In this document: piece by piece, positions 1 to 64,000 of the stretch
Position numbering within the stretch: the first letter of the stretch is position 1
How the letters are laid out: every line of letters starts with the position of its first letter
From: Paenibacillus hexagrammi
GTDB taxonomy: Bacteria > Bacillota > Bacilli > Paenibacillales > NBRC-103111
NCBI RefSeq assembly: GCF_021513275.1
Contig: NZ_CP090978.1
Coordinates: 5,187,247-5,251,246, forward strand
Reading direction: 5' to 3'
DNA: 64,000 nucleotides
Program-made: the position numbers and the translations under genes
The notes under the pieces: model-generated
The model's input: the letters and a program-made list of their open reading frames with translations, nothing else
What the model was told of the DNA's origin: nothing
Databases searched by the model: none

Positions 1-24
1 ACTAAGGAAAGGAAAACTGTTAGA

Positions 25-3000
25 ATGAGCGCAAAATTGTATGACATCACGCTCCATGCCGTCTTGACGGACAGCGGAGATGCACTGCTTTGGGGCTTGC
101 AGGATGGACGGGAAATGTCCGGTCACACGCTACGGAAGCTTCTTTTCGCCTGGCACGAGCCATCCTGCTACGGAACAAAGCTGGAGCTGCAGCAAGCCGG
201 TGATGTATCCGTAACGATCCTTCCTGCCGAGATGGTGCTCCCCTTCTTCGCAGAGCCTGCATTTATGGATATGCTGAGGTGGAAGCATGAGGATGAGCTC
301 GTTATCAAGCTGCTGGAGGCTGCTCCGCTCTTATACAGAGAAGCCCGCGAAGGACGCTTTATTCCCAGCTACAAAGCTTACCGGTCAGGTCAGTTACAAT
401 GGATCTGGGAAGAAAAGCCGGAAGAATCAGGGCTTGAGTTGGAAATGGGATCAGGTTCGGAATCGGGGGCGATTACTGAGGCTAGTGATGGAATATCCTC
501 TGCCGATGACGGTAATGGCCGCCTCGGATTGGATGTAATTGACGAGGATGCAGAGGACACTCTTGTGGAGCCGGGAAACCATGACACGGATAGCATGGTT
601 AGAGCGAGGATACTAAGCGGCCTAGACGAAGAGGTACCGGGACTTCGAGCCGCGTTCTCCGCCGCTGTATGGGGAATCCACTATGCCGATGAGGCTTCCG
701 TATTGGAGCTGCGCCGCAGCTATCCCGCCTTGTTCAGGGGGCGGGAGCTTGCCGAAGGGGCCGCTGCGAGCGCGGAGAACTACACGGAAGAGGAGTGGCT
801 CGTGCGGCTGGGTTGGAAGCCCGACACGGCTCCCTTCCGCCCTGCGCTGCAGCTGATGGAGCCTGATGAGGAAGCGGATGAATGGCGCCTGCGGCTGGTG
901 CTGCAGGACAAGAACGAAGGCGCCATGCTGGTGCCCATCCGCTTAACGGTTGACGGACAGGCCAAGGGCAAATGGCCTGTCCAGTGGGAACCTTACATCC
1001 GGGAGCGTTCGACCGGATGGGCAGCGCGGTTGTCCGCCTCACTCCCCGGCACGGGAGGCGGCGTGCTGTTTGCCGAGCCGCTGAGCGACGAGGCGGCCTG
1101 GCAGTTCTTGACGGCGGGCAGCCGCGAGCTGCTGGATGACGGCTGGAACGTCATGCTGCCCAGCTGGTGGGAAGCCGCGTCGAAGCGCAAGCCGCGGCTT
1201 CGCGCCAAGGTTGCCGCGGGCGCCGGCGGACGCGGCAAATCGCTGTTCGGGCTGAGCGCTCTCGTCGACTTCGACTGGCGCATCGCCATCGGCGGCGCGG
1301 ATCTCAGCGAAGCCGAATTCGCTGAGCTGCTGAGCCGGAAACAGCGGTTTGTCCGTTTTCGCGGCGAATGGGTGTACCTAGACCCGGCGCTGCTCGAGCA
1401 GATTCGCCGGATCATGTCCAGCGTAAGCCCCGAAGAAGGGCTGTCGCTGCAGGATGTTCTTCAGCTTCATCTTTTGAATGAAGCTGACGGACCGCAATCT
1501 GCGAACGGCAGTGGCGATAAGGATGCCATCAATGAGGAAGAAGCAGCAGCCCGTGTTGAGATGGAGGTCGAGCTGAATAAGCATCTGCTTGCGCTTGTAC
1601 GCCAGCTGGGTCAGCCTTCCGAGCTGACGCTGCTGGATGTCCCCGCCGGATTGCAAGCCGAGCTGCGCAGCTACCAACGCGAAGGCTTCACCTGGCTGAG
1701 CTTCCTTCGCAAGTTCGGACTGGGCGCCTGTCTGGCCGATGACATGGGACTCGGCAAAACGATTCAATTCATTACCTATTTGCTGGAGCATCAGCACGAA
1801 TCGGATTCCCCTGCCCTGCTGATCTGCCCTACGTCTGTTCTGGGCAATTGGCAGAGGGAGCTGGCTAGATTTGCTCCCACTTTGAACGTGATGCTTCATT
1901 ACGGCAAGAGCAGATTGAACGGTGAACAACTGGCCGAGCAATTAGCTCATACGGATGTTGTCATTACCTCTTATACAACAGCTTTGCTGGATCAAGAGCT
2001 GCTGCAAGACATTATCTGGAGCTCCCTCTGTCTGGACGAAGCGCAAAACATCAAAAACGCGCAAAATAAGCAATCCGCCGCCGTTCGTTCTCTCCGAGCC
2101 CGGCATCGAATTGCTTTGACGGGTACGCCGATCGAGAACCGATTGTCCGAGCTTTGGTCGATTTACGATTTTTTGAATCCGGGTTACTTGGGGAATTCAA
2201 GCGGATTTCAACACCGGTTCGCTAATCCCATCGAGAAGCATCATGACGAGGAGCGGACGCTGGAGCTGCAAAAGCTCGTTAAGCCCTTCATGCTGCGCCG
2301 TAAGAAGAAGGACCCCGCTATTCAGTTGGACTTGCCAGATAAGCAGGAGATGAAGGTTTATATGAATCTCACGGCTGAGCAGGCGGCCTATTATGAACAG
2401 GCCGTGAAGGATCTTATGGAGCGCATGCAGCGGCTGGAAGGCATGGAGCGGAAGGGAGCGATCCTGGCTGCTTTAACCCAGTTAAAGCAGTTGTGCGACC
2501 ATCCGGTTCTGCTGACGAAGGAGGCGGAGCTGTCCGAGGAAACGCTGCGCTCCGACGAGCTGCGTGAGGGGTTTATCTCCCGCTCCGCAAAGCTGGAGCG
2601 GCTTGTCGCCATGGTAGGAGAGCTTCGGGACGAAGGCGATTCCTGCCTGATCTTTACGCAGTACGTCGGCATGGGCCGCATGCTGGCGGATGTGCTGCAG
2701 GCGCAGCTCGGAGAGCGCGTGCTGTATTTGAACGGGAGCACGCCGAAGCTTGAGCGCGACCGCATGATTGATACGTTCCAGTCTGAGGGCGGACCGGGGA
2801 TCTTTATTTTGTCCTTGAAGGCCGGCGGTGTGGGCCTCAATCTGACGGCGGCGAATCATGTGTTCCACTACGATCGCTGGTGGAACCCGGCGGTCGAGAA
2901 CCAGGCTACAGACCGGGCCTACCGGATGGGGCAGAAACGGAATGTGCAGGTGCATAAATTCATCTCTCTGGGCACTCTGGAGGAGAAGATCGACGAGATG

Positions 3001-3114
3001 CTCGAGAGTAAGATGAGCCTCAGCGAGAACGTGATTTCCACTTCCGAAGGCTGGGTCACGGAGCTTTCGAACGACGAGCTGCGCGAGTTGTTTGCCTTGC
3101 GGCAGAGTTGGTAG
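25..3114 (+). CDS. SNF2-family DNA-dependent ATPase/helicase with a long acidic N-terminal region
   Basis: Walker A 'DMGLGKT'; 'DEAQNIKN' DEAH-like box; helicase C-terminal motifs ('GGVGLNLTAANHVFHYDRWWNP'). 1029-aa ORF. Confidence 0.85.
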   Translation: MSAKLYDITLHAVLTDSGDALLWGLQDGREMSGHTLRKLLFAWHEPSCYGTKLELQQAGDVSVTILPAEMVLPFFAEPAFMDMLRWKHEDELVIKLLEAAPLLYREAREGRFIPSYKAYRSGQLQWIWEEKPEESGLELEMGSGSESGAITEASDGISSADDGNGRLGLDVIDEDAEDTLVEPGNHDTDSMVRARILSGLDEEVPGLRAAFSAAVWGIHYADEASVLELRRSYPALFRGRELAEGAAASAENYTEEEWLVRLGWKPDTAPFRPALQLMEPDEEADEWRLRLVLQDKNEGAMLVPIRLTVDGQAKGKWPVQWEPYIRERSTGWAARLSASLPGTGGGVLFAEPLSDEAAWQFLTAGSRELLDDGWNVMLPSWWEAASKRKPRLRAKVAAGAGGRGKSLFGLSALVDFDWRIAIGGADLSEAEFAELLSRKQRFVRFRGEWVYLDPALLEQIRRIMSSVSPEEGLSLQDVLQLHLLNEADGPQSANGSGDKDAINEEEAAARVEMEVELNKHLLALVRQLGQPSELTLLDVPAGLQAELRSYQREGFTWLSFLRKFGLGACLADDMGLGKTIQFITYLLEHQHESDSPALLICPTSVLGNWQRELARFAPTLNVMLHYGKSRLNGEQLAEQLAHTDVVITSYTTALLDQELLQDIIWSSLCLDEAQNIKNAQNKQSAAVRSLRARHRIALTGTPIENRLSELWSIYDFLNPGYLGNSSGFQHRFANPIEKHHDEERTLELQKLVKPFMLRRKKKDPAIQLDLPDKQEMKVYMNLTAEQAAYYEQAVKDLMERMQRLEGMERKGAILAALTQLKQLCDHPVLLTKEAELSEETLRSDELREGFISRSAKLERLVAMVGELRDEGDSCLIFTQYVGMGRMLADVLQAQLGERVLYLNGSTPKLERDRMIDTFQSEGGPGIFILSLKAGGVGLNLTAANHVFHYDRWWNPAVENQATDRAYRMGQKRNVQVHKFISLGTLEEKIDEMLESKMSLSENVISTSEGWVTELSNDELRELFALRQSW

Positions 3115-3237
3115 GGATGATCGATGGATATATGAGTAGGGTTAGTAAGCCGTGTTCCGCGAGTGATAATTCATAGCGTCAAGTTATAGGGATGGTAAAC
3201 GTTAGGTTATGGCGGTTCGCATCACAGATGATAAACG

Positions 3238-3287
3238 GAGAGCCTCAGGTGGACTATAAGGTCACCTGAGGCTCCTTTTTTTATTTA
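3238..3287 (+). terminator. Rho-independent terminator after the SNF2 helicase gene
   Basis: Perfect inverted repeat gagcctcaggtgg...ccacctgaggctc followed by a T8 run. Confidence 0.7.
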
Positions 3288-3456
3288 TAGAGAAGTTTCC
3301 TAGTCGTCTGTCAACCGTGAGAGCATGTCGAGCATGTTGGATTAGAATAACCCTTCCCTTTGTGAATCTAGCTTCACAGCAACTAAGAAGAAGTTCTTCA
3401 AAGTGAATTGCTCCAGGAGTTCTATGAGTTTCATGAAATTCTCCTTCTCATCTCGG

Positions 3457-4293
3457 CTATTCCTTTTCCAAGCCTTCCGTTAACCAAAGCACATGAGATT
3501 GCGGCTGCGTACTCCCTCTCTCCCATACCAGCTGGAGCGTCTCAAAGCGGCGAATTTCCGGGCACTCGTTTAAGTCTCCAAAATATCGCTTTATGGCAAG
3601 GATTTGGGAGTTGTGAGCGCGTAAGGCGGCAGCTTTGATATTCCACATCGGCCTTGTGTCCAGTTGCGGCCCGATGGGCTGTGCATGTTGACCTGCTGCT
3701 GCGGGTGTGGCAGCTGACGCTGCTTCAGGTGCAGCGGCAGATGCGACGGCAGACGCGGCTTCAGGTACCGCCGCAGGTGCGGGTGCAGCGGTTGGAGTAG
3801 CAGAGGCTGCTATGTAATACAGCCTCTGCACATAAGGGCACCGTCCCGATGTGACGGCCATGGTCGTCAATTTGGATATTGCCATATGATCCCGGTGACC
3901 GTTGCCTCCGTTTTCCGGAAAGGTCACTACGACGGGACATTTATGCAGATTAAGAAAATCTGCAATCCGTTCCACACATTCCGGCTCATTCACGGTATCG
4001 AGCAGACCATCGGGATAGCCCAGGTGCGTAATGGAATGCAAGCCGAGAATCGCGGCGGCCTCTTCCATTTCCCGTACCCGTACTGCAGCCAGTTCTTCCC
4101 TGCTTGCATGAAGGTAGGAGCCGTTCTTATTGCCAGCGTCGCCTTTGGTTGCCAGCAGCAGTAAAGGGTGATTGCCTTCATCGGCTAATTTGCGTATAAA
4201 GGCTGAGCACAAAAATGTCTCATCGTCAGGATGAGCAAAAATAAAAGCTACGGGGTTTGCCATTTTTGTATCCTCCGGGGGAGCCGAATTCAT
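3457..4293 (-). CDS. PIG-L/LmbE-family N-acetylglucosaminyl deacetylase (BshB-like) with an internal Ala/Pro-rich low-complexity insert
   Basis: 'VAFIFAHPDDETF' LmbE signature. Start trimmed to an internal Met (MNSAPPED) to avoid overlap with the downstream CYTH gene; the ORF track gives 3457..4353. The ~40-aa A/P/E-rich segment is encoded by repetitive GC-rich DNA at about 3690-3830. Confidence 0.7.
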   Translation of the reverse strand: MNSAPPEDTKMANPVAFIFAHPDDETFLCSAFIRKLADEGNHPLLLLATKGDAGNKNGSYLHASREELAAVRVREMEEAAAILGLHSITHLGYPDGLLDTVNEPECVERIADFLNLHKCPVVVTFPENGGNGHRDHMAISKLTTMAVTSGRCPYVQRLYYIAASATPTAAPAPAAVPEAASAVASAAAPEAASAATPAAAGQHAQPIGPQLDTRPMWNIKAAALRAHNSQILAIKRYFGDLNECPEIRRFETLQLVWERGSTQPQSHVLWLTEGLEKE

Positions 4294-4298
4294 ATCCG

Positions 4299-4793
4299 CT
4301 AGTTTGATTTCAAATGCCTGTTTGCAACGCTCGGATGTTGAAGTCCAACCCATAGCTGTTTATTTCGATACTCTTCTTCCTTGCCAAGCTCTTTCCCGAA
4401 CCAATTAGGGGCAACAAAGGCTTCAGCATCTTCTACACTTGGAAATTCAACTTCCACGACTCTAAGGTCCAAATGCGGATATTCGTCAATCTGGTACTCC
4501 CTGCCCTGGTGCTGTACGGTTGTACGTATTTTTTCAAGAGGAACTAAGTCCGTATTTGATAAAAGCTGATGATAGATATTCATCGAAATCTCATATTCAA
4601 TTTCCTGCCTTACGAGTCCTTGTCCTGTTTTATACGTATGTGTGCAGCTTGTATGCCCCTGCAGGTTCACGGATTTTCTTACTCGAATTTCCTGATCCTC
4701 CGTAAAGGCCAGGTAAGTTTGAAACAAATGCTCTTTGTCAGTCAGCATAATTTCGCCGGATTCAAGCTGTTGAGATGGAAATGCGGTTAACAA
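4299..4793 (-). CDS. CYTH-domain protein (YjbK-like triphosphate tunnel metalloenzyme)
   Basis: N-terminal 'GEIMLTDKEH' region (the EIE.K-type CYTH start). Size 164 aa; acidic 'EIEYEI' and 'RVVEVEF' strands typical of the CYTH tunnel. Confidence 0.5.
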   Translation of the reverse strand: MLTAFPSQQLESGEIMLTDKEHLFQTYLAFTEDQEIRVRKSVNLQGHTSCTHTYKTGQGLVRQEIEYEISMNIYHQLLSNTDLVPLEKIRTTVQHQGREYQIDEYPHLDLRVVEVEFPSVEDAEAFVAPNWFGKELGKEEEYRNKQLWVGLQHPSVANRHLKSN

Positions 4794-5077
4794 ATATTTT
4801 TTTCAATTTCAATGTTATTCATGGAGACATCCCTTCTTAGAGTTATTCGGTATATATGTTGACAGCAAAATTCATTTTGGCGTTAGCTTGCATGTTTCAT
4901 CATACCTAAAAATACAGCCTTAGGATACCTGACCGAAGAAATTTTCAATCATTCTTTTGCGGATGGCTGATATTGTACCATTTCTTGTTATAAAAGTCGG
5001 TCACACCGCACTGAAGTCAAGCGATACGGTGACTATCTCATTTGGGATATATACAAATCAATTGAAAATGCTACTAT

Positions 5078-5962
5078 TCATTGTGACATTTGATAGTTAT
5101 GTAAATTTTCTTTCGTATGTGAAAGCAGCGAAAAATCGCCCCAACTTTTATGGCCAGGAATAACAATTTGGGCGTCCGGGTATTTATTTATCAGATTTTG
5201 AATGGTAAACGGCCAAGCATCCATGGTGGCTTCATCAATAATCCCAACGTTTTGCTGTTCTAAAGAAAAAATCATATCCCCAAACAATATCTTATATTGA
5301 GGAAACCAAATCGTAATATTGTCCTTCGTATGTGCTTCTCCGGGGTAATAGGCTTCGATGATCGTTTTGCCATACTTCATTAACGGATGATCGTCCAGAG
5401 CAGGATCAGGTACAGGGTACCCTGCCTCTTTAGCCATATGTGCAATCAATGCTGTACTTTCAACGGGGATTTTATGTTTCAATAACGTGCCTATACCACC
5501 GATTCGATCGATTTTATGGTGGGTGATAATCGCTTTTTTTACTCGTTTATGAAAATGATCATGTATTAATGTTAGCAGTTCTTCTGCCAGTTGATCATTC
5601 CATGTCGCATCAATAAGAATAAGCCCTTGCGAAGTATTGACAAGAAGTCCATTTGCTGGAACTTCATTCCCGTTTATGTTCATGGTGGTCGTATGAACCC
5701 AGAGTTCATCGTTTAGTTTTGTTAGTGTGACCGATCCATCAGAGTTGGAAATTTTGGATTCACTCGTTCCCTTGTCGCTATTTACTTGTACTACTGTCGA
5801 ATGGGATGCCTGTGCTCTGTTAAAAATCCCAATACTTATAAGAGCACTTATCATGAATCCTGCACTTAAAAAACGAATTATTGCTCCGAGCGTCATTCCC
5901 TGTAACGGTTTCATCATCATTCTCCTCCATTTCGATGTTGTGAAACATTTTTTTAGCCTCAC
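5078..5962 (-). CDS. Subclass-B1-like metallo-beta-lactamase fold protein (BcII homolog) with a signal peptide/TM and non-canonical metal ligands
   Basis: Strong colinear similarity to Bacillus cereus BcII ('LLVNTSQGLILIDATW', 'YYPGEAHTKDNITIWFPQYKILFG', 'VIPGHKSWGD'). The HxHxD motif reads 'THHKID', and the Cys221-equivalent region reads 'FGDMIF' with no Cys. The true start is probably the internal MMMKPLQG. Confidence 0.7.
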   Translation of the reverse strand: MRLKKCFTTSKWRRMMMKPLQGMTLGAIIRFLSAGFMISALISIGIFNRAQASHSTVVQVNSDKGTSESKISNSDGSVTLTKLNDELWVHTTTMNINGNEVPANGLLVNTSQGLILIDATWNDQLAEELLTLIHDHFHKRVKKAIITHHKIDRIGGIGTLLKHKIPVESTALIAHMAKEAGYPVPDPALDDHPLMKYGKTIIEAYYPGEAHTKDNITIWFPQYKILFGDMIFSLEQQNVGIIDEATMDAWPFTIQNLINKYPDAQIVIPGHKSWGDFSLLSHTKENLHNYQMSQ

Positions 5963-6127
5963 TATGAAATTGACGGAAATATTTGGGTTTTCGTTCTATG
6001 ACATGGGGAATAACGTTCGGTAAAATTTCCAATAAACGGTAACCTCCACTCACCTCAAAACTTGTAAATTTTTATATACTGAAAAAAGCCCGCCCAGGTC
6101 AAACACGACCCAAGCAGGCTGCTTCCT

Positions 6128-6822
6128 CTATTTAAGTTGCAAGTCCAAAAGTCCATATTTCCGCTTATACCGCTCCATAATTCTCATCCAAGCCGGTCCT
6201 AAGAGTGACAAGAAGAACACGTTGCTAAGCGCATGTGCGAGGTCGAAATAAAAGCTGGAAGCATAGGCTGCCAGGAACGAGGCCCATGTGAGGTTTTGCC
6301 CCATGCTGGCCAAAAACCAAATATTCATGATCCATCCGAATACAAATCCCCAGACAAACCCGAAGATGGCTAGTGTGATGCGGCCCCTCAGCCAGCCCCA
6401 ACGGTACAATTGTCCGGCCGTCCAGCCGATCATGCCCCAGCCGAACATTTGCCACGGAGTCCACGGACCTTGACCAAGGAACATGTTCGAGACCAAGGCA
6501 GCGACTGCGCCGACCATAAATCCGGTTTCGGGCCAAAGACGACCGCGCATACGATGATAACAAAGGAGGTCGGCTGCACACTTGGCAATGCGGCAAAGGG
6601 AACGCGTCCTACCGCGGCTATAGCGGCCATCACTGCGATCAGCACGATTTCGCGAGCTTGCAGGGAGCGCTGCTCGAAGCGAAGAAAGAAGGGCACGATG
6701 GAAGCGCAGACCAAGAACAACGATAGTAGTAAATATTGCTCGTCATTCATCCAGGTCATGAACGCTAGCCCGCCTAAGAATAAGAGAAGTACGATGAGGA
6801 AAGAAACTCGTGTTCGAGCCAT
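6128..6822 (-). pseudogene. ECF transporter S (substrate-specific) component, split into two overlapping ORFs by a frameshift near 6540
   Basis: ORFs 6430..6822 and 6128..6550 are both polytopic membrane proteins. They join as ...VVFGP|ETGFMVGA... after a 1-nt insertion in a short C/G run. The locus sits immediately downstream of the ECF A and T genes. Confidence 0.6.
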
Positions 6823-6823
6823 G

Positions 6824-8554
6824 TTAGTTCCACCTCATTAGCTGGTTCATTGCCGTCGTATAGTACAAATTATCGCTAAAAAATAGCTTCGGGTCCTGCG
6901 CTGCCGTCAGCGTGCCATCGAACATCATGGTGCACCTTGTCGCATACTCGGCGGCAAATTCTATATCATGCGTGACCATGACAATTGTTTTGCCGATCCG
7001 CTTTAGCTCACGGAGCCTCTCCCCCCACTGCCGCTTGGCCGCGGGGTCCAGCCCCTTGGTCGGTTCATCCAGCAGCAGCAGGCTGGCTCCGGCAAGCAGA
7101 ATTCCCGCCAATGCGGCAAGCTGTCTCTCACCTTCGCTGAGATCATAGGGATGCTGCTTCAGCAGATGGAGAAGACCGAAGGTCTCCGCAGTTTGTTCCA
7201 AAGTCAGGCTCCCTTGCGAGCCCGCCCTTGCCATTGCTAGACTAAGCTCCTGCTCCACGGTCTCTTCGAGAAAATAGGTCAAAGGATTCTGATGGAGAAA
7301 TCCGACCCGCGCAGCCCGTTCATGGGCCTTCATTTTGCCAAGGTGATTGCCTTCCAATAGCACTTTTCCCTTTTGCGGCTTCATGATTCCCGCCAGGACC
7401 TTGAGAAGGGTGGTTTTGCCGGAACCATTCGCTCCGAGAATAGCTAAGCATTCCCCAGCAGCCACGCTCAGGGAAGCATTCTTCAGAACCGGCGCGATAT
7501 CCTGAGGCGTGTACTGCAGGTACACTTCGCGGCATTCCAAGAGGATAGGCTGGCGGTCGTTGCTGCTCGGTTTACTTGTCGAATCTCCTAGTCGGAACCT
7601 ATTTAATAGACTCATTGAGCTTCGCTCAGTTGTTTGTGGTGATTGAGCAGTCTGGCTTGTCTGGGTGGTCTGGGTGGTCTGGGTGGTCCGAGCAGACTGT
7701 GCGGACTGTGTAGCCTGATATCGCAAGGCTGCAAGCCATGCATGCTTACGACCTTCCTTGACGGTCAAGGGGACTTCCCTACTCACACCCGCTTGCAGAA
7801 ACAACCTTGGTATCGGCGGGACAAAATCTCTAGAATGTCCCACTTCGTTCGACCATAGCGCCTCGGTCACTTCGCGCGGTGTCCCTGAATGCTTCACTGA
7901 GCCGTCTTCCATAAACACCACCCGATCCACGATCGGCAGCAGCTCGTCAAAACGATGCTCAGCGATGATGATGGTGAGTCCAAGGTCTTGATTGATTCGA
8001 TGCAGCAATTGAATCAGTTCTCTGGCTGCGAGAGGATCGAGCTGAGCCGTAGGTTCGTCAAGCAGCAGCAGACGCGGCTGCAGAGCAAGGACAGATGCCA
8101 GCTGCACGAGCTGTTTTTGCCCGCCTGAGAGTTCAAATACTGGCTTGCTCAGCCAAGCATCCAGTCCAAAATAGTGGGACAACTCCGCCACTCTTCGTCT
8201 CATCAGCTCAGATTCAAAGCCGACGTTCTCCATTGTAAAAACAAGCTCGGACAGCACTCGGTCCGTTACCGTCTGATTCTCCGGGCTTTGCTGCACCATG
8301 CCGATGTGTCTAGCCATGAAGCTGTCATCATATGCGGAAAGCGGTTTACCTTCAAAAAGCACTTCCCCGCTACTTGTGCCGACGGGCGAAAGCTCTCTTT
8401 TGATATGCCGTAAAAGCGTTGTCTTGCCGCAGCCGGATGTCCCGCACAAGAGCACAAATTCGCCGGGCTGAACGGTGAGGTTGATTTGATCAAGAATGGT
8501 ACGTTCACTTGCCGGGTAACAGAAGCTTAGTTCTTGAATGTCCAAGATCGCCAT
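6824..8554 (-). CDS. ecfA: ECF transporter ATPase, fused tandem ABC domains (EcfA-EcfA') with a TTQ-repeat linker
   Basis: Two Walker A sites ('GANGSGKTTLLK', 'GTSGCGKTTLLR'), two 'LSGGQ/LSEGE' signatures and two Walker B 'LLLDEPT' sites. Linker 'TTQTTQTTQTSQTAQSPQTT'. Start set at the internal MAILDIQEL to limit overlap with ecfT. Confidence 0.85.
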   Translation of the reverse strand: MAILDIQELSFCYPASERTILDQINLTVQPGEFVLLCGTSGCGKTTLLRHIKRELSPVGTSSGEVLFEGKPLSAYDDSFMARHIGMVQQSPENQTVTDRVLSELVFTMENVGFESELMRRRVAELSHYFGLDAWLSKPVFELSGGQKQLVQLASVLALQPRLLLLDEPTAQLDPLAARELIQLLHRINQDLGLTIIIAEHRFDELLPIVDRVVFMEDGSVKHSGTPREVTEALWSNEVGHSRDFVPPIPRLFLQAGVSREVPLTVKEGRKHAWLAALRYQATQSAQSARTTQTTQTTQTSQTAQSPQTTERSSMSLLNRFRLGDSTSKPSSNDRQPILLECREVYLQYTPQDIAPVLKNASLSVAAGECLAILGANGSGKTTLLKVLAGIMKPQKGKVLLEGNHLGKMKAHERAARVGFLHQNPLTYFLEETVEQELSLAMARAGSQGSLTLEQTAETFGLLHLLKQHPYDLSEGERQLAALAGILLAGASLLLLDEPTKGLDPAAKRQWGERLRELKRIGKTIVMVTHDIEFAAEYATRCTMMFDGTLTAAQDPKLFFSDNLYYTTAMNQLMRWN

Positions 8555-8573
8555 GTCCACACCTCCTTTGCCT

Positions 8574-9413
8574 CTACGATGACCGGCACTGCAGCAAATA
8601 GCGTAAAGCACCCGTATGCCAGCAGTTCCACTCCTGTATGGATACTTCTCCAAGTGACGGGAAGATCTTGTACTCGCCGTAACCTAACATATGAAACACG
8701 ATACTGCTTATAAATAAAACGGAAAGCAGCCCCAGCAGACGAATGTCCCGGGGCATCAGCGCATACGCCTCATACCGGCTGCGCGTTCCCGAGCCATAGC
8801 CTTTTGCTTTCATAGCATCCGCCGTTTGCAGCGCTTCCTCCAGGCTGAGTGTCAGCAGGATTTGCAGCAGCTTCATGCCGTCGGTCATCCGTTTGCGTAA
8901 GCTGCCGTGCGCGATATTAATTCCTTTCATTCGTTGGACCGAAGCGATGTCGGTTAGTCTGCGCTTTAATAGCGGTACAAATCGCATGGACATGACGACG
9001 AGCAGCCCTATTTTCGGAAAATAGGAACCAAAGATATACAAAAACCTCGAAGGCGGCAGCACCGCGTTGAAGGAAATGAACAGCACCAGGATGTTGAGCA
9101 GGTTGACCGTGGAATATCCTCCATATGCAAGGGACTCAAGCGTCACCGGCTGATCCCAAAAATAAAACAAGATATGCCGCCCCCGATGAGAAAACAGCGG
9201 ATTGAGAAGAGCGTACAGCAAACTGATAGGAAGATAGAACTTCAGCATGCTGAGCAGCGCCCTGCTCTCGCGGTTTAACATCGTAAGCAGCACACCGGTC
9301 ATCAGGAGAGTCAGTAGATAGACAGGATGCGTAACGAGCATTCCGAGCAGCATAGCGCCGATGTAGTAGAAAAAGCATACGAACGGATGAAAGGAGCGAA
9401 AGCCGCTTTTCAT
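8574..9413 (-). CDS. ecfT: ECF transporter transmembrane T component (EcfT/CbiQ family)
   Basis: Polytopic membrane protein with CbiQ-like features ('RFVPLL', 'SLEEALQTADAMKAKGY'). Start chosen at MKSGFRSF, adjacent to the upstream stop. Confidence 0.8.
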   Translation of the reverse strand: MKSGFRSFHPFVCFFYYIGAMLLGMLVTHPVYLLTLLMTGVLLTMLNRESRALLSMLKFYLPISLLYALLNPLFSHRGRHILFYFWDQPVTLESLAYGGYSTVNLLNILVLFISFNAVLPPSRFLYIFGSYFPKIGLLVVMSMRFVPLLKRRLTDIASVQRMKGINIAHGSLRKRMTDGMKLLQILLTLSLEEALQTADAMKAKGYGSGTRSRYEAYALMPRDIRLLGLLSVLFISSIVFHMLGYGEYKIFPSLGEVSIQEWNCWHTGALRYLLQCRSS

Positions 9414-10408
9414 GGCATTTTCGCTCCGACGTCTTCGCCCAAATCCAGCGTGTACAGCCATTCGATTTTATCTCCTGGAGCTGCTTTATAGGAACCTGCT
9501 CCTTCGCCCGGAGCCTTTCCGTTCACTTTGTACACCCAACCGCTCTTAGGTCCGCGGTCAAATTCGTACAAATTATCGATGCCTTGGACATAAGCAAATG
9601 TACCCCTGCCTTGGTATTCCATTTGGATTTTATTTGCTTTGGTCACCTGCTTGAGCGCATCCAGCACGGTCATGCCTTCCTGAACAGGTACGGATGTCTC
9701 CTGCAAAATAGAGCCAAGCTTATCATCGCCTGTAATGCTGATACTAATAGCGGTTGTGGCTGGAGAAGGCGCTTGCTGGGAAGACGGCTCTGCCGTTCCT
9801 CCGCCACTTGCAGATGGCTGATTCGCTGAGTCTGCATTGGAGGAGGGCTCGACTGACCCTAGCATTGATGAAGAGGTGCTAGAGGCCGTCTGGGACCCGC
9901 CCGATGCAGATGTATCGGCACTAGACTGCAGAGTGTCTCCTTGTTCAGATGTATTGGCACTAGTAGACCGCTGGGGGGCTCCTTGTGATGATGCATTGGC
10001 ATCGAAGGTTTGTGCTTCTCCTTGCACGGTTGGATTTGCATTGGAAGAGGATTGGGCTCCTCCTTGTAGCGTGGCATTCGTACTTACGGATGCTTGAGCT
10101 GCACTTGTACCTGCGGCAGCCGACTCCGTACCGCCACTAAGCAGGCTCGAGCTGCCTGCTGCAGAGGCAGAGCTGCCCGGTTGACCTCCGTTGGAGGACA
10201 TAGTTGGGTCCGTATCCTGCTGTGCCGATTGATCAGCAGGTTTCGGGCCAGAGTTGTTTGTGCTGCTTACATGGAGACTGCCTGCCTTCGCATCGCTTCC
10301 ATTTGCGGCTGCCAGGTCAGATGAGCCAGCTTCCTGCTTGATGTGTGAACCGCAGCCTGAAGTAACAAGCATGCATGCTACTCCAAGCAGGATATACCAT
10401 TTATTCAT
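9410..10408 (-). CDS. Lipoprotein with S/A/G/T-rich linker and C-terminal DUF4430 (transcobalamin beta-domain-like) domain
   Basis: Lipobox 'LVTSGC'. Long low-complexity linker. C-terminal 'AYVQGIDNLYEFDRGPKSGWVYKVNGKAPGEGAGSYKAAPGDKIEWLYT' matches the DUF4430 pattern. Confidence 0.75.
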   Translation of the reverse strand: MNKWYILLGVACMLVTSGCGSHIKQEAGSSDLAAANGSDAKAGSLHVSSTNNSGPKPADQSAQQDTDPTMSSNGGQPGSSASAAGSSSLLSGGTESAAAGTSAAQASVSTNATLQGGAQSSSNANPTVQGEAQTFDANASSQGAPQRSTSANTSEQGDTLQSSADTSASGGSQTASSTSSSMLGSVEPSSNADSANQPSASGGGTAEPSSQQAPSPATTAISISITGDDKLGSILQETSVPVQEGMTVLDALKQVTKANKIQMEYQGRGTFAYVQGIDNLYEFDRGPKSGWVYKVNGKAPGEGAGSYKAAPGDKIEWLYTLDLGEDVGAKMP

Positions 10409-10491
10409 GATGAATCTCCTATCGTCATTTCTCTCAAAAAGGCAAGAAGGAGCCCCTTACAAGAAAGGGCTCTTCTTATCCTCAGCGATTC

Positions 10492-13400
10492 TTACTTTTT
10501 TGTCAATTCATAAGCTCTAACAGCTACGACAGCAGCCATCTCTCGAGTTGCCGAATCCTGCGGCAGGAATCTGCCGGACTCGTCGCCTTCCATGAGTCCT
10601 TGCTGTTGAACAGTTTGGATGTATGGTGCAGCGCCTTCAAATGCTTGATCTAAATCCGAGAATGAATCGGTCGCAGCATCAGCAGTTTCCAAATGCAGCG
10701 CTCTGGAAAGCATGATCGCCATTTCTTGGCGAGAGATCGCCGCATCCGGCGCGAAGCGGTCGTTGCTTACGCCTGTGGCGATACCCTTAGCTACTGCCTT
10801 CGCCACGTATCCTGCATACCAGGAGTCCGGCGCTACATCAGTAAAGCCAGTATTTACATCGGCAGAAGGAGCTTCACCCAGGATTCTCAGGAGGATCGCA
10901 GCGAATTGAATTCGAGTGATTTGTTTTTTAGGTTCAAAGGATGATTTTTCTCCGCCTGTTCCCTCAATTATATGATAGGCAGCGGCCTTCTTCACGGAAG
11001 GGAGTGCCCACGCTGCTATATCTGTTTGGTCTGCGAACACTGGAGCTGTTTCCGGCTGAGCTGGCTGGCTCACGTGGCTCGTGGACTTCAGGTAATTCTG
11101 GTATGCACCAAGTGCCATCAACGATTGCTCTGTAGCGATAACCTCCGATTGACCGTCCTTCGTATGAGGGAAAGAGCCGTCGCTCAGCTGCAAGCCTAGC
11201 AAGTAGGCCAGCATGCTTTTGTCACCGGAATGGAATTGCGGGTTGTTGACAGGATCAATACCGCTGACAGAAAGGCCCCAGATGACCTGCGCAGTGCTTT
11301 CGGCATTTTCCACACCCTTCAGTGTGAAACCGCCATCGTCGGCTTGCTGCGCGCTAAGCCATTTCACGGCTTTCTCCATGGCCGTTATTACGGTCGACTG
11401 TTCCTTGTAAGGTGTGAGTGCCGCCAACGCTGCTGCGGTCAAATCGGGCTCACCCTTCTCGCCCTTCGCCAGCGGCCAGCTGCCGTCTTGGTTTTGCGCA
11501 TCAAGGATCCATTGCAGCAGCTTTTCTGGTGTCCATTTCGCTTCTGCCGGGAGGTCATAGGAACCTCCGTGTAATGCAAGCAGCCCATAGATCGGGCCAT
11601 TGGTGCCCTGAATTTCCATTTGTTCGTTATTGTAGATGCGTTCGATCAGGTTAAAGCCGCCTATCGACTGAGGATTGCCTCCGGCAGCCTGAACGCTTAA
11701 AGCTAACCGTTCATAATCCGTCACTTTGCGGAATGTACCGTTCTTTTCCTTCAGCATGGCTATCACACTATCTAGATAGTTCGCGCTTACCGGCACACCT
11801 GCTGTATGGAGGGCATACGCCGACCAGTCACTGAGCTCGACTCCGTTCTTCAGCCACTTGGAAGCACGATCGATGGCAGGTCCAACATCTACAGAGGTGC
11901 CAGTTGTTGGCTTTTGCTCCAGTTTGGATCTATTAATAACAGCAAATTTCGTAAAATGGTTGACTAACCCTGTGACTGTTCCAGTCTCCGCATCAATGAC
12001 AGCCGGGATTGGAATCCATTCACCGGTCTCCTCGTTTAGCCAGACTAGCGCCAATTGACTTAAGTCCTCGGCTGCGAGTGGTGTTTTGATCGAGATTTGA
12101 ACGGGCTTGGCGTAGGTCAGACCTTTGGGGCCGAATTCAAAAATGGGTGAAACGAGCTCTTCGCGTTCTTGTGATGAAAGCTTGTTGACGGTAATGATTT
12201 TGCTTTCAGCTAGCGCATTCTCTGGGATTTGCAGCTTCACTTCTGATTTGGCGTCAGTAATTTCAGTTGCCGTCTTCGCTTGTGCTGTCTTTTCCAATGC
12301 AACCGCATTGCCTGCCAATTCTTTCTTGAGCGCTTCCGCAGCGGAAGCGGACATTTTCTTATCCGCATTGACAATCACTGCAGGCTTGGAAATTTGTTGA
12401 ATTGGTTTCTTGTTGTCGTAAGCCAGCTCCAGATTTTTCACTTTATCTGCGACTTCAGAGGTAGATGTTCCTGTTGCTGTAGTCGCTCCACCGCCTACTG
12501 GGGAAGGTGCGTTCAAATCATTGCCACCGTCTTTCGTATAACGCCAAGATACGGAGTCGCCGGACTTCAGTAGTACCGAGTCTGCGCCTGTACTCAAGTA
12601 GCTGCCGTTAACTGCGTACATCCATCCGCTTAGCGGCCCCTCGTCGAATTCTCTTAAACCGTCTATGCCCTGCACATATGCGGTTGAGCCCGAGCCCGAT
12701 GATTGAACACGGTTTGCTCCCAACGTGCGAATCAACAAAGAGTATGGTGTGTCGCCGCTCTGTAAGGCAACCGACCTTGTGGAAAGGATGGTTCCCTTAT
12801 TACTATCACCTGTCACGGAGAGGTAGACGATTGGGCTTCCTCCCGTATTCGTGCCTCCGTCTACTCGGGGCTGAATGGTAATCGGCTGCGACATATGGAC
12901 AATGATCGGAGTGCTGTTCGCCTTGTACCCTGAGATGTCCATATCATACGATCCAGCAGGCAGACCCGCGAATGTAACTGTGCCCTGGCTGTCCGTTACC
13001 GCTGTTAGTCCGCCGACTTTTACTTGGACGCCTTCCGCTGGTGAAGGCGTGTCGAAGCCGGATGTTTTTAGAATATTTACGGTGAAAGATTCGTTCGCTT
13101 TCGGCTGCGAAGGGTTTAGTGTTATGGAATTGACCAGGAAAGTGGTCGAGTTCCAGTCAGTATCAAATCCGCTGAAGTAAACGACCGCTCGTTCACCTGG
13201 GTGAAGCGTATAGTCTGCCATCCCTACCATAGGAATGGTCCATTTGCCTTGGCTGTAGATCGCGTAGCTCCATGCATCGGCATCGGATTCGATGGATTGC
13301 AGATACCCGTTATCTATGTGCTTATGAATCTGATGCTCTACCAGGATGTTTTCGATACTATCCAACAAATTAGGCGAGTTCGCCGCATCCACAGCAAAAG

Positions 13401-15021
13401 TTTGGGATGAACCCTCAATTTGAATCATAGCTGTGCCCACTTCAAAAGACTTGGAAGCAGCAGCGATCTTAGGTGCAGTCCCTGTCTGATAACCTGACAC
13501 TACTGCTTGATAGGTTCCACCGGAAAAACCGGCGGGGAATTGAGCGACACCGTAGGTGTCTGTCTGCACGGTTTGCCCGTTTATCTCCACAGAGACGTTC
13601 TCAGCCTCTTTGATATTTTCTTGATGGTTTTGATAATCATACACGGATTGATAAACCGTTACTGTAACCGCCTCACCTGCAACGGGCAAGGCAGGGTCTA
13701 TCGTGATCGACTGAACGAGTGCTGTACTATACCCTGTGTAGTACAAATACACGTCATCGCCAGCACGCAGTTGGTAATCGTGCATGTTGGTGGCACCAAC
13801 GGTTGCGTAATCCCATGATCCTTGACGCTTAACGTTGTAATACCACCATGTGTTACCGGTTCCACTTATGCCGTTAACGGCATGGAAATAATGACTTCCA
13901 TCTGCATCAAATGATACGCCCGAAGCCTGCAAAACCTGCACAGCCGCATCAAACGCATTACTCGCCGTCACCGCTCCTTCGGCCAAAATACCTGCCGGAC
14001 CTGCGACGTGAACCGTCACACTCGCATCCGAAGATGACCCACCGCCGATGACGGGTACAGATACATACGACCCGCTGTTGCCCCCGGTAAACGCATCATA
14101 ATCCACTAATGCCATTAAAGCCTGACCAGTTGCACCTGTATCCGAAGCACTGCTACTTGTAAGATGGACGAAGCCGCCGTCACTTCTGCGGTAGGTAAAC
14201 AGATAGCTGAGCGGATTTCCGTTAGCTTTGGTAAAGCTGGCGCTGCGCGCGTCTACACCTGCTGCGGAAAGTCCAATAATCACCTGTGCGGTACTCTCGG
14301 AATTTTCCCCGTACTCGGTAAATCCTCCGTTGTCTAATTGCTTCGAAGAGAGCCATTGAACGCCGCCTTCAATCGCTTGCTGGACAACTGGCAAGTCTTT
14401 ATACACGGAAAGGGCTTTAATTGCCGAAGCCGTGATATCGATGCTGCTATCGCCACCTGACGAGAGCGGGAAGCCGCCGTCGGCGTTCTTTTGCGTGAGC
14501 AGCCACGCTGCGATTTTATCCGGTTTCCACTTCGCTGTTAACGGAATATTGTACGCTCCGCTGCTTAAGGCTTGCAGGGCATAAATCGCACCGTTGCTGC
14601 CTTGCGCCGTCAGTACATCGCTGTTATAGATGCTCTGAATCAGATTGTACGTCCCGGTTCCCGTTACAACCTGCTCGGGATTACCGCCTGCAGCCTTCAC
14701 GGCCAGTGCTATCCTTGCGTAATCGGTGACGTTGTTGTATTGGCCGTTTTTTAGTCCGACCTGACTGCTGACCGAGGATAAATACGATGCCGGTACCGAC
14801 TTACCTGCTTTCGCTAGCGCATAGGCATCCCAATCGGTAATGTTGTCTCCGTTCGCTGCTAATAGATAGCCAGCTGCATCCTCTATCGCTTGCGGGACGG
14901 TTACAGTCCCTTGATCTCCTTGATCCGCATACACCGGCACAGCTCCGCTAAAAGCGGAAATGAGCAAACACCAGATCAGCAGGATCATGCTTACTTTTTG
15001 TACGACTTGCTTTCTTTCCAT
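10492..15021 (-). CDS. Giant (1509 aa) secreted S-layer-anchored protein: 2 alpha/alpha-toroid (prenyltransferase/terpene-cyclase-like) domains, 3 DUF4430-like modules, 3 C-terminal SLH domains
   Basis: Signal peptide. Repeated 'Q..DGGF'-type motifs (QKNADGGFPL, KQLDNGGFTEYG, RRSDGGFVHL, QNQDGSWPL, QQADDGGFTL). DUF4430-like segments around 'WWYYNVKRQG', 'WSYAIYSQGKW' and 'LSGWMYAVNGSY'. Three SLH repeats at the C-terminus. Confidence 0.8.
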   Translation of the reverse strand: MERKQVVQKVSMILLIWCLLISAFSGAVPVYADQGDQGTVTVPQAIEDAAGYLLAANGDNITDWDAYALAKAGKSVPASYLSSVSSQVGLKNGQYNNVTDYARIALAVKAAGGNPEQVVTGTGTYNLIQSIYNSDVLTAQGSNGAIYALQALSSGAYNIPLTAKWKPDKIAAWLLTQKNADGGFPLSSGGDSSIDITASAIKALSVYKDLPVVQQAIEGGVQWLSSKQLDNGGFTEYGENSESTAQVIIGLSAAGVDARSASFTKANGNPLSYLFTYRRSDGGFVHLTSSSASDTGATGQALMALVDYDAFTGGNSGSYVSVPVIGGGSSSDASVTVHVAGPAGILAEGAVTASNAFDAAVQVLQASGVSFDADGSHYFHAVNGISGTGNTWWYYNVKRQGSWDYATVGATNMHDYQLRAGDDVYLYYTGYSTALVQSITIDPALPVAGEAVTVTVYQSVYDYQNHQENIKEAENVSVEINGQTVQTDTYGVAQFPAGFSGGTYQAVVSGYQTGTAPKIAAASKSFEVGTAMIQIEGSSQTFAVDAANSPNLLDSIENILVEHQIHKHIDNGYLQSIESDADAWSYAIYSQGKWTIPMVGMADYTLHPGERAVVYFSGFDTDWNSTTFLVNSITLNPSQPKANESFTVNILKTSGFDTPSPAEGVQVKVGGLTAVTDSQGTVTFAGLPAGSYDMDISGYKANSTPIIVHMSQPITIQPRVDGGTNTGGSPIVYLSVTGDSNKGTILSTRSVALQSGDTPYSLLIRTLGANRVQSSGSGSTAYVQGIDGLREFDEGPLSGWMYAVNGSYLSTGADSVLLKSGDSVSWRYTKDGGNDLNAPSPVGGGATTATGTSTSEVADKVKNLELAYDNKKPIQQISKPAVIVNADKKMSASAAEALKKELAGNAVALEKTAQAKTATEITDAKSEVKLQIPENALAESKIITVNKLSSQEREELVSPIFEFGPKGLTYAKPVQISIKTPLAAEDLSQLALVWLNEETGEWIPIPAVIDAETGTVTGLVNHFTKFAVINRSKLEQKPTTGTSVDVGPAIDRASKWLKNGVELSDWSAYALHTAGVPVSANYLDSVIAMLKEKNGTFRKVTDYERLALSVQAAGGNPQSIGGFNLIERIYNNEQMEIQGTNGPIYGLLALHGGSYDLPAEAKWTPEKLLQWILDAQNQDGSWPLAKGEKGEPDLTAAALAALTPYKEQSTVITAMEKAVKWLSAQQADDGGFTLKGVENAESTAQVIWGLSVSGIDPVNNPQFHSGDKSMLAYLLGLQLSDGSFPHTKDGQSEVIATEQSLMALGAYQNYLKSTSHVSQPAQPETAPVFADQTDIAAWALPSVKKAAAYHIIEGTGGEKSSFEPKKQITRIQFAAILLRILGEAPSADVNTGFTDVAPDSWYAGYVAKAVAKGIATGVSNDRFAPDAAISRQEMAIMLSRALHLETADAATDSFSDLDQAFEGAAPYIQTVQQQGLMEGDESGRFLPQDSATREMAAVVAVRAYELTKK

Positions 15022-15048
15022 CCGTTGTTTCGTCCTCTCTCCGTGAAA

Positions 15049-15082
15049 TAAAAAAGCACCCCAACATGAAGAAGGGCTGCTG
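15049..15082 (-). terminator. Riboswitch expression-platform terminator (intrinsic)
   Basis: Minus-strand hairpin GCAGCCC...GGGGUGC followed by U6, located between the riboswitch aptamer and the start codon at 15021. Confidence 0.55.
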
Positions 15083-15189
15083 ATTACGCTTTACGCATAG
15101 ATTAGCTGGCCAGATAGATGTACAAAAGGAAGTACACTCATGCAGCCGTTTCCCCCTCTCCTATTCCCGCGTAGGCGATGGTACTGACA

Positions 15190-15350
15190 TTCAACAGATA
15201 TCCTGACTTGCGGATCGTAGCTAATCTCCCGTCTTCCCATCCTTCTTAAAAAGGATAGTGACATCTTGAAAGCAGCTCCCCGCTTACAGTGGCGCGACCG
15301 TGCCGGATTCTCACCGGACTTCCCTGTTTGGTTACCGAATGCGGACTGAA
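15190..15350 (-). promoter_or_regulatory. Cobalamin (B12) riboswitch aptamer
   Basis: The minus strand reads '...GGGAAGUCCGGUGAGAAUCCGGCACGGUCGCGCCACUGUAAGCGGGGAG...AAGUCAGGAUAUCUG'. The conserved GGUG/AAUCCGG core, the GCCACUG motif and a B12-box-like AAGUCAGGA all occur in canonical order. Confidence 0.8.
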
Positions 15351-15386
15351 AGGCCTTAGCATACGGTTCACTTTTAATCACTAAAA

Positions 15387-15416
15387 AGAATACCATGCGC
15401 TTGGATTGGCGTCCAA
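15387..15416 (-). promoter_or_regulatory. Candidate sigma-A promoter driving the riboswitch and surface-protein operon
   Basis: Minus strand TTGGAC-(18 nt)-TATTCT, just upstream of the aptamer. Confidence 0.3.
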
Positions 15417-15630
15417 GGTTTTTTCGTGAATTTTTGACAAAAATCGAGAGGATTTTCAAATGACCGAGCACTCAGAAGATTCAACAGGACACTTTCAATG
15501 AAATTGATGCACATGCAAAAAGGAGCTAGCCCTGGTTTAGGTGGGCAGCTCTTTGGTTTTGTTATCCTGCGTTACTTCGCTGATTTTACACAGAGTTGCA
15601 GAACTAGCACTTTGATCTCGCCTCTAGTAG

Positions 15631-17517
15631 TTACTGCGGAAAAATCAGCGTAATGGCCGTACCCTTCCCTTCCTTGCTAAGAACGCGCATCCACTTGCCT
15701 GCGCCGTAATGCAGCGTTAGCCTTTTGCTTGTATTAAAGAGTCCTACATGCTTGCCTTGCATAGAGTCTGACTCAAACGACGCGCGAATGCGCTTCAGCC
15801 GTTCAAGCGGTATTCCCGGTCCATTGTCGATGATGGTAACATGCAAATTTGCACCATTCATGCGGCACTTGACCTTAACAGCCAGTTGGTCTTGTGCAGC
15901 AAGACCGATATGAATGCTGTTCTCGACTAGCGGCTGCATGCTGATTTTCACGACACGGCAGTCCTTCATCTCCGCCCTCGTGTCCCAGATCACCTGCAAG
16001 CGATCCGAGAATCGGGTCTTCTGCAGCTCGATATAGCCTCTCACATTGGCAAGCTCATCGTGCAGCGTTACCGCATCATCCGTTCCCCGCAGCGCATATT
16101 CCAGCAGGTCGCTGAGCTGTTCGATCATGACGCACGCATCATTCGGTGAACGCGTCAGTTGGAAGGCTTTCCAGTAAATCGAGTGCAAAGTGTTGGACAT
16201 AAAATGAGGGTTCATCTGCGACTGAAGCGCTTTAAGCTCCAAAAGTTCCATCTTTGCCTGCCGCTCGGAGAGCTGGATGCGCAAATATTTTTGCTCCAGG
16301 AACGTATCAAGAATATTTTTGACGATTAGCTCGTACACGTCTTGAATCTTGTCCGGCATGGCAGGGACGGTGTCATCATGGCGATCGGCATGCTCCAGCA
16401 CATGGACGATTTGCGTAACTTGTCGGTAATTTTTCCTAGTGATCCAGAGAGCGTAGATGATACTCAGCAGCAAGGAGAACACGGATAGCGCCAAGGTAAT
16501 GTACACGATCATCCTCGGAAGGCTGTACAACGCTTTGGTCGGGATGACGGATACGGCTATCCAAGCCAGGCGCGGGGATTGCTTCATTGTAACTAAAGCG
16601 CCGCCTAAGGAAGAGCGGATCAAATGCCCTTCTGCTAGCTGCTCAGACTCTGGCAGCGGGATGCTGCCTCCGAAGCTGTCAGAGGTAATCAGCGGATCGC
16701 CGCTTGGGTCTGCGATATACGAATAGCTGCCCTGCCAGTCGTTAAACAAATTCAATGATTTGGCGAAATAGGAAGGCAGGACATTCATCACAATCACGCC
16801 GCGGGGATGCCCGTCCTCATTAAGTCCCCCGAACGGCTGATACACGGTTAGCACCTGCGTGGTGCCATTAGGGTCAGAGCTGGCCACTAGCTCGCGAGGC
16901 TGTGTAACCAGTTCTTCTTCTCCACTGAATACCTTGGACTGGTAAAAGGTGTACCAGCTCGTATCCAGCACCGAATCCATCTGGGCAATGCCGTCACGCG
17001 AACTTAAAAACCGCCCTTGCGAATTCTCATAATAAATATAAATGGAATGGATGTAAGATTTGGAATTAGCCGGAACATCAATGACGTTGCGCAAATAAAA
17101 CAGTGCCTCTACCTCTTCAAAGGAAAACGAAGTCGTATTGAGTATATTTTTCAACCGAAGTTTGATCTTTGGATCCTTGTCAAAGGAAAGACTTAAAGAA
17201 TCAAGCTCTGCAGGAATGACCTCCGTAAGCTGATTAATTTGATTCAGCCGGTTTTCACTGTTCTGTTCCACAGAGCCGCGGATGTACCAAACTGTAATAA
17301 AGATGGACAAGGAGCCTAGTATGGTCAGAGGAATGAGCGACAGCACGATCACTCGTCTCAGGTTGTCTGCGAAAAATTTTCGCGCTAAAGCTGCATCACT
17401 CTGCTTGACATATTTAATGCTCGTGCTTGAACTGCCCTGGCGTTTTCCCGTAATACTGCTTAAAAGCGCGTATAAAATTTTTCGCATTCGCATATCCCAC
17501 CATTTCGCTGACCTCAA
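15631..17517 (-). CDS. Sensor histidine kinase, YesM-like (2 TM, extracellular sensor, HAMP, HisKA_3-like, HATPase)
   Basis: H-box 'MNPHFMSNTLHSIYW' and 'IIDNGPGI' ATPase motifs. The N-terminus overlaps the response-regulator C-terminus, so the true start may be downstream. Confidence 0.85.
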   Translation of the reverse strand: MRSAKWWDMRMRKILYALLSSITGKRQGSSSTSIKYVKQSDAALARKFFADNLRRVIVLSLIPLTILGSLSIFITVWYIRGSVEQNSENRLNQINQLTEVIPAELDSLSLSFDKDPKIKLRLKNILNTTSFSFEEVEALFYLRNVIDVPANSKSYIHSIYIYYENSQGRFLSSRDGIAQMDSVLDTSWYTFYQSKVFSGEEELVTQPRELVASSDPNGTTQVLTVYQPFGGLNEDGHPRGVIVMNVLPSYFAKSLNLFNDWQGSYSYIADPSGDPLITSDSFGGSIPLPESEQLAEGHLIRSSLGGALVTMKQSPRLAWIAVSVIPTKALYSLPRMIVYITLALSVFSLLLSIIYALWITRKNYRQVTQIVHVLEHADRHDDTVPAMPDKIQDVYELIVKNILDTFLEQKYLRIQLSERQAKMELLELKALQSQMNPHFMSNTLHSIYWKAFQLTRSPNDACVMIEQLSDLLEYALRGTDDAVTLHDELANVRGYIELQKTRFSDRLQVIWDTRAEMKDCRVVKISMQPLVENSIHIGLAAQDQLAVKVKCRMNGANLHVTIIDNGPGIPLERLKRIRASFESDSMQGKHVGLFNTSKRLTLHYGAGKWMRVLSKEGKGTAITLIFPQ

Positions 17518-18169
17518 GCGCCTTCCAGCGATGCTCCCGCAAAAGCTCAGCCGCTTTTTTCATCCGAATCCCAAGCACATAATCGGAGAACTTTTGACCC
17601 GTAAGCTTGCGAAAATAGGAGCTCACATAGCTGGGATTCATGTGTACAAACTGCGCCACATCCTCCAGGGTTACGGTTCGGTATTCGACTTCAATAAAGT
17701 GAAGCATGCGCTGTATGACAGGATCGAGGGATTGTTCGTTCACTTCCACCTGCGTGGGGATGTCGGAGTCAGGCTCAGCTGCCCCTCCCTTTTGTTCATC
17801 CAATTCCCGCTTGAGCTGCATGAGAACATCGTGCAAATCTTTGAATTTAGCCGGCTTCACCATGTAATGCCGAACGCCGTAGCTGATCGCCTGGCGTGCC
17901 AGCTCAAAATCCCGCAGCCCGCTGAGCAGAATTACCTCCACCGGCAGTTTACGTTCATGGATTTCCCTTGCCAGCTCAATCCCGCTCATGACGGGCATTT
18001 TGATATCGCAAAGGATCGCATCCAGCTCATGCTGGAGCAAATATTTAAGCGCTTCCATTCCATTTCCAAGCTGAGCCACAATTTCGAATCCGGCCTGCTC
18101 CCATGGAAAACAGCTGCAAAGCGTGTCTCGAGTCGTCGTCTCATCATCAACAAACGCTAATTTGTACAT
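17414..18169 (-). CDS. Response regulator with AraC-type HTH output domain (YesN-like)
   Basis: Receiver 'MYKLAFVDDE...DAILCDIKMP' and a C-terminal AraC HTH ('YANAKNFIRAFKQYYGKTP'). Confidence 0.85.
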   Translation of the reverse strand: MYKLAFVDDETTTRDTLCSCFPWEQAGFEIVAQLGNGMEALKYLLQHELDAILCDIKMPVMSGIELAREIHERKLPVEVILLSGLRDFELARQAISYGVRHYMVKPAKFKDLHDVLMQLKRELDEQKGGAAEPDSDIPTQVEVNEQSLDPVIQRMLHFIEVEYRTVTLEDVAQFVHMNPSYVSSYFRKLTGQKFSDYVLGIRMKKAAELLREHRWKALEVSEMVGYANAKNFIRAFKQYYGKTPGQFKHEH

Positions 18170-18393
18170 GATTCAAGCCTCCTCTCTTCATTATAGCCCC
18201 TCGTACATATAAAAAGGAATGACGGTATAAATTGGCTCAATGGAAGCGAATAATCTAAAGATATGATACCTTTTCCAAAGAAATCGAGCAATGAAACCGC
18301 CATGTTCCAAAATGAAAGCCCTTTTTATGAAAACGGATTCATGTTACCTTGAGTTTGGGCCCGAAATTCACTACAAGACAGGGGGACGTAACT

Positions 18394-19764
18394 TTGTTTA
18401 ACCGAAACCTAACTAGTCTATCCAAAATGTGTGTCGTATTGCTTAGCTCATTAACTATATTATCCGCTTGCAGCTCCGGCTCAGGCGCAGGCTCCGGTCA
18501 AGCCTCCACTGCTCCCAGCGCTTCTGCCGATACCGGTTCAGGCGGTGCTTCTACCGACGGTAAGCCCGTATCACTGCGCTTTGCTTGGTGGGGCAACGAC
18601 TCCAGACATAAGGCAACGCTAGCTGCCATCGACGCTTATACAAAGCAGCATCCGAATGTAAAAATCGAAGCGGAATATATGGGCTTTGATGGTTTTAACA
18701 AAAAGCTCGCTACGCAATTCGCCGGCAAAACCGCTCCCGACTTATTTCAGTTCACGTATGAATGGTCCGTGGATATGAGCGACTTCATGCTGGATCTGAA
18801 TTCCGTCAGCAGCCTCATTGATATGAAGCAAATTCCGGAGTCCGCACTGAAGGATTACGGTGCTTATAAAGGCAAGCAAATCATGGTTCCGTCGGGGATG
18901 TTTGCGGCTACTACCATCGTTAATGAAGAGTTTATGCAAAAACATGGAATTCCCGCCGATACCGTGTGGACGTGGGATAAGCTGATCGAGGAAGGTAAAA
19001 AGGTCCATGAAGCGGATAAAGATGCTTACCTGCTTACTGCTGATATCGACGTGATTAACAAGCTGATTCTTCAGCCGTATATCATGCAAAAAACAGGCAA
19101 GGGCTGGGTGAACGACGATTTCACTCCTGGCTTCGATAAAGCACAGCTAACCGACGGCCTGGCCTACTTATCTAATCTGTATAAAAGCGGCGCTATTGAG
19201 CCGTTCGGCGATAGTACAGCATTCGTCGGCAAGATGGAGCAAAATCCAAAATGGGTAAAAGGCGAAATTGGCCTCCTGCTCGACTACGTTCAAGCCATCG
19301 ACAAGTATAAGCAAGCTATTCAAAATGCCAAAATCGGTGTCAGCGCATTCCCTGAGAATCCGGGCGCCGTCCAATCGGGTAACCCTACTGTTGCAGGCAC
19401 AGGCTTTGCTATTGCTCAAGACTCACCTAACAAAGAGGAAGCAGCCAAATTTATCAATTATCTGATTAATGACAAAGATGCTGCACTGCTGCTGACCACA
19501 CAGCGCGGGATTCCGGCATCAAACGTTGCCCGTAAGGCGCTTGAGGAATCCGGTAAGCTGAACCCTAGCATTTCCAAGGGATTAGAGCTTGCTTCCGCCA
19601 AGAAAACAACTTCACCGAACGTCATCAGCACGAATGCAGAGCTTGCTCAAGTCGTCAAGGACTCCATCCAAAAGCTGATCTACAACCAGCTCACACCGCA
19701 GCAAGCAGCGGATGAAATTTACGAAGGCTTTACTGCCAAACTCCAAGAAATGAAAGCAAAATAA
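18394..19764 (+). CDS. ABC transporter extracellular solute-binding lipoprotein (carbohydrate family 1)
   Basis: Lipobox 'ILSACSSG' and SBP_bac_1-like sequence. Start reassigned to the TTG after the RBS 'aggggga'; the ORF track begins at 18349. Confidence 0.75.
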   Translation: MFNRNLTSLSKMCVVLLSSLTILSACSSGSGAGSGQASTAPSASADTGSGGASTDGKPVSLRFAWWGNDSRHKATLAAIDAYTKQHPNVKIEAEYMGFDGFNKKLATQFAGKTAPDLFQFTYEWSVDMSDFMLDLNSVSSLIDMKQIPESALKDYGAYKGKQIMVPSGMFAATTIVNEEFMQKHGIPADTVWTWDKLIEEGKKVHEADKDAYLLTADIDVINKLILQPYIMQKTGKGWVNDDFTPGFDKAQLTDGLAYLSNLYKSGAIEPFGDSTAFVGKMEQNPKWVKGEIGLLLDYVQAIDKYKQAIQNAKIGVSAFPENPGAVQSGNPTVAGTGFAIAQDSPNKEEAAKFINYLINDKDAALLLTTQRGIPASNVARKALEESGKLNPSISKGLELASAKKTTSPNVISTNAELAQVVKDSIQKLIYNQLTPQQAADEIYEGFTAKLQEMKAK

Positions 19765-19843
19765 GGGATGCGCGAAGGAGTGCTGTCCATCAGGGCAGCA
19801 CCCTTCTTAACACTTAGCCCGTATACGGAAAGGAACATCTGAC

Positions 19844-20734
19844 TTGAAAAGCATGCGTATGCGCAACGTCCTCTGGGGCCTGTTATTCGTATCGCCCTGG
19901 GTGATCGGGTTTCTTTGGTTTCAGCTTTATCCGCTGCTCTTATCGTTCTATTACTCCTTCACAGACTCTACGGTTGTCAAACCGGGCAAGTTCATTGGAT
20001 TGGATAATTACGTGAAAATGTTGACGGTCGACAAGGATTTCTTCCCCTCCATCAAGGTCACGATTATATATACGCTGATTGCCGTTCCGGCCAAGCTGGC
20101 TTTTGCCCTGTTCATTGCTTTGATCCTGAATATGAAAGGAAAAGCAGTCAATTGGTACCGCACGGTTTATTATTTGCCTTCCATCCTGGGCGGCAGCGTT
20201 GCGATCTCCATTCTGTGGCGGTTTCTGTTTATGAAGGAGGGCGTTGTGAATCAAGCCCTGTCCTATCTCCATATTCCGGCTGTTAACTGGCTGGGCAGTC
20301 CTCATGTAGCTCTTGGAACAATTAGTTTACTCGTAGTCTGGCAGTTCGGCTCCTCCATGGTCCTGTTCCTCGCAGGTCTCAAGCAAATTCCATCTGAGCT
20401 GTACGAAGCTGCGATGGTTGACGGTGCCGGACGGGTGCGTATGCTCTGGACGATTACCATCCCGCTGCTTACGCCGATCATTTTCTTTAATCTAGTCATG
20501 CAGGCCATTAATGCCCTTCAGGAGTTTACAGCGGCCTTCGTCGTTACCAACGGCGGACCGGTGAAATCGACCTATTTGTTCGGTCTGAAAATCTATGACG
20601 AGGCGTTTTCCAATATGAAGATGGGCTATGCGTCCGCGCTGTCCTGGTTCCTGTTCGCCATGATTCTCATCTTGACCCTTTTCATCTTCCGTTCGGCTAG
20701 ATCTTGGGTCCATTATGAAGACGGAGGGAAATAA
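19844..20734 (+). CDS. Carbohydrate ABC transporter permease (MalF/UgpA-like)
   Basis: Six TM helices and an EAA-like loop 'ELYEAAMVDGAG'. Confidence 0.85.
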   Translation: MKSMRMRNVLWGLLFVSPWVIGFLWFQLYPLLLSFYYSFTDSTVVKPGKFIGLDNYVKMLTVDKDFFPSIKVTIIYTLIAVPAKLAFALFIALILNMKGKAVNWYRTVYYLPSILGGSVAISILWRFLFMKEGVVNQALSYLHIPAVNWLGSPHVALGTISLLVVWQFGSSMVLFLAGLKQIPSELYEAAMVDGAGRVRMLWTITIPLLTPIIFFNLVMQAINALQEFTAAFVVTNGGPVKSTYLFGLKIYDEAFSNMKMGYASALSWFLFAMILILTLFIFRSARSWVHYEDGGK

Positions 20735-21637
20735 ATGCCGAATTCAACAACCACAGCAACATCCGCTGCTCAACCTAGAAGCGCAGCCTCCAGAGCGCAA
20801 AGCGCCAAGCTGCGTACTGCCGTGAAACACATCGCCCTCCTGCTTCTTGGCTGGCTGATGATTTATCCGCTGATTTGGCTGTTCTTAAGCTCTTTTAAGA
20901 CCAACGCCGACTTATTCGGTACGCTCAGCCTCTGGCCCAGCCAGTTTGTATGGGATTCCTACGTGAAGGGATGGGCGGGCACAGGCCAGTACAGCTATAC
21001 GACGTTTTTCTATAATACTTTCGTGCTGGTGATTCCTACAGTGGTCCTCACTGTGCTGTCCAGTGTGTTGGTCGCTTATGGCTTTGCCCGTTTCAAATTC
21101 CCGCTTCGCAATCTGTTGTTCGTGCTGATGATCTCTACCTTAATGCTGCCGCATACCGTCATTATCATTCCGCGGTATCTCATTTTCCGGAATTTGGGAT
21201 GGCTGGACAGCTACCTGCCTTTCATTGTACCTGCGGCCTTCGGCTGCTTTCCGTTCTTCATCTTTATGCTGGTTCAGTTTTTCCGGGGACTGCCTAAGGA
21301 GCTGGATGAATCAGCGGTCATGGACGGCTGCAATCCGCCGACGATTCTATTCCGCATCCTGCTGCCGCTATGTATGCCTGCCATGATTTCGGCTTCCATC
21401 TTCCAATTTATCTGGACCTGGAACGATTTCTTCAATCCGCTTATCTTCATTAATAGTGTGAAAAAATTCCCGATCTCCCTGGCGCTGCGCATGACCATCG
21501 ATTCAACCGGCGGTACGATCGAGTGGAACCAGATTATGGCGATGGCGGTGCTGGCTATTTTGCCGCCTGTGTTGGTTTTCTTCTTCTCACAGAAGTACTT
21601 TGTAGAAGGTATTGCGACGACAGGTATCAAGGGTTAA
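20735..21637 (+). CDS. Carbohydrate ABC transporter permease (MalG/UgpE-like)
   Basis: Six TM helices and 'ELDESAVMDGC' EAA motif. The start is adjacent to the upstream stop, suggesting translational coupling. Confidence 0.85.
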   Translation: MPNSTTTATSAAQPRSAASRAQSAKLRTAVKHIALLLLGWLMIYPLIWLFLSSFKTNADLFGTLSLWPSQFVWDSYVKGWAGTGQYSYTTFFYNTFVLVIPTVVLTVLSSVLVAYGFARFKFPLRNLLFVLMISTLMLPHTVIIIPRYLIFRNLGWLDSYLPFIVPAAFGCFPFFIFMLVQFFRGLPKELDESAVMDGCNPPTILFRILLPLCMPAMISASIFQFIWTWNDFFNPLIFINSVKKFPISLALRMTIDSTGGTIEWNQIMAMAVLAILPPVLVFFFSQKYFVEGIATTGIKG

Positions 21638-21656
21638 TCAAGGAGGCGCTTCAACC

Positions 21657-23033
21657 ATGACTCAAACCGCAGACAAGCGGCCTAATGTTATCGTATTTTT
21701 TACCGATCAGCAGCGCTGGGATACGACCGGCGCACATGGAAACCCTTTGGAGCTGACGCCGAATTATGACCGGATGGCTGCCAACGGCACGCATGCCGCC
21801 TATGCTTTTACGAGCCAGCCCGTCTGCGGGCCGTCCCGCTCCTGCCTGCAAACCGGACTCTACGCGACGGCATCCGGCTGCTTCACGAACAGCATCCCGC
21901 TGCCGGAAGGTACACAGACCGTTGCGCATTATTTTAAGGAAGCCGGCTATGATACGGGCTACATTGGCAAATGGCACCTGGCGGGGACGCGTACTCAGCC
22001 GGTGCCTGTCGAGAAAAGAGGCGGCTACGACTACTGGCTCGCCGCCGATTCCCTTGAGCATACGTCCGATGCTTATCGGACCCTGCTCTACAACGAGGAC
22101 AACGAGCCTGTTGAGCTGCCCGGGTATCGCGTAGACGCTCTAACGGATGCGGCCATCCGTTATATTGCGGATCGGCGGAACGACGAGAAGCCCTTTTATC
22201 TGTTTCTCTCGTACCTGGAGCCCCACCATCAAAATCATCGCGACGATTATCCTTCGCCGGACATATACCGCGGGAGGTATTCGTCCCGCTATGTACCGCC
22301 GGACCTCGCTGCGCTCAGCGGAACCGCTCATCAGCATTTGGACGGTTACTACGGCATGGTCAAAAGGCTTGATGAGGCGCTAGGCCGGTTGAACGACGCG
22401 CTCAAGAGCCTTGGCATGACCGACAACACCGTGATGGCTTTTACCTCCGATCACGGCTGCCACTTCAAAACGCGCAACGGCGAATACAAGCGTTCCTGCC
22501 ACGAAAGCTCCATCCGGGTACCGCTTGCGTTCAGCGGGCCCGGCTTTAATGGCGGCGGCACGATGCGCGAGCTGGTCAGCCTGCTCGATCTGCCGCCAAC
22601 GCTGCTTGATGCGGCCGGCATCGAGGTTCCGCGGCATATGCAGGGCCGCTCCATCCTGCCGCTGGTTGGCGGTAACCGGGCGGCGCGAAACGCATGGCCG
22701 CAGGAGGTCTTCGTCCAGATCAGCGAGTCCGAGGTCGGGCGGGCCATCCGTACCCGGCGCTGGAAATATGCGGTGACCGCACCCTCAGGGGATCCGATCC
22801 GCGACAGCGGAGCCTCCGACTATGTCGAGTCCTTCCTGTACGACCTGGAGGCGGATCCTTATGAGCTGAACAACCTCGTGGATAAAGAGTCGCACGCGGA
22901 AGTGCGGGCGCATCTGCGGGAGCTGCTTATTGGAAGAATGGTCGCAGCTGGAGAAGCTGCGCCAGTGATTCATGCGCTGCCTACCCGGGCTTCGGGGCAG
23001 CTGAAGGTGTCGCGGGCTGAGATTTATGAGTGA
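21657..23033 (+). CDS. Sulfatase (formylglycine-dependent arylsulfatase family)
   Basis: 'PVCGPSRSCLQTG' C-x-P-x-R sulfatase signature. RBS aggagg 9 nt upstream of the ATG at 21657. Confidence 0.85.
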   Translation: MTQTADKRPNVIVFFTDQQRWDTTGAHGNPLELTPNYDRMAANGTHAAYAFTSQPVCGPSRSCLQTGLYATASGCFTNSIPLPEGTQTVAHYFKEAGYDTGYIGKWHLAGTRTQPVPVEKRGGYDYWLAADSLEHTSDAYRTLLYNEDNEPVELPGYRVDALTDAAIRYIADRRNDEKPFYLFLSYLEPHHQNHRDDYPSPDIYRGRYSSRYVPPDLAALSGTAHQHLDGYYGMVKRLDEALGRLNDALKSLGMTDNTVMAFTSDHGCHFKTRNGEYKRSCHESSIRVPLAFSGPGFNGGGTMRELVSLLDLPPTLLDAAGIEVPRHMQGRSILPLVGGNRAARNAWPQEVFVQISESEVGRAIRTRRWKYAVTAPSGDPIRDSGASDYVESFLYDLEADPYELNNLVDKESHAEVRAHLRELLIGRMVAAGEAAPVIHALPTRASGQLKVSRAEIYE

Positions 23034-23149
23034 GTGTGGAGGGGGGCGGTTTGAGGGCTGGCCCCTCTTTGGGGAAAGAATATGCAGATTCATTCGGTAT
23101 GCGAATGGATTGTTGCCGTAGGAGTCGTCGTCGATAGGTTTCCATGACA

Positions 23150-23190
23150 TAAAAAATAGACTGTTGAGGTTTTCTCGACAGTCTATTTTT
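23150..23190. terminator. Bidirectional intrinsic terminator
   Basis: aaaaaatagactgtt...gacagtctatttttt palindrome flanked by A- and T-runs, between convergent genes. Confidence 0.65.
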
Positions 23191-23198
23191 TATCCCCA

Positions 23199-23498
23199 TC
23201 ATTTGTCCAGGATAGGATGTTCGTCTAGATAGTTACCTATTTCCTCAATATACTTATTACCTAAATGGTCATGAGCCATAACAAAACAGCCGCTCCAAGT
23301 ATCCCATCCAAGAGTGATCCTAATTCCATCCTTAACAAAGTCCATGAACGCTTGTTCAATTCCTACGGCTGGGTTAGCATGAGTAAAGTGGAACTTTTCT
23401 GTGACTATCTTAGCTATCTTAAAAATAAATGACGCGTCAGCATCCAGTAACTCATATGAATTGTAACCATTGGCGGTTATATAAAATTTACCACTCAA
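23199..23498 (-). CDS. Hypothetical small protein (99 aa)
   Basis: Intact ORF with no recognisable motif; last gene of a minus-strand cluster after the ParE/Phd genes. Confidence 0.4.
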   Translation of the reverse strand: MSGKFYITANGYNSYELLDADASFIFKIAKIVTEKFHFTHANPAVGIEQAFMDFVKDGIRITLGWDTWSGCFVMAHDHLGNKYIEEIGNYLDEHPILDK

Positions 23499-23552
23499 AA
23501 AACCAACCTATCTGGGTCAGCAATATGTAATTACGGGGACTTTTAACCCCAG

Positions 23553-23864
23553 CTAAATTAATTCTTCAAAGTTTCGTTTTCCATATAAAACTCTCCTAAT
23601 TTCCACGATATTGTCATATACGACGTAGAATACAAGATAATTTTCAACTACCAGTACCCGGTATTCATCCTCAAGCCTGTGATTATTTCGATATAGGTGT
23701 CCAGATAATAGGAATTTCTCCAAATTGGAAATGGCCTTATCCAGCTTATCGACAAGATCCATTGCTGCTTGTCTTGCAAAAAGCTGATTGCTAACGTAAT
23801 CAACAATTCCTCTTAAATCTGAACGAGCCAGTTCGATATAACATAATGTATACTTATTTTCCAT
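23553..23864 (-). CDS. parE: Type II toxin, ParE/RelE superfamily
   Basis: 103 aa with a ParE-like C-terminus ('VVYDNIVEIRRVLYGKRNFE'). Confidence 0.6.
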   Translation of the reverse strand: MENKYTLCYIELARSDLRGIVDYVSNQLFARQAAMDLVDKLDKAISNLEKFLLSGHLYRNNHRLEDEYRVLVVENYLVFYVVYDNIVEIRRVLYGKRNFEELI

Positions 23865-24092
23865 CTGCGCTCCCTTTAGCTTGAAATATTGAAACTAATT
23901 GCTCAATCAAAAAGAGCTGAATTCAAGTTGTTCCATTCTAGAGAAGCCAATCAGCTTGATTGCGGTTATTAAGGAATTAAAAAAGAACTAGCAGGTTGCA
24001 CGCCACCTACCAGTTCTAGATCAGTTTATTGCGTGAAAGAGCTCAATGGTTCTCATGTAAAGCCGTTTCCACGAGTTTCTTGTTACTTTAGC

Positions 24093-24365
24093 TCATTCAC
24101 CTTGTTTGAGTTGTCTTTTCAACTGATCGAACACTACAGCATGGCTGTACCGTACTTTGGAATTCTTTGCTTCTAATTCTGCTTCTTTCAGTTTTATATA
24201 AATCTCATTTCCGGACTGAATGCTCTCATATTGTTCTATGCTCATAACCACCATATCACCATGCCCATTTTTAGTAAGAAAAACGGGTTCACGGCTTTCG
24301 TGGACTATCTTAGAAATTTCAGCAAAATTGTTTCTTAGGTCAGAGACAGGTCTGATTTGCGGCAT
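24093..24365 (-). CDS. Type II antitoxin, Phd/YefM family
   Basis: 'MPQIRPVSDLRNNFAEISKIVHESREPVFLTKNGHGDMVVMSIEQYESI' is a classic Phd/YefM N-terminus. A 228-bp gap to parE is unusually long for a TA pair. Confidence 0.65.
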   Translation of the reverse strand: MPQIRPVSDLRNNFAEISKIVHESREPVFLTKNGHGDMVVMSIEQYESIQSGNEIYIKLKEAELEAKNSKVRYSHAVVFDQLKRQLKQGE

Positions 24366-24489
24366 GCGATCGCCTCCTTTTCACACTTTTTTTATCATGA
24401 TTATGATAAAATAACCAACATTATAGGTGCCTTGCAATACCAATCATATACCGGCGCACAGCGCACCACATGCCTCTTTTCGGCAACAA

Positions 24490-25606
24490 TTATCTGGATT
24501 CAGAAGAAGTTTCCCGAAACGGCCTAAGAAACGGCTTAGGGATATCTGTTTCAAACCGCAAGAGGTGGCCTTGTACGGGATGTGTGAAAGCTAACACTCG
24601 AGCGTGGAGGCCCAATCGTCTCAATTCCTTTGACTTGGAGCCATATTTTTTATCTCCCACAATGGGATGCCCAATGTCTTGCATGTGGACGCGAATTTGA
24701 TTTTTTTCGCCCTGTTTCGAGTTGGACTTCCAGTAAGCTAAAGTTACTATTGGACTGCACAGTTTTGTAATGTGTCACGGCGTGTTGGCCGTCGTTAGGA
24801 CGATGACTGGAATACATCTTTAGTGTGCTGCTTTCTTTCAACCAAGACGAAATCGTACCTTCCGGTTTCTTCACTCTGCCTTCAACCAATGCAACGTACG
24901 TACGCTCCTTAACGATGTCCTGCCAGGAGTTCTGAAGCAATTGTTGGACCCTTTCGCTCTTGGCGAACATCATCACACCGGAAGTATCTCGATCTAGACG
25001 ATGAACAACAAAAACCCTGCTTCCAGGATCTTTCATTCGAACATGAGCCATGAGCTGTCGGTAAGCCGTCACTTCGGTTTCTTGAGGAGAAGCGATCGAC
25101 AGTAGACCGGCTTCTTTGTGAATGACGATAATATCCTCGTCCTCATGCAGGATCTTTAGCCCGACCAGCATCGGTTCCTCAACAACTTTATCCTTACTAA
25201 TAGTTACCGTTTGTCCAGGTTCAAGGGGATAATTGTATGCTGTCTCGACCCGATCGTTAACGGTTACTTGTCCACGAGCCAGTAAGGCTTTGACAGAGTT
25301 CCGACCGAGTTTGGATTGTTTATGCAATAAAAAAAGCAGCAGTTCCGTTGGCTCTTCAACGGTATATTGACTGATATTGGGACGATTGGGAGCCTCCTGC
25401 TTGCCTCCCTTGCTGCTCGAATTGCCACCGAACTTCGAATTCCCCATCTGTTTCTTCCTATTTGAGCTTGCCGGTGCGCCTTTTACAGCGTTCATATTTC
25501 CCTTCTCCTGCCTTGCTTTTCCTGGTCCCGCTCCATGTGATGTTTTCCGTGAGCCGCTGCTAGCTCCACGCGTTAGCGGCTGTGACTTTTTTGATCCTTG
25601 CGTCAT
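24490..25606 (-). pseudogene. RluA-family (RluD-like) pseudouridine synthase with S4 domain and ~90-aa basic N-terminal extension; frameshifted at an 8-nt poly-T tract (~24697-24704)
   Basis: 'HRLDRDTSGV' catalytic motif in ORF 24650..25606. The C-terminal 'HMQDIGHPIVGDKKYG...LHAR' continues in the overlapping ORF 24490..24684. Confidence 0.7.
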
Positions 25607-25827
25607 GCTGATTTTCGCTCCGTTCTTGCTGTAGTTTCTTTCATCATATCACAGCGGCAGGCTTTTCCCAACGGCATGGGGGGCGGATTCAGGATATTAG
25701 CTCTCCCCTTTACCGGCTTATGGCAGGGCTCAACCTACAGTTGAATTTTCCAAAAAGTCACGTATAAAGTTATTGTTCGTTCGCGGGTAGCTCCCCCTAC
25801 AATTGCATACATAAGGAGCTGATTTCA

Positions 25828-26650
25828 ATGAGAGAAACGTTAGCTAGAAATATTAGCAGGTACCGCAAAGACAAAGGCCTTACCCAAGATGAGCTGGCCC
25901 GGGTACTTGGACTTTCTTTTCAAGCGGTGTCCAAATGGGAGAATGCCCAGACCATGCCTGATATCACGCTGCTGCCGCAGCTATCCCAAATTTTAGAGGT
26001 AAGCATCGACAAGCTTCTGGGATATGTGTCGCAAGATAAGTCCATTACGATCTACGAGGAAGAATATAAAACGCAGGACTATTACTGGGGAACCGAGCCT
26101 AATTCGGCTTGCTTTCAGGTTTTTCAGACCATGCCGCCAACGAAGCGTCTGAAATTATTAGATATTGGCTGCGGTGAGGGAAAGGATGCCGTGTTTTTTT
26201 GCTAGAAATGGCTATGAGGTGACTGCCTTTGATATTTCCGATGCGGGGATTGAAAAGACGAAACGACTAGCCGATGCGGCCCGAGTTCATGTTCATGTGT
26301 TTAAAGCGGATCTTGCCGACTATCGTTTGGACACTTCGTTCGATATCCTGTTTTCAAGCGGCGTGCTGCACTACATCAAACCGGAGCTTCGCGGGGAAAT
26401 ATTCACGAACTACAAGCAGTTTACGAATCCGAATGGGTTGCATGCTCTGAATGTTTTTGTTACAAAGCCTTTTATTGCTCCGCCGCCGGAAAAGGAACCC
26501 AATGCGTTCCCTTGGCACTCGGGAGAACTGCTGGCTCATTATCATGATTGGAGGATTGGGGATAGTTCAGAGGTTATATTCGACTGTCATTCATCGGGTA
26601 TTCCTCATCAACATGCGATGACGAAAATCATGGCGAAGAAGGTTGTTTAG
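25828..26650 (+). pseudogene. XRE-family HTH fused to SAM-dependent methyltransferase (TehB-like), split by a frameshift at a T7 run (~26195-26201)
   Basis: N-terminal HTH ('LTQDELARVLGLSFQAVSKWEN'). MTase motif I 'LLDIGCGEGKDAVFF' at the end of ORF 1 continues as 'ARNGYEVTAFDIS' at the start of ORF 2. Confidence 0.7.
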
Positions 26651-26765
26651 TTGGGTGGAGGCTGATCTTCGTATTATGATATGAAAATCAGCTTGTTCCC
26701 CTATAGCTATGATTAAAGAAAGAATGAACCTTGTAAATTGCTCTATTGACGCACCTGACAATTGA

Positions 26766-29700
26766 CTATTCAAACGCCTCATTTCTATTACTGTCCCGTG
26801 TCTGTTCCCATTCTCTCACTTTTCGAATGCTTTGCTCAAAATTAACTTCTTCTTTTATTGCCCACTCAGCTACCATGACGTTTTCATGGCCTTTAAGTTC
26901 AGTTAGTAAAGCTAGACGAGTCTGTAAAATATTAGCTAGGGATCCACTCCATGATGGTGGTCTAAAAGATTCTTTGAAATGATTAAGTACTTCTACAGGG
27001 CTTGGCGCTTGTATAATAAATTGTTTTGCTAATTTTGTCCAACAAACTACCCCATTATCTTCCATCGATTTATAAGGCATAAGTATTGAAGCAGCTGTTA
27101 TGAACCTTTGTGTAGGTTCTTCTTTACACCAATCGAGAAGTATTTCATCATCAATATGTGCTAATGGATTTTTAGGTCTAATACTATGGAAGATCCAATA
27201 CATATCGTCTATTGTTTCCTCGTTCAGAAACGTATCCATGAAAACAATTGGTTGGGTAGCTGCAAGTGCCACGAGCACATCGTCATAATCCGTGGAATAA
27301 ATGTCGTGCTCTATGAATGCTTTAAGAAGTCTCGAGCATAAAAATCGAACCAGTTCCGTTGAACCTCTATCTTTCATACAAATTTTTATGATTGTCGACA
27401 GCTTTGAATCCAAACTATGAATAGAGTTATCTTTTCGTAAAAAAAGATAACGAGAAATAAGCTCATAAGCAGACTCCTTGATAATTTTACTTATTTGATC
27501 AACATTCTGTCGGTGAATTCTCATATATAGAAGTTCAATAGATACAGTTATCCCTTCTTCATTATTAGAAATTAATGTTAGTAGTTCTGAAAGCTCAAAA
27601 TCACTAATTTCATGCCTTCTTGCATAAGCTAATTGTCTATACATCCACATAGGTGCTTTCCCAACTACTAGTGATTGCTTAAGTCTTTCAACACCTTTTG
27701 AATCTAACTGCGTGCTACTCTGTAATAAAGGAAAAGCTGCACTCCATACTGGATCGACAACTGCTGTATTCAAAAGATCGTTACATAATTGTGTATCTCT
27801 AAGAGACAGCTCATCTAAAAATCCTCCAACAGCTTGATAGTTACGTTTTGATTCATCAATTTTTTGCAAATAGATTCTTAAGATCTCCCATACCATTTTA
27901 GGGTTACTACACCCTTCAGCGAGACCTTGACCGAAATAAAATAATCTATTCCCTGATTCAGATAAGAGCTCTGGAAGCAATTCTATATAAATTTCCTCGT
28001 TCAGGCCTACTTCCTTACCTATTGATCGTGTTATTTTATCTACCATTTCATAACTTTTTTCGGGATCTTCGTCGTCATCTTCAAGTACATCAATTAAATC
28101 GTATGGATGACCTTTTGAAAAAGCGTACAATCTTGCTCGCTCAATTAACGTTGATGGTATTAGTATACGTTCCAATTCTTCTAATTGTTTTATTATTTCA
28201 GTACTCATTTCCTTGTTATCATACCTGAGGATGGACTTTACAGCTATCCATCCCTCTTTCCATACAAATTTCTTCGAGATAGTGATAGCAGCCGAATATA
28301 ATTCGTCGAACATACCAACACCTACCCAGAGTTCCCTAAACCTTTCAGCTAATAGATTCATTGCTTTGTTCGAGAACCCCAAATCTGAGATACTAACGTT
28401 AACAGCATAGTCAATAAACAACTTGAACCATCGAATTACTCCATCATTTGTTTGAGGGAAATAACCATAGTCCCTTGAATGTGCACCAAATTCGAAATCA
28501 TTATATGAACTAATACTCCATGCTTGGAGAGAAGCACTTAACAAAGAGAATCCTAACTCAATCTTTTCGTTTTGCTTTGAATACAACAACCTCTCAATGA
28601 CACTTAGCCTCTGAACGGCCGTAGCATGAGTACCCGAAAGCTTTATATAAAACAGCGATTGGAGCGATTTTCTTATAGAGTTCTGATTTTCATTCTGTCT
28701 TTCTGATAACGCAAAGTGGCAAAGTAAATCAGTTGATCGGATAAACATTTCTTTTTCATATGCTAAAGACCTCAAAAGTCTCGTAATTTGTAAATAATGA
28801 TGGTTCTCGCGACTAAAAAACCACTCGCTTCCTTTTTTATTAGCTGCTCTTTCAATTGCTTCTAGTGTTTTTTCAGGATCAATAGGCGCAACATTAATTA
28901 ATAAATCTATCCCTAATGAGTCTAAACTCAAAACATCCCCCAAAAGTCCTTCTTCAACTAACCACATTCTACTTATTTCCCTTGCCGCTTTGCAATCATG
29001 AAGGTATCTAAGACGTCGGGAGAATGATCTCATAAGTCTTTCTGATGCCCGATTTCCAAAAATATTCAAGATAAACTCAACAGGAATATCTTCAAGTGCA
29101 CGTTTTGCCAACCTGTTAGCAACAGCATGTGGCAACACTGCTCTCCATATGCCACGTTGCTGAACTAACTCGCGGCGTTGTAATTCCTTAACAAATTGAT
29201 ATAGTTTCAGCACGGGGATTCCTATAATAGAGCTTAGGATTTCTAATTCACCATCTTTACCTTGATCAATTTGGCAGTTAAAAGAATAAACAAGTGAACA
29301 AACCTTAGCAACACTAAATAGATCATCACTAGGCTCATTTCGCTGTAAAAATAATCTCGTGAATAGATCCTCATCCTTTAGATGAGAAACATCATCACCG
29401 TGAGAAATCGTTTTACATAGTGCGATAGCAATACGTGCATTTCCTCCTGAAAAATTAGCAACAATTCTAGTACAAACTTCATTAATATGCGGAAAGCGAA
29501 TCTGAATAACCTTTTCCACTATTTCCTTAGAAGCAGGTTCTAATCGAAAAACCTCTGTTTCTTCCGGTTGATCTTCTCTTACATCATATTCAATAGTAAT
29601 CAAACTTACTTGACTACCATTTGCCAAACATATTGTTGTTAGTGGCTTATGCAAACTCGGTGGACAATTATCGATTGCCAATAAAGAATATTTTCGAGTA

Positions 29701-30569
29701 GCTACTAATTGTTCAGCAAAATTCTGCGGATCCGGGATAGGACGATTAGCGATATCGCAATAAAAAACTTTGGTCTTGTCTAAGGCGTTTTCTCCGATCC
29801 TTTCATCAAATAGCGCTTGCAATAACCGCGTTTTACCAACTCCAGACAGGCCAACTAAACGTACTACAGATCCAGGCTTATTTAGAGTTACACGAAGATT
29901 GTTTATACCATCTTTAACAGATAGCCCTTCGGATAGACGTGTTGTACTACTATACAGACGAATGTGACCATCTGTAAGATACTCTTCGTTCAATTCTCCT
30001 AAGGGATTAGACCAATTCTCAAAAGGCCTCCAACCTTGAATCGGACGACCTATCTTACCTCTAACCCAAAGAATAAGTGAAGGATGACATCTCACCCAGG
30101 CAGCTACTCTATCCCGGTCATAAAAATCGAGTTTTATCGTTGCTGCATACGGACTGTCTGAGATTGCTTCCTGCATCGCCCTTCTTCTCTTCATAAGTGC
30201 TAAATCTGATGTAGAGCCTTGACTACTTACAATGATATATGCACCATTAGCAGCAGCTAATTCATTAATTACTTCGCGCAATTCTCCATCTGGGCGCATT
30301 TCTTCTTTTATTTTCGCGGATGGCATATCAGGTTTCTTTACTTGAAATCCAGTATTTGACCGTGGTATGTAACTATCATTATGAAATGTTGAGTTCAGTT
30401 CAACCCTAACATCTAATCCCCCATCTTTGGCATTATGATGTCCACCCCAAGTTACACCCGATGTTGGTAATCCTATAGAATACAATTCAGCCTCACATAA
30501 AAGTCCGATAAGTGCCCGAAGATCAACATCACTTAAGTGTTTTATATCTTCTCCAGAAATTTCAAGCAT
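26766..30569 (-). CDS. STAND-class NTPase (1267 aa) with N-terminal Mrr-like PD-(D/E)xK nuclease domain and C-terminal helical repeats; Avs-like anti-phage candidate
   Basis: N-terminal 'AKDGGLDVRVE...GFQVKK' matches the Mrr catalytic (DGG.D...Q.K) pattern. Walker A 'GLSGVGKTRL', Walker B 'LLAIDNC', then >800 aa of alpha-helical repeats. The gene is markedly AT-rich relative to its flanks. Confidence 0.5.
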   Translation of the reverse strand: MLEISGEDIKHLSDVDLRALIGLLCEAELYSIGLPTSGVTWGGHHNAKDGGLDVRVELNSTFHNDSYIPRSNTGFQVKKPDMPSAKIKEEMRPDGELREVINELAAANGAYIIVSSQGSTSDLALMKRRRAMQEAISDSPYAATIKLDFYDRDRVAAWVRCHPSLILWVRGKIGRPIQGWRPFENWSNPLGELNEEYLTDGHIRLYSSTTRLSEGLSVKDGINNLRVTLNKPGSVVRLVGLSGVGKTRLLQALFDERIGENALDKTKVFYCDIANRPIPDPQNFAEQLVATRKYSLLAIDNCPPSLHKPLTTICLANGSQVSLITIEYDVREDQPEETEVFRLEPASKEIVEKVIQIRFPHINEVCTRIVANFSGGNARIAIALCKTISHGDDVSHLKDEDLFTRLFLQRNEPSDDLFSVAKVCSLVYSFNCQIDQGKDGELEILSSIIGIPVLKLYQFVKELQRRELVQQRGIWRAVLPHAVANRLAKRALEDIPVEFILNIFGNRASERLMRSFSRRLRYLHDCKAAREISRMWLVEEGLLGDVLSLDSLGIDLLINVAPIDPEKTLEAIERAANKKGSEWFFSRENHHYLQITRLLRSLAYEKEMFIRSTDLLCHFALSERQNENQNSIRKSLQSLFYIKLSGTHATAVQRLSVIERLLYSKQNEKIELGFSLLSASLQAWSISSYNDFEFGAHSRDYGYFPQTNDGVIRWFKLFIDYAVNVSISDLGFSNKAMNLLAERFRELWVGVGMFDELYSAAITISKKFVWKEGWIAVKSILRYDNKEMSTEIIKQLEELERILIPSTLIERARLYAFSKGHPYDLIDVLEDDDEDPEKSYEMVDKITRSIGKEVGLNEEIYIELLPELLSESGNRLFYFGQGLAEGCSNPKMVWEILRIYLQKIDESKRNYQAVGGFLDELSLRDTQLCNDLLNTAVVDPVWSAAFPLLQSSTQLDSKGVERLKQSLVVGKAPMWMYRQLAYARRHEISDFELSELLTLISNNEEGITVSIELLYMRIHRQNVDQISKIIKESAYELISRYLFLRKDNSIHSLDSKLSTIIKICMKDRGSTELVRFLCSRLLKAFIEHDIYSTDYDDVLVALAATQPIVFMDTFLNEETIDDMYWIFHSIRPKNPLAHIDDEILLDWCKEEPTQRFITAASILMPYKSMEDNGVVCWTKLAKQFIIQAPSPVEVLNHFKESFRPPSWSGSLANILQTRLALLTELKGHENVMVAEWAIKEEVNFEQSIRKVREWEQTRDSNRNEAFE

Positions 30570-30735
30570 GATCAGCTGTCACCCCTATTTCAAACGACTA
30601 AATTCTCTTTTTTCAATACTAGGCTCATGTTATTTATCAAAATTCTTATTCTCCATTTATGAAAATTGTTTACTAGAACAAGAATAAACCGTCCTTTCAC
30701 TTATCTCGTGATAGACGGTAAAATTAAAACCGGAT

Positions 30736-31131
30736 TTATATTTTTATTAAAGAAACACCAAGCTCGTTTTGGACAAAATTCATATCGGAATCTCGAGACA
30801 ATAAAGTTAATTCATTAACCATAGCAGTTGCAATAATGATAGCATCAGGTGTTTTAAGCTTACGCCTTTTTGCTTTCTGCTCCCTACGAATGATCCCGGC
30901 TAGCTTTGCACTCTCCGAAGTCACCTCTAAACATCTCCTTGAGGTAAATAGCTTTTCTGCACGCAGTTGTTCCTCTGGTTTTAAACCCGCGAATACTTCA
31001 CATTCTGTAATCGTAGAAAAGTAGATAGACATTTTATCTCTCGCAGCTTGCTTGATAAAATCGATTACGTTTTTCTCGTTAATCAATATGGCTATCGCGA
31101 TATTTGTGTCAAGTAAATAACCTCGACTCAT
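30736..31131 (-). CDS. vapC: PIN-domain toxin VapC
   Basis: 'YLLDTNIAIA' N-terminal PIN acidic motif and 'DAIIIATA' C-terminal motif. Confidence 0.75.
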   Translation of the reverse strand: MSRGYLLDTNIAIAILINEKNVIDFIKQAARDKMSIYFSTITECEVFAGLKPEEQLRAEKLFTSRRCLEVTSESAKLAGIIRREQKAKRRKLKTPDAIIIATAMVNELTLLSRDSDMNFVQNELGVSLIKI

Positions 31132-31361
31132 GAATCCCATTCCTCACGTGAGCGTTTCACTTCATCAAGTAGTTCTTTGCCTCTGTCCGGTGTTAAAGTC
31201 CCCGCAGCCTCAAGAAGATCATCGATGGAATACTCATCATCTTCGGCTTCAACGGTTTGTCTTTCAAGATCAATGGTCACCCGGGAGTGAGTTATCTGAA
31301 ATTTTTGAAGCATAACTTTAATAGCATTTGCAGTTTGAAGATCAATCTTTTTGGGGATCAA
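31128..31361 (-). CDS. vapB: Putative VapB-type antitoxin
   Basis: Small acidic protein directly upstream of vapC with a 4-nt overlap. Confidence 0.45.
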   Translation of the reverse strand: MIPKKIDLQTANAIKVMLQKFQITHSRVTIDLERQTVEAEDDEYSIDDLLEAAGTLTPDRGKELLDEVKRSREEWDS

Positions 31362-31444
31362 CGGTATCCCTCCAATCCCTTTTTATATATTCATTATACC
31401 ACATGCTTTCATGCCACAGACACCAATACGCTCATGGCTCCCCC

Positions 31445-32557
31445 TTATCCTGCCTGCTTACCCCCACCTAACAGCGAATTCAGCTGCTCCAGCAGATTGC
31501 CTCCGCCTGTAAGTGAAATGGTGCCGATTTTCTCGCAAATTTTCTCAAGGAATTCGAGCTCCTTCAAGCGGAACAAGGTCTGGTTCTCGTCCATCAGCTT
31601 CGCTGTATTCAGCAGGCTGCGGGTGGAGGCTGTTTCTTCACGGCGGGTGATCAGGTTCGCTTGGGCTTTCTTTTCCGCTAGAAGCACAGTGTTCAAGATC
31701 TCTTTGATATCTCCCGGAAGGATGATGTCCTTGACGCCTGCGGAAAGGAATTTGATTCCGTACTCCTCGCTTTTGTCGTTCAGACGGGATAGCACAAAGG
31801 CCGCAATCTCCTGCTTCATCCGCAGCAGATCGTCAAGCTTCAAGGTTCCTACATACTCACGGAGAATCAGCTGCAGCAGCACATAGATTTGTTCCTCAAA
31901 GGATTTGATCTCCAGCGCACGCAGCGGATCCGTGATTTGGTACTGGCAGACGAAGTTCAGGCGAAGCGTCACTTTGTCTTCCGTCATGATTTCCTGCCCG
32001 GTCATATCCAGCTGCTGCCGCCGCAAATCTACGGTATTGACCGATGCTAGGACGGGTCCCTTCCAGAAGTAATACTTCCCCGGGGTGAGCTGCTTTTGCA
32101 TCACATTGTTGTAAAAAAGCATCCCTGTCTCGTAGTTGGCCACTTCAGACGTATAGAAATAGCCTGCGACCTTCGCCAGGATCGCTCGATCTATCTCAGG
32201 TCCAATCTCAGGCTGACGGATATCGACCCGAGTAAATTCATGGCGCTTCAGCACATTCCAGAATGCATATTTGCCTGCTGTCAAAAGCGATACGAACTTC
32301 CCATCTTCATAATGAAGCGCGTACTCATGATCCTGAACATGGATGACCGTAAGCTCGTCAAGCAGCCGCTGGTCTTGTAAAAATAGGTTCAAGTCTTTCC
32401 CTTGCACATGAAAAGGCTTGGTTACATTCAATAGCACGATTTCATCATCGGAAAATGGCGCAGGACGGTAAACGCCCGGCTGCAGACGCTTCATGTAGCT
32501 GCCTTTTTTAAAGAGTAAACCTCGTTCGTCGGATTTGACGATGTATCTTTTCAACAT
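31445..32557 (-). CDS. SPFH/band-7 (slipin/YdjI-like) domain protein without obvious TM segment
   Basis: The C-terminal half shows an SPFH pattern ('KLDDLLRMKQEIAAFVLSRLNDKSEEYGIKFLSAGVKDIILPGDIKE'). The N-terminal ~170 aa form an extra domain. Confidence 0.55.
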   Translation of the reverse strand: MLKRYIVKSDERGLLFKKGSYMKRLQPGVYRPAPFSDDEIVLLNVTKPFHVQGKDLNLFLQDQRLLDELTVIHVQDHEYALHYEDGKFVSLLTAGKYAFWNVLKRHEFTRVDIRQPEIGPEIDRAILAKVAGYFYTSEVANYETGMLFYNNVMQKQLTPGKYYFWKGPVLASVNTVDLRRQQLDMTGQEIMTEDKVTLRLNFVCQYQITDPLRALEIKSFEEQIYVLLQLILREYVGTLKLDDLLRMKQEIAAFVLSRLNDKSEEYGIKFLSAGVKDIILPGDIKEILNTVLLAEKKAQANLITRREETASTRSLLNTAKLMDENQTLFRLKELEFLEKICEKIGTISLTGGGNLLEQLNSLLGGGKQAG

Positions 32558-32841
32558 AATAGACCTCCCGCTACACGGAATGTGTGTGATTTGACCTTAT
32601 TTAAAGGGAATCCTCCTGTGTCCGATGCGGAGCCGATCTTAAGGATCATCATGCCTGTGCTTGACCGCAAAATGTGGGGATCTCGATGTGAACTCACCTT
32701 CAGCTCGCATACGCTCATCCTGCTATCTGGCGGGGTCGCACTTTGTTCTGATCCGGTATCCGCATGGCTGCAAAGCATCATTCTCAGTGCCCGCCCGAAG
32801 GTAGGCTGAGGGCTCCCGATAAGAGGTCTCATAGATTGTTC

Positions 32842-32915
32842 TTCTGCTCGATGAAAAGTCGAGTGCTCTACCACTGAGCGAATCGCTTGACAGGCGATAT
32901 GGGAATTGAACCCAT
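32842..32915 (-). ncRNA. Circularly permuted tRNA-like element (T-arm -> capped acceptor stem -> D-arm -> anticodon-like hairpin); candidate Y RNA-like (YrlA-type) RNA module
   Basis: The minus strand reads aUGGGUUCAAUUCCCAu (T-arm, TPsiC loop UUCAAUU), AUCGCCU-GUC-AAGCGAU (7-bp acceptor-like stem capped by a triloop), UC, GCUCAGUGGUAGAGC (canonical D-arm) and CUCGA-CUUUUCA-UCGAG (anticodon-like arm). The flanks can pair as UCUCA.../...UGAGA. Confidence 0.5.
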
Positions 32916-33095
32916 TCAACTTGTGAGAGTGCTGCCGAAAGCGGCGTTACAGAATACCTGTTCACAGAGTGACAAGTACTGCCGGATCATGTGGAGATCC
33001 TGACCTGGGTAACGAGCTTCCTCACAACACCCAAAATGTATAGTAAACAGCATGATTGCTGTAGTACCTGAAGGTAAGGTTTGAAAAGTTAATTA

Positions 33096-33964
33096 TCAAT
33101 CCTTGTAAGGATCAAATTCGTCGGCTCCCGCCATGCATACCCCGATCGGCTTCAACACATGAAGAATTTCGATGGTTTCCGAGTGAGCATCCAGGACCTC
33201 TTGCAGCTTCCGGTACACAAAAGGACTCTCATCCGTCCCCGCGCCGCGGAGCTCTACGCCGTACTTACGGACGGCTTCCAGCATTTGTTCTATGGAGATT
33301 TGACCGCCGCTGCGGGACTTCGTTTTCCAATTCATTTTGCCGGCAGCTTGGGTACGGCTCATAATTCTACCGGCTCCATGTACGGTGCTGTAATAAGCGT
33401 CCCTGTTCTCCGCGGAATCCTTCCCCTGTACGATGACCGATATGTCCCCCATACTTCCACCAATAAAGCCCAATTGTCCTGGCGCCGAAGGCGTTGCCCC
33501 CTTGCGAACCACTACCGTCTGCTTACCTTCGTGCTCCTCCATCCAGGCAAAATTATGATGATTGTGCACCTCGAATTCCGCTTCCGCGGATCATCGAACA
33601 GCTCATGATCGACCTTCTCACTATTAGCCCGCCCTATACCAAACGAAACTTTACGTGCAATCTCATCCATCCAGCGGCTCAAGTGAGGCATTGCCTCTTG
33701 AATGTGGATATTCGTCCGAACCGCCTTGTTCCCGCAGGCAATATCATAGCCGACACCCGAGGGTGAAATTTGCCCCTCATAGGCGATCACACCGCCAATC
33801 GGCTGACTGTACCCTTTGTGATGGTCCGCCATCAGCAGAGCTTGTGCCACGCGTCCGGTGCTCGCACACATTTTGGCTTGGGCCAGTGCGCTTTCATCCG
33901 CCTTGCCCCATACTCTCACGCCATCTATCGACTGATAAGCCATGATCATCTGCTCCTTTATCAC
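33096..33964 (-). pseudogene. rtcB: rtcB RNA ligase remnant: N-terminal and C-terminal parts present, ~150-aa central region deleted, plus a frame change
   Basis: N-part 'MADHHKGYSQPIGGVIAY...GVGYDIACGN' and C-part 'EFEVHNHHNFAW...GFIGGSMGD...STVHGAGRIMSRT' align to the ends of E. coli RtcB. The GNHF/HSGSRG central motifs are missing. Confidence 0.75.
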
Positions 33965-34215
33965 ATCAATCTTTCATGCTATTAAATAACCATCCGCTAA
34001 CATATATATCCCATTGTGCCGCTGCCTTCCATGTTGCATCAACCTTACTGCCTCCTTATTCCTTCAAGGAGAATCATCTGTTACTATCTTCGCCGAAATG
34101 AACGGTAATGAACATGGCGAAAGTATTACGACCATAAGGAATTATTTCCAATTCACCTTCTCTTTCTCCCCTGTTACAATTAGGAAAGAATTGGGATAGA
34201 GTCGGAGGAACTGCC

Positions 34216-34842
34216 ATGGCCAAGGAAAGCTTTGATAAAGAGATTCAATTCCTGCGTATGCTGGCGCTGACAAGCGGAGCCTACAGCAGGCAGCAATTCG
34301 CGGAGCGGCTGGGCATTTCTGTCCATACCTTTGATAAAACCATCCGCAAGCTTAAAGATGTCGTAACTACCCTCTACCAACGTCTGCCCGAAGAGCACAG
34401 CAAAGAATGGGAAGATACGCTTCAGTTCAAATATCGGGACTCAACCGATCCGATGCTCCTGTTTGTTTTCCGGGCCAAATCCGTAAAAGAATCGGAAAGC
34501 ATGCGCCTCTCGCTGATCTTGAGCGCCCTTAAGGAACAAGCGCTTACCGCTGCGGAGCTCATGGATCTATGCTCTGGTGAAATGCCTCCCGAGTCATCCC
34601 TGCCGGACGAAAAGACGATTCGAAGCGATCTCAAATATTTGGAAGAAGTCGGCGTCATTCAGCGGGAATCTCAAACCCGACCATACCGCTTCGGTATTCG
34701 GAACGACTTCCTTCAGGATTTAACGAATGAAGAACTCCTGGATCTGTATGATTTTGTAGATATCATGTCCAATACCCAAATTCCTTCCGTACAGGGCTAC
34801 CTGCTTCGGGAGGGCTTAAAAAAATCATTTTCTTCGAAATGA
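34216..34842 (+). CDS. HTH-domain transcriptional regulator (two wHTH-like segments), first gene of a WYL regulator cluster divergent from rtcB
   Basis: 'QFAERLGISVHTFDKTIRKL' and 'LTAAELMDLCSG...IRSDLKYLEEVGVI' helix-turn-helix-like segments. Confidence 0.5.
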   Translation: MAKESFDKEIQFLRMLALTSGAYSRQQFAERLGISVHTFDKTIRKLKDVVTTLYQRLPEEHSKEWEDTLQFKYRDSTDPMLLFVFRAKSVKESESMRLSLILSALKEQALTAAELMDLCSGEMPPESSLPDEKTIRSDLKYLEEVGVIQRESQTRPYRFGIRNDFLQDLTNEELLDLYDFVDIMSNTQIPSVQGYLLREGLKKSFSSK

Positions 34843-34858
34843 TGCAGCGAAGCATGTC

Positions 34859-35533
34859 ATGGAGCCATTTCAGTACAAGTATCACTATCCCTCCCGCATC
34901 CTGGATGAGGCCCATCTCTATCCGTTACTTGCTGCCATACGTAACCGGAGAAGAGTAACCTTTCTCTATTTCTCGCCCAAAACAAAGAAAAGCTACAGAG
35001 CCAAAAATACGAACCCCTTATTTGAACGTGAATCGGAGGGGGAGGGCAATCAAGTTGTGGCTACACCGCTGAAAATCGTCTACGACCATCAATATGGCCG
35101 GTGGTATTTGCTCGGTGTAGGCCGAACGGGGATTACCAAATTCCGTGTGGAGGGCATGACCCAAATTGAGGAGAAGGATGCTGTCGATGAACAGACCTTT
35201 CAAAGCCAGCTCGCCGCTTTAGAAAGAAGTATACAATACAGCTGGCTCATTGATACGGGACGAACCGTTACCGTGAAAGCCCGATTCTTTAAACCCGGTC
35301 CGTCAGACCAGGATTTTATTAAAGAGCGGGTTCTCCTCCAAGGGCAGTGGGGGCAAATCACTCAGGAAGATGAGCACTCGTTTATTTTCGAAATCGAGGT
35401 GAATGGGGTCTTGGAAATCAAGCCCTGGCTGCGAAGCTTCGGTTCGAGCTGCGAAGTGCTGGAGCCGGCGCATCTACGCCGCGAGATGATTGCCGAATGG
35501 AAGGAGATCCGCGCTTACTATGAATCTATTTGA
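34859..35533 (+). CDS. WYL-domain protein with WCX-like C-terminal extension
   Basis: 'YDHQYGRWYLLGV' WYL core and a C-terminal 'IKPWLRSFGSSCEVLEPAHLRREM' WCX-like segment. Encoded in a different frame from the upstream HTH ORF (16-nt gap). Confidence 0.65.
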   Translation: MEPFQYKYHYPSRILDEAHLYPLLAAIRNRRRVTFLYFSPKTKKSYRAKNTNPLFERESEGEGNQVVATPLKIVYDHQYGRWYLLGVGRTGITKFRVEGMTQIEEKDAVDEQTFQSQLAALERSIQYSWLIDTGRTVTVKARFFKPGPSDQDFIKERVLLQGQWGQITQEDEHSFIFEIEVNGVLEIKPWLRSFGSSCEVLEPAHLRREMIAEWKEIRAYYESI

Positions 35534-36326
35534 AAAGATTTTCAACTATCAAATTCTGTCGCGCTTAGAGGACTCCGGCACCTTCGTGGTCACCTCACAG
35601 GAACGGGCCTGGCTGCGGCTGATGCTTCAGCATCCTGCTGCCGCCGAAGCTTTCGCGCCGGATACGCTGCAGAAGCTTGCTGCCATGCTGGATGGAGACT
35701 CGCAGCTCGATGTATCGGGGCATCTGGTTGAAAAGGCGAATGTCTCCGAGCAGCCGGTATACCATCCGCTCTTGCGCCCGCTTCGGCGCCTAATTATGAA
35801 TCGATCAGGCATGCGAATTTCATACCGGTTAAAGAATGGGACGATTTGCTCCGAAGTAAGCGGACTTCCTTACCATTTAGAATATTCCATGGTCAAACGG
35901 GAATGGTATCTGCTCTGGTATCATCTCCGCCATCGTGCCTTCATGAGCACCAGACTGAACAAGATCGATTCCGTCAGCTACGAGTCCATCGACCCGGCTA
36001 CTGCCTCCGATCTTTTTGCATGGATTAAGCAAACGCTAGAAGCTAGAAAAACGGAAGTGACTGTCGAGGTAGACCGAGAGTATAACCGGGAATTATCACG
36101 GATTTTGTATGCTTTCTCCTGCTTCGACAAGGCGGTTGATTATGAGGAGAAGACGGATACTTACCGAATCCGCATTCGTTTGATGGGAGATGAGATGGAA
36201 TATTTGCTGTCTAAAATCCGCTTTCTCGGCAAGCGGGTGCGGGTCATCGAAGGCTGGTATTTGAGAAAACGGATGCTGGAGGCTTCGATGAAGGCTTTGG
36301 CGCGATATGGGGAATTGGCTGAGTGA
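35520..36326 (+). CDS. Second WYL-domain protein (PafC-like partner?)
   Basis: 'VKREWYLLWYH' WYL core and C-terminal 'GKRVRVIEGWYLRKRM'. Start set at MNLFEKIF, overlapping the upstream stop. Confidence 0.6.
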   Translation: MNLFEKIFNYQILSRLEDSGTFVVTSQERAWLRLMLQHPAAAEAFAPDTLQKLAAMLDGDSQLDVSGHLVEKANVSEQPVYHPLLRPLRRLIMNRSGMRISYRLKNGTICSEVSGLPYHLEYSMVKREWYLLWYHLRHRAFMSTRLNKIDSVSYESIDPATASDLFAWIKQTLEARKTEVTVEVDREYNRELSRILYAFSCFDKAVDYEEKTDTYRIRIRLMGDEMEYLLSKIRFLGKRVRVIEGWYLRKRMLEASMKALARYGELAE

Positions 36327-36332
36327 AAATGA

Positions 36333-36364
36333 GAAGCCTCTGCAGATTGATGCTGCAGAGGCTT
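36333..36364 (+). terminator. Hairpin copy 1 (GCCTCTGCAG-ATTGATG-CTGCAGAGGC) after the WYL gene
   Basis: Perfect 10-bp palindrome arms; no T-run follows. Confidence 0.35.
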
Positions 36365-36544
36365 CAAACCGTTGATAAAGGGAAATGGAGGGCTCAGTAG
36401 TTTTCGGAGAAGCGGTAGCGGGCGCCTTTGACAGTTTTGTTATCTCCTTATAAGGATCTTATTTCAATCGAATAACAAAATGTCAACAGCGCTCGGAGAA
36501 AAGCTACTGAAGCTCGGAATGACACCTGCTTTATCAACAAACTC

Positions 36545-36580
36545 AAGCCTCTGCAGATTGATGCTGCAGAGGCATTTTTT
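36545..36580. terminator. Hairpin copy 2 (identical palindrome) plus T6: bidirectional terminator between convergent genes
   Basis: Same 27-nt palindrome as at 36337, followed by tttttt and preceded on the other strand by a T-rich stretch. Confidence 0.6.
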
Positions 36581-36596
36581 AAAATGATAAGCGTTG

Positions 36597-39500
36597 TTAC
36601 ACGTACTGTGGTCCTCTAAGCTGCTCTAGAATTTGCGGATCCTTGATCTTCGTATCTTGCGCCAGCATCACAATCTTGGACAATATCTCCGATGTTTTCG
36701 GGTCTTCGTCGATGAAGGGCAGGAACAGCTTACCTCGATGCTGGGAGTGGACCGGCAAGATATATAAGCTGCCGGCTGCTTGCTTTTGGACAGTGCCGCT
36801 TCCTAAGTGAACACCGTATTCTCCGAGAGATCCTGTAATACGGGCAAAATTCCCATCCAGACGTACATTGCCAATTTTCATCAGCCTTAAAGATTCAGTG
36901 ACGATAACTTTGCGAAGCTCGATGGTGGTCAGACTTGCTTCAGGATCGACTCCACCTGCGTGCGCCGTGCTTACTACCAAGTCTACATCGCGCATAATTT
37001 CAGAGAAGATGATGCCTGGTATCGCACTCAGCTCCAGAGGCTTATAAGTCTTCCGGTCGATAAAGGAGACGGTTTCGAGCGTTGGCGCTTCAATATCCGA
37101 TGGAGCGAACCAATCCGCCAAGGCATACACCTGCGCGATGATATTCTCCTTGTGATACACCTTCTGCAGTCCTTCTTCATAGCTGACCGTCCAGAGTCTG
37201 TTTTTCAAGAGGGCCACAGCCCGTTTAGGCTGAATTTGATGACCCGCGTATCGTCTTGAAACCGAGCCGCTCTCGAGCTCATCTTGGTTAGGCAGATACA
37301 GCTCTCTGAACACCTGCTTGAACGGCTGCTTCAACTGCTTGTCGAATAAGAATTTCTGATACTTGCTCCACTGGCCGCTTTGGTACAAATGCAAAGGGTG
37401 AGCGATGCATAGCGTATCTTCCGCGTTTAATCGATAGGTTTCACCGTCCGGGCTTTCCAAACACCCCTCTGCATAAAAGCCAAGTGCTTCACCAGTTTTA
37501 AATACAAGCGTACGAAGAATAGGCGCGATCGTCGGATTGTTCATCAAATTGGAGAGCTCATGATGGGTAAACATGCTTTCTGACTCCATGGATTTCTCAA
37601 ATTCCCGTTTGGCTCGTTTGTTTTGTTCCCTGAGGCTGCTTATGGTTTCTTTTAGAGATATCACGTAGGGATGCTTGTTATATTTCGATGGCACAGCTTT
37701 CAACGTCTTACCTTGTTTGCTTGCCTCCAGGTCCGCCCACCCGATCTCATCAATCACGATCCTCACCTGCAGCTCATCAACGGCTGTCGGTTCCAACAAA
37801 TGAAGGACATCTTCCATTTTTCTGGCTTCCATGTCCCATTTAAGTCGAATCACATCCGAATAGCCGGCATTGCGGGATAGATTATCAAGAGCAATAGCTG
37901 CAGCCTTCGCTTCACTCGCGCTGCGCTGTGCACCGAATGTTTTGCTCTCTTTGAGAAACTGCTGAATGTATTCATATCTCTCCAGCACCTCCCTGTCGCC
38001 GCTTTCACCGATCGGAATTAGACTATAGCTGAGTAAATGATCTTTATTCCGCTTGAACTCCACAGAAGTTCGAATTTCAGCTGCATCCAGCTTGCCCAGG
38101 ACAGCGTCTGCGAACAGCTGGGACCTGCGATGATTGGCTCCTGCGGATATGTATTTCGCACACTGGTACAGCATATGGAAACGTTTCTCCCCCAGTTCCC
38201 GGTACGCTTCCATAAACCAGCGGATATCAAAAGCTCCATCGTTAAACTCCGTTGGCGAGATCGAGGAATAATGAGCAACGATCGTCTCTTTCTCCGCAGA
38301 AAAGTTTTCATTCACGTGAGCATGGAAATACCAGGCGGCACTTCGCAGCCCCTCCCATTGTAAATACTCCGAAATAAGCTCGATCCATTGGGGGGCATAC
38401 ATAGCTGCTTCCAACAGCCTTTTCTCTGAAATATTTCTTCCTCGCAGCATCTCCGTAAGCTTCTGTACATCATCCCCTTCTTTCGGATGACAGACGCGAA
38501 GAAGATGGCTGAGAGCTTCTTTTTTACTTCGATTACCGTAAATGTACCCGCGCACAAACGTTTCCTGGCTCAGGGCAGTTAAAATCGCGACGAAATACTC
38601 CATACCCTCATAATAGGAGATTCCCATGGCCAGATGGGATACATCCGTTGGCAGGTCGCCCCGGTTGAGCTCCAGCTCCAGTATGACGGAAAGGATACGT
38701 TCCTTAAATCGCTGGATCGCGGGAAACTTGTTGGCAAAATCCTCCCTTTTTTCTGTGATGGTTCTCATATGCCATTGGCTTCTTCGCTCACGAATCATAA
38801 GTTCCTGATACATCGTGTTATCGTTGATAAGCCCCAACTCAAGTGCCCTGACAAGGTCCTTTAGCTCAAGACGAAACTCTTCGTAGTCTGTTAGGATATC
38901 GAGATTGAGCTTCATAGCATAATACTCCAAAAACGAGCGATCGTCATAAACGGCATTGCCTGCCCAAGAGATCCACGGCGAATAAAAGAAGCCCCATGCT
39001 TTCGAACTGTCCTTAACATCCTGCTTCTGTAGAGCATTGATGATTTTATTTAAGATCCTGCTTGATATAGTGAAGCGTTCTTGGATATCACTGTCATGAA
39101 AATAGGCGAATACGAGAGAGTGAACCTGCTGCATATACTCGAGATTGGCGCTAAAGTCGAAGAAAGTATGGATCGTTTTCATCGGATATAGCTTAGATAA
39201 AACCTTCTTCCCCCATTCTCCAAGGGGCTTATAGCGGTTTACTTCCCAGCCTGTCAGCTTATCTGCATCGTATTTATACAAGGAATCGGAGCTAAGATAA
39301 AAGACGATTTGAATCAGCTCTTTGGCTGTAAAGCCGCTTTCTCTTAAGTATTGGTCCCATACCTCCGCCAATGGATACCCTTCCAAGTGCGATGCTTCGT
39401 GATCCTGCTTCTGGAAACCCTTTAGCCGATCAAGCCGTGCTCCCAGCAACAAGCTTTCCTTGCTCCCGCTGTATCTTTCACATTTGTATTCATAATCTCT

Positions 39501-41483
39501 GTGCTTATGAACCAGCTCCGACAAGCCTTGTAAAAACGCCTTGATCTTGTCGGCTGACAGGTCAAAGAAATCCTTGACTTGAATCTCAGCATAATCGTGC
39601 AGCTTATAAAGCTCCTGCTTCTTATGCGGATCGTATAAACCGAACCCGCTATGCAGCCCCAATTGTTCCTTCTGGCGTAGTCGTTCTACCAGCGGTCGTT
39701 CTTTATCGGAGGGTTCTTGAATAGCTGCTAAATGATGACTAACCTGCTCAAACTGTGCATGCCTTTCCTCATCTTCCTTCAGCACACAGAGCATTTCGAG
39801 CGCACCTAACCGCTGTAATTCAAGCGGACTATCCAGCAGCGTCTCAAGAGATTGATCTAACAGCTCGTGGTCTTGCTTCAAAAGGATCTTCATAGCGCTT
39901 TGACGCAGCGCGCCGGTCTTCAGCTTCAACAGACCTTGAACGGTTACGGTGTCCTGTGGGGTAAGGCGCATGTTATGAATACGCTTCAATGCTGCCTCGC
40001 GATTGGTCATACTTTTATCCGATAAGGAATCAAAAAGGAACTGCCTCTGCACAGGATTGTCTGCATCGCTGGTAAATGTTTGGATCAATGCGTTGCGCAG
40101 GTCCGGGCTAACCCGATCCTTGAGGGCAATGACCTGAGCGATCATTTCCGCATCCAGATCATAAGCCGCGAGATAAAGCATTTTGTTCGCTATAGCGTCC
40201 GTGGTGTGCGAGTATGCCATCCAATCAAAAACCTTCGATTGTTCGGTCACTTCCTGCTTAGGCATGTTCAACAGCATCGTTCTAAATTGATGAAATTGAC
40301 GAATTCGCAGCTCTTTATCCTCTAGCGTTTGGACCCGATCCAAGGTCGGTTTATGCTTAAGGACCTCATAGTCCGGATGCGAGCGCCAGACACTCGACCA
40401 TTTGTACACATAGTTTCGAATAACAAGCGACTGCAGCTCAAGTTCGGTCTGCTCGATATAGGGAAAAGCAAGCGCAAACCTTAGTGCATCATTTTGGCTT
40501 TGCAACAGGAAATATTGCGCCGCGATTTTTTGGTACGTGTCTCCCTGCTCCATGATGTGGCGCATCGGTTCTGGAAGATGATTCTCTTCCCTGACAGCAG
40601 TCGCCCAAAGGGAAAAATAAAGCTTATGCACATTCGGATCTTTGGCCCATTCCTTGCACCGCTCCTCATCACATAAACACTCGTATGCATACTCGACGCA
40701 CTGCTTAACCACTCTCGTGTTGGCTGCCTCCAGTGCTAAACCCGTCCATACATCCAGCGCACGGATGACAGAGCTATACCGAATAAAGTCATGATCGATA
40801 ATGATCTTGAGCATGAATGTAAATGCTTCCAGGGTACCTTCATCCATAGACTCTACGATGCTTTGGCGAAGTCCCTCCTGCAGCCGCGCTGCGATCAGCA
40901 TTTGTCCTAGCATCTGGTGGGCTTCTGCTTGGTGACTGAAGACAATGCCGCGAATCATCGCCCGATTGAGGAGAGCGGTATTGTTGTCTCCAAACAAAAT
41001 GTCCTTCAGGGCATCAAAGACCTGCCGGTTATTTTGATCCAGTTCATAGGCAAGTATATAGGAAACCATGGAGCTGTCAGCCAGATTGGCTGGTCTGGTC
41101 GTCGTGAGATAGTCTAGGAGAGAAAATTCCGACTTGGTGAGATCGTAGAGGGCGTAAAGCTTGCGAACCATGCCTTCCACATGAACACGCAAATTCTTGG
41201 TCCGAAACGGCCGGCGCGAATATCCGATACTGTAGGGGTAGTCAGTTATGTGCGTGGCTAAATAGCTCATGACCTGCGCCTCGTAATCCCCTGCCTTTTG
41301 TTTCACGATAGAGATAAGAGGGGCAAAATATGACTCCTGCTTCCCCTTCGCATCAATCTCGTTGAGAAGCGTTTCGATCTCCTTGTAAGCCAAACGTCGC
41401 TCGTACGGTTTTTTCTCTAAATTCTCCTGTATGAGTTGCTCCAACTTCTTGGTCGCTTCATCTTTGCGCTGAAAGAATAGCAT
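36597..41483 (-). CDS. Giant cytoplasmic protein (1628 aa) of unknown function with helical-repeat body and a DUF4132-like C-terminal region (YehI/MolR-like)
   Basis: No signal peptide or TM segment. Long alpha-helical repeat composition. The C-terminal ~200 aa resemble DUF4132-type proteins; this is recalled from memory, not computed. Confidence 0.4.
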   Translation of the reverse strand: MLFFQRKDEATKKLEQLIQENLEKKPYERRLAYKEIETLLNEIDAKGKQESYFAPLISIVKQKAGDYEAQVMSYLATHITDYPYSIGYSRRPFRTKNLRVHVEGMVRKLYALYDLTKSEFSLLDYLTTTRPANLADSSMVSYILAYELDQNNRQVFDALKDILFGDNNTALLNRAMIRGIVFSHQAEAHQMLGQMLIAARLQEGLRQSIVESMDEGTLEAFTFMLKIIIDHDFIRYSSVIRALDVWTGLALEAANTRVVKQCVEYAYECLCDEERCKEWAKDPNVHKLYFSLWATAVREENHLPEPMRHIMEQGDTYQKIAAQYFLLQSQNDALRFALAFPYIEQTELELQSLVIRNYVYKWSSVWRSHPDYEVLKHKPTLDRVQTLEDKELRIRQFHQFRTMLLNMPKQEVTEQSKVFDWMAYSHTTDAIANKMLYLAAYDLDAEMIAQVIALKDRVSPDLRNALIQTFTSDADNPVQRQFLFDSLSDKSMTNREAALKRIHNMRLTPQDTVTVQGLLKLKTGALRQSAMKILLKQDHELLDQSLETLLDSPLELQRLGALEMLCVLKEDEERHAQFEQVSHHLAAIQEPSDKERPLVERLRQKEQLGLHSGFGLYDPHKKQELYKLHDYAEIQVKDFFDLSADKIKAFLQGLSELVHKHRDYEYKCERYSGSKESLLLGARLDRLKGFQKQDHEASHLEGYPLAEVWDQYLRESGFTAKELIQIVFYLSSDSLYKYDADKLTGWEVNRYKPLGEWGKKVLSKLYPMKTIHTFFDFSANLEYMQQVHSLVFAYFHDSDIQERFTISSRILNKIINALQKQDVKDSSKAWGFFYSPWISWAGNAVYDDRSFLEYYAMKLNLDILTDYEEFRLELKDLVRALELGLINDNTMYQELMIRERRSQWHMRTITEKREDFANKFPAIQRFKERILSVILELELNRGDLPTDVSHLAMGISYYEGMEYFVAILTALSQETFVRGYIYGNRSKKEALSHLLRVCHPKEGDDVQKLTEMLRGRNISEKRLLEAAMYAPQWIELISEYLQWEGLRSAAWYFHAHVNENFSAEKETIVAHYSSISPTEFNDGAFDIRWFMEAYRELGEKRFHMLYQCAKYISAGANHRRSQLFADAVLGKLDAAEIRTSVEFKRNKDHLLSYSLIPIGESGDREVLERYEYIQQFLKESKTFGAQRSASEAKAAAIALDNLSRNAGYSDVIRLKWDMEARKMEDVLHLLEPTAVDELQVRIVIDEIGWADLEASKQGKTLKAVPSKYNKHPYVISLKETISSLREQNKRAKREFEKSMESESMFTHHELSNLMNNPTIAPILRTLVFKTGEALGFYAEGCLESPDGETYRLNAEDTLCIAHPLHLYQSGQWSKYQKFLFDKQLKQPFKQVFRELYLPNQDELESGSVSRRYAGHQIQPKRAVALLKNRLWTVSYEEGLQKVYHKENIIAQVYALADWFAPSDIEAPTLETVSFIDRKTYKPLELSAIPGIIFSEIMRDVDLVVSTAHAGGVDPEASLTTIELRKVIVTESLRLMKIGNVRLDGNFARITGSLGEYGVHLGSGTVQKQAAGSLYILPVHSQHRGKLFLPFIDEDPKTSEILSKIVMLAQDTKIKDPQILEQLRGPQYV

Positions 41484-41498
41484 GTTCGAACTCCTCCT

Positions 41499-41918
41499 CT
41501 ACCATAGTCGGCCGGCTAACATCGTAAATTTGATAAACGTAATGTCTGCGCCATCCAAAATGTCGATTTCGGTCTCCAGCCCCGTAACCTCCTCATCGCC
41601 AATAAACACCCGATACAGGCCGTCTTCGAACGCTAACAAAGCCGTATGCACGGCCGCTGCTTCGTCGGCCTGACGTTCGTCATACCGGGTACCGAAAGCT
41701 ACCTTACCCTCGGTTCCTCGAGCTTCAATATCCTCCTTCGTTAGAAAAGGAATCAGCTGACTTTCTTCAGCACGCTCGTTGTACAGCTTTACCTGCGCAA
41801 CAACGACTTCAGTAAGTAATTCTTTTAGCGTGTTAGGTTTTGACGCGAGATTGTATTCTTTTTTCATTAAGGAAGGTTTTCGTTTACCGATACTTTTTAC
41901 CGTCGCGTAAATGTTCAT
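41499..41918 (-). CDS. Hypothetical protein (139 aa), translationally linked upstream partner of the giant protein
   Basis: 16-nt spacing to the downstream giant gene; no recognisable motif. Confidence 0.4.
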   Translation of the reverse strand: MNIYATVKSIGKRKPSLMKKEYNLASKPNTLKELLTEVVVAQVKLYNERAEESQLIPFLTKEDIEARGTEGKVAFGTRYDERQADEAAAVHTALLAFEDGLYRVFIGDEEVTGLETEIDILDGADITFIKFTMLAGRLW

Positions 41919-41935
41919 GGCTACTCCTTTGCTGT

Positions 41936-42052
41936 GTGGAGTTTGGTTGTATAGATTGGTTGTGGGGTTTGGTTATGGAGCTTGATTATGGAGCTTGATT
42001 ATGGAGCTTGGTCATGGAGTTTGGTCGTGGAGCTCGTTCGTAGAGCTTCGAT
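41936..42052. repeat. Tandem array, 9 x 13 bp (RTGGAGYTTGRTY)
   Basis: Consecutive units gtggagtttggtt / gtatagattggtt / gtggggtttggtt / atggagcttgatt x2 / atggagcttggtc / atggagtttggtc / gtggagctcgttc / gtagagcttcgat. Confidence 0.8.
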
Positions 42053-42194
42053 GTGAAGCAGTTGGACAGCTGTAAAACGTACGCTGCAACTTCATGATAT
42101 CATCCCTTAAGTTTACTTGGGTAGAATTTTTTGGAAGTTGTGTTGGTAAACAAATATCCCCACATCACAATGACGTAGGGATACTTTGTAAAGA

Positions 42195-45100
42195 CTATTT
42201 AGCTGCTTTGACTTGCTCCAGCAAACGCACAACAACAGTGGCCACCTGTGCCCGAGTACTATTTTGAGCAGGTGCAAAATGAGTATCATCTACTCCGTTC
42301 AGGAGACCAAGTGTCGTAGCTACGGACACATATTGCTTGGCCCAATCGTTGATATTGCTTGCATCTTCGTAATTAACCAATTGAGCAGATGCAGCAACAT
42401 CTTCAAGTTTCTTTCCAGTGGCGTTTAAATAGGCATTAACCATCATGATAGCTAGCTGTTCACGTGTAACATTATCTTTCGGTGAGAAGGTACTGTCGCT
42501 TGTGCCGCCTACGATCTTTGCAGCAAATGCGGCATATACAGCTTCCTTATACCAAGAATCATCAGCCACATCTTCGAAAGATTTCTCAGCGGCTGCTGCC
42601 TGGAGATGAAGAGCCTTCTTGAGGATCGTAACAAGCTGTGCTCTGGTCATTTGGTTATCCGGCTGGAAGAACTGCTCGTTCATACCATCGAGGATCTGCT
42701 TGCTGACAAGCTTCTCGATGTCTTTTTGTGCCCAGTGTCCTTGGATGTCGGCGAATGTTTGGATGTCGGCCGTGCCTGTCGAAGTCCCAGAGGCCTCCTG
42801 AGATTTCTCCATCACTGCATATTTTGAGAAGTGAGGTAATGAAACGGTAATGGTGCCGTCGCCATTAACCTTACCTCCCATGTAGGTCCAGGTCTTAGTA
42901 CTTTCATCCAACCAGTAAACACCAAGTTTACTAGTATCTTTTACTTTCGATGAGTCATAGTGGAATGTAGCCTCGATCGGCGTACTAAAGCTTGTAATCG
43001 GTATATCCTTCTCACTAAGTGAGAAATCCAATACTGGAGATACAGCCTTAAAATTTTTCGGTGCAGATTCAGCTTCCGATGTGACCTTGAGCTTAACGGT
43101 GTCATTCTTGTTTGCCACAGGTAATGCATTCACTGGGAATATGAGCTGTACATCGTTGGCTTTGATGACGATCGGCTTCCCTTTATCTGCTGCTTTCTGC
43201 ACAATGTCGGCACCAAAGCTAACAGTTGTAATATCAATATGCTGCTTGGCTGTAGCATCCAACGTAAGTTCCTTCTTCGCATCCTTGGCAAGTTCGACTA
43301 GCATGTCGACATGACCCGGCTGTACATCGTACGTCATCTTACCATTAGCGTCAGGCACAGGCAGGCTTGTGCTGCCACCGCCACCACCTCCTCCTCCTCC
43401 GCCGCCACCAATCGCAACTGGAGCAGGGGTAGGTACAGGATTAATAACGTAGGAGTACTCTGCATAATCACTCTGAACATAATTTTTCATGGAATATACC
43501 GAAAGAAAATCGTTCGGACCATCCATCTCAATTTGGGTTGTAGGCAGCACTTTGCCCGCCCCTTTAATCTGATCTCCTTCAATCAGCAGCGCATACATAT
43601 CAGCACCAGACACCGAAGAAGATAAAGTGATGTTTTTTGTTCCTGTGTAAGTTCCGCTAGCCAGACTTGGGACCGGTGCAGCAGGTCGGCTAACCTCATG
43701 AATATAATTCGAACGTCTTTCATAATTGTTAGAATCGAGCAGGTCCACATAAAAATAGTAATGATAAACATCAGTAGGACTGGATGGATCCAGGGTTACC
43801 GTTACTGTGCCCTGCCCATCACTCAAATCCACATTTTCAAAATGACCTTCGAGAAAATCGAATTCTCTTGATTCGATGCCTTCTCTGTACCATCTAGTAT
43901 CTATATTCGCCGGTCGAGCATAAGGTACGATATTTCCACCTAGATCCTCGAAGGTCGCATTAAACGTAATACTGCGGCTTTGAGCAATATTATCTTGTAC
44001 GACTGCCAGTTTAGCCCTAGGAATCTCATAAGCCAACTTACCGTTTATAAGACCTTGACCATAATCCATCTGAAAAGTAACGGCTTCATCTGCATAACTA
44101 TTGAAGTTTTCATAATCGTAGGTATGATTTGTATCAACCAAATTCCCCTTTGTCATAGAAGAGAGAATCGCCCGCAGGTCCTCGTTGGTCAAATTATTGT
44201 TATACGCTTTTAGAAGGGCAGCGTAACCGGCTACAAAAGGGCTGGCCTGTGACGTCCCTGACATGTATGTGTAGTCTCCGTTCAGATATGTGCTGTAGAT
44301 GTTTACACCTGGTGCAACCACATCAATTTTACCTATATTGGAAAAGTCAGCGATCGTCAGGCGACTGTCTGTTAGCTGCTCAACTGCACCAACACTTACA
44401 ACTTCCTGATAAGCCGCCGGATAGGAAGAATAATAAGCATACCGATGTGTATCATGGGCAAAATCGCTATCTAGCTGTCCAACCTCATTATTGATCCAGT
44501 GATTACTATCGTTCCCTGCTGCCGCAACAACCAGAACATTATTGGCGGCTGCCTTTCGCACCATATCTTGCAACGCCTTGCTTGGTATATCCCAACCGAG
44601 GCTTAAGTTAATTATGTCTGCATGATGATCAATGGCGAATTGGATACCCTGAACAATCGCAGCTGTAGTTCCCCCACCATCTTTGTCCAGAACTTTAATC
44701 GGCATCAGCTTCACACCAGGGGCTACCCCTGTATATCCAGTTGCATCATGAGCTTGAGCTGCGATAATTCCAGCTACATTAGTGCCATGCCCATGGTCAT
44801 CCTGCGCCTCCGGACGGTTATTAACAAAGTCATACCCCGGTACAAGCGACTGAATCAGATCGGGATGCGTAAGGTCCACTCCGGTGTCAATGACAGCAAC
44901 GGTTACAGCTGAATTCTGAAGCGGAGTAGTCTGTTCGGTAGCATAGGTGAGTTCTGTAACTGTTTTGCCCCAATTCTTCATATAGGCTTGATCACTAGAG
45001 GAATAAACGGATTGTATAACGGAGCTCGCAACAGGCTCTATCATGTTAACTTTAAATACGGGTTCAGCGTATTCGACTTCCGGGTCGTTCTGTAGAGCAT

Positions 45101-45407
45101 TCAGTTTATCAGCGATACTGATATCTTCTGAGAAATGAAGGTTATATAACGGATCAGAACCTACGGATGAAATCAGTTGCTCATTTCCTGAGTACGACTT
45201 GTTTTTCTTGGCACTTGGCTTGTACTTTACAATTACTTGACCCGGTACAATGATGGATTGATCATAGTGTTCCGTATTGAATGATTCTAAGGTTATAGGC
45301 TGATTTGCTGCATAAGCCTGAGGTAAGTTGCCGCCCACTAACAGGCCAAACATTAAGACAGCTATCATCCCATTCTTAAACTTGCTTGATGGTCTACTAG
45401 TCTTCAC
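42195..45407 (-). CDS. S-layer-anchored subtilisin-like serine protease (S8 family), 1070 aa, poly-Gly hinge, 3 C-terminal SLH domains
   Basis: Signal peptide. Catalytic 'AVIDTGVD', 'HGTNVAGII' and 'GTSQASPFVAG'. 'GGGGGGGGGGGGS' hinge. SLH repeats ('FADIQGHWAQKDIEKLVSKQILDG...'). Confidence 0.85.
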   Translation of the reverse strand: MKTSRPSSKFKNGMIAVLMFGLLVGGNLPQAYAANQPITLESFNTEHYDQSIIVPGQVIVKYKPSAKKNKSYSGNEQLISSVGSDPLYNLHFSEDISIADKLNALQNDPEVEYAEPVFKVNMIEPVASSVIQSVYSSSDQAYMKNWGKTVTELTYATEQTTPLQNSAVTVAVIDTGVDLTHPDLIQSLVPGYDFVNNRPEAQDDHGHGTNVAGIIAAQAHDATGYTGVAPGVKLMPIKVLDKDGGGTTAAIVQGIQFAIDHHADIINLSLGWDIPSKALQDMVRKAAANNVLVVAAAGNDSNHWINNEVGQLDSDFAHDTHRYAYYSSYPAAYQEVVSVGAVEQLTDSRLTIADFSNIGKIDVVAPGVNIYSTYLNGDYTYMSGTSQASPFVAGYAALLKAYNNNLTNEDLRAILSSMTKGNLVDTNHTYDYENFNSYADEAVTFQMDYGQGLINGKLAYEIPRAKLAVVQDNIAQSRSITFNATFEDLGGNIVPYARPANIDTRWYREGIESREFDFLEGHFENVDLSDGQGTVTVTLDPSSPTDVYHYYFYVDLLDSNNYERRSNYIHEVSRPAAPVPSLASGTYTGTKNITLSSSVSGADMYALLIEGDQIKGAGKVLPTTQIEMDGPNDFLSVYSMKNYVQSDYAEYSYVINPVPTPAPVAIGGGGGGGGGGGGSTSLPVPDANGKMTYDVQPGHVDMLVELAKDAKKELTLDATAKQHIDITTVSFGADIVQKAADKGKPIVIKANDVQLIFPVNALPVANKNDTVKLKVTSEAESAPKNFKAVSPVLDFSLSEKDIPITSFSTPIEATFHYDSSKVKDTSKLGVYWLDESTKTWTYMGGKVNGDGTITVSLPHFSKYAVMEKSQEASGTSTGTADIQTFADIQGHWAQKDIEKLVSKQILDGMNEQFFQPDNQMTRAQLVTILKKALHLQAAAAEKSFEDVADDSWYKEAVYAAFAAKIVGGTSDSTFSPKDNVTREQLAIMMVNAYLNATGKKLEDVAASAQLVNYEDASNINDWAKQYVSVATTLGLLNGVDDTHFAPAQNSTRAQVATVVVRLLEQVKAAK

Positions 45408-45543
45408 ATGAAACCTCCTAATAATGATAGAAAACTAGATCTATTATAATAGAGGTAATGTATGATGTATATTAAATTCTACAAAAATATACATTTTCTC
45501 CTAAATGAATAAACAGAGAGCTTGATAACCGCCACTATATCTC

Positions 45544-45587
45544 AAAAAAATATCCCTACGTCACATGAACGTAGGGATATTTTTTGT
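45544..45587. terminator. Bidirectional intrinsic terminator between the two giant SLH genes
   Basis: Perfect 14-bp palindrome AAATATCCCTACGT...ACGTAGGGATATTT flanked by A7 and T6. A degenerate copy lies downstream of the S8 gene at about 42150-42190. Confidence 0.75.
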
Positions 45588-45591
45588 TAGT

Positions 45592-46850
45592 TTATTTAGC
45601 TGCTTTGATTTGTTCCAGCAAGCGCACAACAACAGTGGCTACCTGTGCACGAGTACTATTTTGAGCAGGAGCAAAATGAGTATCATCTACACCGTTCAGG
45701 AGTCCCATTGCTGTTGCAACGGACACATATTGCTTAGCCCAATCGTTGATATTGCTCGCATCTTCATAATTGGCCGATCGAGCAGATGCAGCAACATCTT
45801 CAAGTTTCTTTCCTGTAGCGTTCAGATAAGCATTAACCATCATGACAGCTAGCTGTTCACGCGTAACATTATCTTCCGGTGAAAAGGTGCTGTCGCTTGT
45901 GCCGCCTACGATATTTGCAGCAAACGCGGCATACACAGCTTCCTTATACCAAGAATCATCAGCCACATCTACAAATGATTTCTTAGTCGACTCAGCCCGT
46001 AAATTCAGGGCTTTTTTGAGAATCGTAACAAGCTGCGCTCTGGTCATTTGGCTATCCGGCAGGAAGGACTGCTCATTCATGCCATCTAGAATCTGCTTGC
46101 TGACAAGCTGTTCGATGTCTTTTTGTGCCCAATGTCCTTGGATGTCCGTGAATGTCTTTACACCTGTCGGTGTGCCGGTAGACGACTGAGATTTCTCCAA
46201 CACTGCATACTTCGAGAAGTGAGGCAATGAAGCAGTAATGGTGCCGTCACCATTAATCTTACCTCCCATATAGGTCCAAACGTTTTTGGCTTCATCCAAC
46301 CAGTAAACACCAAGTTTGCTAGCATCCTTCACCTTGGATGAATCATATTGGAAAGTTACCTCAATAGGCGTATTAAAACTTGTAATCGGTGTATCCTTCT
46401 CGCTAAGTGAGAAATCCAATACTGGAGATACAGCCTTAAAATTTTTCGGTGCAGATTCAGCTTCCGATGTGACCTTGAGCTTAACGGTGTCATTCTTGTT
46501 TGCCACAGGTAATGCATTCACTGGGAATGTGAGCTGTACATCGTTGGCTTTGATGACGATCGGCTTCCCTTTATCTGCTGCTTTCTGCACAATGTCGGCC
46601 CCGAAGCTAACAGTTGTAATGTCAATATGCTGCTTAGCCGATGCGTCTAGTGTAAGTTCCTTCTTTGCATCCTTGGCGAGTTCAACCAACATGTCGACGT
46701 GACCCGGCTGCACGTCATACGTCATTTTACCATCAGCATTAGGCACCGGCAGGCTTGTGCCACCACCACCGCCTCCGCCTCCGCCGCCTCCACCACCAAT
46801 TGCTGCTGGCGCAGGGGCAGGGGCAGGATCAGCTGCTTCAGCAGCATACA
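45592..46850. repeat. ~1.25-kb direct repeat (anchor cassette) shared with 42195..43450
   Basis: Near-identical DNA and protein sequence over the poly-Gly hinge, a ~250-aa domain and three SLH repeats in both genes. Confidence 0.8.
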
Positions 46851-49800
46851 CTTTTTCAACCTTTAAGCTTGGAATTCCATCATTACGTTGCACGGATAGG
46901 TAGAGCTTGCCAGAACTAGTTCCCAATTGAGGAACACTAAAGGCAACCGACGTAGCATTTTCCTGAACTTCACGAAGTAAGATAGAATTACCTGAATTCG
47001 AATCATTGTATACTCGAACTATATCCCCAGGCTGCAAACCAGAAACTGCAATTGTATCAGGGGTCCCCGACTTGTTATTGGTAATTTGAATTTGATTAGA
47101 AGTCAGTGAAGAGCTATAAGTCCGATCAACTAAATCTCTCGTAAGCGGAACACTCAATCCCTGTGAGGAAACTGTGGATACAGCAATTTTCGTTGCTCCT
47201 GTAGGAATCTTTGTATTCATCGGAATACTTACCATGCAATACCCAAATTGATTAACTGGAACGCTCATAATAGGCTTTAGCCTTTGTAATTGATCGTTCA
47301 CAAAGTAAACTTCATAGCTGTTTATATCATTAGAAGAATTATTACTTAGATAAGTATTTGTATAAAATAGTAGGTTGCCTCCTACTTCACCCGTATCGCT
47401 GTCATAATCATCAAATGGTTCTACGTAATCGATAGGAGTTTGATTATTATTAAGAGGTAATGCAGAAACAGGTTCGCTCCCTATATGATCCGATAAACTG
47501 AAAACTGCGATTCCCCTCTCTTCATTTGTTGGACTTACTGCCATGAGCAACAAGCCCGCGGCACCTACCGGAATCTGAGACTCTTGAAAAGTTGTTTGAT
47601 ATTGCTTCTGCCCAGCACTGATTGTTGCAAATGAATTTCCGATTATATGTTGATTTGAATCAACAAAACGAATCACATAATTCTTCACGTTGGTTTCATC
47701 ATAGACAGGAACCCAATGCAACACCCCATTCATTTTCTGAGCACGCGAATCTCGGTCTTCAAAATACACACTGCCTGGATCAAAGTCCATACGGTCCCAT
47801 AATCCAAAATAAAATCCGTTTGTACCTTCACCCTGGGCGTTCTTTTCGAAGATCCCTATCCTCTGGGCTCCAGCAGGAATAGGAGTACCATTAGGGAAAG
47901 TAAGCTCATACGTAGGAATGTTTGACCCTTGGTTAGGGCGAATCAAATTACTTCGAGTAATTTCGGCTAGAGGTTGCAGTTTCACATTGTGTCCGTCAAC
48001 AAAATAGAGGTCGTAGCTCGTTGCGCTGTTATCTGAAGTTAAGTCATACCAACTGATCGAACCGCCAAAGCTTCGACGCGAGAAGTCATTGTCATCGGCT
48101 TGAATAACTTGCACTTGTGGAGCTGGAATTGCCGAGTTCACCCCTGTAATTTGACCATCACCAGAAGTGTTGTCAAAAATTTGCATACGGTACAGCTCTG
48201 TTCCTGTGTTCCCGTTTAAATCTTTCGGGCGCAGGTCGAGATAAATAGCTCCGGCAGGAATGACGTTCTCATCAATATCTACTTGATAAGGTATATCCGA
48301 TGATGGTACATGCTTGGAAACATCATGTGCGCTTCCCATCACGTTTCCAGAAGCATCTGCAAAAGTCAGCCGATATCCAGAGTAATTCGTTTCAAATGGA
48401 GTATACCAGGATACCAATGGATGTATGTTCCCACGAGTTGCATCTTGATCCTCAAATGTATAGTTGATGTACGGATTTGAATCTCCACCCCCACTTCCTC
48501 CCCCTGGTGTCGGATTAGAAGTATAAGAATCATTATCCACTAGCTCTACAGTTGCAGCGGAAGAGCTTTCCCCGTTGGAATTTTTCGCATAAATCCCTAG
48601 ATATTTTGCTCCTGTCGGAATGTTCGTTTGCTGAATATTGTAGTTGTAGTAAGAGCTATTGGATGAGTATGGAGTTTCTGCAATTGGACTTCCCATTTTA
48701 CTTTTATTCTGATCTAAGAAGTAGATAGTATAAGCCGTTATGATGGATGTACTAGGCGTTGTATACCAATAAATGCTGCCGCTTATTTTTCCTGCGTTAG
48801 CATCATTGTCACTGAAGTTCACATTCGAAACCTGAAGCTTTGGCGGATTAAATTCCGGCGCAAGATCGTGTAGAGTCTGCATAGATGAAAACCTTTGTAG
48901 AGTTTTTCCATCTTCAGAAACCATAATGATTTGCCCGTTCGGCAAAGCCAGCACTTTCTTTGTGACAAATGGCAGGTGATACTGCAACAAATACGTATCT
49001 CGATTCCAGACAGAGTCGGTTGCAAAAATATCCGCTCCTTTAGCAGCAATAATACTAGCCCCAAAATAGCCCTTCCATGCGGGGATCGCAAGAAGCGTAT
49101 TTTTATCTAGCAGATTACTTGCGTAATACAGATCATTTCCACTTAATGTGAGTACGCCTAATGGATTGTTGTATGCTTGGGAAACGGCCTGCTGTGAGAA
49201 ATCCGTAAGGTTGAATTTGATAGTCTCACCCGTTGAATTGGTTGCTAGCATTCCGTAATATAAGGCATTGTCCTCTGTACTAAGAATCATACGACCTTGA
49301 TCCATAAGGTCTGCAGCGAAAGTAGCCTTTGATCCCAGGGTTGTATCGATGACATGAATCCCCGGATAACCGAAACTCCCCATATTTGAAGCGGTGTAGT
49401 AGAGCTTCTCATTGCTGTATACAATTTGCTTGACAAAACTATCTACATCCCAGGAATATACCGCCCCACTAACACTAGATTCGGAAAGTGTATCTACTCG
49501 CTTGATCTGTGTCGAGGATGAAAAACTGAGATAAAGCTTGCCATTATCGAGAAAAATTGAGTTCGGATTAGAACCAATCGCTCGAGTTTCTTGAACGGTC
49601 ATATCACTAGTTCGAATTCTCATTAGCTGATTAGTTTCAGAGGATATTGCAAACAGATTCGAACCGTCACTGCTGTATACGAGGTCGGTTACAGATTTGT
49701 CGAATACTAGTTTTTGACCATCTGATACTGGCGGAGTGGAGGTCGTAGTATTGAGACTAGTCATTTGTATGACATTGGGTAAATTAGAGTTCCATCCATC

Positions 49801-50757
49801 TGCCCCGGTATAGGAATAGATATGATTCTGACTATCCACCAGTACCAATCTAGCTGCTATAGAGAGTTCCGCAATTTGTGTAAATCCATCTCGGTCAAGA
49901 ACGTAGGTATGAGATGGTTTGTAATAGCCTCCGTTAGCTGCATCGTTGGTAAAAACATTGTTATCTGCTACATAAATAACACCATGCTGATAAGTGCCTT
50001 GAATGGAAGCCAGGTCCGTATTTTTAAGACGATAGCCCGCATAAAAAACCTGATCTCCATTAACAATTACTTTTCTAGCTGGATACCCGAATCCATAGTT
50101 ATGATCGTAGGTACTTTGGGAAAGGAGCTGCAGCGTGGAAGTGCTGTATGAGAATATATTAGAACCGCTAGACCCCGACTCACCTATATACAAAATATGG
50201 TTTACTTCGTCAACAGCCAGGTCTGGTTCGGAAAAGTCCCACTTAGATCCCAAATAGGTTTCCGTATGAGTTGTTACATCGTAGGACGCCACTTGACACC
50301 ATTGGTCATATTCGGCATAAAAGAGCTTGTTACCGTCTATCGCTAATTCATATGGCTTTATCGTAGTCGTGATCGAGCCAACTACTTCCTTCTGCGCGAT
50401 ATCAACAATGGCAATGGCTGTTGTTCCAGACAAAGCTACATATAATTTATTACCGGATTGTACTAAATCTGACGGTGAAGTACCGAGACTCACTTGCTTC
50501 TCTAGCTGAAGGTCACTAAGACGAATGAAGAGTAGACTGTTAGCTTCTTGGGAGACTGCGTAAATATATCCATTCGTTTCGTCCATGATCCATTCCCTGA
50601 TTGGTTTTTGCAAAGTCAAAGAGGGGGACGCTCCTGTTGCATATGCTTGTTTTACGTTAGTCCCTAGCAGCATAGATGATGAAAGCAATGTCAAAATTGT
50701 CAGTAAAATGATAAATCTTCGTCGAAACCTAACATTTCGGTACATTCTGATAAACAT
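45592..50757 (-). CDS. Giant (1721 aa) S-layer-anchored protein with N-terminal YVTN-type beta-propeller repeats, multiple Ig/FN3-like domains, poly-Gly hinge and 3 SLH domains
   Basis: Signal peptide and repeated beta-propeller-like blades. The C-terminal ~440 aa are near-identical to the S8 protease C-terminus. Confidence 0.8.
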   Translation of the reverse strand: MFIRMYRNVRFRRRFIILLTILTLLSSSMLLGTNVKQAYATGASPSLTLQKPIREWIMDETNGYIYAVSQEANSLLFIRLSDLQLEKQVSLGTSPSDLVQSGNKLYVALSGTTAIAIVDIAQKEVVGSITTTIKPYELAIDGNKLFYAEYDQWCQVASYDVTTHTETYLGSKWDFSEPDLAVDEVNHILYIGESGSSGSNIFSYSTSTLQLLSQSTYDHNYGFGYPARKVIVNGDQVFYAGYRLKNTDLASIQGTYQHGVIYVADNNVFTNDAANGGYYKPSHTYVLDRDGFTQIAELSIAARLVLVDSQNHIYSYTGADGWNSNLPNVIQMTSLNTTTSTPPVSDGQKLVFDKSVTDLVYSSDGSNLFAISSETNQLMRIRTSDMTVQETRAIGSNPNSIFLDNGKLYLSFSSSTQIKRVDTLSESSVSGAVYSWDVDSFVKQIVYSNEKLYYTASNMGSFGYPGIHVIDTTLGSKATFAADLMDQGRMILSTEDNALYYGMLATNSTGETIKFNLTDFSQQAVSQAYNNPLGVLTLSGNDLYYASNLLDKNTLLAIPAWKGYFGASIIAAKGADIFATDSVWNRDTYLLQYHLPFVTKKVLALPNGQIIMVSEDGKTLQRFSSMQTLHDLAPEFNPPKLQVSNVNFSDNDANAGKISGSIYWYTTPSTSIITAYTIYFLDQNKSKMGSPIAETPYSSNSSYYNYNIQQTNIPTGAKYLGIYAKNSNGESSSAATVELVDNDSYTSNPTPGGGSGGGDSNPYINYTFEDQDATRGNIHPLVSWYTPFETNYSGYRLTFADASGNVMGSAHDVSKHVPSSDIPYQVDIDENVIPAGAIYLDLRPKDLNGNTGTELYRMQIFDNTSGDGQITGVNSAIPAPQVQVIQADDNDFSRRSFGGSISWYDLTSDNSATSYDLYFVDGHNVKLQPLAEITRSNLIRPNQGSNIPTYELTFPNGTPIPAGAQRIGIFEKNAQGEGTNGFYFGLWDRMDFDPGSVYFEDRDSRAQKMNGVLHWVPVYDETNVKNYVIRFVDSNQHIIGNSFATISAGQKQYQTTFQESQIPVGAAGLLLMAVSPTNEERGIAVFSLSDHIGSEPVSALPLNNNQTPIDYVEPFDDYDSDTGEVGGNLLFYTNTYLSNNSSNDINSYEVYFVNDQLQRLKPIMSVPVNQFGYCMVSIPMNTKIPTGATKIAVSTVSSQGLSVPLTRDLVDRTYSSSLTSNQIQITNNKSGTPDTIAVSGLQPGDIVRVYNDSNSGNSILLREVQENATSVAFSVPQLGTSSGKLYLSVQRNDGIPSLKVEKVYAAEAADPAPAPAPAAIGGGGGGGGGGGGGTSLPVPNADGKMTYDVQPGHVDMLVELAKDAKKELTLDASAKQHIDITTVSFGADIVQKAADKGKPIVIKANDVQLTFPVNALPVANKNDTVKLKVTSEAESAPKNFKAVSPVLDFSLSEKDTPITSFNTPIEVTFQYDSSKVKDASKLGVYWLDEAKNVWTYMGGKINGDGTITASLPHFSKYAVLEKSQSSTGTPTGVKTFTDIQGHWAQKDIEQLVSKQILDGMNEQSFLPDSQMTRAQLVTILKKALNLRAESTKKSFVDVADDSWYKEAVYAAFAANIVGGTSDSTFSPEDNVTREQLAVMMVNAYLNATGKKLEDVAASARSANYEDASNINDWAKQYVSVATAMGLLNGVDDTHFAPAQNSTRAQVATVVVRLLEQIKAAK

Positions 50758-51020
50758 AGATGAAAATCCCCCTAGTAATTTGGATATTACAGCACTCTAC
50801 TACTATATCTTAGTCTACTTATAGCATCAATGACCCAGAGAAAAATTTACGTATTGCCCTAAAATTAGAAGTTTACATAATTCCATACAATAATCATATA
50901 AAAAGATAAATCCCCCTCAATTAAAAAAACCACTCTCCAATCTGAAAGACTTAGAGAGTAGCCGTTTATAACCAATATTCTCTTTTAAGGAAAACTCTTT
51001 TCCACAAATCGCACTTCCGC

Positions 51021-52001
51021 CTAAGGCATAGCCCTCCCTCTGGCACAGACGTACAGCTGATACCATTCGTCACGGGTAAGCTCCACGCTCAGCGCCTGCG
51101 CCGAAGCCCGAATCCGTTCCGGATTCGTCGTGCCGATCACGGGCTGAATGCCGGCCGGATGGCGCAACAGCCACCCCAGTGCGACGGCTTCGCGGGAAAC
51201 TCCCTTGGATGAGGCCAAGGAGGCGACCAGGTCAGCCGTTTGCTTGACCGATTCGGGCTGGCCTTCCAGGCTCGCGCCCGTAAAGATTCCTTTCGCAAGA
51301 GGACCCCATGCTTGAATTTGCACGTTCTTCATCTGGCAATATTCGAGCGTGCCCTCTGGAAATGGAACCGCAGCGCCTTCCTTCTGGTTGTGGTGAATGC
51401 TGGCATCGAGCCAGTCCAGCTTGGCGAAGCTTAGCTCCAACTGGTTGACGAGGAGCGGTTCAGGCAGGCTCGCCTGAATAAAGGCCATCTGAGCCGCGCT
51501 CATGTTGGAAACGCCAAAGCCTTTCACCTTGCCAGCTTGCCTCAAAGCGGCGAAGGCCTCGGCCACCTCCTCCGGCTCCACGAGCGGATCGGGCCGGTGC
51601 AGCAGCAAGATATCAATGTACTCCGTGCCTAAACGGTTCAAGATACCATCCACACTGGCCAGTATATGTTCTTTGGAGAAGTCGAACCGTTTCGGAAGAC
51701 CGCTTGAGCTGTCCAAGGGTCGGATACCGCATTTGGATTGGATCAGGATTTGATCTCTAAGCCCTGGTCTTTCCTTCAGCATCTGACCGAATACGGTCTC
51801 CGCCTTGCCGTAGGCATAAATGTCAGCGTGATCAAACATGTTGATCCCGCAGGATAATGCCGTATCTACAACTTTGTGGGCTTCCTTCAGATGCTCAGCC
51901 GTCAGCGGATCATGGGTCCAGCCGCCTCCCAGTCCCATGCAGCCGAGCACAAGCTGACTGGCCCCGATCCCCCTCCGATTCAATGGAATAGTCCTACTCA
52001 T
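51021..52001 (-). CDS. Aldo/keto reductase family oxidoreductase
   Basis: 'GCMGLGGGW' N-terminus, 'LLLHRPDP' and a C-terminal 'PVIGTTNPERIRASAQA' pattern. Confidence 0.85.
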   Translation of the reverse strand: MSRTIPLNRRGIGASQLVLGCMGLGGGWTHDPLTAEHLKEAHKVVDTALSCGINMFDHADIYAYGKAETVFGQMLKERPGLRDQILIQSKCGIRPLDSSSGLPKRFDFSKEHILASVDGILNRLGTEYIDILLLHRPDPLVEPEEVAEAFAALRQAGKVKGFGVSNMSAAQMAFIQASLPEPLLVNQLELSFAKLDWLDASIHHNQKEGAAVPFPEGTLEYCQMKNVQIQAWGPLAKGIFTGASLEGQPESVKQTADLVASLASSKGVSREAVALGWLLRHPAGIQPVIGTTNPERIRASAQALSVELTRDEWYQLYVCARGRAMP

Positions 52002-52048
52002 GTTGTTTCCCTCCTACCTCCTAAGGTTTCTACCATTACGAACGTTGA

Positions 52049-54397
52049 TCATTGAAGCTTCAGCTTCACTACTCCAGTGAACTTACCCTGTACAGTCAGT
52101 CGGAGAAGGCTGCCTTCCTGCGTCCACACGGACTCGTCGGATTGCCCTTCTTCCCAAACTGCACCATCCGGCGTGGACAAATGCAGGGTTAATGGCTCAT
52201 CCCAAGGCCACTGGATTCCTACTTCTACCTCTTTCTCTAGAATGGTAAACTGAGTAATTTCAGTACCTCCCATCGAGAAATGCCCATCCGAAGAGACGAT
52301 CATCGGAACGTCATCCACTTCAGGAGTAATTCGCAGGTGGAACGACGCGTGAGGCGGAAGCTGTCCTAGATCGAGAGAGTCCCCGTAGCCCACACCCTGC
52401 ACCACTTTACCGGTCCAAAATTCTGCAACTGTAAACGACGCATGCTGTCCGGCAAACGGACCTACCAGCAGCTCATCCAGGCGAACCGATACCGGAACCG
52501 CCTGATCTTCCCAGTTGACGATGCTAACCGTGTGCCAGGTTCCAAGATCCACTGCTTGGCGGTCTACCTGGGTATCAAATATAGCGGGATACTGATTGCC
52601 TTCGTACATGTCCCTAGGCAGGGCTGCGATTCCCGTTGACGGGATCAGATGGCGCATCAGTCCAATCCGGTCTGCGTCAATTTCAGCCATCGGCTCGGTA
52701 AAGCAGTTGAGCCCACCGCCCCAGTATTGATTCAAAGCTGTAACCCGCGCTTCATCCTCTGTCAGCAACCCTAAGCTCAGGTCGAGTGAGCGAAACTTCG
52801 TTTCCCGCCTGCGAACCATTAGCGCATCGGGGTCATTGTGCCATAAAGGATTCATCCAATAGCGAAGCACGTTCTGCTTGATCGTAAACGGGGCCACCTT
52901 GCCACCCTGCTTCCCTCTCCACTCGGACCACATGCTGAGCACGTCCGAGCTTGTGCGGTGCGCATCCACTAAACCGGAGGGCGCGCTGAACATGCCACCG
53001 CAGATGAGCAGGTAACCGTCCTCTCCGATCCCACGGCGAACCGCTTCAATCCCCATCCGGTAAGCCTCTGCGCGAGTTGCTTTCGGATTATAGTACTGAT
53101 AATCCCCATCCAAAGCGACAGCTCGAGTAAAATCAAGCTTATGGTACGTATAACCCCAGCCCGTCAGCTTACGGTACAAGCCCTCTATCCAAGCCTGAAC
53201 CTCTGGGTGAGTCACATCCCAGACCATATTATCGGTGTTGTTCATATAGAACAGCACGGGGTCGCCATTGGCATCCTTGAGCAGCCAATCGTCATGATAA
53301 AATCTCATATCGCTGCGCGGTTCGACCAGGAACGGAGCCGTCCAGATTCCCGGACGGTAGCCCGCATTTCGGATTCGCTGCGCCACTTGCTGCATGCCAT
53401 CAGGAAAACGGTGATTTGCATCCCAGTTGCCGAAGCGCTGTTCCCAGCCCTCATCAACTTGAACGACATCCACCGGAAAATCCTTCTGCTTCAAAACTTC
53501 CAGATTGGTATATACGTCCTCTTGGCTGACGGTATCCCCATAGTAATACCAAGTGCAGAATACCGACGGAGGATTGTGCATGGCCACAGAGCCGGTCGCT
53601 CTTCTCTTAGCCTCTACATAGCGCTCGACAGCTGTGAACGGTTCCCCTGCATCCAGCCGGAGCCAGCCTCCCTCGCGGCTTTCCCCCGGTGCTAGTTCAA
53701 CGTGATCGAACAGGCAGGAAGCTTCCAAGAAGTCCAATGCCCGGGATTCATCCGTACGAATCCTGAACTCCGACAAATGCCGAACGGCATCAATGAAGCC
53801 TACAAGCAGGGAAACGGGCCCGCTGTCCGTGCTTCCGACAATGACGCTAAGCTCGTCGCTGATAATTTCATTGGAGAGCTTTTCCGCTGCAGCGGCATAT
53901 TTACCAGTCTCGCTAAGCCCCGTGAGCGCATCCATATAAGCAAGGTCATTGCGCCCCAGCACACAGACGGAAGGAAGGTCATTCTTCTGCCGTCCGTTGC
54001 GGTAGAAGACCCAATCTCCCGCTCTCTTATTCCCCAGCGTCAGCCCCTCACTCCCTTTCACCAACAAGGGGACCAGTCGAATCAGTTTCAGCGCTGATTC
54101 CCCATGATTGCAAACAACAAGACGAACATCCATGCTTGTAGGCTCATCTGCCCGGTACCGAACCTCACGAATGACTTCAAGCGGACCGCAGGAAAACCGT
54201 TCGGAACTGATCGTAACGCACTCCCCGCCTTCTGCTGATTCAGAAACAGTTCGTTCCACCAAGCTCCAATTCGTTGGTCCCGCTCCTTCCCAATCCACAT
54301 CAAAGGCAGCACGCAAATTCAAATCCGGTCCCTTCCACTGGAGGTCATGCGTCTGCGGATCCCAGGCCAAACTCCATGTTGGGTATGCTGTATTCAT
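52049..54397 (-). CDS. Glycoside hydrolase, GH36-like (alpha-galactosidase clan)
   Basis: 'FCTWYYYGDTVSQEDV...VDVVQVDEGWE' and 'YHKLDF' putative nucleophile region. 782 aa and cytoplasmic. The family assignment is tentative. Confidence 0.5.
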   Translation of the reverse strand: MNTAYPTWSLAWDPQTHDLQWKGPDLNLRAAFDVDWEGAGPTNWSLVERTVSESAEGGECVTISSERFSCGPLEVIREVRYRADEPTSMDVRLVVCNHGESALKLIRLVPLLVKGSEGLTLGNKRAGDWVFYRNGRQKNDLPSVCVLGRNDLAYMDALTGLSETGKYAAAAEKLSNEIISDELSVIVGSTDSGPVSLLVGFIDAVRHLSEFRIRTDESRALDFLEASCLFDHVELAPGESREGGWLRLDAGEPFTAVERYVEAKRRATGSVAMHNPPSVFCTWYYYGDTVSQEDVYTNLEVLKQKDFPVDVVQVDEGWEQRFGNWDANHRFPDGMQQVAQRIRNAGYRPGIWTAPFLVEPRSDMRFYHDDWLLKDANGDPVLFYMNNTDNMVWDVTHPEVQAWIEGLYRKLTGWGYTYHKLDFTRAVALDGDYQYYNPKATRAEAYRMGIEAVRRGIGEDGYLLICGGMFSAPSGLVDAHRTSSDVLSMWSEWRGKQGGKVAPFTIKQNVLRYWMNPLWHNDPDALMVRRRETKFRSLDLSLGLLTEDEARVTALNQYWGGGLNCFTEPMAEIDADRIGLMRHLIPSTGIAALPRDMYEGNQYPAIFDTQVDRQAVDLGTWHTVSIVNWEDQAVPVSVRLDELLVGPFAGQHASFTVAEFWTGKVVQGVGYGDSLDLGQLPPHASFHLRITPEVDDVPMIVSSDGHFSMGGTEITQFTILEKEVEVGIQWPWDEPLTLHLSTPDGAVWEEGQSDESVWTQEGSLLRLTVQGKFTGVVKLKLQ

Positions 54398-54413
54398 TTC
54401 ACTGATCTCTCCC

Positions 54414-54601
54414 TCTTGAGTATGCTGCTTTCGTTCCGTTGATCTCCACTCATTGAATACACTGCTTTCTTCTCATTAATCACCGCTCATTGAGTACGCT
54501 GCTTTTACCTCGATGATTCCCGCTCATTGAATACACTGCTTTCATCTCGATGATCATCGCTCATTGAGTATGCTGCTATCGTTCCGCTGATCACTTCCCG
54601 A
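54414..54601. repeat. Tandem array, 5 x ~37 bp (alternating two variants)
   Basis: Units ...tcattgaatacactgctttcttctcattaatcaccgc / tcattgagtacgctgcttttacctcgatgattcccgc ... lie between the GH36 start and the upstream solute-binding-protein gene. Confidence 0.75.
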
Positions 54602-54673
54602 GGATTCAAGCCGCTAAACACCATAATAGCCAGAGGAGAGCACTCATCCGGCTATTATGGCAGTTTCATTCAG

Positions 54674-56032
54674 TTATTTTTTTACATGCGCATTATATTC
54701 AGCCAATGATTTCTCGAAAGCCGCTGCCCATCCGTCGAGGAATTCCTTGACCGTCATTTTGCCTGCCAGTACCTTCTGCAGCGCTGGGTCCTCTTGGTTA
54801 TTCAAAATGTTAGTGTAATCCGGCAAATAAAGCGGCCGGTCTACGATGACGGAATCTTTATCGTTTAACATCTGAACGCTGACACTAAAGTGCTGGGCGT
54901 TCTTCACCCAGTCGGCATTCATGACATCCGAGTTGGTGGGAATTGCGCCAATCTTTTCATTCCAATAGCTTTGATTCTCTGCCGTATTCAAGAAGCTGAC
55001 GAATTTCCATGCTTGGTCAGGATGTTTACTCCCTTTAAAGATGACATGGCCTACCTCTGTGCCACCAATCAGAATTCTTTTGCCTGTGATCGCCTTCATG
55101 ATCGGCATAGCTGCAAATTTACCTGCTCCCAGCGTGTCCCTGTGCTGACCGTAGGAGCCGATATTATGCTCGATCATCGCCGCTTGTCCCGAATCGAAAG
55201 CTGCAACCATCTCCTTGTAGCCATTCGTAATATCACTCTCCGGGGTATTTTTCTTATACATACCCAGGTATTTCTCTAAAAACTCCACATGCTTTGGATC
55301 GTTTAAGGTACTTTTGCCGTTAGCATCAAACATGGACGTGATACCGGAGTAACCGTACATCATGTCGAGCAGCTGCTGGCTGCCCCCAGGACCTCCGCGT
55401 AGGCTGAAACCGTACTGGTTATTGTTCTTGTCCGTAAGCTTGTTCACGTTGTTAAAGAAATCATCCCAGCTGTCTGTTGCCTGAAGCCCCTTATCCTTGA
55501 ACCAATCACTGCGGTACCAAATCAAGGTCGGCGTCATCGTGTTGGCAATCTGGTAAAGCTTTTTGTCCTGCACAAGATTACGGTAAGACTGGATTACGGC
55601 TGGGGATATCTTGTCCTTATCGCTCCAGCTATCAAAATAACTGTCCAGAGGGAGCAAGGCTCCTTTAAATACAAAGTCTGTTACCCACGTTTTTGGCGCC
55701 TCCGCTACATCGGGAACGTCATTTGCAGCAATCGCTGCGTCAAACTTTTCCTTAGCGGAAGAAACCGGGAAATCGACATAGTTGATTTTGATATCCGGAT
55801 TTTCTTGTTCAAACTTGGTAATCAACTCTTTGTAAAAAGGAGTGGTATTGGCTCCGCCGTTCTCGTTCCAGAACGTAATGGTCACTTTTTCTCCCGGTTT
55901 GGTTGATGCGGCTGCATTGCTTTTGCCTGATTCAATGACGGTTTCCTTTCCATTGTTCGTTGTTCCGCATCCGGCAAGCGCCATAATGGAAGCACAGCTA
56001 ACTAGCAGAATCTGGGCCATTTTCTTTTTCAT
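54674..56032 (-). CDS. ABC transporter extracellular solute-binding lipoprotein (carbohydrate)
   Basis: Lipobox 'ALAGCGT'; SBP_bac_1-like. Confidence 0.85.
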   Translation of the reverse strand: MKKKMAQILLVSCASIMALAGCGTTNNGKETVIESGKSNAAASTKPGEKVTITFWNENGGANTTPFYKELITKFEQENPDIKINYVDFPVSSAKEKFDAAIAANDVPDVAEAPKTWVTDFVFKGALLPLDSYFDSWSDKDKISPAVIQSYRNLVQDKKLYQIANTMTPTLIWYRSDWFKDKGLQATDSWDDFFNNVNKLTDKNNNQYGFSLRGGPGGSQQLLDMMYGYSGITSMFDANGKSTLNDPKHVEFLEKYLGMYKKNTPESDITNGYKEMVAAFDSGQAAMIEHNIGSYGQHRDTLGAGKFAAMPIMKAITGKRILIGGTEVGHVIFKGSKHPDQAWKFVSFLNTAENQSYWNEKIGAIPTNSDVMNADWVKNAQHFSVSVQMLNDKDSVIVDRPLYLPDYTNILNNQEDPALQKVLAGKMTVKEFLDGWAAAFEKSLAEYNAHVKK

Positions 56033-56102
56033 GTGAGAACCCTCCTAATAAGTTGTGTTTGTATATAAATCCTAAAGTGGAATTGAAACCAAGCCATCTG
56101 GT

Positions 56103-56942
56103 CTAGCCCTTGACTGCACCTGCACTCATACCTTGAACCAGGTATTTTTGCACATAGGAGAACAATAACACCGTCGGCAATAGGGCGATCATGCTTCCCG
56201 CGGCGGAAGCGCCATAATTAATCTTGTACTCGCCCTGCATAAAACTTAAACCGACAGGAATCGTGAAGTGGGCATTATTGCTGATAAACATCAGAGCGAA
56301 CAAGAATTCATTCCAAGCTCCGATAAATGTGAAGGCGCCTACAGCGATAATCCCAGGCATAAGCACTGGCAGGACCACATAGAGGATCGACTTGAAACGG
56401 CTGCAGCCATCAATCATCGCGGCCTCCTCTAACTGGATTGGGACGTTAGCAATAAATCCGCTCATCAGAATCGTATTAAACGGAAGCTGTATCGTTGTGT
56501 ACGTGATCACAAGCGAAAGCGGGCTGCTGATGAGCGACATGCTCTTGAATATAAGGAACAACGGGATGATCAGCATAGCTGCCGGAATAAATTGGGTACA
56601 CAGTAGCAGGATCATGAAAGCAGCCTTCCCTTTAAAGCTGAACCTGCTGAGCGCGTAGCCCGACAACAAGGAAATGACCAAGACACATACAACCGTTGCT
56701 GAAGCCACAATGATACTGTTTTTAAAAAAAGTAGAGAAGCCTACGCTTTCCCATGCAAAAGCAAAATTGCTGAATGTTGCAGGGCTCGGTAGCAGCTTGA
56801 ACGGCGCGGTATAAATATCAGTTTCTCGTTTCAGTGAGGTCGATAATGTCCAATAAATTGGAAACAGGATAAACAAGGTGCATACACAAAGCGGCACATA
56901 TAGGGTCAAGGTCCGCTCCCCAACAAAACGAAGCTTGCTCAT
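56103..56942 (-). CDS. Carbohydrate ABC permease (MalG-like)
   Basis: TM helices and 'EEAAMIDGCS' EAA loop. Confidence 0.85.
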   Translation of the reverse strand: MSKLRFVGERTLTLYVPLCVCTLFILFPIYWTLSTSLKRETDIYTAPFKLLPSPATFSNFAFAWESVGFSTFFKNSIIVASATVVCVLVISLLSGYALSRFSFKGKAAFMILLLCTQFIPAAMLIIPLFLIFKSMSLISSPLSLVITYTTIQLPFNTILMSGFIANVPIQLEEAAMIDGCSRFKSILYVVLPVLMPGIIAVGAFTFIGAWNEFLFALMFISNNAHFTIPVGLSFMQGEYKINYGASAAGSMIALLPTVLLFSYVQKYLVQGMSAGAVKG

Positions 56943-57847
56943 TGACTGTCATCCTTTCCAAATCGGGATATTTTCAGATAAACGACTGAGAATATCAGCA
57001 GCAGGCAGAAGGTCACGACCGTAATGGCCGATCCGTATCCGAAATCTCCGCTCTTCACGGCTAATTGTGCCACGTACAGCGTCAGCGTAGTCGTTGCATG
57101 TGCTGGACCTCCGCCGGTCAAGTTGAAGATCAGATCGATGTTATTGAACTCCCATGCGGTACGCAGCAGCGTTGTTAAGATAATCGTGTTTTTCAGATAT
57201 GGAAGCGTGACATGGGTGAAAGACTTCCAGCGCCCTGCCCCGTCAACCTTAGCCGATTCGTACAATTCCCCGGGTATCGTCTGCAAGGAGGCTAGCAGCG
57301 TGATTGAGAAGAAAGGCAGCCCCCGCCAAAACTCGGCGATAACCACGGACCCGAAAACGGTATGTACATTAGCCGTCCAGGCGATCTTATTATGAATCAA
57401 ACCCGCCGCCATCAGAAGGTGGTTGATGATCCCGATATTTTCGTTCAGCATGTTCGACCAAATCAGCGAGGCGATGACCCCGGAGATGGCCCATGGGAGG
57501 AACGCGGCCGTTCTAAACAACCAGCGAACTCTGAAGGATTGATTGAGCAGCAGTGCGACTAGCAGGCCAAAAACCAGCTGCAGACAAACCTGCACGAACA
57601 CCCATTTGACTGAGATCCACAAGCTCGAATAGAACATCGGATCGTCGGTGAATACCTTGACGAAATTCTGCAACCCGGCAAATCCGTTATAGTACGGCTT
57701 GGACATATTATAGGTCTGAAAGCTGTAGTAAAAAACGTTCGCTATCGGGTAGAACAGAAAGCTGGCGATCATCAGCAGTGCGGGAGTGATGAATAAATAA
57801 GGTAAACTGGCGGTACTCCATCTGTTGACTGTGGTTTTTTTGTTCAT
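56939..57847 (-). CDS. Carbohydrate ABC permease (MalF-like)
   Basis: TM helices and 'ELYESAKVDGAG' EAA loop; 4-nt overlap with the downstream permease gene. Confidence 0.85.
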   Translation of the reverse strand: MNKKTTVNRWSTASLPYLFITPALLMIASFLFYPIANVFYYSFQTYNMSKPYYNGFAGLQNFVKVFTDDPMFYSSLWISVKWVFVQVCLQLVFGLLVALLLNQSFRVRWLFRTAAFLPWAISGVIASLIWSNMLNENIGIINHLLMAAGLIHNKIAWTANVHTVFGSVVIAEFWRGLPFFSITLLASLQTIPGELYESAKVDGAGRWKSFTHVTLPYLKNTIILTTLLRTAWEFNNIDLIFNLTGGGPAHATTTLTLYVAQLAVKSGDFGYGSAITVVTFCLLLIFSVVYLKISRFGKDDSQ

Positions 57848-58041
57848 GTTTTTACCCTCACCTTTTTGTTCTTACACAAAGTTTAAGTGAAGAGCGGTCA
57901 TATTCGAATCCAAATTTTTATTCGATTTGTACACTTTTTTTAACAAAGAGATGAGAGGGAGAAACCTGTTTATATAGTAAAAAACCCCCTTGCTAAAAGG
58001 AGGTAGACTGTTGTTGATAAGAGGCAATGAAGGGCTCGTAG

Positions 58042-59628
58042 TCATCGTTTTCTGTATTCAGACGGCGAATAGCCCGTGTATTTCTTGAAACAAACACTAA
58101 AGTACTGGGGATTGTTGAACCCAACCTTCTCTGAGATTTCAAAGCTTTTATAGTCCTCTTGAGTAAATAGCTCAATGGCCTTCGTCATACGGATGTCGAG
58201 GAGCACTTTATTAAAGTTCGTTTTGAGCTCCCTCTTGAACAGCAGACTCAAATAAGTCGCGCTTACAAAGACCTCTTTGGCCACTTCGTTCAGCGTCAAT
58301 TCATGATCGGAATAACGCCCGTTCATATATTCGACAGCCAGCTCCACTGTCTTTTTCCTTGTGTTCATCTTCTTGCTCTTCATGAAGCCAATCAAATCAC
58401 CGAACAAACCGCGCAGAACCTCGAAGATATCCTCAATGATTTCCGCTTTGAAGATGCTCTTATACGCCTCCGAAATCCGTTCCTCGTAATGCTCCCGCCA
58501 CTCCTTCATTTCCTGAAAAAGAAAGGCTATCGTCTCCACGCCGATAAACTGTGCCTGCTCGAGCGAGTCGATTCCGCTATGCACCAGCTCCTGCTCGATT
58601 TCGAAGATAACCTCGTACGTCTCCTCGAGCAGCCCCATTTTGGCCTTAGCTACCAGTAAGTCCTGCCTCTCTCTGATTTCCGTCGTATTCACAGTTTCCT
58701 CAGAGCCTTCTAAACGGTCATGCGTCGTCAGTACGCGGTTTTTCCCACGAACCAGCCTTAAATTCAAAACAGAATCGGCATCCGCGTAAGCTTCGGACAA
58801 GCTCTCCAGCCCTTGGTACACATTGCCCTGACCTACCGTGACCGTGGATTTCAAGTATAATTCGATCGTTGTACGCAGCTTTTCTGCGAAACTGCCCACC
58901 TTCGCTTGCAGCTCACTCTTCGGCACATCGTGATTAATGAACATAACCATCCGGTCATCGTTTTCAAAATAAATATATCCGTGAAAATACTGTCGAAGCA
59001 GCTCCTCACAAATGTTCAGCATGCAAAAATGGTACAGCTCTTTTTCCTTATACCGGGTAAGGATAGCCCCACTGTGGTAATCGTCTATCTTAACGATCAA
59101 AACCGCAACTTGCGAGTCTTCCAGATGGATGCCAAGACTTTCCCTTTCGCCTTCCGTTCCAACAGCCGACGCCTCTCCGATAAGCAGTTTTTTCAAATAC
59201 GTTCCCCGCAGGTAGGGCAGTCCTTCTTTGATTTGCCGCTGCAGCGTGTACTCTTTTTCCAATTCCCGTTTGATCTCGGTAATCTTCTCGCATAGATGTT
59301 TGCTGTCAACCGGCTTTAAAATATAATCAAATACCCTCAGCTTCAGCGCTTCCTGAACGTATTCAAACTCCCCGTACCCTGTCAGAAAAATTACTTTCGA
59401 TTCGGGATACTGTTCCCGTACGATCTGGCTCATCTGCAAGCCGTCCATAAAAGGCATCCGAATATCCGTAATGATGATCTGCGGCCTCTCTGCGGCGATT
59501 AATTCCAATCCTTTATTTCCATTGCTCGCGGTCCCAACCACCCTGCAGCCAAGCTCCGCCCAGGGGATGGTGTGGGTTAGCCCCTTTCTGATAATCATGT
59601 CGTCATCAATAATAGCTACTTTATACAT
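58042..59628 (-). CDS. Response regulator, receiver + long linker + AraC-type HTH (YesN-like, 528 aa)
   Basis: 'MYKVAIIDDD...IIITDIRMP' receiver and a C-terminal AraC HTH. Confidence 0.85.
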   Translation of the reverse strand: MYKVAIIDDDMIIRKGLTHTIPWAELGCRVVGTASNGNKGLELIAAERPQIIITDIRMPFMDGLQMSQIVREQYPESKVIFLTGYGEFEYVQEALKLRVFDYILKPVDSKHLCEKITEIKRELEKEYTLQRQIKEGLPYLRGTYLKKLLIGEASAVGTEGERESLGIHLEDSQVAVLIVKIDDYHSGAILTRYKEKELYHFCMLNICEELLRQYFHGYIYFENDDRMVMFINHDVPKSELQAKVGSFAEKLRTTIELYLKSTVTVGQGNVYQGLESLSEAYADADSVLNLRLVRGKNRVLTTHDRLEGSEETVNTTEIRERQDLLVAKAKMGLLEETYEVIFEIEQELVHSGIDSLEQAQFIGVETIAFLFQEMKEWREHYEERISEAYKSIFKAEIIEDIFEVLRGLFGDLIGFMKSKKMNTRKKTVELAVEYMNGRYSDHELTLNEVAKEVFVSATYLSLLFKRELKTNFNKVLLDIRMTKAIELFTQEDYKSFEISEKVGFNNPQYFSVCFKKYTGYSPSEYRKR

Positions 59629-59646
59629 CTGCGGCCTCCTTCCCCT

Positions 59647-61475
59647 CTACAGGACTATCGGAACTCGAATTCGCACGACGGTTCCTTTTCCCCATTCACT
59701 CTCGATGTCTAGGCCATATCTGCTTCCATAATGGGTCTGCAGACGATTGTGAACGTTAAACATACCGAAACCATGCCTTCCCTTCACGATATCCGTTTTA
59801 TTCAGCTTCGCTTTGATCTCAGCCAGTTTGTCCGCAGGAATGCCCGCTCCGTCATCCGAGATCTCAAACACAATATCTTGCAGATCCCGATACCCTGTAA
59901 TTTGGATCAAGCTCCAATCTTCGGTTTCCTTGACACCATGATAGATCGCGTTCTCCACGACCGGCTGCAGGATCAGCTTGATTACTTTGCTTGGTGCGAT
60001 CTCCGGGTCAATTGAAATTTCATAGTGGAAGGAATCACCGTAACGCATACTCAATATCACAAAGTAATTTCGAATGAGATCAATCTCTTCCTCCACCGTA
60101 ATAACCTCTTGCCCGCTGCTCAGACTCGTCCGGTAGAAGTTGGACAGCGCCAGTACCATGTCGCTAGCAGCCTCATTATCCTTGAGGTCCACCAGCTGTT
60201 TAATGGCAAACAGTGTATTGTACAAAAAATGCGGCTTGATTTGGGCCTGCATGGCATCAAATTCGGCCACACGCTTGTGCTCCTGCTCCACTTTAATTTC
60301 TTCGAGCAATCGGCTTACACTTTTCACTAGACGACCGATACTGCGGTTTAGCACGCCGATCTCGTTATGCACATCCACATCAAAATCCACATCCAGATTT
60401 CCGCTTTCAACTTTATAGACCTTCCGCGTGAGAGTAGCTAGCGGCTTCGTCAGCACCTTAGCCAGCAGGTTGGAGAGTAGTACCGCAATCAGAATGACAA
60501 GCAGCGTAATGGCCAGAAACAAGTACTTCGTGCTGCTCAGCTTATTTAGCAGATCGCTCTCCGGATAAACCGCCACAACCTTCCACTGATTCACTTTCAG
60601 AGTATCGAAGACCACAAACACTCTTTTACCATGCGGTTTAATGAAGCTAAAGGTCCCCGAGGACTCCGAGGTATGAGTTAGATAATCAATAACCTTGTCA
60701 TCCAGCTGCTCATTCGGTTCAACAGATTTGAAGTTCATGACTCCACCTCCCCCACCAGCGCTAAATAGCCGTGTTCACTGATTTGGGGATTCGCCAGAAT
60801 GTCCACGAACCAGCTTTCCCGCAGCTGAAAAGATAGAATCCCTTTTACCAGAGAATCCTTATCGCCTATTATTCTTTGCAGACTTACGGTTTTATCGTCA
60901 GGCGGATTCCGGTCTGCTATAATGTTATTTTGCAAATTCAACCATACATAACCGTCATTCCTGCCGCCGTATCGATCATAAAATTCATTAAAATTAAACT
61001 TGATGTTATTGACGTTGAAATCTTTCTTCTGTACGAGGACCTTGCCATCATTCAAAATGACAAAAATAGAATCCAGCATGGAATAGTAGGTGTTGTAAAT
61101 CCGATCCACGCTTTGATTTAGACTTAGATAATTCTCCGTCTCTACGTCCGAGTAGTAGCCTAACTGGTTCACTATGGCATTTGTATTCGATTCTTCCGCC
61201 AGTATAACCAACTGTTGAAACACATCACTTAACCGGTTATCCAAATAATCTCTCGTCTGCGTGACCGTATCCATGATGTTCACACTGGCACTGCTCTGGA
61301 CTTGCCTAACCGAGATTAAGTAGGAAAAATACCCCATGATGATCACAATCATCATAATGGAAGGGATAAACAAGTAGATGATCATGGATTTCAGGGGGAA
61401 CATGGTGTTCATCCACCTGTTTTTGATCTTTTGCAATACGCCATGAAATAATGTCGGCATCAGGAACATCCCCAT
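59647..61475 (-). pseudogene. YesM-like sensor histidine kinase split into two ORFs (60735..61475 TM1+sensor; 59647..60738 sensor rest+TM2+HAMP+kinase) meeting at an ATGA overlap just after a G5 run
   Basis: The combined length (246+363 aa) and domain order equal a single YesM-type kinase. Adding one G to the GGGGG run at 60750-60754 fuses the frames as ...ALVGGGGVMNFKSV.... Confidence 0.6.
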
Positions 61476-61716
61476 TTAGGTAAATTCGGGCTGAGTAAAA
61501 GAGAGGATGACCGCATCATGGTTGATGTGATCATCCTTTATCGGAATATTTAAGGAAGCTTGTATACATGATGATTCGACATATCGTGTCGAATTCCTGT
61601 CAAACAGCGCTCTTTAAAATGGATGAGGTTCGTAGTGACAAGTGAATATGAAAAAAGACCCCTGACATTCAGAGGTCATCAACTTGCTTATTAAGCTTGG
61701 GTTTGTTGGTGAAGCA

Positions 61717-63290
61717 CTACCTCAAAAGCATATTCTCCGGCAGCGGGACGACCGTTTGAATGATATAGCCTGCGCTGCCGTTTTGAGCCATTGAGTCGCT
61801 TGTAGTGGCGCCAGCGCCGCCGTTGCCGCCACTGGCTCCGCCTCCGCCACCGCTGTTAATCGTTGCCGATCCTCCCGATGTTGATCCGTAAGCTCCGCCG
61901 TTAACCTGTACCGTACCTGTGATCGAAGCTGCGCTAGTCGAAATCAAATGCACGATCCCGCCGCCACCGCCGCCACCGCCACCTTCGGAGCTGCCGCCAT
62001 TGCCGTCAAATCCGGCACTTCCGCTGCCGCCGTTCGCCTGTATGGATCCCATAATGCTCATGGCTCCTTTGGCGGCAAGAACGATGATACCGCCAGCGCC
62101 GCCGCCGGCTCCTGGAATACCCAAACCTGCCGTATTCGGATTTGTTCCATTGGCTCCATTGGCCCAGATTGATGCTCCACTTGTTACAGTCAGATTATCT
62201 TTGGCAATCATCACGATAGAGCCGCCGCCTTCTCCACCTGTTGCCGAAAGATCACGGCTGCCGGCCCCCCTGCTGCCGCATCGGGCAAGGCGATACTTGC
62301 AGCGGTGAGATAAGAAATGCCTTTGCCCCCGATGCCGGGTGCCGCTGCAGATAGAGATATGCCGGGATGCGGGCTATAAGGATTCGTATTCATGGCTCCC
62401 GGCATCACCTGTATGGCGCCTGAAACGGTAATGCTTCCTGTTGAACGAAGGATCGTACCGCTAGGTACCTTCAACGTACCTGCAATCGAAATACTGGTGA
62501 ATTGCAGGTTTCCACCATAATATGGGCTTCCCGAAGTGAGGGAGGTTAAGTCAAGGGTTTGACCTATGGACACGCTTAAAGCTCCAGCCGATCCGTCTCC
62601 GTAAATGCCGTTGTCGCCCGAGAGACCCTGCGGACCTACTGCTCCTACTGGTCCTTGGATACCTTGTATGCCCTGAGGCCCTGCAGGACCAGCCGGACCA
62701 GCGGGGCCAGCAGGGCCTTGCTCACCTGTATCACCTTTGTCTCCTTTGATCCCCTGGGGACCAGCTGCACCTGCCGGCCCCTGTGCACCCGGATCGCCCT
62801 TGTCTCCCTTCTCTCCTTGAGGGCCCGCAGGACCCATCGGACCGGCAGGACCCTGCTCGCCGGTGTCACCTTTGTCCCCTTGGACTCCCTGAGGACCGGG
62901 TGCACCCGCTGCGCCTGCCGGACCCTGTGCACCTGAATCGCCCATGTCTCCCTTCTCTCCTTGAGGGCCCGCAGGACCCATCGGACCGGCAGGACCCTGC
63001 TCGCCGGTATCACCCTTGTCCCCCTTTATTCCCTGAGGACCCGCTTCTCCTGCAAGACCTTGCTCGCCCACCGGGCCCATAGGACCTTGATCCCCCTTCA
63101 CATTAAGTGTGTACTCCGTTTGGTTCGCCTCACAACTGCTGCCGGGAGCAAGCAAATGGATCTGCCCGTTACTGCCGACACAAATTTCGATGGTATCCAA
63201 CAGTGTGGAATTCGCCCACGCCCCTGGGATTTGTGTGCCTAACAGTAACACACTCACTGCCACGGCGATTTTTCCTTTTAATGTATTCAT
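61717..63290 (-). pseudogene. Collagen-like triple-helix repeat surface protein (BclA-like) with Gly-rich beta-helix-like C-terminal domain; reading frame broken at a C7/G7 tract (~62266-62272)
   Basis: Signal peptide and >60 G-X-Y triplets with 144-bp internal repeats. The downstream ORF 61717..62214 continues the Gly-rich 'GGxGG' C-terminal domain in another frame. Confidence 0.7.
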
Positions 63291-63314
63291 ATTTATAATG
63301 GCCCCTCTCTTACT

Positions 63315-64000
63315 TCACTGAATAAACTTTACGAGCTTCAGCATCCTCTCCAGCATGGCGGCGGTCTCCGCCCGTGTCGATAAGCTTGTCGGACGGAACA
63401 TGCCTTCTCCATCAATAATCCCTGTTTCGGAAGCCTTATTCACGGCTTGATGCGCCCACTCGGCAATCATTCCCGCATCAGTAAAGACGGTGTTCCGATC
63501 TTTTCCTTCCGGCTTGACCTCTGTATAATTCATGGCGCCGACGATCATTTGAACGAGTTCTTCCCGGGTAACGGACTGGTCGGCACGGAACGTTCCGTCT
63601 TCGTAGCCGGAGACAAGACCTGCCCGGTATGCCATATTCACCGCCTGTTCGTACCAGCCCCCGGAAATATCCGTGAATGGGCTTTTCGTCTCGCTTGGCG
63701 CAAGTCCTAATGCTCTGACCAGCAGTGACGCGACTTCCGCGCGTGTGATCGGCGCATCCGGTGCAAAAGCGTTCTTGCTGCGCCCCTCAATAATTAGCTT
63801 AGAAGCGAGCAACTCAATCGGCGCTTTCCCCCAATGATTGTGCACATCGTCAAAAGTAACAGGCCGGTTGATCACCGTATATAGGCTAGCCCCCTGCCGC
63901 TTCATGACAGCAACCCATTTTCCGTTCTTCTTTTCAAAGTAGGTCGGCACATAGTGAAACTCGTTGCTCTCCGTAACCCACCAAACGCCCGTTGCAGTTG
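63315..64000 (-). CDS. SLH-domain protein, C-terminal part (gene continues beyond the window end)
   Basis: Three SLH repeats ('FTDAGMIAEWAHQAVNKASETGII', 'FTDISGGWYEQAVNMAYRAGLVSG', 'FAPDAPITRAEVASLLVRAL'). No signal peptide at the first Met, and the frame stays open to the window edge. Confidence 0.6.
   Translation of the reverse strand, partial: TATGVWWVTESNEFHYVPTYFEKKNGKWVAVMKRQGASLYTVINRPVTFDDVHNHWGKAPIELLASKLIIEGRSKNAFAPDAPITRAEVASLLVRALGLAPSETKSPFTDISGGWYEQAVNMAYRAGLVSGYEDGTFRADQSVTREELVQMIVGAMNYTEVKPEGKDRNTVFTDAGMIAEWAHQAVNKASETGIIDGEGMFRPTSLSTRAETAAMLERMLKLVKFIQ

Follow-up and report, generated by a model that had tools for sequence, protein, structure and literature searches.

Known and predicted systems for corrinoid and heme capture

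Secreted proteins in which SLBB/DUF4430 domains carry a fused alpha/alpha toroid on either side, together with extra Ig-type domains, were described by Burroughs, Balaji, Iyer and Aravind (2007; PMC1796856). The operons were found to encode a second paralogous SLBB protein, with linkage to genes for a CbiO-like ATPase and a CbiQ-like membrane protein, and scavenging of B12 or its precursors was predicted from these gene contexts (Burroughs et al. 2007). In vertebrate transcobalamins, a DUF4430 domain lies within the C-terminal region. On the transporter side, ECF-CbrT was predicted as a cobalamin transporter by Rodionov et al. (2009), according to Santos et al. (2018; PMC5997447), and import of cobalamin and cobinamide has been proven for ECF-CbrT of Lactobacillus delbrueckii (PDB 6FNP; Santos et al. 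2018). That CbrT uses a shared general ECF module (group II) and is encoded in an nrdJ-cbrS-cbrT-pduO cluster; the terms riboswitch and lipoprotein each have zero occurrences in the article (Santos et al. 2018). The sole homologous cluster found with genetic data is Lsa1836-1840 of Lactobacillus sakei, encoding an S component, fused A-A' ATPases, a T component, and transcobalamin (TC) beta-like and alpha-like proteins, for which deletion and complementation gave a heme uptake phenotype (Verplaetse et al., bioRxiv 10.1101/864751). No riboswitch is mentioned for this cluster by Verplaetse et al.

Surface relays are known outside this family. In the Gram-positive Isd/NEAT heme systems, which include SLH-anchored NEAT proteins, a tetrapyrrole passes from wall receptors to a membrane lipoprotein and on to an ABC importer. 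In Bacteroides, BtuG and BtuH are B12-regulated, high-affinity surface lipoproteins that pass corrinoids to the BtuB transporter, and the fold of BtuG is a beta-propeller, unrelated to the toroid and DUF4430 folds.

A riboswitch-controlled operon in Paenibacillus hexagrammi

The locus lies on the minus strand of a 64-kb stretch of P. hexagrammi DNA, called here the window (Table 1). Behind a cobalamin riboswitch follow, in order, genes for a 1509-aa surface protein, a DUF4430 lipoprotein, EcfT, a fused EcfA-EcfA' and a CbrT-type S component, so that every element of the co-directional set listed in the initial annotation is present. The five genes are tightly packed and end at a strong terminator. 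The locus fits the description of Burroughs et al. (2007) point by point, differing in that the 1509-aa protein is multi-modular, with two toroids and three DUF4430 domains; S-layer or SLH anchoring has zero occurrences in the text of that article. The system had been supposed to be uncharacterized, which holds for the biochemistry of the extracellular proteins but not for the architecture and the B12 scavenging, both predicted in 2007; as a concept, a B12 capture and import system is already predicted and not new. As in L. delbrueckii, a homologous S component occurs with an ECF-type energizing module. In contrast to that system, P. hexagrammi has a dedicated module with its two ATPases fused and, in the same operon, genes for two extracellular DUF4430 proteins.

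Table 1. Features of the P. hexagrammi locus, in window coordinates.
Feature	Coordinates	Strand	Basis
Candidate promoter-like site TTGAAA, 18 nt, AAAAAT	15430-15459	-	consensus scan, 9/12 matches; low confidence
Cobalamin riboswitch aptamer RF00174, full length	15176-15365	-	cmscan, model 1-189 of 189
Expression platform	15050-15165	-	sequence; RNAfold of 15010-15200 and 15040-15100
Anti-terminator segment GGAGAGGGGG	15165-15153	-	sequence; RNAfold
Terminator-like hairpin	about 15055-15081	-	sequence; RNAfold
U6 tract	15050-15055	-	sequence
Gene, 1509-aa secreted SLH-anchored transcobalamin-like protein	10492-15021	-	ORF; Pfam
N-terminal transcobalamin-like module: TOR-N (aa 35-325), DUF4430-like D1 (aa 335-445)	13687-14919	-	AF2; Foldseek; HMM
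Additional Ig-like spacer (aa 442-528)		-	hmmsearch, locus-derived HMM
D2 (divergent DUF4430, aa 552-617), Ig-like spacer, D3 (DUF4430, aa 751-831)	12532-13389	-	hmmsearch, locus-derived HMMs
ZU5-like/MAIN-type beta-sandwich (aa 872-1033), HFT at aa 1022-1024	11923-12408	-	Foldseek; motif conservation
Second alpha/alpha toroid TOR-C (aa 1040-1325)	11047-11904	-	HMM 333 bits
Three SLH repeats (aa 1337-1509), cell-wall anchor	10495-11013	-	Pfam SLH E 3.5e-28, 3 stretches
DUF4430 lipoprotein, 332 aa	9410-10408	-	lipobox-like VTSGC; Pfam DUF4430 E 1.2e-19
ecfT/cbrV-type T component	8574-9413 (ORF to 9461)	-	Pfam CbiQ E 4.4e-8
Fused ecfA-ecfA'/cbrU-type double ATPase	6824-8554 (ORF to 8653)	-	two ABC_tran domains
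CbrT-type ECF S component, broken by 1-nt deletion near 6527	6128-6822	-	two overlapping ORFs
Intrinsic terminator, operon end	6087-6120	-	15-bp stem, 8 G-C pairs, then T run

The aptamer, the sole Rfam match in the window, reaches 94.6 bits (gathering score 31.5; E 2.9e-22), and the riboswitch proposed initially is thus borne out by the covariance model. The terminator platform proposed with it is also present, as a terminator-like hairpin and U6 tract lying 29 nt 5' of the ATG at 15021 of the 1509-aa gene. We infer that this hairpin acts as a transcription terminator; the anti-terminator segment can alternatively pair with the 5' half of its stem. The promoter-like site further upstream is only a candidate because such sites are no more frequent in the region than in shuffles. 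Elsewhere in the window, no B12-dependent or B12-biosynthetic genes were found.

With the riboswitch directly 5', expression of the operon is tied to corrinoid status, and the operon is probably a cobalamin-riboswitch-repressed corrinoid capture-and-import system of the CbrT type (group I, dedicated ECF). This reading, B12-repressed surface capture coupled to ECF import, was the one put forward from the sequence at the outset, and it is favored by the riboswitch, the CbrT homology, the transcobalamin-like model and the co-occurrence of these elements in dozens of Bacillota species.

The giant surface protein and the DUF4430 lipoprotein

The 1509-aa protein is 100% identical to a P. hexagrammi protein; orthologs, among them those of P. 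validus and P. mucilaginosus, share 61-66% identity with it. Pfam matches (SLH x3, DUF4430, Prenyltrans/SQHop toroid) and a signal peptide outline a secreted protein with two toroids, DUF4430 and three SLH repeats, in which a toroid plus beta-grasp module is followed by Ig, DUF4430, Ig, DUF4430, a ZU5/MAIN-like domain, the second toroid and the SLH repeats. There are three DUF4430 domains here and one in the lipoprotein. Of the three, D3 is matched by Pfam (aa 757-830, E 2e-19) and by a locus-derived HMM (iE 1.7e-30), D1 and D2 by locus-derived HMMs (iE 2.7e-13 and 3.9e-6); the Ig-like spacers gave 7.9e-31 and 5e-26. TOR-C is 46% identical to TOR-N (E 2e-73). The SLH region matches the SLH of B. 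anthracis Sap in the PDB (E 3.3e-9; 1.4e-20 with a profile). Of the "S-layer" protein proposed initially, the SLH anchor to the wall stands; a role as the S-layer lattice protein itself would be a further step.

The predicted structure of the N-terminal module (AF2, pLDDT 88.2, pTM 0.71) agrees with the transcobalamin-like fold proposed for this protein. Its 11 best PDB matches in Foldseek are transcobalamins and haptocorrin, with both domains aligned over about 440-450 columns (E 1.7e-8 to 3.6e-7), whereas toroid enzymes cover just about 260-370 columns. Both domains match transcobalamin, but their relative pose in the model does not (TM-score 0.43-0.49, rmsd about 10.5-12 A). An alpha/alpha toroid precedes a beta-grasp DUF4430 domain here, an arrangement shared with animal transcobalamin, haptocorrin and intrinsic factor, the group that gave the best structural matches to aa 30-445. 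Unlike these animal proteins, to which its identity is 13-15%, the P. hexagrammi protein is anchored in the wall, consists of many modules and is five times larger.

In sequence searches (Pfam, PDB), the toroids match terpene-cyclase-like proteins rather than transcobalamin: the protein has no match to PF01122 in Pfam and none to transcobalamin in the PDB, and the toroid matches are to prenyltransferase, squalene-hopene cyclase and drimenyl-diphosphate-synthase families. The protein could on these grounds be an extracellular enzyme (terpenoid cyclase/prenyltransferase-like), or else a general adhesin, co-transcribed by accident. Such a role is extremely improbable, as the translation has SIDIT (TOR-N) and EPDLT (TOR-C) in place of DxDD at the class II cyclase acid-motif position, the toroid is always accompanied by DUF4430 domains and ECF genes, and the top structural matches are B12 carriers once both domains are counted.

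In the lipoprotein, a lipobox-like VTSGC is followed by a low-complexity S/A/G/Q-rich linker of ~215 aa and a C-terminal DUF4430 domain (aa 240-323), the only folded part, placed at the end of a long flexible tether. Its relatives carry the UniRef label "Transcobalamin-like C-terminal domain", and 57/79 small single-DUF4430 proteins of related loci, nearly all encoded in related clusters, have a lipobox-like motif. It is conceivable that the surface proteins mainly hoard or sequester corrinoids for competition, storage or sensing, with no relay to the transporter: multivalent high-affinity surface binders could starve competitors, as in the discussion of Bacteroides BtuG-type binders, and the relay step in the TC-like/DUF4430 family is a proposal. 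Hoarding as the main role is nevertheless improbable. The TC-like, DUF4430 lipoprotein and ECF genes are nearly always in one transcription unit, and this linkage, together with a lipoprotein built as a long tether with a single putative binding domain, is most simply explained by delivery of the ligand to a membrane transporter.

The ECF transporter and its frameshifted S component

The T component probably starts at position 9413, with an ATG that overlaps the stop codon of the lipoprotein gene (ATGA), and the double ATPase at MAILDIQ (8554). The latter scores 327.9 bits with TIGR04520, above the curated cut-off of 315, and 319.1 bits with TIGR04521, just under the cut-off of 330. The expected ECF S component is in place as a CbrT-type gene, but it is not intact, being spread over two ORFs that overlap (6430-6822 and 6128-6550). 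With one base restored, a 231-aa S component is obtained that matches 231-aa homologs over its whole length (up to 80% identity) and, over residues 54-224, PDB 6FNP chain A (CbrT; E 4.7e-14).

The gene is either a pseudogene or the product of an assembly indel error; correspondingly, either the importer is inactive in this P. hexagrammi strain or the assembly is at fault. A decaying remnant, in which the surface proteins are still made without import by this route, is rather unlikely. It would fit a deletion that splits cbrT just ahead of two invariant residues, E99 and G101, as well as further broken-looking genes in the window, namely fragments of RtcB and a histidine kinase whose dCache and HAMP-kinase parts lie in separate ORFs. 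However, the deletion falls within a short run of C and G, GGCCCGAAACC, the kind of place where consensus indel errors typically arise, and an indel-prone assembly would account equally well for the several other split genes in the 64-kb window. Moreover, the cbrT halves are otherwise 80% identical to intact homologs without further lesion, and the remaining four operon genes are intact.

Conservation and ligand

Riboswitch, TC-like surface protein, DUF4430 lipoprotein and T/AA'/S genes are found together in dozens of Bacillota species, and the gene order in Aneurinibacillus is that of P. hexagrammi. Extended to Bacillota, the synteny comparison suggested for Paenibacillus thus showed the cluster to recur: among 70 related loci whose upstream DNA is complete, the riboswitch occurs in 55, DUF4430 in 67, the toroid in 59 and SLH in 28. 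All riboswitch calls from nhmmer that were re-tested against Rfam passed (14/14).

Roughly one in five related clusters, in the B. cereus group and lactobacilli, lacks the riboswitch, and the family may therefore not be uniformly B12-specific. For P. hexagrammi, import of heme or another tetrapyrrole instead of corrinoids is very unlikely. In its favor stand the clusters without a riboswitch and the L. sakei cluster, in which transcobalamin-like proteins have been proposed to scavenge heme: the layout is homologous (ECF with TC alpha-like Lsa1840 and beta-like Lsa1839, there separate small proteins for toroid and beta domain), and deletion lowered heme accumulation, which complementation brought back. 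Set against this are the cobalamin riboswitch directly 5' of the P. hexagrammi operon and of 55/70 related loci, and the homology of the S component to CbrT, a proven B12/cobinamide binder. In addition, the DNA upstream of clusters lacking the riboswitch showed no Fur-box-like operator.

Proposed mechanism and a MAIN-type domain

In the favored corrinoid reading, a drop in intracellular corrinoid would let the riboswitch permit transcriptional read-through. The 1509-aa protein would then be exported, its SLH repeats fixing it to the secondary cell-wall polymer, and would take corrinoid between toroid and DUF4430 domains in the manner of transcobalamin; the tethered DUF4430 lipoprotein would carry the ligand across the wall to CbrT, with uptake powered by the ECF module. 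By analogy, the system would share the capture-and-hand-over logic of Bacteroides BtuG/BtuH-BtuB, which unlike it operates in a diderm cell with TonB-dependent transport through the outer membrane. The likeness to Isd/NEAT is one of mechanism only, with a relay that is inferred and a different binding domain and ligand.

The domain at aa 872-1033 matches ankyrin ZU5 (Foldseek, TMt 0.61-0.67). Its HFT motif, in the turn joining the last two strands, is kept in 28/28 homologs, and HF[ST] or HLS is found in 16/17 related domains. As in the MAIN domain (Brogan & Rudner, bioRxiv 10.64898/2026.05.12.724683), a beta-sandwich lies between ectodomains and SLH anchor and carries an H-x-S/T motif in a beta-turn, and the same overall architecture is included in the tables of that study. 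Unlike the MAIN domains described there, the P. hexagrammi domain has HFT instead of HFS, and a toroid separates it from the SLH repeats. HFT is a candidate autoproteolysis site, and the domain suggests a nicked, releasable, putatively B12-binding ectodomain: cleavage, probably at HF|T, would leave this part non-covalently attached, from where it could be shed. The description of the family by Burroughs et al. (2007) is earlier than that of MAIN.

Organization of the operon and its leader

The operon comprises five genes without significant gaps, and all of its features lie on the minus strand (Table). Taken as a whole, it is probably a corrinoid capture-and-import system, encoding a giant surface protein, a lipoprotein and an ECF importer behind a cobalamin riboswitch. 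The riboswitch, which the initial annotation had placed upstream of the giant-protein gene, was recovered with a covariance model: an Rfam scan matched RF00174 at 94.6 bits (gathering score 31.5; E = 2.9e-22), over the full length of the model (positions 1-189 of 189) and including the B12-box core, and this was the sole Rfam match across the whole window. On the 3' side of the aptamer, a hairpin (AGCAGCCC...GGGGUGCU, about 15081-15055) is followed by six U (15055-15050), and the ATG at 15021 lies 29 nt beyond this terminator-like hairpin and its U run. The purine-rich segment GGAGAGGGGG (15165-15153) could pair alternatively with the 5' half of the terminator stem. The leader sequence thus suggests the usual terminator/anti-terminator layout and a putative regulatory function. 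Since the leader folded as a whole was no more stable than shuffled controls (z = -0.6), the argument for such a platform is drawn from the local hairpin only. A promoter read by hand (TTGGAC, 18 nt, TATTCT, 15416-15387) agreed with the consensus at no more than 7 of 12 positions; it was replaced by a candidate from a promoter scan, itself weak. The weak hairpin between the first two genes might attenuate read-through and set unlike expression of the giant protein and the lipoprotein.

Table. Features of the operon, domains of the giant protein and other genes of the window
Feature	Position	Strand	Remarks
Cobalamin riboswitch	15176-15365	-	RF00174
Giant protein, 1509 aa	10492-15021	-	
Weak hairpin with T-rich tail	10442-10469	-	In the 83-nt gap between giant-protein and lipoprotein genes
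Lipoprotein, 332 aa	9410-10408	-	
T component	8574-9461	-	Likely start at ATG 9413; forms ATGA with the stop codon of the lipoprotein gene
Fused double ATPase	6824-8653	-	Likely start at 8554
S component	6128-6822	-	Interrupted by a frameshift
Closing hairpin, 15 bp, with T run	6120-6087	-	G+C-rich
Signal peptide, giant protein	ends VYA|D		Hydrophobic N-terminus; predicted cleavage site
Toroid TOR-N	aa 40-320		
DUF4430-like D1	aa 354-429		
Ig-like, first	aa 442-528		
DUF4430 D2	aa 552-617		Divergent
Ig-like, second	aa 636-716		
DUF4430 D3	aa 751-831		
Beta-sandwich (ZU5/MAIN-like)	aa 872-1033 (11923-12408)	-	
Toroid TOR-C	aa 1044-1315		
Three SLH repeats	aa 1335-1505		
RtcB, split	33096-33964	-	
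Histidine kinase, split	59647-61475	-	
S8 subtilase	42195-45407	-	
1721-aa protein	45592-50757	-	
1267-aa ORF	26766-30569	-	No Pfam match; not B12-related
1628-aa DUF5724/DUF4132/DUF7737 protein	36597-41483	-	Not B12-related
SNF2 helicase with DUF3670 and two WYL-domain proteins	25-3114, 34859-36326	+	Not B12-related

A transcobalamin-like surface protein

A Paenibacillus hexagrammi 'S-layer homology domain-containing protein' matches the giant protein at 100% identity. The domain order of the giant protein was obtained from Pfam and from HMMs built iteratively from related loci. Its proposed SLH anchoring is borne out by a signal peptide and three tandem SLH repeats, which were matched by Pfam in three stretches (E = 3.5e-28) and by Sap SLH structures at 3.3e-9 and 1.4e-20. 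The two toroids share 46% identity. The N-terminal module, consisting of TOR-N and D1, was modeled with AlphaFold2 (residues 30-445; pLDDT 88.2, pTM 0.71), and its best 11 PDB matches in Foldseek were human, rat and bovine transcobalamin (TC) and human haptocorrin (HC), aligned over about 440-450 columns and both domains (E = 1.7e-8 to 3.6e-7, probability 1.00). Terpene cyclases and prenyltransferases ranked after these and covered the toroid alone. The TM scores of 0.43-0.49 and rmsd of about 10.5-12 A against TC and HC mean that the domains match and that the modeled inter-domain pose is not reproduced. As modeled, the module has the two-domain fold of TC, an alpha/alpha toroid followed by a beta domain.

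DUF4430 (PF14478) was matched in both the giant protein (E = 2e-19) and the lipoprotein (E = 1.2e-19), in keeping with the beta-grasp DUF4430/SLBB clade. TCN proteins carry DUF4430, and the view of this domain as a relative of the transcobalamin beta domain holds. Membership in the animal family of TC, HC and intrinsic factor (IF) at the sequence level was rejected: PF01122 (Cobalamin_bind) had no match in the giant protein at E <= 0.01, and TC, IF and HC chains were absent from its PDB sequence matches, whether a single sequence or a profile was used. The PDB matches of the full-length profile were SLH and terpene-cyclase-like chains, and the toroids are by sequence most like terpene-cyclase repeats. 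The catalytic acid motif of class II terpene cyclases is DxDD, and the segments at its position here are GGDSSIDITA and GEPDLTAA, that is, SIDIT and EPDLT. Because DxDD is missing and the DUF4430/ECF context is constant, readings of the toroids as enzymes or adhesins were rejected. A second AlphaFold2 model (D3, MAIN-like domain and TOR-C) showed good domains but a pTM of 0.53. Proteins of the TC, IF and HC family bind one corrinoid between their two domains, and the giant protein may likewise bind corrinoid between toroid and DUF4430 domains.

A putative self-cleaving domain before the anchor

The beta-sandwich, a feature beyond those of the initial annotation, resembles ankyrin ZU5 domains (Foldseek, TMt 0.61-0.67) and ends with HFT (aa 1022-1024), which is invariant in 28 homologs; HF[S/T] or HLS was found in 16 of 17 related domains from homologous loci. 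In the model, HFT occupies the turn that joins the two final strands (E271-278 and E281-286), as does the H-x-S/T that precedes the last strand in MAIN domains. MAIN (microbial GAIN) domains, one of which occurs in B. subtilis YfkN, self-cleave at HF|S with the fragments staying associated, and they are flanked by ectodomains on one side and an SLH or sortase anchor on the other, where a role in surface-protein release has been proposed (Brogan and Rudner 2026, bioRxiv 10.64898/2026.05.12.724683). The position is similar here, with ectodomains followed by the MAIN-like domain, TOR-C and SLH. The DPAM label for the MAIN position is ZU5, and in the supplementary tables of the same preprint DUF4430 appears 236 times among MAIN partners and Prenyltrans 220 times, as does the architecture 'Prenyltrans DUF4430 ZU5 Prenyltrans SLH' (bioRxiv 10.64898/2026.05.12.724683). 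The sandwich of the giant protein therefore fits a MAIN-type domain, although with HFT rather than HF|S, and self-cleavage would be expected at HF|T.

A ZU5/MAIN-like sandwich placed shortly before the anchor occurs in three SLH-anchored proteins of the window. It terminates in HFT in the giant protein, in HFS (aa 859) in an S8 subtilase and in HFS (aa 1513) in a 1721-aa protein that otherwise lacks Pfam matches. On this evidence, surface proteins that are self-nicked and releasable seem to be common in P. hexagrammi.

Lipoprotein and ECF importer

The 332-aa protein contains a lipobox-like VTSGC, a linker of ~215 residues rich in S/A/G/Q and a C-terminal DUF4430 domain (Pfam). Its relatives bear the UniRef name 'Transcobalamin-like C-terminal domain-containing protein', and a lipobox-like motif is present in 57 of the 79 small single-DUF4430 proteins of related loci. 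A profile of these small DUF4430 domains matched no solved structure at E <= 1. SEED names include 'additional lipoprotein component of predicted cobalamin ECF transporter'.

The ECF genes, adjacent and overlapping, encode a T component with a CbiQ domain (Pfam), a fused ATPase with two ABC_tran domains (Pfam; in NCBIfam, TIGR04520 above and TIGR04521 just below the curated cut-off) and a homolog of the S component CbrT. The initial annotation was correct in these assignments, with one correction: the S-component gene reads as two overlapping ORFs (6430-6822 and 6128-6550). At the junction (...GTC TTT GGC CCG AAA CCG G...), within a short C/G run, one inserted base gives VVFGPETGFMVG. The repaired protein of 231 aa aligns full length with 231-aa homologs at up to 80% identity, and its invariant residues E99 and G101 lie just past the frameshift. 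Nearly all listed homologs carry ECF-ribofla_trS/ECF_trnsprt in precomputed Pfam assignments. The sole significant solved relative is PDB 6FNP chain A (E = 4.7e-14, residues 54-224), the CbrT of L. delbrueckii ECF-CbrT, for which cobalamin and cobinamide import is proven (Santos et al., PMC5997447). This activity has been shown for the L. delbrueckii transporter only and is predicted here from homology.

The frameshift may reflect either a true pseudogene or an assembly indel. Other split genes in the window bear on this: RtcB is present as two fragments (profile positions 6-97 and 278-424), and a histidine kinase as a dCache ORF and a HAMP-HisKA-HATPase ORF with a 4-nt overlap, and these are likewise either pseudogenes or products of an indel-prone assembly. 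It is possible, if rather doubtful, that the locus is defective in P. hexagrammi owing to the cbrT frameshift, which would be compatible with the family assignment.

Conservation, prior predictions and substrate

A scan with an S-component profile, using one genome per species, listed at least 600 stretches, with 598 confirmed. Among the matches listed, 80 loci were obtained from Paenibacillus, Bacillus, Neobacillus, Sporosarcina, Cohnella, clostridia, Desulfotomaculum relatives and lactobacilli, in which gene content was determined by ORF calling and iterated HMM searches. Synteny extends to Paenibacillus and other genera among these loci, the recurrent order being riboswitch, a large secreted protein with toroid and DUF4430 domains (in many cases joined by SLH, Ig-like and MAIN-like parts), a small protein with DUF4430, then T, the A-A' fusion and S; the five-gene order is identical in Aneurinibacillus thermoaerophilus. 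For the 70 loci whose upstream DNA is complete, the riboswitch lies directly upstream in 55, and DUF4430, toroid and SLH repeats were found in 67, 59 and 28, respectively. All 14 nhmmer riboswitch calls that were re-tested, the weakest included, pass the Rfam gathering score. The linkage among riboswitch, surface protein, lipoprotein and ECF parts is strongly conserved. An exact-sequence look-up gave no record for the lipoprotein, the giant protein or the P. durus ortholog; the Aneurinibacillus ortholog gave its locus.

The transcobalamin-like clade of the SLBB beta-grasp superfamily was defined by Burroughs, Balaji, Iyer and Aravind (2007, PMC1796856), who described signal peptides, an alpha/alpha toroid fused on either side and extra Ig-type domains, along with operons containing a second paralogous SLBB protein and linkage to CbiO-like and CbiQ-like genes. 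According to Santos et al. (PMC5997447), ECF-CbrT was predicted to be a cobalamin transporter by Rodionov et al. (2009). The locus adds a further member to this system, which was predicted in 2007-2009, occurs in hundreds of species and is labeled transcobalamin-like in databases. Architecturally, its form with an SLH anchor, several modules and a MAIN-like domain elaborates on that system, and the tables of the 2026 preprint already include such a form. The earlier claim that such a system had not been characterized stands only in part: prediction preceded it, but full-text literature searches found no paper demonstrating corrinoid binding by any bacterial transcobalamin-like member.

Heme has also to be considered as the substrate. 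Deletion of a homologous five-gene cluster impaired heme uptake in L. sakei, where, in contrast to the present locus, toroid and beta domains are separate proteins (Verplaetse et al., bioRxiv 10.1101/864751). The cobalamin riboswitch argues against heme instead of corrinoid here, and we regard that reading as very unlikely. The lactobacilli L035, L075 and L076 share the layout of the L. sakei cluster, with toroid and DUF4430 as separate small genes that either precede or follow the ECF genes, and their clusters have no riboswitch. Within the family, there may be a subfamily that acts on another substrate.

Proposed mechanism and significance

Each step of the capture-and-import mechanism is less certain than the corrinoid reading as a whole. 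Low corrinoid would allow read-through of the leader, and the giant protein would be displayed on the wall with corrinoids bound between toroid and DUF4430 domains. The MAIN-like domain would nick it at HF|T, the tethered lipoprotein domain may ferry the ligand inward to CbrT, and the ECF module would import it. More speculatively, and on balance improbably, the giant protein could be a self-nicked (HF|T), SLH-docked, multivalent 'cobalophore'. Its transcobalamin-like ectodomain would capture corrinoids at or beyond the surface and could be shed and re-docked, and delivery across the thick wall to ECF-CbrT would run through the tethered lipoprotein. If true, Gram-positive bacteria would have a corrinoid relay comparable to the Isd relay for heme, and the bacterial ancestor of animal transcobalamin would have a living representative here.

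To our knowledge, extracellular corrinoid capture by Gram-positive bacteria without BtuFCD-type systems has not been established experimentally. The cluster, found in at least 600 stretches of a species-level collection, including soil Paenibacillus, the Bacillus cereus group, clostridia and lactobacilli, is an obvious candidate for this function and a proposed bacterial source of animal transcobalamin. If its toroid and DUF4430 modules bind corrinoids and pass them to CbrT, it would be a Gram-positive counterpart of Bacteroides BtuG; the likeness to BtuG-type surface B12 binders is in mechanism only, and Pfam and NCBIfam scans showed no BtuG-related families. Such binding and hand-over, if shown, would make the modules new high-affinity B12 binders and would settle the question of B12 versus heme raised by the L. 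sakei work. In itself, the window locus contributes little more than a further example, and its S component may be defective.

Variant leaders and additional riboswitches

Riboswitch-less clusters come mostly from the B. cereus group and lactobacilli, and a search for Fur-box-like operators upstream of such clusters gave noise only (4-5 mismatches). The B. cereus-group clusters have a conserved leader of ~190 nt (L019, about 4800-4995; aligned in L026, L030, L031, L033 and L053), which includes a GCCGCG...GCGGG hairpin and, immediately ahead of the RBS, a GCCCTTGAAGGGC+T7 terminator. A permissive scan at E <= 1 gave this leader no Rfam match, and it has no Fur-box-like site; it may represent a regulatory leader not described before, or an attenuator based on a leader peptide. 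Tandem cobalamin aptamers precede the cluster in a Christensenellaceae MAG (L065, 2388-2847), where both pass Rfam, and in Desulfotomaculum copahuensis (L057, 2440-2961), where the copies were seen by nhmmer only. At two other loci, added cobalamin riboswitches control neighboring genes: one drives a divergent DUF4430-DUF4430-SLH protein (L054, 2635-5161, minus strand), and a second riboswitch in Neomoorella stamsii lies downstream of the S component (L055, 11400-11612, plus strand).

Follow-up and report, generated by a model that had tools for sequence, protein, structure and literature searches.

Six single-base frameshifts in a window of the Paenibacillus hexagrammi genome are probably leftover homopolymer-length errors

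Six pairs of adjacent open reading frames (ORFs) in one part of the genome of Paenibacillus hexagrammi YPD9-1 (type strain) each appear to be two halves of a single gene. Are these genes broken in the organism, or were the breaks introduced when its DNA was sequenced and the reads were combined into a consensus? The DNA analyzed here, referred to as the window, is a stretch of 64,000 nt from a genome deposited as one contig of 6,569,197 bp. The original prediction was that six genes in this window are split exactly at mononucleotide runs.

One-nucleotide frameshifts are found in 6 of the 39 genes of the window, or about 1 per 10.7 kb (Table 1). If the window is typical, this density extrapolates to roughly 600 frameshifts in the 6.57-Mb genome. 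All six split genes are restored to one ORF with no internal stops by a single-base change, as predicted, whereas a location exactly at a run could be established for only three of the six and the ECF S component gene offers only a C3 run. One base must be removed from each of three A/T runs, and one base must be added at each of three G/C sites. When aligned to intact homologs, all six repaired proteins lack a gap at the junction, and single Pfam or NCBIfam domains bridge the junctions. The homologs of all six genes are single uninterrupted ORFs, and the frameshift is conserved in none of them.

Table 1. Interrupted genes, in window coordinates.
Feature	Position	Strand	Detail
ECF transporter S component	6128..6822	-	split into 130-aa + 140-aa ORFs
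RluA-family pseudouridine synthase + S4 domain	24490..25606	-	split after codon 303
HTH_3 + TehB-like SAM methyltransferase fusion	25828..26650	+	surplus T in T6 run (T7 26194-26200)
rtcB remnant	33096..33964	-	N-terminal part 33512-33964, C-terminal part 33096-33569
HTH-WYL-WCX regulator, 438 aa	34216..35533	+	split into 208-aa + 224-aa ORFs
YesM-like sensor histidine kinase (dCache, HAMP, His_kinase, HATPase_c)	59647..61475	-	246-aa + 363-aa ORFs
Collagen-like protein, conserved Gly-rich C-terminal domain	61717..63290	-	359-aa + 165-aa ORFs

The pseudouridine synthase gene carries one surplus A in an A6 run, so that the plus strand reads T7 at 24701-24707 and not the T8 expected near 24700. 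The peptide ETGRKNQIRVH is encoded in one frame by 80 related genomes, and the site is pinned exactly by the closest relatives, which have CGAAAAAATCAA where the window has CGAAAAAAATCAA. Once repaired, the protein scores 219.9 bits against TIGR00005 (cut-off 192.7; model positions 7-293 of 298) and matches positions 1-151 of the 152 in Pfam PseudoU_synth_2. The best relative in a scan of representative genomes, among which the source genome is not included, is 88% identical to the repaired protein. The neighboring methyltransferase gene does not keep its place beside the synthase gene in relatives, and the scan compared the synthase site only. An exact DNA scan of metagenomes, with A6 or A7 allowed at this site, produced no hits. 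The gene has no protein id in the GenBank series.

For the methyltransferase, the frames of the ORFs permit repair anywhere within a 41-nt interval. Comparison with the TehB structures 4dq0 and 2xva reveals no gap across GCGEGKDAVFFARNGYEVTAFD, and 15 of 15 metagenome relatives (57-79% identity) carry the pattern GCGEG[KR][DN]AVF[FL]ARNG[YF]. The site is pinned exactly by GCGEGKDAVFFARNGY, which these 15 relatives encode; one of them (L089) reads GTGTTTTTTGCG, a T6 run. The break was correctly predicted to lie in a T7 run near 26198. The GenBank series passes from UJF32623 to UJF32624 with no protein id for this gene. The third site to be placed exactly is that of the collagen-like gene, in which one G must be added to a G6 run (plus-strand C6 at 62265-62270; a C7 near 62269 had been reported). 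The break falls within a 297-aa C-terminal domain whose homologs are 47-56% identical over 99-100% of its length, and the invariant residues G114, G115, G117 and R119 of the motif AAGGAGxR locate the lost base at the end of this G tract.

The remaining three sites are located less sharply. The regulator had been named only as a possible HTH/WYL pair, and it proves to be a single gene with a real frameshift: the repaired protein aligns end to end with a 445-aa homolog (residues 1-438 versus 1-441, 62% identity), and it matches dozens of proteins of ~415-450 aa in one stretch. No gap is present at the junction. Pfam recognizes an N-terminal HTH domain, WYL at 233-318 and WCX at 350-431. Repair requires removal of one base in AAAAAAAT (34818-34825, with the A7 run at 34818-34824). 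The ORF frames confine this change to 20 nt and the homologs to 8 nt, and the surplus base is one of the seven As or the T that follows them.

In the sensor kinase gene, one base must be added in GGGGGAGGTGGA. The predicted G5 run near 60752 is present (plus-strand C5 at 60749-60753), but the break can be placed only within 37 nt from the ORF frames, and only within a 12-nt G-rich stretch from homologs. The repaired protein of 609 aa is ungapped at the junction relative to eleven homologs of ~590-620 aa, and its dCache_1 domain (residues 76-302) spans the break at residue 243. The deposited protein (UJF32640 / WP_235118988) is a C-terminal fragment.

The ECF S component gene is the final gene of an ECF operon under a cobalamin riboswitch. 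Its repair adds one base in codon 98 (GGC CC- GAA; plus-strand GGG at 6530-6532) and yields a protein of 231 aa that aligns ungapped with 11 homologs at 59-80% identity. The Pfam ECF_trnsprt match (residues 57-203) includes the junction, residues F96, G97 and E99 are invariant, and ~60 invariant residues are retained downstream. Homologs place the site within codon 98, where the adjoining run is only 3 nt long. Because the residue at position 98 is S, A or G in homologs and never the P that the repair produces, the missing nucleotide was not necessarily a C from this run. The proposed break at a short C/G run near 6540 is not convincingly a homopolymer event. Moreover, the site has no weight in the run statistics, because 25% of positions lie in or beside runs of at least 3 nt.

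Four of the six breaks occur at the longest runs of the window (three at A7/T7 and one at G6), and a fifth lies in a G-rich 12-mer that contains G5. With a 1-nt margin added at both ends, runs of at least 6 nt account for 0.88% of the window. The probability that at least four of six random sites fall at such runs is 8.7e-8, and the probability that at least three of six fall at runs of 7 is 2.3e-7. The association of the breaks with the longest runs is non-random. The longest homopolymer in the window is 7 nt. Runs of 4 to 7 nt are as numerous as in GC-matched relatives, whereas A/T runs of at least 8 nt (3.4 expected) and G/C runs of at least 7 nt (1.2 expected) are both absent. The Poisson probability of zero is ~0.01. 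Such an absence of long runs is as expected if long runs have been compressed.

Each of the six genes has one lesion, and beyond the break the frame stays open for 64-363 codons. Family-invariant residues are retained past the breaks in the ECF S, kinase, collagen-like and WYL alignments, and neither further disabling lesions nor loss of conserved residues past the break was found in the six genes. Across the window, no gene is split by an in-frame nonsense codon; the defects are indels only.

A seventh interrupted gene is of another kind. The two halves of rtcB are in different frames and overlap in the DNA, with a deletion junction at ~33567-33585. They match positions 6-97 and 278-424 of the 426 in Pfam RtcB, and residues 42-145 and 328-482 of P. 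horikoshii RtcB. Because the fragments overlap, ~180 model positions are truly absent. Roughly 150-180 internal codons have been deleted and the frame has changed, which makes rtcB a real pseudogene in which no homopolymer event is involved. The predicted real internal deletion of ~150 codons is correct. The adjoining ORF-poor gap (32558-33095) yielded no match to a protein or RNA family.

We consider it probable, at about 0.7, that the six frameshifts are homopolymer-length errors left over in the long-read consensus of YPD9-1. Long-read-only bacterial assemblies are known to retain such indel errors, which fragment genes artificially (PMC8812927, PMC9262707, PMC8486125, PMC12007338). The window resembles these assemblies in its single-base indels in mononucleotide runs, in G/C runs that are one base short, in adjacent same-strand ORF pairs that jointly match a full-length homolog, and in an implied genome-wide total in the hundreds for a complete single-contig genome. 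The single contig itself implies that long reads were used, and we infer that the surplus and missing bases came from sequencing or consensus calling and not from the cell. All six genes would then be intact in the organism. The pseudouridine synthase, methyltransferase and WYL regulator genes would have A6/T6 runs that the deposited sequence records as 7, and G/C-rich runs would have been recorded one base short, with the collagen-like G7 reduced to G6, a base dropped from the G-rich stretch of the kinase gene, and perhaps another from the ECF S gene. Nanopore sequencing tends to underestimate run lengths and to read G/C runs less well than A/T runs, and the three short G/C sites agree with this bias (PMC8486125). 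The specific proposal of homopolymer undercalling holds for these three sites and fails for the three A/T sites, which are one base too long. The broader claim of an indel-error signature in place of true pseudogenes is favored by the density of the breaks, the single lesions, the retained invariant residues, the single contig and the run spectrum; the ECF S gene fits poorly.

The same observations must be weighed against recent slipped-strand mutation, a less probable but still substantial alternative. Slippage at replication would have added or removed one base in a run, perhaps in a lineage with weak mismatch repair or during laboratory passage, and selection would have yet to purge or degrade the resulting young pseudogenes. 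Runs are hot spots of real indels, whose rate is exponential in run length (PMC8510543), so run location alone cannot discriminate error from mutation. As in young pseudogenes made by slippage (PMC8510543), the changes here are gains or losses of one base in runs, the longest runs are preferred, and only dispensable accessory genes are affected. Counting rtcB, itself a real pseudogene of the window, four of the seven lesions fall inside or next to a low-GC accessory island. This island has genes of toxin-antitoxin and defence-like types, and real pseudogenes are frequent in such a setting. Three of the six events leave an A/T run one base too long, unlike the classic deletion bias of nanopore reads, and in B. 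subtilis the insertion of A·T pairs into A·T runs has been documented as a real class of mutation. The ECF S break also counts against consensus error: it has no meaningful run, and its Pro98 has no precedent among homologs. However, six independent, undecayed single-lesion frameshifts per 39 genes are far above what we would expect of a free-living bacterium with a 6.6-Mb genome. Young pseudogenes and mutator spectra (PMC8510543) differ from the window in this very high density and in its lack of nonsense codons or secondary decay. Mismatch-repair-defective lines accumulate ~5.6 substitutions per indel (30,061 versus 5,324; PMC8510543), and yet no nonsense-split genes are present, which weighs weakly because few substitutions create stops. 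The window also lacks the long-run tail that the run spectra of relatives show, which real mutation does not predict.

That some breaks are functional is very improbable. In one version the collagen-like tract would be phase variable; in the other, the A7/T7 sites would be decoded by transcriptional slippage or programmed frameshifting. A surface location is plausible for the collagen-like protein, given its hydrophobic N-terminal leader and a neighbor with SLH domains, and a G/C tract whose length sets the reading frame of a putative surface gene is reminiscent of contingency loci. However, phase-variable homopolymer tracts are typically at least 8 nt, whereas the tracts here are 5-7 nt. The collagen-like tract, at 6-7 nt, also lies in mid-gene (around codon 340) and codes for an invariant Gly-Gly within a motif that homologs carry in frame, so the phase variation once thought possible for this protein is unlikely. 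The run in the pseudouridine synthase gene reads A AAA AAA in the zero frame and resembles a slippery heptamer, but X XXY YYZ heptamers promote -1 shifts and the A7/T7 sites need +1. In the methyltransferase gene, no stop or rare codon immediately follows the run. Programmed frameshifting and slippage were rejected given this wrong direction and the lack of any conserved frameshift in homologs. We assign equally little credence to a lineage with elevated slippage in which the breaks are real and some are used, with the collagen-like G tract or the A7/T7 runs acting as low-rate switches or being rescued by slippage.

If the breaks are consensus errors, several hundred false frameshifts are probably present in the YPD9-1 reference genome. 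Until the sequence is polished, they would bias its gene content and pseudogene counts as well as inventories of metabolism and defence systems; in the window, the WYL regulator, the two-component kinase and the ECF transporter under B12-riboswitch control are examples. Real breaks would be ordinary young pseudogenes. Neither outcome raises a new biological question, and the finding is mainly practical and ordinary. Should the breaks act as switches or be rescued, a free-living Paenibacillus would have a set of contingency genes with short tracts.

Look-ups of the exact sequences of the broken fragments and their intact neighbors in a contig index returned no second assembly, and the protein index represents the species by one genome only. 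Three additional ORF pairs that were considered as possible frameshifts (3457-4353 / 4299-4793, 8574-9461 / 9410-10408, and 15631-17517 / 17414-18169) were rejected, as each pair consists of separate genes with complete domains.

Six same-strand pairs of ORFs in the window abut or overlap, with their two members in different frames. In all six cases, changing one base within the interval listed (Table) yields a single ORF that lacks internal stops; three A/T runs require removal of a base, and three G/C sites require addition of one. Five of the junctions fall inside a Pfam domain; at the sixth, the repair restores the order HTH-WYL-WCX. The original prediction of six splits, each mended by a single-base change, therefore holds for the deposited sequence. 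Each affected gene carries only one lesion, and family-invariant residues downstream of it are retained. Among the 39 window genes there are six single-base frameshifts and one deletion, none is split by a nonsense codon, and the remaining 32 have complete, unsplit domain matches.

The splits are real in the deposited sequence and strongly non-random. The window contains 16 homopolymer runs of length 7, 52 of length 6 and none longer, and positions in or adjoining runs of at least 6 make up 0.88% of it. The probability that at least four of six random sites fall at such runs is 8.7e-8, and that at least three of six fall at runs of 7 is 2.3e-7. The ECF S site adds nothing to this test, since 25% of the window's positions lie in or beside a run of at least 3.

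Features of the window discussed in the text; the repair interval is that within which a one-base change rejoins the ORFs.
Feature	Position	Strand	Repair interval (nt)
ECF transporter S component gene (ECF S)	6128-6822	-	310
Operon downstream of riboswitch	6128-15021	-	
Cobalamin riboswitch (RF00174)	15176-15365	-	
ParE/Phd pair	23553-24365		
RluA-family pseudouridine synthase gene (Rlu)	24490-25606	-	122
HTH_3/TehB-like SAM methyltransferase fusion gene	25828-26650	+	41
Low-GC island	26000-32000		
Stretch between slipin gene and rtcB remnant	32558-33095		
rtcB remnant	33096-33964	-	
HTH-WYL-WCX (WYL) regulator gene	34216-35533	+	20
Tandem WYL pair and 1628-aa protein	34216-41483		
YesM-like sensor histidine kinase gene	59647-61475	-	37
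Collagen-like gene	61717-63290	-	160

Comparison with relatives locates several lesions closely. The invariant Rlu segment ETGRKNQIRVH is encoded in one frame by 80 related genomes; the nearest relatives have CGAAAAAATCAA at the site, and the window has one A more. In a scan of representative genomes, in which the source genome did not appear, the most similar Rlu shares 88% identity. After repair, the protein scores as a single match above the threshold of TIGR00005, the RluA-subfamily model. Residues 1-272 of the repaired methyltransferase are matched in one segment by 15 metagenomic relatives, all of which encode GCGEG[KR][DN]AVF[FL]ARNG[YF]; one has GTGTTTTTTGCG, whose T6 run corresponds to T7 in the window. 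Sequences of TehB crystal structures also align across this break without gaps. For the kinase, 11 homologues of ~590-620 aa align gap-free, and the missing base lies within GGGGGAGGTGGA, in either a G5 run or a GG pair. The C-terminal domain of the collagen-like protein spans the break, many homologues cover 99-100% of this domain, and its invariant motif AAGGAGxR indicates that the base was lost from the end of a G6 run.

The HTH/WYL pair, originally listed as only a possible case, proves to be one frameshifted gene, because the repaired protein, at 438 aa, aligns from end to end with one of 445 aa and in one stretch with dozens of others of ~415-450 aa. The extra base (34818-34825) is either an A of an A7 run or the T that follows. 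Without the T the protein reads GLKKHF, nearer to the homologues (GLKKHF, GLRKH) than is the GLKNHF obtained by removing an A; thus, the extra base may be the T beside the run. The ECF S lesion is fixed to codon 98, between invariant G97 and E99 in 11 homologues, where the only run is CCC (6530-6532). Lengthening this run would produce Pro98, a residue that none of the 11 aligned homologues has at this position, where each carries Ser, Ala or Gly. A TCC or GCC codon may thus have lost its T or G, in which case the lesion is a non-homopolymer deletion.

We favor consensus errors of the assembly as the explanation for the six frameshifts (probability about 0.7), most likely through an ordinary, well-known assembly artefact. 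Their density (~1 per 10.7 kb) corresponds to roughly 600 per genome if the window is typical. Numbers of this order have been reported for bacterial assemblies built from long reads alone, where most of the remaining errors are homopolymer indels that disrupt ORFs (PMC8812927, PMC9262707). Runs of 4-7 nt are as frequent as in 1.19 Mb of GC-matched relatives, from which 3.4 A/T runs of at least 8 and 1.2 G/C runs of at least 7 are expected, versus none of either in the window. This deficit (~4.6 expected in all; Poisson P ~0.01 before allowing for overdispersion) may reflect run compression by the sequencing platform. The species is represented by one assembly, a single contig of 6,569,197 bp, and by single-member protein clusters. 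Density, solitary lesions with intact downstream residues, the lack of nonsense splits, the absent long runs and the single contig together lean toward error. Real, recent mutations producing ordinary young pseudogenes are a less probable explanation that nevertheless deserves weight: genuine slippage likewise targets runs and becomes exponentially more frequent as they lengthen (PMC8510543), nanopore reads mostly make runs too short (PMC8486125) whereas the three A/T events are gains, and the affected genes are all dispensable, several lying beside a low-GC accessory island.

Very improbable is a functional role for the tracts in phase variation or recoding. No tract exceeds 7 nt, homologues of all split genes are uninterrupted ORFs, and the A7/T7 sites need a +1 shift whereas heptamer sites promote -1. 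The slipped-strand variation once entertained for the collagen-like surface protein is likewise unlikely, as its tract lies mid-gene and encodes an invariant Gly-Gly. In practice, the gene content of this type-strain genome should be interpreted only after polishing.

Intact window proteins are identical to GenBank/RefSeq entries of P. hexagrammi, also listed as Paenibacillus sp. YPD9-1 (for example UJF32622-32624, UJF32627, UJF32629, UJF32630 and UJF32639), and UJF32640, the C-terminal kinase fragment deposited as a stand-alone protein, is likewise exact. The antitoxin (UJF32623) and the 1267-aa protein (UJF32624) bear consecutive numbers, which leaves no protein id for the Rlu and methyltransferase genes between them; most simply, the annotation already treats both as pseudogenes. 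From 32557 to 35520, one id (UJF32628) fits between slipin UJF32627 and the second WYL gene, UJF32629; thus, most rtcB and WYL fragments are unannotated or pseudogene-marked.

The rtcB remnant, as originally proposed, has truly lost internal sequence, amounting to roughly 150-180 codons. Its two fragments match positions 6-97 and 278-424 of 426 in Pfam RtcB, and residues 42-145 and 328-482 of archaeal RtcB. They overlap in the DNA and occupy different frames (region 33512-33600), so either the length of the deletion is not divisible by three or another indel came with it. The ~540 bp separating the remnant from the slipin gene contain only junk-looking ORFs, with no match in Pfam at E <= 0.1 or in Rfam at gathering score, and may be further debris of the rtc region. 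Adjoining the dead rtcB on its other side, two tandem WYL-domain proteins, the first frameshifted and the second (268 aa) with no detected HTH, stand head to head with a 1628-aa DUF5724/DUF4132/DUF7737 protein.

The low-GC island (37-43%, versus ~48-50% for the window) encodes the 1267-aa protein, which has only weak P-loop matches and a UniRef name of Mrr-type restriction endonuclease domain-containing, a PIN toxin with a small upstream partner, and the slipin/SPFH protein. The ParE/Phd pair lies just upstream.

The full-length cobalamin riboswitch (94.6 bits) precedes an operon encoding a 1509-aa SLH/DUF4430/prenyltransferase-like wall protein, a DUF4430 lipoprotein, a CbiQ-type T component, a fused double ABC ATPase and the frameshifted S component. 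This arrangement resembles an ECF uptake system under B12 control.

Follow-up and report, generated by a model that had tools for sequence, protein, structure and literature searches.

A canonical cobalamin riboswitch with a predicted transcription-attenuating platform precedes a putative corrinoid-uptake operon in Paenibacillus hexagrammi

The window analyzed here, by which we mean the whole 64-kb stretch of DNA, comes from Paenibacillus hexagrammi: the 1509-aa product of the first gene listed below is 100% identical to a protein of that species named "S-layer homology domain-containing protein." Upstream of this gene, on the minus strand, lies a leader with the features of a cobalamin riboswitch, and the genes that it is predicted to regulate follow in the order given here.

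10492-15021, minus: first regulated gene, encoding a secreted protein of 1509 aa that carries a signal peptide, a pair of alpha/alpha-toroid (prenyltransferase-like) modules, DUF4430 (transcobalamin C-terminal type), and three C-terminal SLH domains (Pfam)
9410-10408, minus: second regulated gene, encoding a 332-aa DUF4430 protein (Pfam DUF4430, 70.9 bits; NCBI "DUF4430 domain-containing protein")
8574-9461, minus: third regulated gene, encoding an ECF T component of the CbiQ family (Pfam CbiQ)
6824-8653, minus: fourth regulated gene, encoding a fused ECF A-A' ATPase with two ABC_tran domains (NCBIfam ECF_ATPase_1, 327.9 bits; cut-off, 315)
6128-6822, minus: fifth regulated gene, encoding a CbrT-like ECF S component, split into ORFs 6430-6822 and 6128-6550 by a frameshift near 6535-6540

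Orthologous loci have the T-component and ATPase genes in this same order. A TTG codon opens the mechanical ORF for the ATPase, which overlaps the T-component gene by 80 nt; the true start, judged from orthologs of 550 aa, is probably the ATG of MAILDIQ near 8554. In the S-component gene, a one-base frameshift (GGCCCGAAACC) gives two overlapping ORFs, neither of which is present in the public protein collection. The joined product (about 229 to 231 aa) is encoded by a single uninterrupted ORF in more than 35 orthologous loci, and the frameshift could reflect either a real pseudogene or a sequencing error. In the related locus of Paenibacillus sp. P25 (CP085629; L006, 11600-15000), the T-component, ATPase, and S-component genes are each broken into several ORFs, which points to a low-quality assembly and not to biology.

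Two further genes flank the operon. Upstream lies a gene for a YesM-type histidine kinase (15631-17517), and between it and the leader a hairpin, GAGCUGCCC...GGGCUAGCUC followed by U5, was detected on the minus strand at 15517-15551 (ΔG = −16.4 kcal/mol, z = −1.96). This hairpin is likely the terminator of the histidine kinase gene, and because that gene would have a terminator of its own, the riboswitch appears to head a separate transcription unit. Downstream, 166 nt beyond the operon, a BcII-like secreted subclass B1 metallo-beta-lactamase is encoded at 5078-5962 on the minus strand (NCBIfam bla_subclass_B1, 221.5 bits; cut-off, 200).

A preliminary description, made from the sequence alone, had placed a cobalamin aptamer in this leader and suggested a covariance-model scan as one means of checking it. 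Scanned against Rfam 15, the minus strand of the window matched the cobalamin family RF00174 at 15365-15176 with 94.6 bits (E = 2.9e-22), three times the gathering score of 31.5 bits. The match spanned model positions 1 to 189 of 189 with no truncation and was the sole Rfam match within the window. The range originally given for the element, 15190-15350, covers the aptamer core but falls short at both ends, since the aptamer itself occupies 15365-15176 and the expression platform extends to 15050. The features of the aptamer and of the hairpin that directly follows it are listed below.

15365-15176, minus: cobalamin riboswitch aptamer, RF00174, P6-extension class (covariance-model scan)
15352-15345 with 15195-15188, minus: P1 (standard pairs only)
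15344-15335, minus: short P2 (standard pairs only)
15325-15323 with 15198-15196, minus: P3 (standard pairs only)
15324-15303, minus: conserved block GGGAAGTCCGGTGAGAATCCGG (by sequence)
15319-15302, minus: P4 (standard pairs; covaries in 51 leaders)
15299-15291, minus: P5 (standard pairs; covaries in 51 leaders)
15297-15293, minus: loop L5, UCGCG, a variant of the usual UCCCG and the aptamer side of the kissing loop (51-leader table)
15293-15287, minus: conserved block GCCACTG (by sequence)
15283-15280 with 15213-15210, minus: P6 (standard pairs; covaries in 51 leaders)
15272-15226, minus: two-part P6 extension (standard pairs; covaries in 51 leaders)
15209-15201, minus: conserved block AAGTCAGGA (by sequence)
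15209-15195, minus: B12 box AAGUCAGGAUAUCUG (by sequence)
15175-15160, minus: P13 hairpin, CCUA-CGCGGGAA-UAGG, directly after P1 (comparative)
15171-15167, minus: loop L13, CGCGG, complementary to L5

The core blocks (J3/4 GGGAA, P4-L4 GGUG..AAUCC, GCCACUG, and the B12 box) follow one another in the expected order at 15324-15303, 15293-15287, and 15209-15195, and the conserved blocks first picked out on the minus strand were all found where they had been placed. The B12 box reads GAUAUCUG against a consensus of GAGACCUG, deviating at two positions. The pairings P1 to P6, on which the original proposal also hung, can all be formed with standard pairs in the window. Several of the pairs read off the Rfam consensus line were nonstandard in the P6 region and may be noncanonical pairs annotated in the model; consensus-line pairs were replaced by helices verified directly in the window and across relatives. 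For P1, P2, and P3, checking was confined to the window and the model alignment, because the 5′ ends of the leader alignment are unreliable. Free-energy folding missed the native aptamer fold (−31.7 kcal/mol constrained versus −52.0 kcal/mol free), and the stability of the whole leader was no better than that of shuffled sequences (z = −0.56). Failure of free-energy folding by itself is as expected for a junction that depends on ligand and tertiary contacts. Given both results, the support for the structure is comparative and not thermodynamic, and we restricted thermodynamic folding to the expression platform.

To determine how widely this structure is conserved, we compared the leaders of orthologous loci. 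A search of genome contigs with the single 1509-aa protein returned no relatives, and a search with an alignment of orthologs found the loci; when exact matches were sought for the window protein, P0007, and P0008, no record came up. An Rfam riboswitch was present upstream of the gene for the 1509-aa ortholog, on the same strand, in seven of the nine loci tested (89 to 125 bits), and a sequence-profile search found the riboswitch in 51 loci. Covariation was assessed as pair counts for an explicitly stated structure (P4, P5, P6, the extension, P13, and L5-L13) in an alignment of 51 distinct leaders. Across this alignment, 92.1% of cells were paired in the stated structure, compared with 39 to 55% when the partners were slid; compensatory changes occurred in 19 of the 33 pairs, and none of 500 shuffles reached any of these measures. 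P4, P5, P6, and the extension were 78 to 100% paired, with compensatory changes. A de novo RNAalifold consensus from the same 51 leaders was partly spurious, pairing, for example, the GGG of J3/4 with P13, and was dropped in favor of the explicit-structure counts.

The preliminary description made no mention of P13, of the kissing loop, or of the antiterminator. The P13 stem consists of four pairs, with 88.7% of cells paired and compensatory changes in three of the four among the 51 leaders; on its own, the hairpin is weak (−4.1 kcal/mol). L5 and L13 were compared through alignment-anchored extraction from the same leaders. The helix between them (alignment columns 86-90 with 237-242) was 91% paired; 27 sequences have C-G as its central pair, and 12 have G-C. 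Where L5 was UCGCG, L13 was CGCG in 11 of 12 leaders, and most of the other 39 leaders combined an L5 of UCCCG with CGGG, GUGGGG, or GCGG. The survey thus provides a clean natural example of compensatory change, UCGCG/CGCG versus UCCCG/CGGG. Both L5 and L13 of the window carry the self-complementary CGCG, the usual combination being UCCCG with GGG, and this variant recurs in distant leaders (L040, L057, and L060). Such a palindromic loop could in principle allow pairing between two RNA molecules.

The expression platform follows the aptamer. About 95 nt separate the aptamer from the terminator, and this interval contains P13 and the antiterminator.

15165-15153, minus: 5′ strand of the antiterminator, AAUAGGAGAGGGG, consisting of the P13 3′ strand (overlap at 15163-15160) and the next nine bases
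15081-15050, minus: intrinsic terminator, AGCAGCCC (15081-15074), loop, GGGGUGCU (15062-15055), and U-run (15055-15050) (folding and comparison)
15080-15074, minus: terminator arm GCAGCCC (by sequence)
15076-15063, minus: 3′ strand of the antiterminator, CCCUUCUUC-A-UGUU, identical with the inner 5′ arm and loop of the terminator
15062-15050, minus: terminator arm and U-run, GGGGTGC plus T6 (by sequence)
15042-15033, minus: ribosome binding site (RBS), GGAGAGAGGA (sequence)
15021-15019, minus: ATG of the first regulated gene, whose N terminus aligns with orthologs from residue 1

The terminator hairpin is imperfect (AGCA.CCC/GGG.UGCU), with seven pairs, a G.G mismatch, and a loop of ~11 nt, and is followed by U6. 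It was missed by a consensus terminator scan, and its predicted stability (ΔG = −12.7 kcal/mol, z = −2.66) was equaled by 1 of 200 shuffles. Nearly all orthologous leaders have, in the corresponding position, a hairpin followed by U4 to U9 that is generally stronger than that of the window; in P. validus, for instance, the terminator GCAUCCCUUC-AUAGA-GAAGGGGUGC-U6 forms a perfect 11-bp stem and keeps the same antiterminator complementarity. These stronger counterparts, together with a mutually exclusive antiterminator, bear out the terminator-type platform that had been proposed from the hairpin and its U6. That hairpin had been described as lying just before the start codon; it does lie upstream of the ATG at 15021, but 28 nt separate the end of the U-run from the ATG, with the RBS in between.

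The antiterminator is a 13-bp helix that shares nucleotides with both P13 and the terminator, so that it and these elements are mutually exclusive. Constrained folds placed the two states at nearly equal energy (antiterminator state, −39.5 kcal/mol; P13 with the terminator, −38.9 kcal/mol). As long as the terminator's 3′ arm is still to be transcribed, the antiterminator is the minimum-free-energy (MFE) structure of the nascent RNA, and the helix is also present in the MFE structure of the whole leader. Equivalent helices of 7 to 10 bp are found in the orthologous leaders L006, L010, L017, L018, L041, L042, L044, and L045. Only helix lengths were used in this comparison: a purine-rich strand will pair with a pyrimidine-rich one whatever the order of their bases, so shuffle z-scores for the complementarity of antiterminator and terminator carry no information.

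These data also bear on whether control might be mainly translational, with the RBS occluded as in Escherichia coli btuB and the hairpin-U6 incidental. The MFE structure of the full leader does pair the U-run and the bases on either side of it with the purine-rich RBS region, and RBS hairpins controlled by a kissing loop are known in btuB and env8HyCbl (PMC10327014). However, neither P13 nor the antiterminator includes the RBS, which is located downstream of the terminator; the antiterminator has its complement in the terminator arm and not in the RBS; and the hairpin with its U-run recurs at the terminator position in nearly all orthologous leaders. We consider translational control quite improbable and regard transcription attenuation as the preferred reading of the platform.

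A riboswitch of this build could also be a decaying relic in which the aptamer is still recognizable and regulation has been lost in this strain. The window has a weaker terminator than its relatives and a bit score toward the low end for the family surveyed, and, because the last operon gene (the CbrT-like one) is frameshifted, the system may be decaying here; moreover, one related species has lost the entire aptamer. Against this, nothing has been lost from any helix, from the complementarity of the kissing loop, or from the antiterminator/terminator pair; scores for the two closest relatives fall in the same range as that of the window (89 to 95 bits); the other four genes of the operon are intact; and the frameshift could itself be a sequencing error. 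A relic is very improbable on this evidence, and a working attenuator remains the preferred reading. The species in question is Paenibacillus sp. S-38 (L004, 5800-5975), in which the ortholog has no cobalamin aptamer and the leader retains the −10 block TGGTATTCT, the stretch GGGAAACGGCTG, and a terminator, GGCATCCC...GGGATGC-T5. This pattern fits a deletion of ~190 nt that would have taken out the aptamer and P13. A further locus, L012, likewise gave no Rfam match.

The direction of control can be read from the way these elements overlap. In the Priestia megaterium metE corrinoid riboswitch, the kissing loop stabilizes P13, and the 3′ side of P13 pairs with the terminator's 5′ side as an antiterminator, as established by compensatory mutagenesis (Kennedy et al., PMC10327014). 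Because the elements of the window match this model, we conclude that the leader is a repressing, transcription-attenuating riboswitch, and both the aptamer and its type of expression platform are canonical and of an already known kind. From the anatomy and conservation of aptamer and platform we infer ligand binding and termination as follows. An adenosyl-corrinoid held in the aptamer would lock P13 through the L5-L13 kissing loop; locked P13 would block the antiterminator and let the terminator fold, and RNA polymerase would then halt ~30 nt ahead of the ATG. When corrinoid is scarce, the weak P13 would be outcompeted by the 13-bp antiterminator, and read-through would transcribe the genes for the S-layer-anchored transcobalamin-like protein, the DUF4430 protein, and the ECF-CbrT-type transporter. 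An activating (ON) switch of the kind represented by Alkalihalobacillus halodurans cobT, which has the same kissing loop (PMC10327014) and in which P13 itself is the antiterminator, is extremely unlikely for this leader: P13 (15175-15160) does not overlap the terminator (15081-15055), the terminator is instead overlapped by the sequence with which the P13 3′ strand can pair as an alternative, an arrangement that makes for repression, and one expects a substrate to repress the genes for its own uptake. The repressing arrangement is the one we carry forward.

As for the ligand, the aptamer offers one structural clue. Among Cbl-I aptamers, the P6 extension is tied to selectivity for AdoCbl. It is the presence of this extension in the window that suggests AdoCbl selectivity, and the likely ligand is an adenosyl-corrinoid.

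Upstream of the aptamer, we examined the candidate promoter together with the ORF that runs across the leader.

15416-15387, minus: candidate sigma-A promoter, with −35 TTGGAC (15416-15411), an 18-nt spacer, and extended −10 TGgTATTCT (15395-15387) (sequence and conservation)
15392-15387, minus: −10 hexamer TATTCT (by sequence)
15091-15471, minus: mechanical 126-aa ORF that covers promoter and aptamer and reaches into the platform (ORF listing); not a gene

The two hexamers had been proposed as a promoter from the outset, and the proposal holds up: they are at the sites given, they are conserved in two relatives, and the −10 is extended by TG, even though the −35 has only three of six consensus bases. 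Owing to this weak −35, a consensus scan did not list the promoter. In P. validus (L003) and Paenibacillus sp. P25 (L006), TTGGAC-18-TGnTATTCTTT is the sole conserved block upstream of the aptamer; with three sequences, support for the promoter is moderate, and transcription is predicted to start near 15382-15380. The scan's own call, TTGAAA-18-AAAAAT (15459-15430), lacks conservation in relatives and is the less likely promoter. An inverted repeat, CTTGGA-TTGGCG-TCCAAG, overlaps the −35 at 15400-15417, where the scan flagged a terminator-like site on the plus strand; it is not conserved in P. validus and so is probably a chance occurrence.

The ORF at 15091-15471 had been called spurious, and rightly, although it had also been called annotated: we found no sign of annotation, and it is a mechanical ORF only. 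It matched no Pfam family, was absent from a 15-billion-protein collection under three choices of start, and showed no codon periodicity (GC, 0.50/0.43/0.48 by codon position). In tblastn comparisons with related loci, similarity was confined to about residues 48 to 74, which correspond to the conserved RNA blocks, and the frame changes in P. validus, the closest relative. That its 126 uninterrupted codons on the same strand encode a real protein and the RNA match is a coincidence is a negligible prospect in view of these results and of the RNA model's E value.

Taken together, these results suggest that the minus strand at 15416-15019 is very probably the promoter and ~360-nt leader of the corrinoid-uptake operon of P. 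hexagrammi, carrying a canonical P6-extension corrinoid riboswitch that would act as an OFF switch via transcription attenuation. By itself, the riboswitch adds little: it belongs to a textbook family, it is found at three times threshold with the standard model, and the mechanism of its platform has already been dissected in a related bacillus. In practice, it serves as a functional label: the presence of a B12 riboswitch ahead of the operon in ~50 genomes marks the SLH and DUF4430 proteins as corrinoid related, and the uncharacterized cargo of the operon is the more interesting lead.

As to the cargo, transcobalamin-type proteins have DUF4430 as their C-terminal domain (PMC4350170); for DUF4430 proteins of bacteria, no functional study turned up in the literature that could be searched. 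For residues 36 to 440 of the 1509-aa protein (window 13702-14916, minus), an AlphaFold model had a mean pLDDT of 89.5. The 14 top PDB matches of the model were without exception mammalian transcobalamin, haptocorrin, or intrinsic factor, in alignments that took in both domains along their full length (E = 1.6e-8 to 1e-6, TM = 0.43 to 0.47); the next matches were terpene cyclases and prenyltransferases, which aligned over the toroid only. The same protein carries a second toroid module at about residues 1040 to 1320, further DUF4430-like stretches, and three SLH domains. At the other end of the operon, the joined S component matched the 182-aa chain A of PDB 6FNP (E = 4.7e-14), the structure of the ECF-CbrT vitamin B12 transporter (PMC5997447); to judge from its length, chain A is CbrT.

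On the basis of the model and these matches, the operon would seem to encode a wall-anchored device that captures corrinoids and supplies an ECF-CbrT importer with them. It may represent an undescribed cell-surface corrinoid-capture system of Gram-positive bacteria, a reading that we hold to be evenly balanced, in which tandem transcobalamin-fold modules anchored to the S-layer, together with the second DUF4430 protein, would scavenge corrinoids at the cell wall and pass them to a dedicated ECF-CbrT transporter. The set of capture and transport genes is conserved in Paenibacillaceae, other Bacillales, and some Clostridia. The transcobalamin-like module within the large protein thus offers a testable bacterial counterpart of the animal B12 carriers.

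Finally, we compared the locus with known systems. AdoCbl-type aptamers have been crystallized from Thermoanaerobacter tengcongensis and Symbiobacterium thermophilum. With the RF00174 class in general, the window shares the full-length match, the core blocks, P1 to P6 with the extension, the L5-L13 interaction, and a position in the 5′ untranslated region ahead of B12 transport genes. It differs in a P2 cut to 3 bp, in the two deviating positions of the B12 box, and in an L5 of UCGCG with a matching L13 of CGCG; these differences are minor and at the level of the clade. The P. megaterium metE riboswitch has the same platform logic, and in both leaders P13 alone is weaker than the antiterminator. 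In contrast to metE, the leader of the window controls an uptake operon, its P13 is a plain 4-bp stem (the metE P13 is longer and has an internal loop), and its antiterminator encloses two spacer hairpins, ~75 nt in all; the mechanism shown experimentally for metE is predicted here from sequence. E. coli btuB and env8HyCbl belong to the same aptamer family as the leader of the window and, like it, govern the platform through an L5-L13 kissing loop, but they act on the RBS and translation, whereas the window has a terminator and antiterminator and an RBS outside the switch. Relative to ECF-CbrT of Lactobacillus delbrueckii (6FNP; PMC5997447), the S component is homologous, and an ECF T component and ATPases are likewise present. 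The ECF module of the window is, however, dedicated and encoded within the operon, its two ATPases are fused, and its S-component gene is frameshifted; in addition, the operon contributes two extracytoplasmic DUF4430/transcobalamin-like proteins that are absent from the L. delbrueckii system.

Follow-up and report, generated by a model that had tools for sequence, protein, structure and literature searches.

A probable Paenibacillus copy of the phage-defense sensor Avs8 (PD-lambda-4)

Introduction

Avs8A of E. coli (PD-lambda-4 A; WP_000963924.1) defends by itself against lambda, its neighbor Avs8B being dispensable (Vassallo et al., 2022, PMC9519451; bioRxiv 10.1101/2025.07.02.662641; bioRxiv 10.64898/2026.01.04.697583). 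The protein binds gpE with a KD of ~127 nM and the Bas21 capsid protein with one of ~14 nM, accepts capsid proteins that share little sequence identity with one another, is not triggered by assembled capsids, and together with capsid protein catalyzes a Mg2+/ATP-dependent degradation of dsDNA; defense is lost in mutants of its nuclease active site. A tetramer is predicted for it, and, unlike Avs4, it may need ATP hydrolysis. Sensing of the capsid protein was confirmed in an independent screen (Lee et al.). Avs8 has so far been characterized in E. coli only and is described as abundant in Gammaproteobacteria; Vassallo et al. (PMC9519451) do not discuss PD-lambda-4 by name in their main text, and Avs8 is unmentioned in the accessible part of the supplements of Lee et al.

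Four other STAND receptors differ from Avs8A in their trigger or in their sensor architecture. The nuclease-STAND-TPR AVAST receptors Avs3 (SeAvs3, PDB 8DGC) and Avs4 (EcAvs4, PDB 8DGF) are triggered by terminase and portal, respectively, whereas the trigger of E. coli Avs8A is the capsid protein (Lee et al.). Avs7 and Avs10 are likewise STAND receptors that sense capsid, wrapping the A-domain of the HK97 capsid protein at the interface that forms pentons and hexons, with Avs7 additionally incorporating EF-Tu; their sensor architectures differ according to Lee et al., and it is on this description that we set them apart. Here, we describe a gene of Paenibacillus hexagrammi, hereafter avs8, whose product is very probably an intact copy of Avs8, a known single-protein phage-defense sensor, in a Gram-positive host of the Bacillota.

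Results and discussion

A full-length Avs8A homolog in Paenibacillus hexagrammi

We analyzed a 64,000-nt stretch of the P. hexagrammi chromosome (NZ_CP090978.1, positions 5,187,247 to 5,251,246; the window), in which the ORF list and its translation place the avs8 coding sequence at 26766..30569 on the minus strand, with an ATG start codon and 1267 codons followed by a stop codon. At 37% GC, the composition of this region, a codon is a stop with probability 0.075, and an open run of 1267 codons would arise by chance with a probability of ~1.6e-43. The product is 100% identical to a P. hexagrammi hypothetical protein; its database entry bears the label 'hypothetical' and no annotated function.

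The PADLOC model for PD-Lambda-4_A (PDLC03991) aligns with residues 1-1267 of this protein over positions 3-1283 of its 1283 (E=0, 1028 bits), and both nested PD-Lambda-4_A models also recover it, making three models in all; PDLC03991 scores the E. coli reference at 2532 bits and close homologs from Bacillota and Methylobacter at 1055-1086 bits. A BLASTP alignment with E. coli Avs8A (WP_000963924.1) contains 403/1262 identical positions (32%), 50% positives and 3% gaps (622 bits, E=0). The two proteins are of the same length class (1267 versus 1283 aa), share the order of their three domains, and have identical residues in the nuclease D..D..QxK motif, Walker A and Walker B. The full-length profile match and the end-to-end homology to a characterized protein thus establish family membership directly for the Paenibacillus protein, bearing out a preliminary description of it as an Avs-like antiviral STAND protein. 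The novelty which that description implied does not stand: avs8 represents no novel type of system, the trigger, mechanism and architecture of the family having already been demonstrated, and it raises no new question. What is gained is a function for a protein whose database record reads only 'hypothetical'.

The E. coli reference was reached via tblastn to plasmids, which led to an Enterobacter mori homolog, followed by blastn; the locus thus found (NZ_CP027394.1) carries exactly the published Avs8A and Avs8B accessions. The avs8 gene itself has no match in 5,426 E. coli genomes by megablast and blastn, and its protein none by tblastn in 50,697 phage records. Within PADLOC, the protein matches no defense family besides PD-Lambda-4_A at E<=1, the Avs1-5 and bNACHT profiles included; a profile search of PDB sequences recovered no significant match, the Avs3, Avs4 and Avs5 entries included, and an NCBIfam search returned noise only. 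Hence the Paenibacillus protein has no detectable sequence similarity to Avs3 and Avs4, and its resemblance to the earlier AVAST families (Avs1-5) and bNACHT is one of structure and architecture only.

Domain architecture and conserved residues

All three domains of the tripartite organization proposed in the preliminary description (Mrr-type nuclease, STAND NTPase and helical-repeat sensor) were recovered by structure prediction and motifs, and the motifs that it quoted are all present in the translation. The N-terminal effector domain (aa 1-200; 29970..30569, minus strand) is predicted to form, over aa 1 to ~175, an alpha-beta-beta-beta-alpha-beta nuclease core. It contains KDGGLD...FQVKK at aa 48-79, within which lies the predicted catalytic motif D49-G-G-x-D53...Q76-x-K78 (30336..30425, minus strand), identified from its invariance and its position in the model: none of D49, G50, G51, D53, Q76 and K78 varies across 35 sequences, with E. 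coli Avs8A and an Enterobacter homolog among them, and D49..D53 and Q76/K78 sit at the ends of model strands 2 and 3. By this model, the N-terminus has a PD-(D/E)xK fold with conserved active-site residues. The Mrr-type signature, as previously described, holds at the level of fold and motif and fails at that of sequence: Pfam Mrr_cat (PF04471) does not match the full-length protein at E<=1, 17 isolated N-terminal domains match neither Mrr_cat nor another PD-(D/E)xK family in Pfam at E<=10, and the nuclease-domain profile shows no similarity to EcoKMrr in hhalign (probability 0.7%). The label therefore rests on the fold, the D..QxK motif and published annotation. The two nucleases also differ in their deployment, Mrr being a modification-dependent type IV restriction endonuclease and the avs8 nuclease an effector under a STAND switch.

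The central module comprises a predicted P-loop NTPase core (nucleotide-binding domain, aa 231-350; 29520..29879, minus strand), followed by the STAND helical and winged-helix domains (aa 351-500; 29070..29519, minus strand), delineated by the model and conserved residues. The model shows a P-loop alpha/beta core over ~aa 231-350, then the helical domain and the winged helix, with helices and a beta hairpin in model residues 148-280. Walker A (G240-L-S-G-V-G-K-T-R248; 29826..29852, minus strand) falls within GLSGVGKTRL (aa 240-249), and the Walker B strand is LLAIDNC (L296-L-A-I-D300-N-C302; 29664..29684, minus strand; strand at model residues 95-100). Across the 35 sequences, G240, L241, S242, G243, G245, K246, T247 and R248 of Walker A and D300, N301 and C302 of Walker B are invariant, as are G376, N377, R379, L479, P480 and A482 of the following region, with H481 nearly so. 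The latter residues belong to a GxP-like GGNARIA motif and a conserved L-P-H-A after the wing, which we take to be the STAND GxP and MHD-like motifs. The structural matches of the NTPase model include Apaf-1/Dark, CED-4, Avs5, plant NLRs, SeAvs3 and 6MFV, and on this modeled structure the NTPase is STAND/AAA+-like.

Some STAND NTPases with helical repeats are transcription regulators, and Pfam by itself, yielding for this protein only the weak and generic matches AAA_16 and NPHP3_N, would accommodate a non-defense role such as that of a MalT/AfsR-like signal-transducing regulator. However, Pfam finds no DNA-binding output domain of the transcription-factor kind (LuxR-type HTH or SARP); the N-terminus instead has the nuclease fold with its conserved active site, the homology to an experimentally proven defense protein is full-length, and homologs occur in defense islands. 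A regulatory STAND protein is thus exceedingly improbable, and we reject this reading as effectively refuted by the missing output HTH and the conserved nuclease site.

The remainder of the protein (aa 501-1267; 26769..29069, minus strand) is a C-terminal sensor that structure prediction confidently models, from ~aa 500 to 1267, as entirely alpha-helical repeats of the HEAT/ARM/TPR-like type. A search with the sensor alone retrieved 2230 cluster representatives, most of the same architecture; in some proteins the same sensor is instead fused to another N-terminal module, either a DUF676/PGAP1 hydrolase or a LexA HTH, and these fusions fit a modular effector-NTPase-sensor design.

Proposed mechanism and the target of the sensor

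For the trigger, oligomerization, DNase output and abortive infection, we extrapolate from the E. coli homolog, our structure models of the Paenibacillus protein being of single chains; its domain folds and its intact catalytic and nucleotide-binding residues are established on the protein itself. By this analogy, we propose that the C-terminal solenoid would wrap around the HK97-fold major capsid protein that an infecting tailed phage has just produced and not yet assembled, and that this binding would lift the autoinhibition of the STAND NTPase. With ATP and Mg2+, the NTPase would then drive oligomerization, bringing together the N-terminal PD-(D/E)xK domains (D49/D53/Q76/K78) for an indiscriminate degradation of dsDNA, whereby the infection would be aborted and the cell sacrificed.

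The sensor is also where the Bacillota clade might depart from its E. coli counterpart, keeping the Avs8 chassis and nuclease output and sensing a phage protein or surface other than the HK97 major capsid protein. Identity to E. coli Avs8A drops to 18% over residues 801-1100, where conservation within the close clade is likewise lowest (40%), and target divergence is possible within Avs sensor families (Lee et al.). Against this, the sensor is colinear with that of E. coli Avs8A through to the C-terminus with few gaps and matches the three nested models; moreover, a single sensor type dominates most defense STAND clades and Avs sensors recognize conserved folds rather than sequence (Lee et al.), and the E. 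coli protein already tolerates capsid sequences with little resemblance to one another. Retargeting, whether toward another phage protein or, via a different interface, toward the capsid proteins of Gram-positive phages, is accordingly unlikely, though it deserves some weight; if true, the Bacillota clade would be a functionally distinct Avs subfamily and not a plain ortholog.

Upstream region and genomic context

The coding sequence is preceded by an AT-rich intergenic region of 166 nt (30570..30735, minus strand; sequence reading) that holds a ribosome-binding site, a Shine-Dalgarno-like AGGGGTGA at 30579-30586. A consensus scan for promoters and terminators turned up no strong or clear avs8 promoter here, its sites being no more numerous than in shuffled controls; avs8's own promoter is presumed to lie in this gap.

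The absence of a promoter match, along with the degraded look of some neighbors (split RtcB fragments and a frameshifted HTH-methyltransferase), would be in keeping with a relic that no longer functions in defense, left in a variable region undergoing decay. However, the 1267-codon frame is intact, and its product aligns end to end with homologs, starting at residue 1, and keeps every invariant catalytic and nucleotide-binding residue. With frame and motifs intact, we rejected a pseudogene and regard a relic as highly improbable.

The functional Avs8 homolog favored here has as its upstream neighbor a PIN-domain (VapC-like) ORF on the same strand (30736-31140; Pfam PIN, E=1.4e-14), in front of which a 77-aa vapB-like ORF, again on the same strand (31128-31361), overlaps vapC (ATGA). 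The 77-aa ORF matches no family, so only its position marks it as a putative antitoxin. The three adjacent genes share a low GC content over 26.8-31.3 kb, and this arrangement, with the PIN domain confirmed, could be read as one multi-gene defense module in which, for example, the PIN toxin is a second effector or regulator. Yet a PIN/VapB pair lies beside the gene at 0/8 homolog loci from other taxa (L001-L006, L008-L010), the neighbors differing every time; furthermore, the vapB-like ORF comes with an extended -10 element (TGGTATAAT) and a ribosome-binding site of its own, the 166-nt gap separates vapC from avs8, and E. coli Avs8A acts alone. We consequently rejected a composite vapBC-Avs8 system, its neighbors not being conserved, and consider such a module very improbable. 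For the same reason, the flanking vapBC, earlier adduced as a defense context and real as regards the PIN ORF, lends weak support; the defense islands of the homologs are the stronger contextual evidence, with the Bacillus cereus homolog sitting between McrBC and GmrSD and that of P. tianjinensis near pPIWI-RE and a zeta toxin.

The avs8 gene lies in a patch of 36-40% GC in a chromosome of ~50% GC and was horizontally acquired. In E. coli, the Avs8A locus belongs to an ssrA-integrated island; avs8 does not, and its location is chromosomal. A search of the borders of the low-GC patch revealed no convincing direct or inverted repeats, and the sole tRNA in the window (3691-3780) is far from avs8.

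Absence of Avs8B and the Bacillota clade

In the PD-lambda-4 system as first defined, Avs8B is encoded immediately downstream of Avs8A, whereas no Avs8B follows the Paenibacillus avs8. The PD-Lambda-4_B model (PDLC03992), which recovers E. coli Avs8B at 2e-164, has no match among the ORFs flanking avs8, a tblastn search of Avs8B against the whole window gave a best E-value of 7.2, and Avs8B has no match at any other homolog locus. Given the dispensability of Avs8B in E. coli, its absence counts against the two-gene (A + B) definition and not against Avs8A membership, and its consistent absence from the Bacillota clade supports Avs8 as a single-gene system. The avs8 gene needs no conserved partner gene, and its product, like E. 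coli Avs8A, should work without one. Detection rules that demand both PD-lambda-4 genes exist, and tools using them could miss the avs8 locus, which suggests that such rules would under-count Avs8.

The capsid-sensing Avs8 family now has a large, well-conserved clade in Bacillota, distinct from the enterobacterial one; identity is ~50% among its members and ~32% between the two clades. Its taxonomic span takes in Paenibacillus, Bacillus, Clostridium, Desulfosporosinus and others.

An Avs8 ortholog in Paenibacillus hexagrammi

Occupying 30569 to 26766 of the minus strand, the avs8 ORF is a single, uninterrupted frame of 1267 codons, with an ATG start and a Shine-Dalgarno-like AGGGGTGA 10 nt upstream; at the local composition (37% GC), the probability of such a length without a stop arising by chance is ~1e-43. 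Its product, which matches a Paenibacillus hexagrammi 'hypothetical protein' at 100% identity, recovers nothing but sub-threshold generic P-loop matches from Pfam and NCBIfam, and no solved structure is detectable for it by sequence. The PADLOC model PD-Lambda-4_A spans residues 1 to 1267 (E=0, 1028 bits), with no other PADLOC defense family at E<=1; this end-to-end match supports the Avs-like affiliation advanced in the preliminary description, which had named PADLOC as a check. PD-lambda-4 came from an E. coli fosmid selection (Vassallo et al. 2022), has since been renamed Avs8, and, according to the literature, combines a STAND NTPase with a nuclease of the Mrr family at the N-terminus. The window protein is an ortholog, from a Gram-positive clade, of a defense protein with an established trigger and mechanism, and it holds little significance beyond annotation.

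Domain architecture and conserved motifs

The motifs on which the preliminary description relied are all present, namely DGGLD...QVKK (aa 49-79), GLSGVGKTRL (aa 240-249), and LLAIDNC (aa 296-302). An alignment of 35 sequences (the window protein, the E. coli A protein Avs8A, an Enterobacter homolog, and 32 Bacillota-type homologs) shows invariance of the D...QxK nuclease site (D49, G50, G51, D53, Q76, and K78), Walker A (G240-L-S-G-x-G-K-T-R248), Walker B (D300-N-C302), a GGNAR motif (aa 375-379), and L479-P-(H)-A482 directly past the winged helix. The predicted structure of aa 201-1267, comprising the NTPase and sensor (pLDDT 82.8), begins with a P-loop core of five strands, continues through a helical domain and a winged helix, and ends in ~770 residues of helical repeats. 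Foldseek searches with this model return as top matches a solved STAND-TPR protein (6MFV) and SeAvs3 (8DGC), with importins, CAND1, and further HEAT/ARM solenoids ranked below them. The N-terminal domain has no sequence match to Pfam Mrr_cat or EcoKMrr; it is Mrr-like by its fold, the QxK motif, and the published annotation of E. coli Avs8A. The originally suggested architecture and its interpretation, viz., nuclease, STAND NTPase, and helical-repeat sensor, are correct: the N-terminus is not of a non-nuclease type, nor is the STAND module of the transcription-regulator type. What the window protein itself shows directly is its family membership, its folds, and the integrity of its motifs.

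Relationship to the E. coli system

The characterized reference was reached via a plasmid tblastn that recovered an Enterobacter mori homolog, whose gene in turn retrieved 176 E. coli chromosomes by blastn. The match in E. coli O104:H4 is annotated WP_000963924.1, followed by WP_000443183.1, the same pair of accessions given for ECOR07 Avs8A and Avs8B in the experimental paper. The window protein and E. coli Avs8A share 32% identity and 50% positives with 3% gaps over 1262 residues (622 bits, E=0); by region, identity ranges from 44% (NTPase core) through 36% (nuclease) and 34% (initial part of the sensor) down to just 18% over aa 801-1100. The reference operon (NZ_CP027394.1; locus L007, 1-13634) lies in an island integrated beside ssrA (tmRNA) with an adjacent integrase, and just upstream of it is a divergent gene for a 1248-aa hypothetical protein (1787-5533).

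Avs8 was originally defined in E. coli as a two-gene operon, in which Avs8A alone provides full lambda defense and Avs8B is dispensable. The PADLOC PD-Lambda-4_B model recognizes E. coli Avs8B at 2e-164 and has no match among the ORFs flanking avs8 in the window; in a tblastn of the whole 64-kb window with Avs8B, the lowest E is 7.2. Among the homolog loci retrieved, Avs8B is present at the E. coli locus only; across Bacillota, where it is widespread, Avs8 is strictly a single-gene system.

Family size, effector swapping, and gene neighborhoods

A word-indexed search with the window protein recovers >4,000 homologs, the nearest non-self one being 55% identical; 41 plasmids carry homologs and none occurs in phage records. 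An exhaustive search with the sensor (aa 501-1267) over representatives of 50%-identity clusters yields 2,230 representatives, of which 857 reach E<=1e-30. Almost all have a length of 1250-1290 aa and a sensor beginning near residue 505, and a minority are ~90 aa longer. The five longer relatives checked (P0129, P0138, P0197, P0198, and P0218) keep the Avs8 sensor and NTPase; in four, an N-terminal DUF676/PGAP1-like α/β-hydrolase replaces the nuclease, and the remaining one has a LexA-type DNA-binding HTH. These are effector-swapped Avs8 variants, of which we find no mention in the literature consulted; exchanging effectors while the NTPase-sensor chassis stays constant is what one would expect of Avs receptors.

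Neighbors differ from one another in every homolog locus examined: a Tn7-like TnsA gene and HTH genes (P. eucommiae), a deaminase-domain protein and a Ser/Thr kinase (Clostridium), housekeeping genes (a Methylobacter metagenome contig), Fic and RES proteins (an Enterobacter plasmid), and a zeta toxin and pPIWI-RE (P. tianjinensis). In B. cereus (L009, 937-11338, and L010), the homolog has McrBC (carrying DUF8426 at the N-terminus) and GmrSD as its two neighbors, and together they make up a compact island of nuclease-based defenses. No partner gene is conserved beside the homologs, several of which lie inside recognizable defense islands.

Proposed mechanism

E. coli Avs8A binds lambda gpE (KD ~127 nM) and the Bas21 capsid protein (~14 nM), and in the presence of capsid protein degrades linear dsDNA, requiring Mg2+ and ATP, for which AMP-PNP does not substitute. 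Assembled virions leave it inactive, and nuclease active-site mutants lose defense. It is predicted to form a tetramer, AF3 yields complexes with diverse HK97-fold coat proteins and not with other coat proteins, and an independent genetic screen indicates that Avs8 senses capsid proteins at the A-domain penton/hexon-forming face. Given this published mechanism, we propose the same for the Paenibacillus protein: its solenoid would capture unassembled capsid protein, upon which the STAND module might switch on and oligomerize with ATP; destruction of DNA by the clustered PD-(D/E)xK domains could then abort the infection. Trigger, oligomerization, and output are here extrapolated from a 32%-identical homolog, and the trigger is the main uncertainty.

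Genomic surroundings of avs8

The avs8 gene lies within a 36-40% GC patch (~26.8-31.3 kb) of a ~50% GC chromosome. Searches around it for flanking repeats, an integrase, and a nearby tRNA found no island border. The flanking vapBC reported earlier holds insofar as a PIN-domain (VapC-like) ORF (30736-31140, minus) in the same patch, preceded with an ATGA overlap by a 77-aa ORF without a family match (31128-31361, minus), adjoins avs8. This pair is absent beside every homolog examined and is separate from avs8: we reject it as an avs8 component and regard it as a neighbor only, based on its own extended -10 element (TGGTATAAT, near 31388-31396), its own ribosome-binding site, and the 166 nt separating it from avs8. 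Directly upstream of the vapB-like ORF is a gene of normal (~50%) GC for a 370-aa SPFH/Band-7 protein (31445-32557, minus) with no defense-family match. Converging on the avs8 3' end are an XRE-type HTH ORF (25828-26205, plus) and, overlapping it in another frame, a TehB-like SAM-methyltransferase ORF (26165-26650, plus), which together read like a single HTH-methyltransferase gene that a frameshift near 26165-26205 has interrupted.

Beyond these is an RluA-type pseudouridine synthase ORF (24650-25606, minus) whose K/G/S-rich, low-complexity N-terminal extension (~90 aa) is unusually long and whose C-terminal tail is odd and may reflect a frameshift. The minus-strand stretch 23199-24365 holds another toxin-antitoxin pair, made up of ParE (23553-23864) and Phd/YefM (24093-24365), together with an unassigned 99-aa ORF (23199-23498); these genes lie in a further low-GC (~37%) patch, at whose edge is a 20-nt perfect-like hairpin (23149-23193). 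On the other side, two overlapping RtcB RNA ligase ORFs (33096-33964, minus), covering only profile positions 6-97 (N-terminal) and 278-424 (C-terminal), look like a pseudogene with an internal deletion and frameshift. Three WYL-domain ORFs in a row (34216-36326, plus) are convergent with a gene for a 1628-aa protein (36597-41483, minus) combining DUF5724 (E=0), DUF4132, and DUF7737, with no PADLOC match. Three very large SLH-domain cell-surface proteins (10492-15021, 42195-45407, and 45592-50757; all minus), one with prenyltransferase/α-macroglobulin-like repeats and DUF4430 and one an S8 subtilase, mark the chromosome around avs8 as ordinary Paenibacillus accessory genome.
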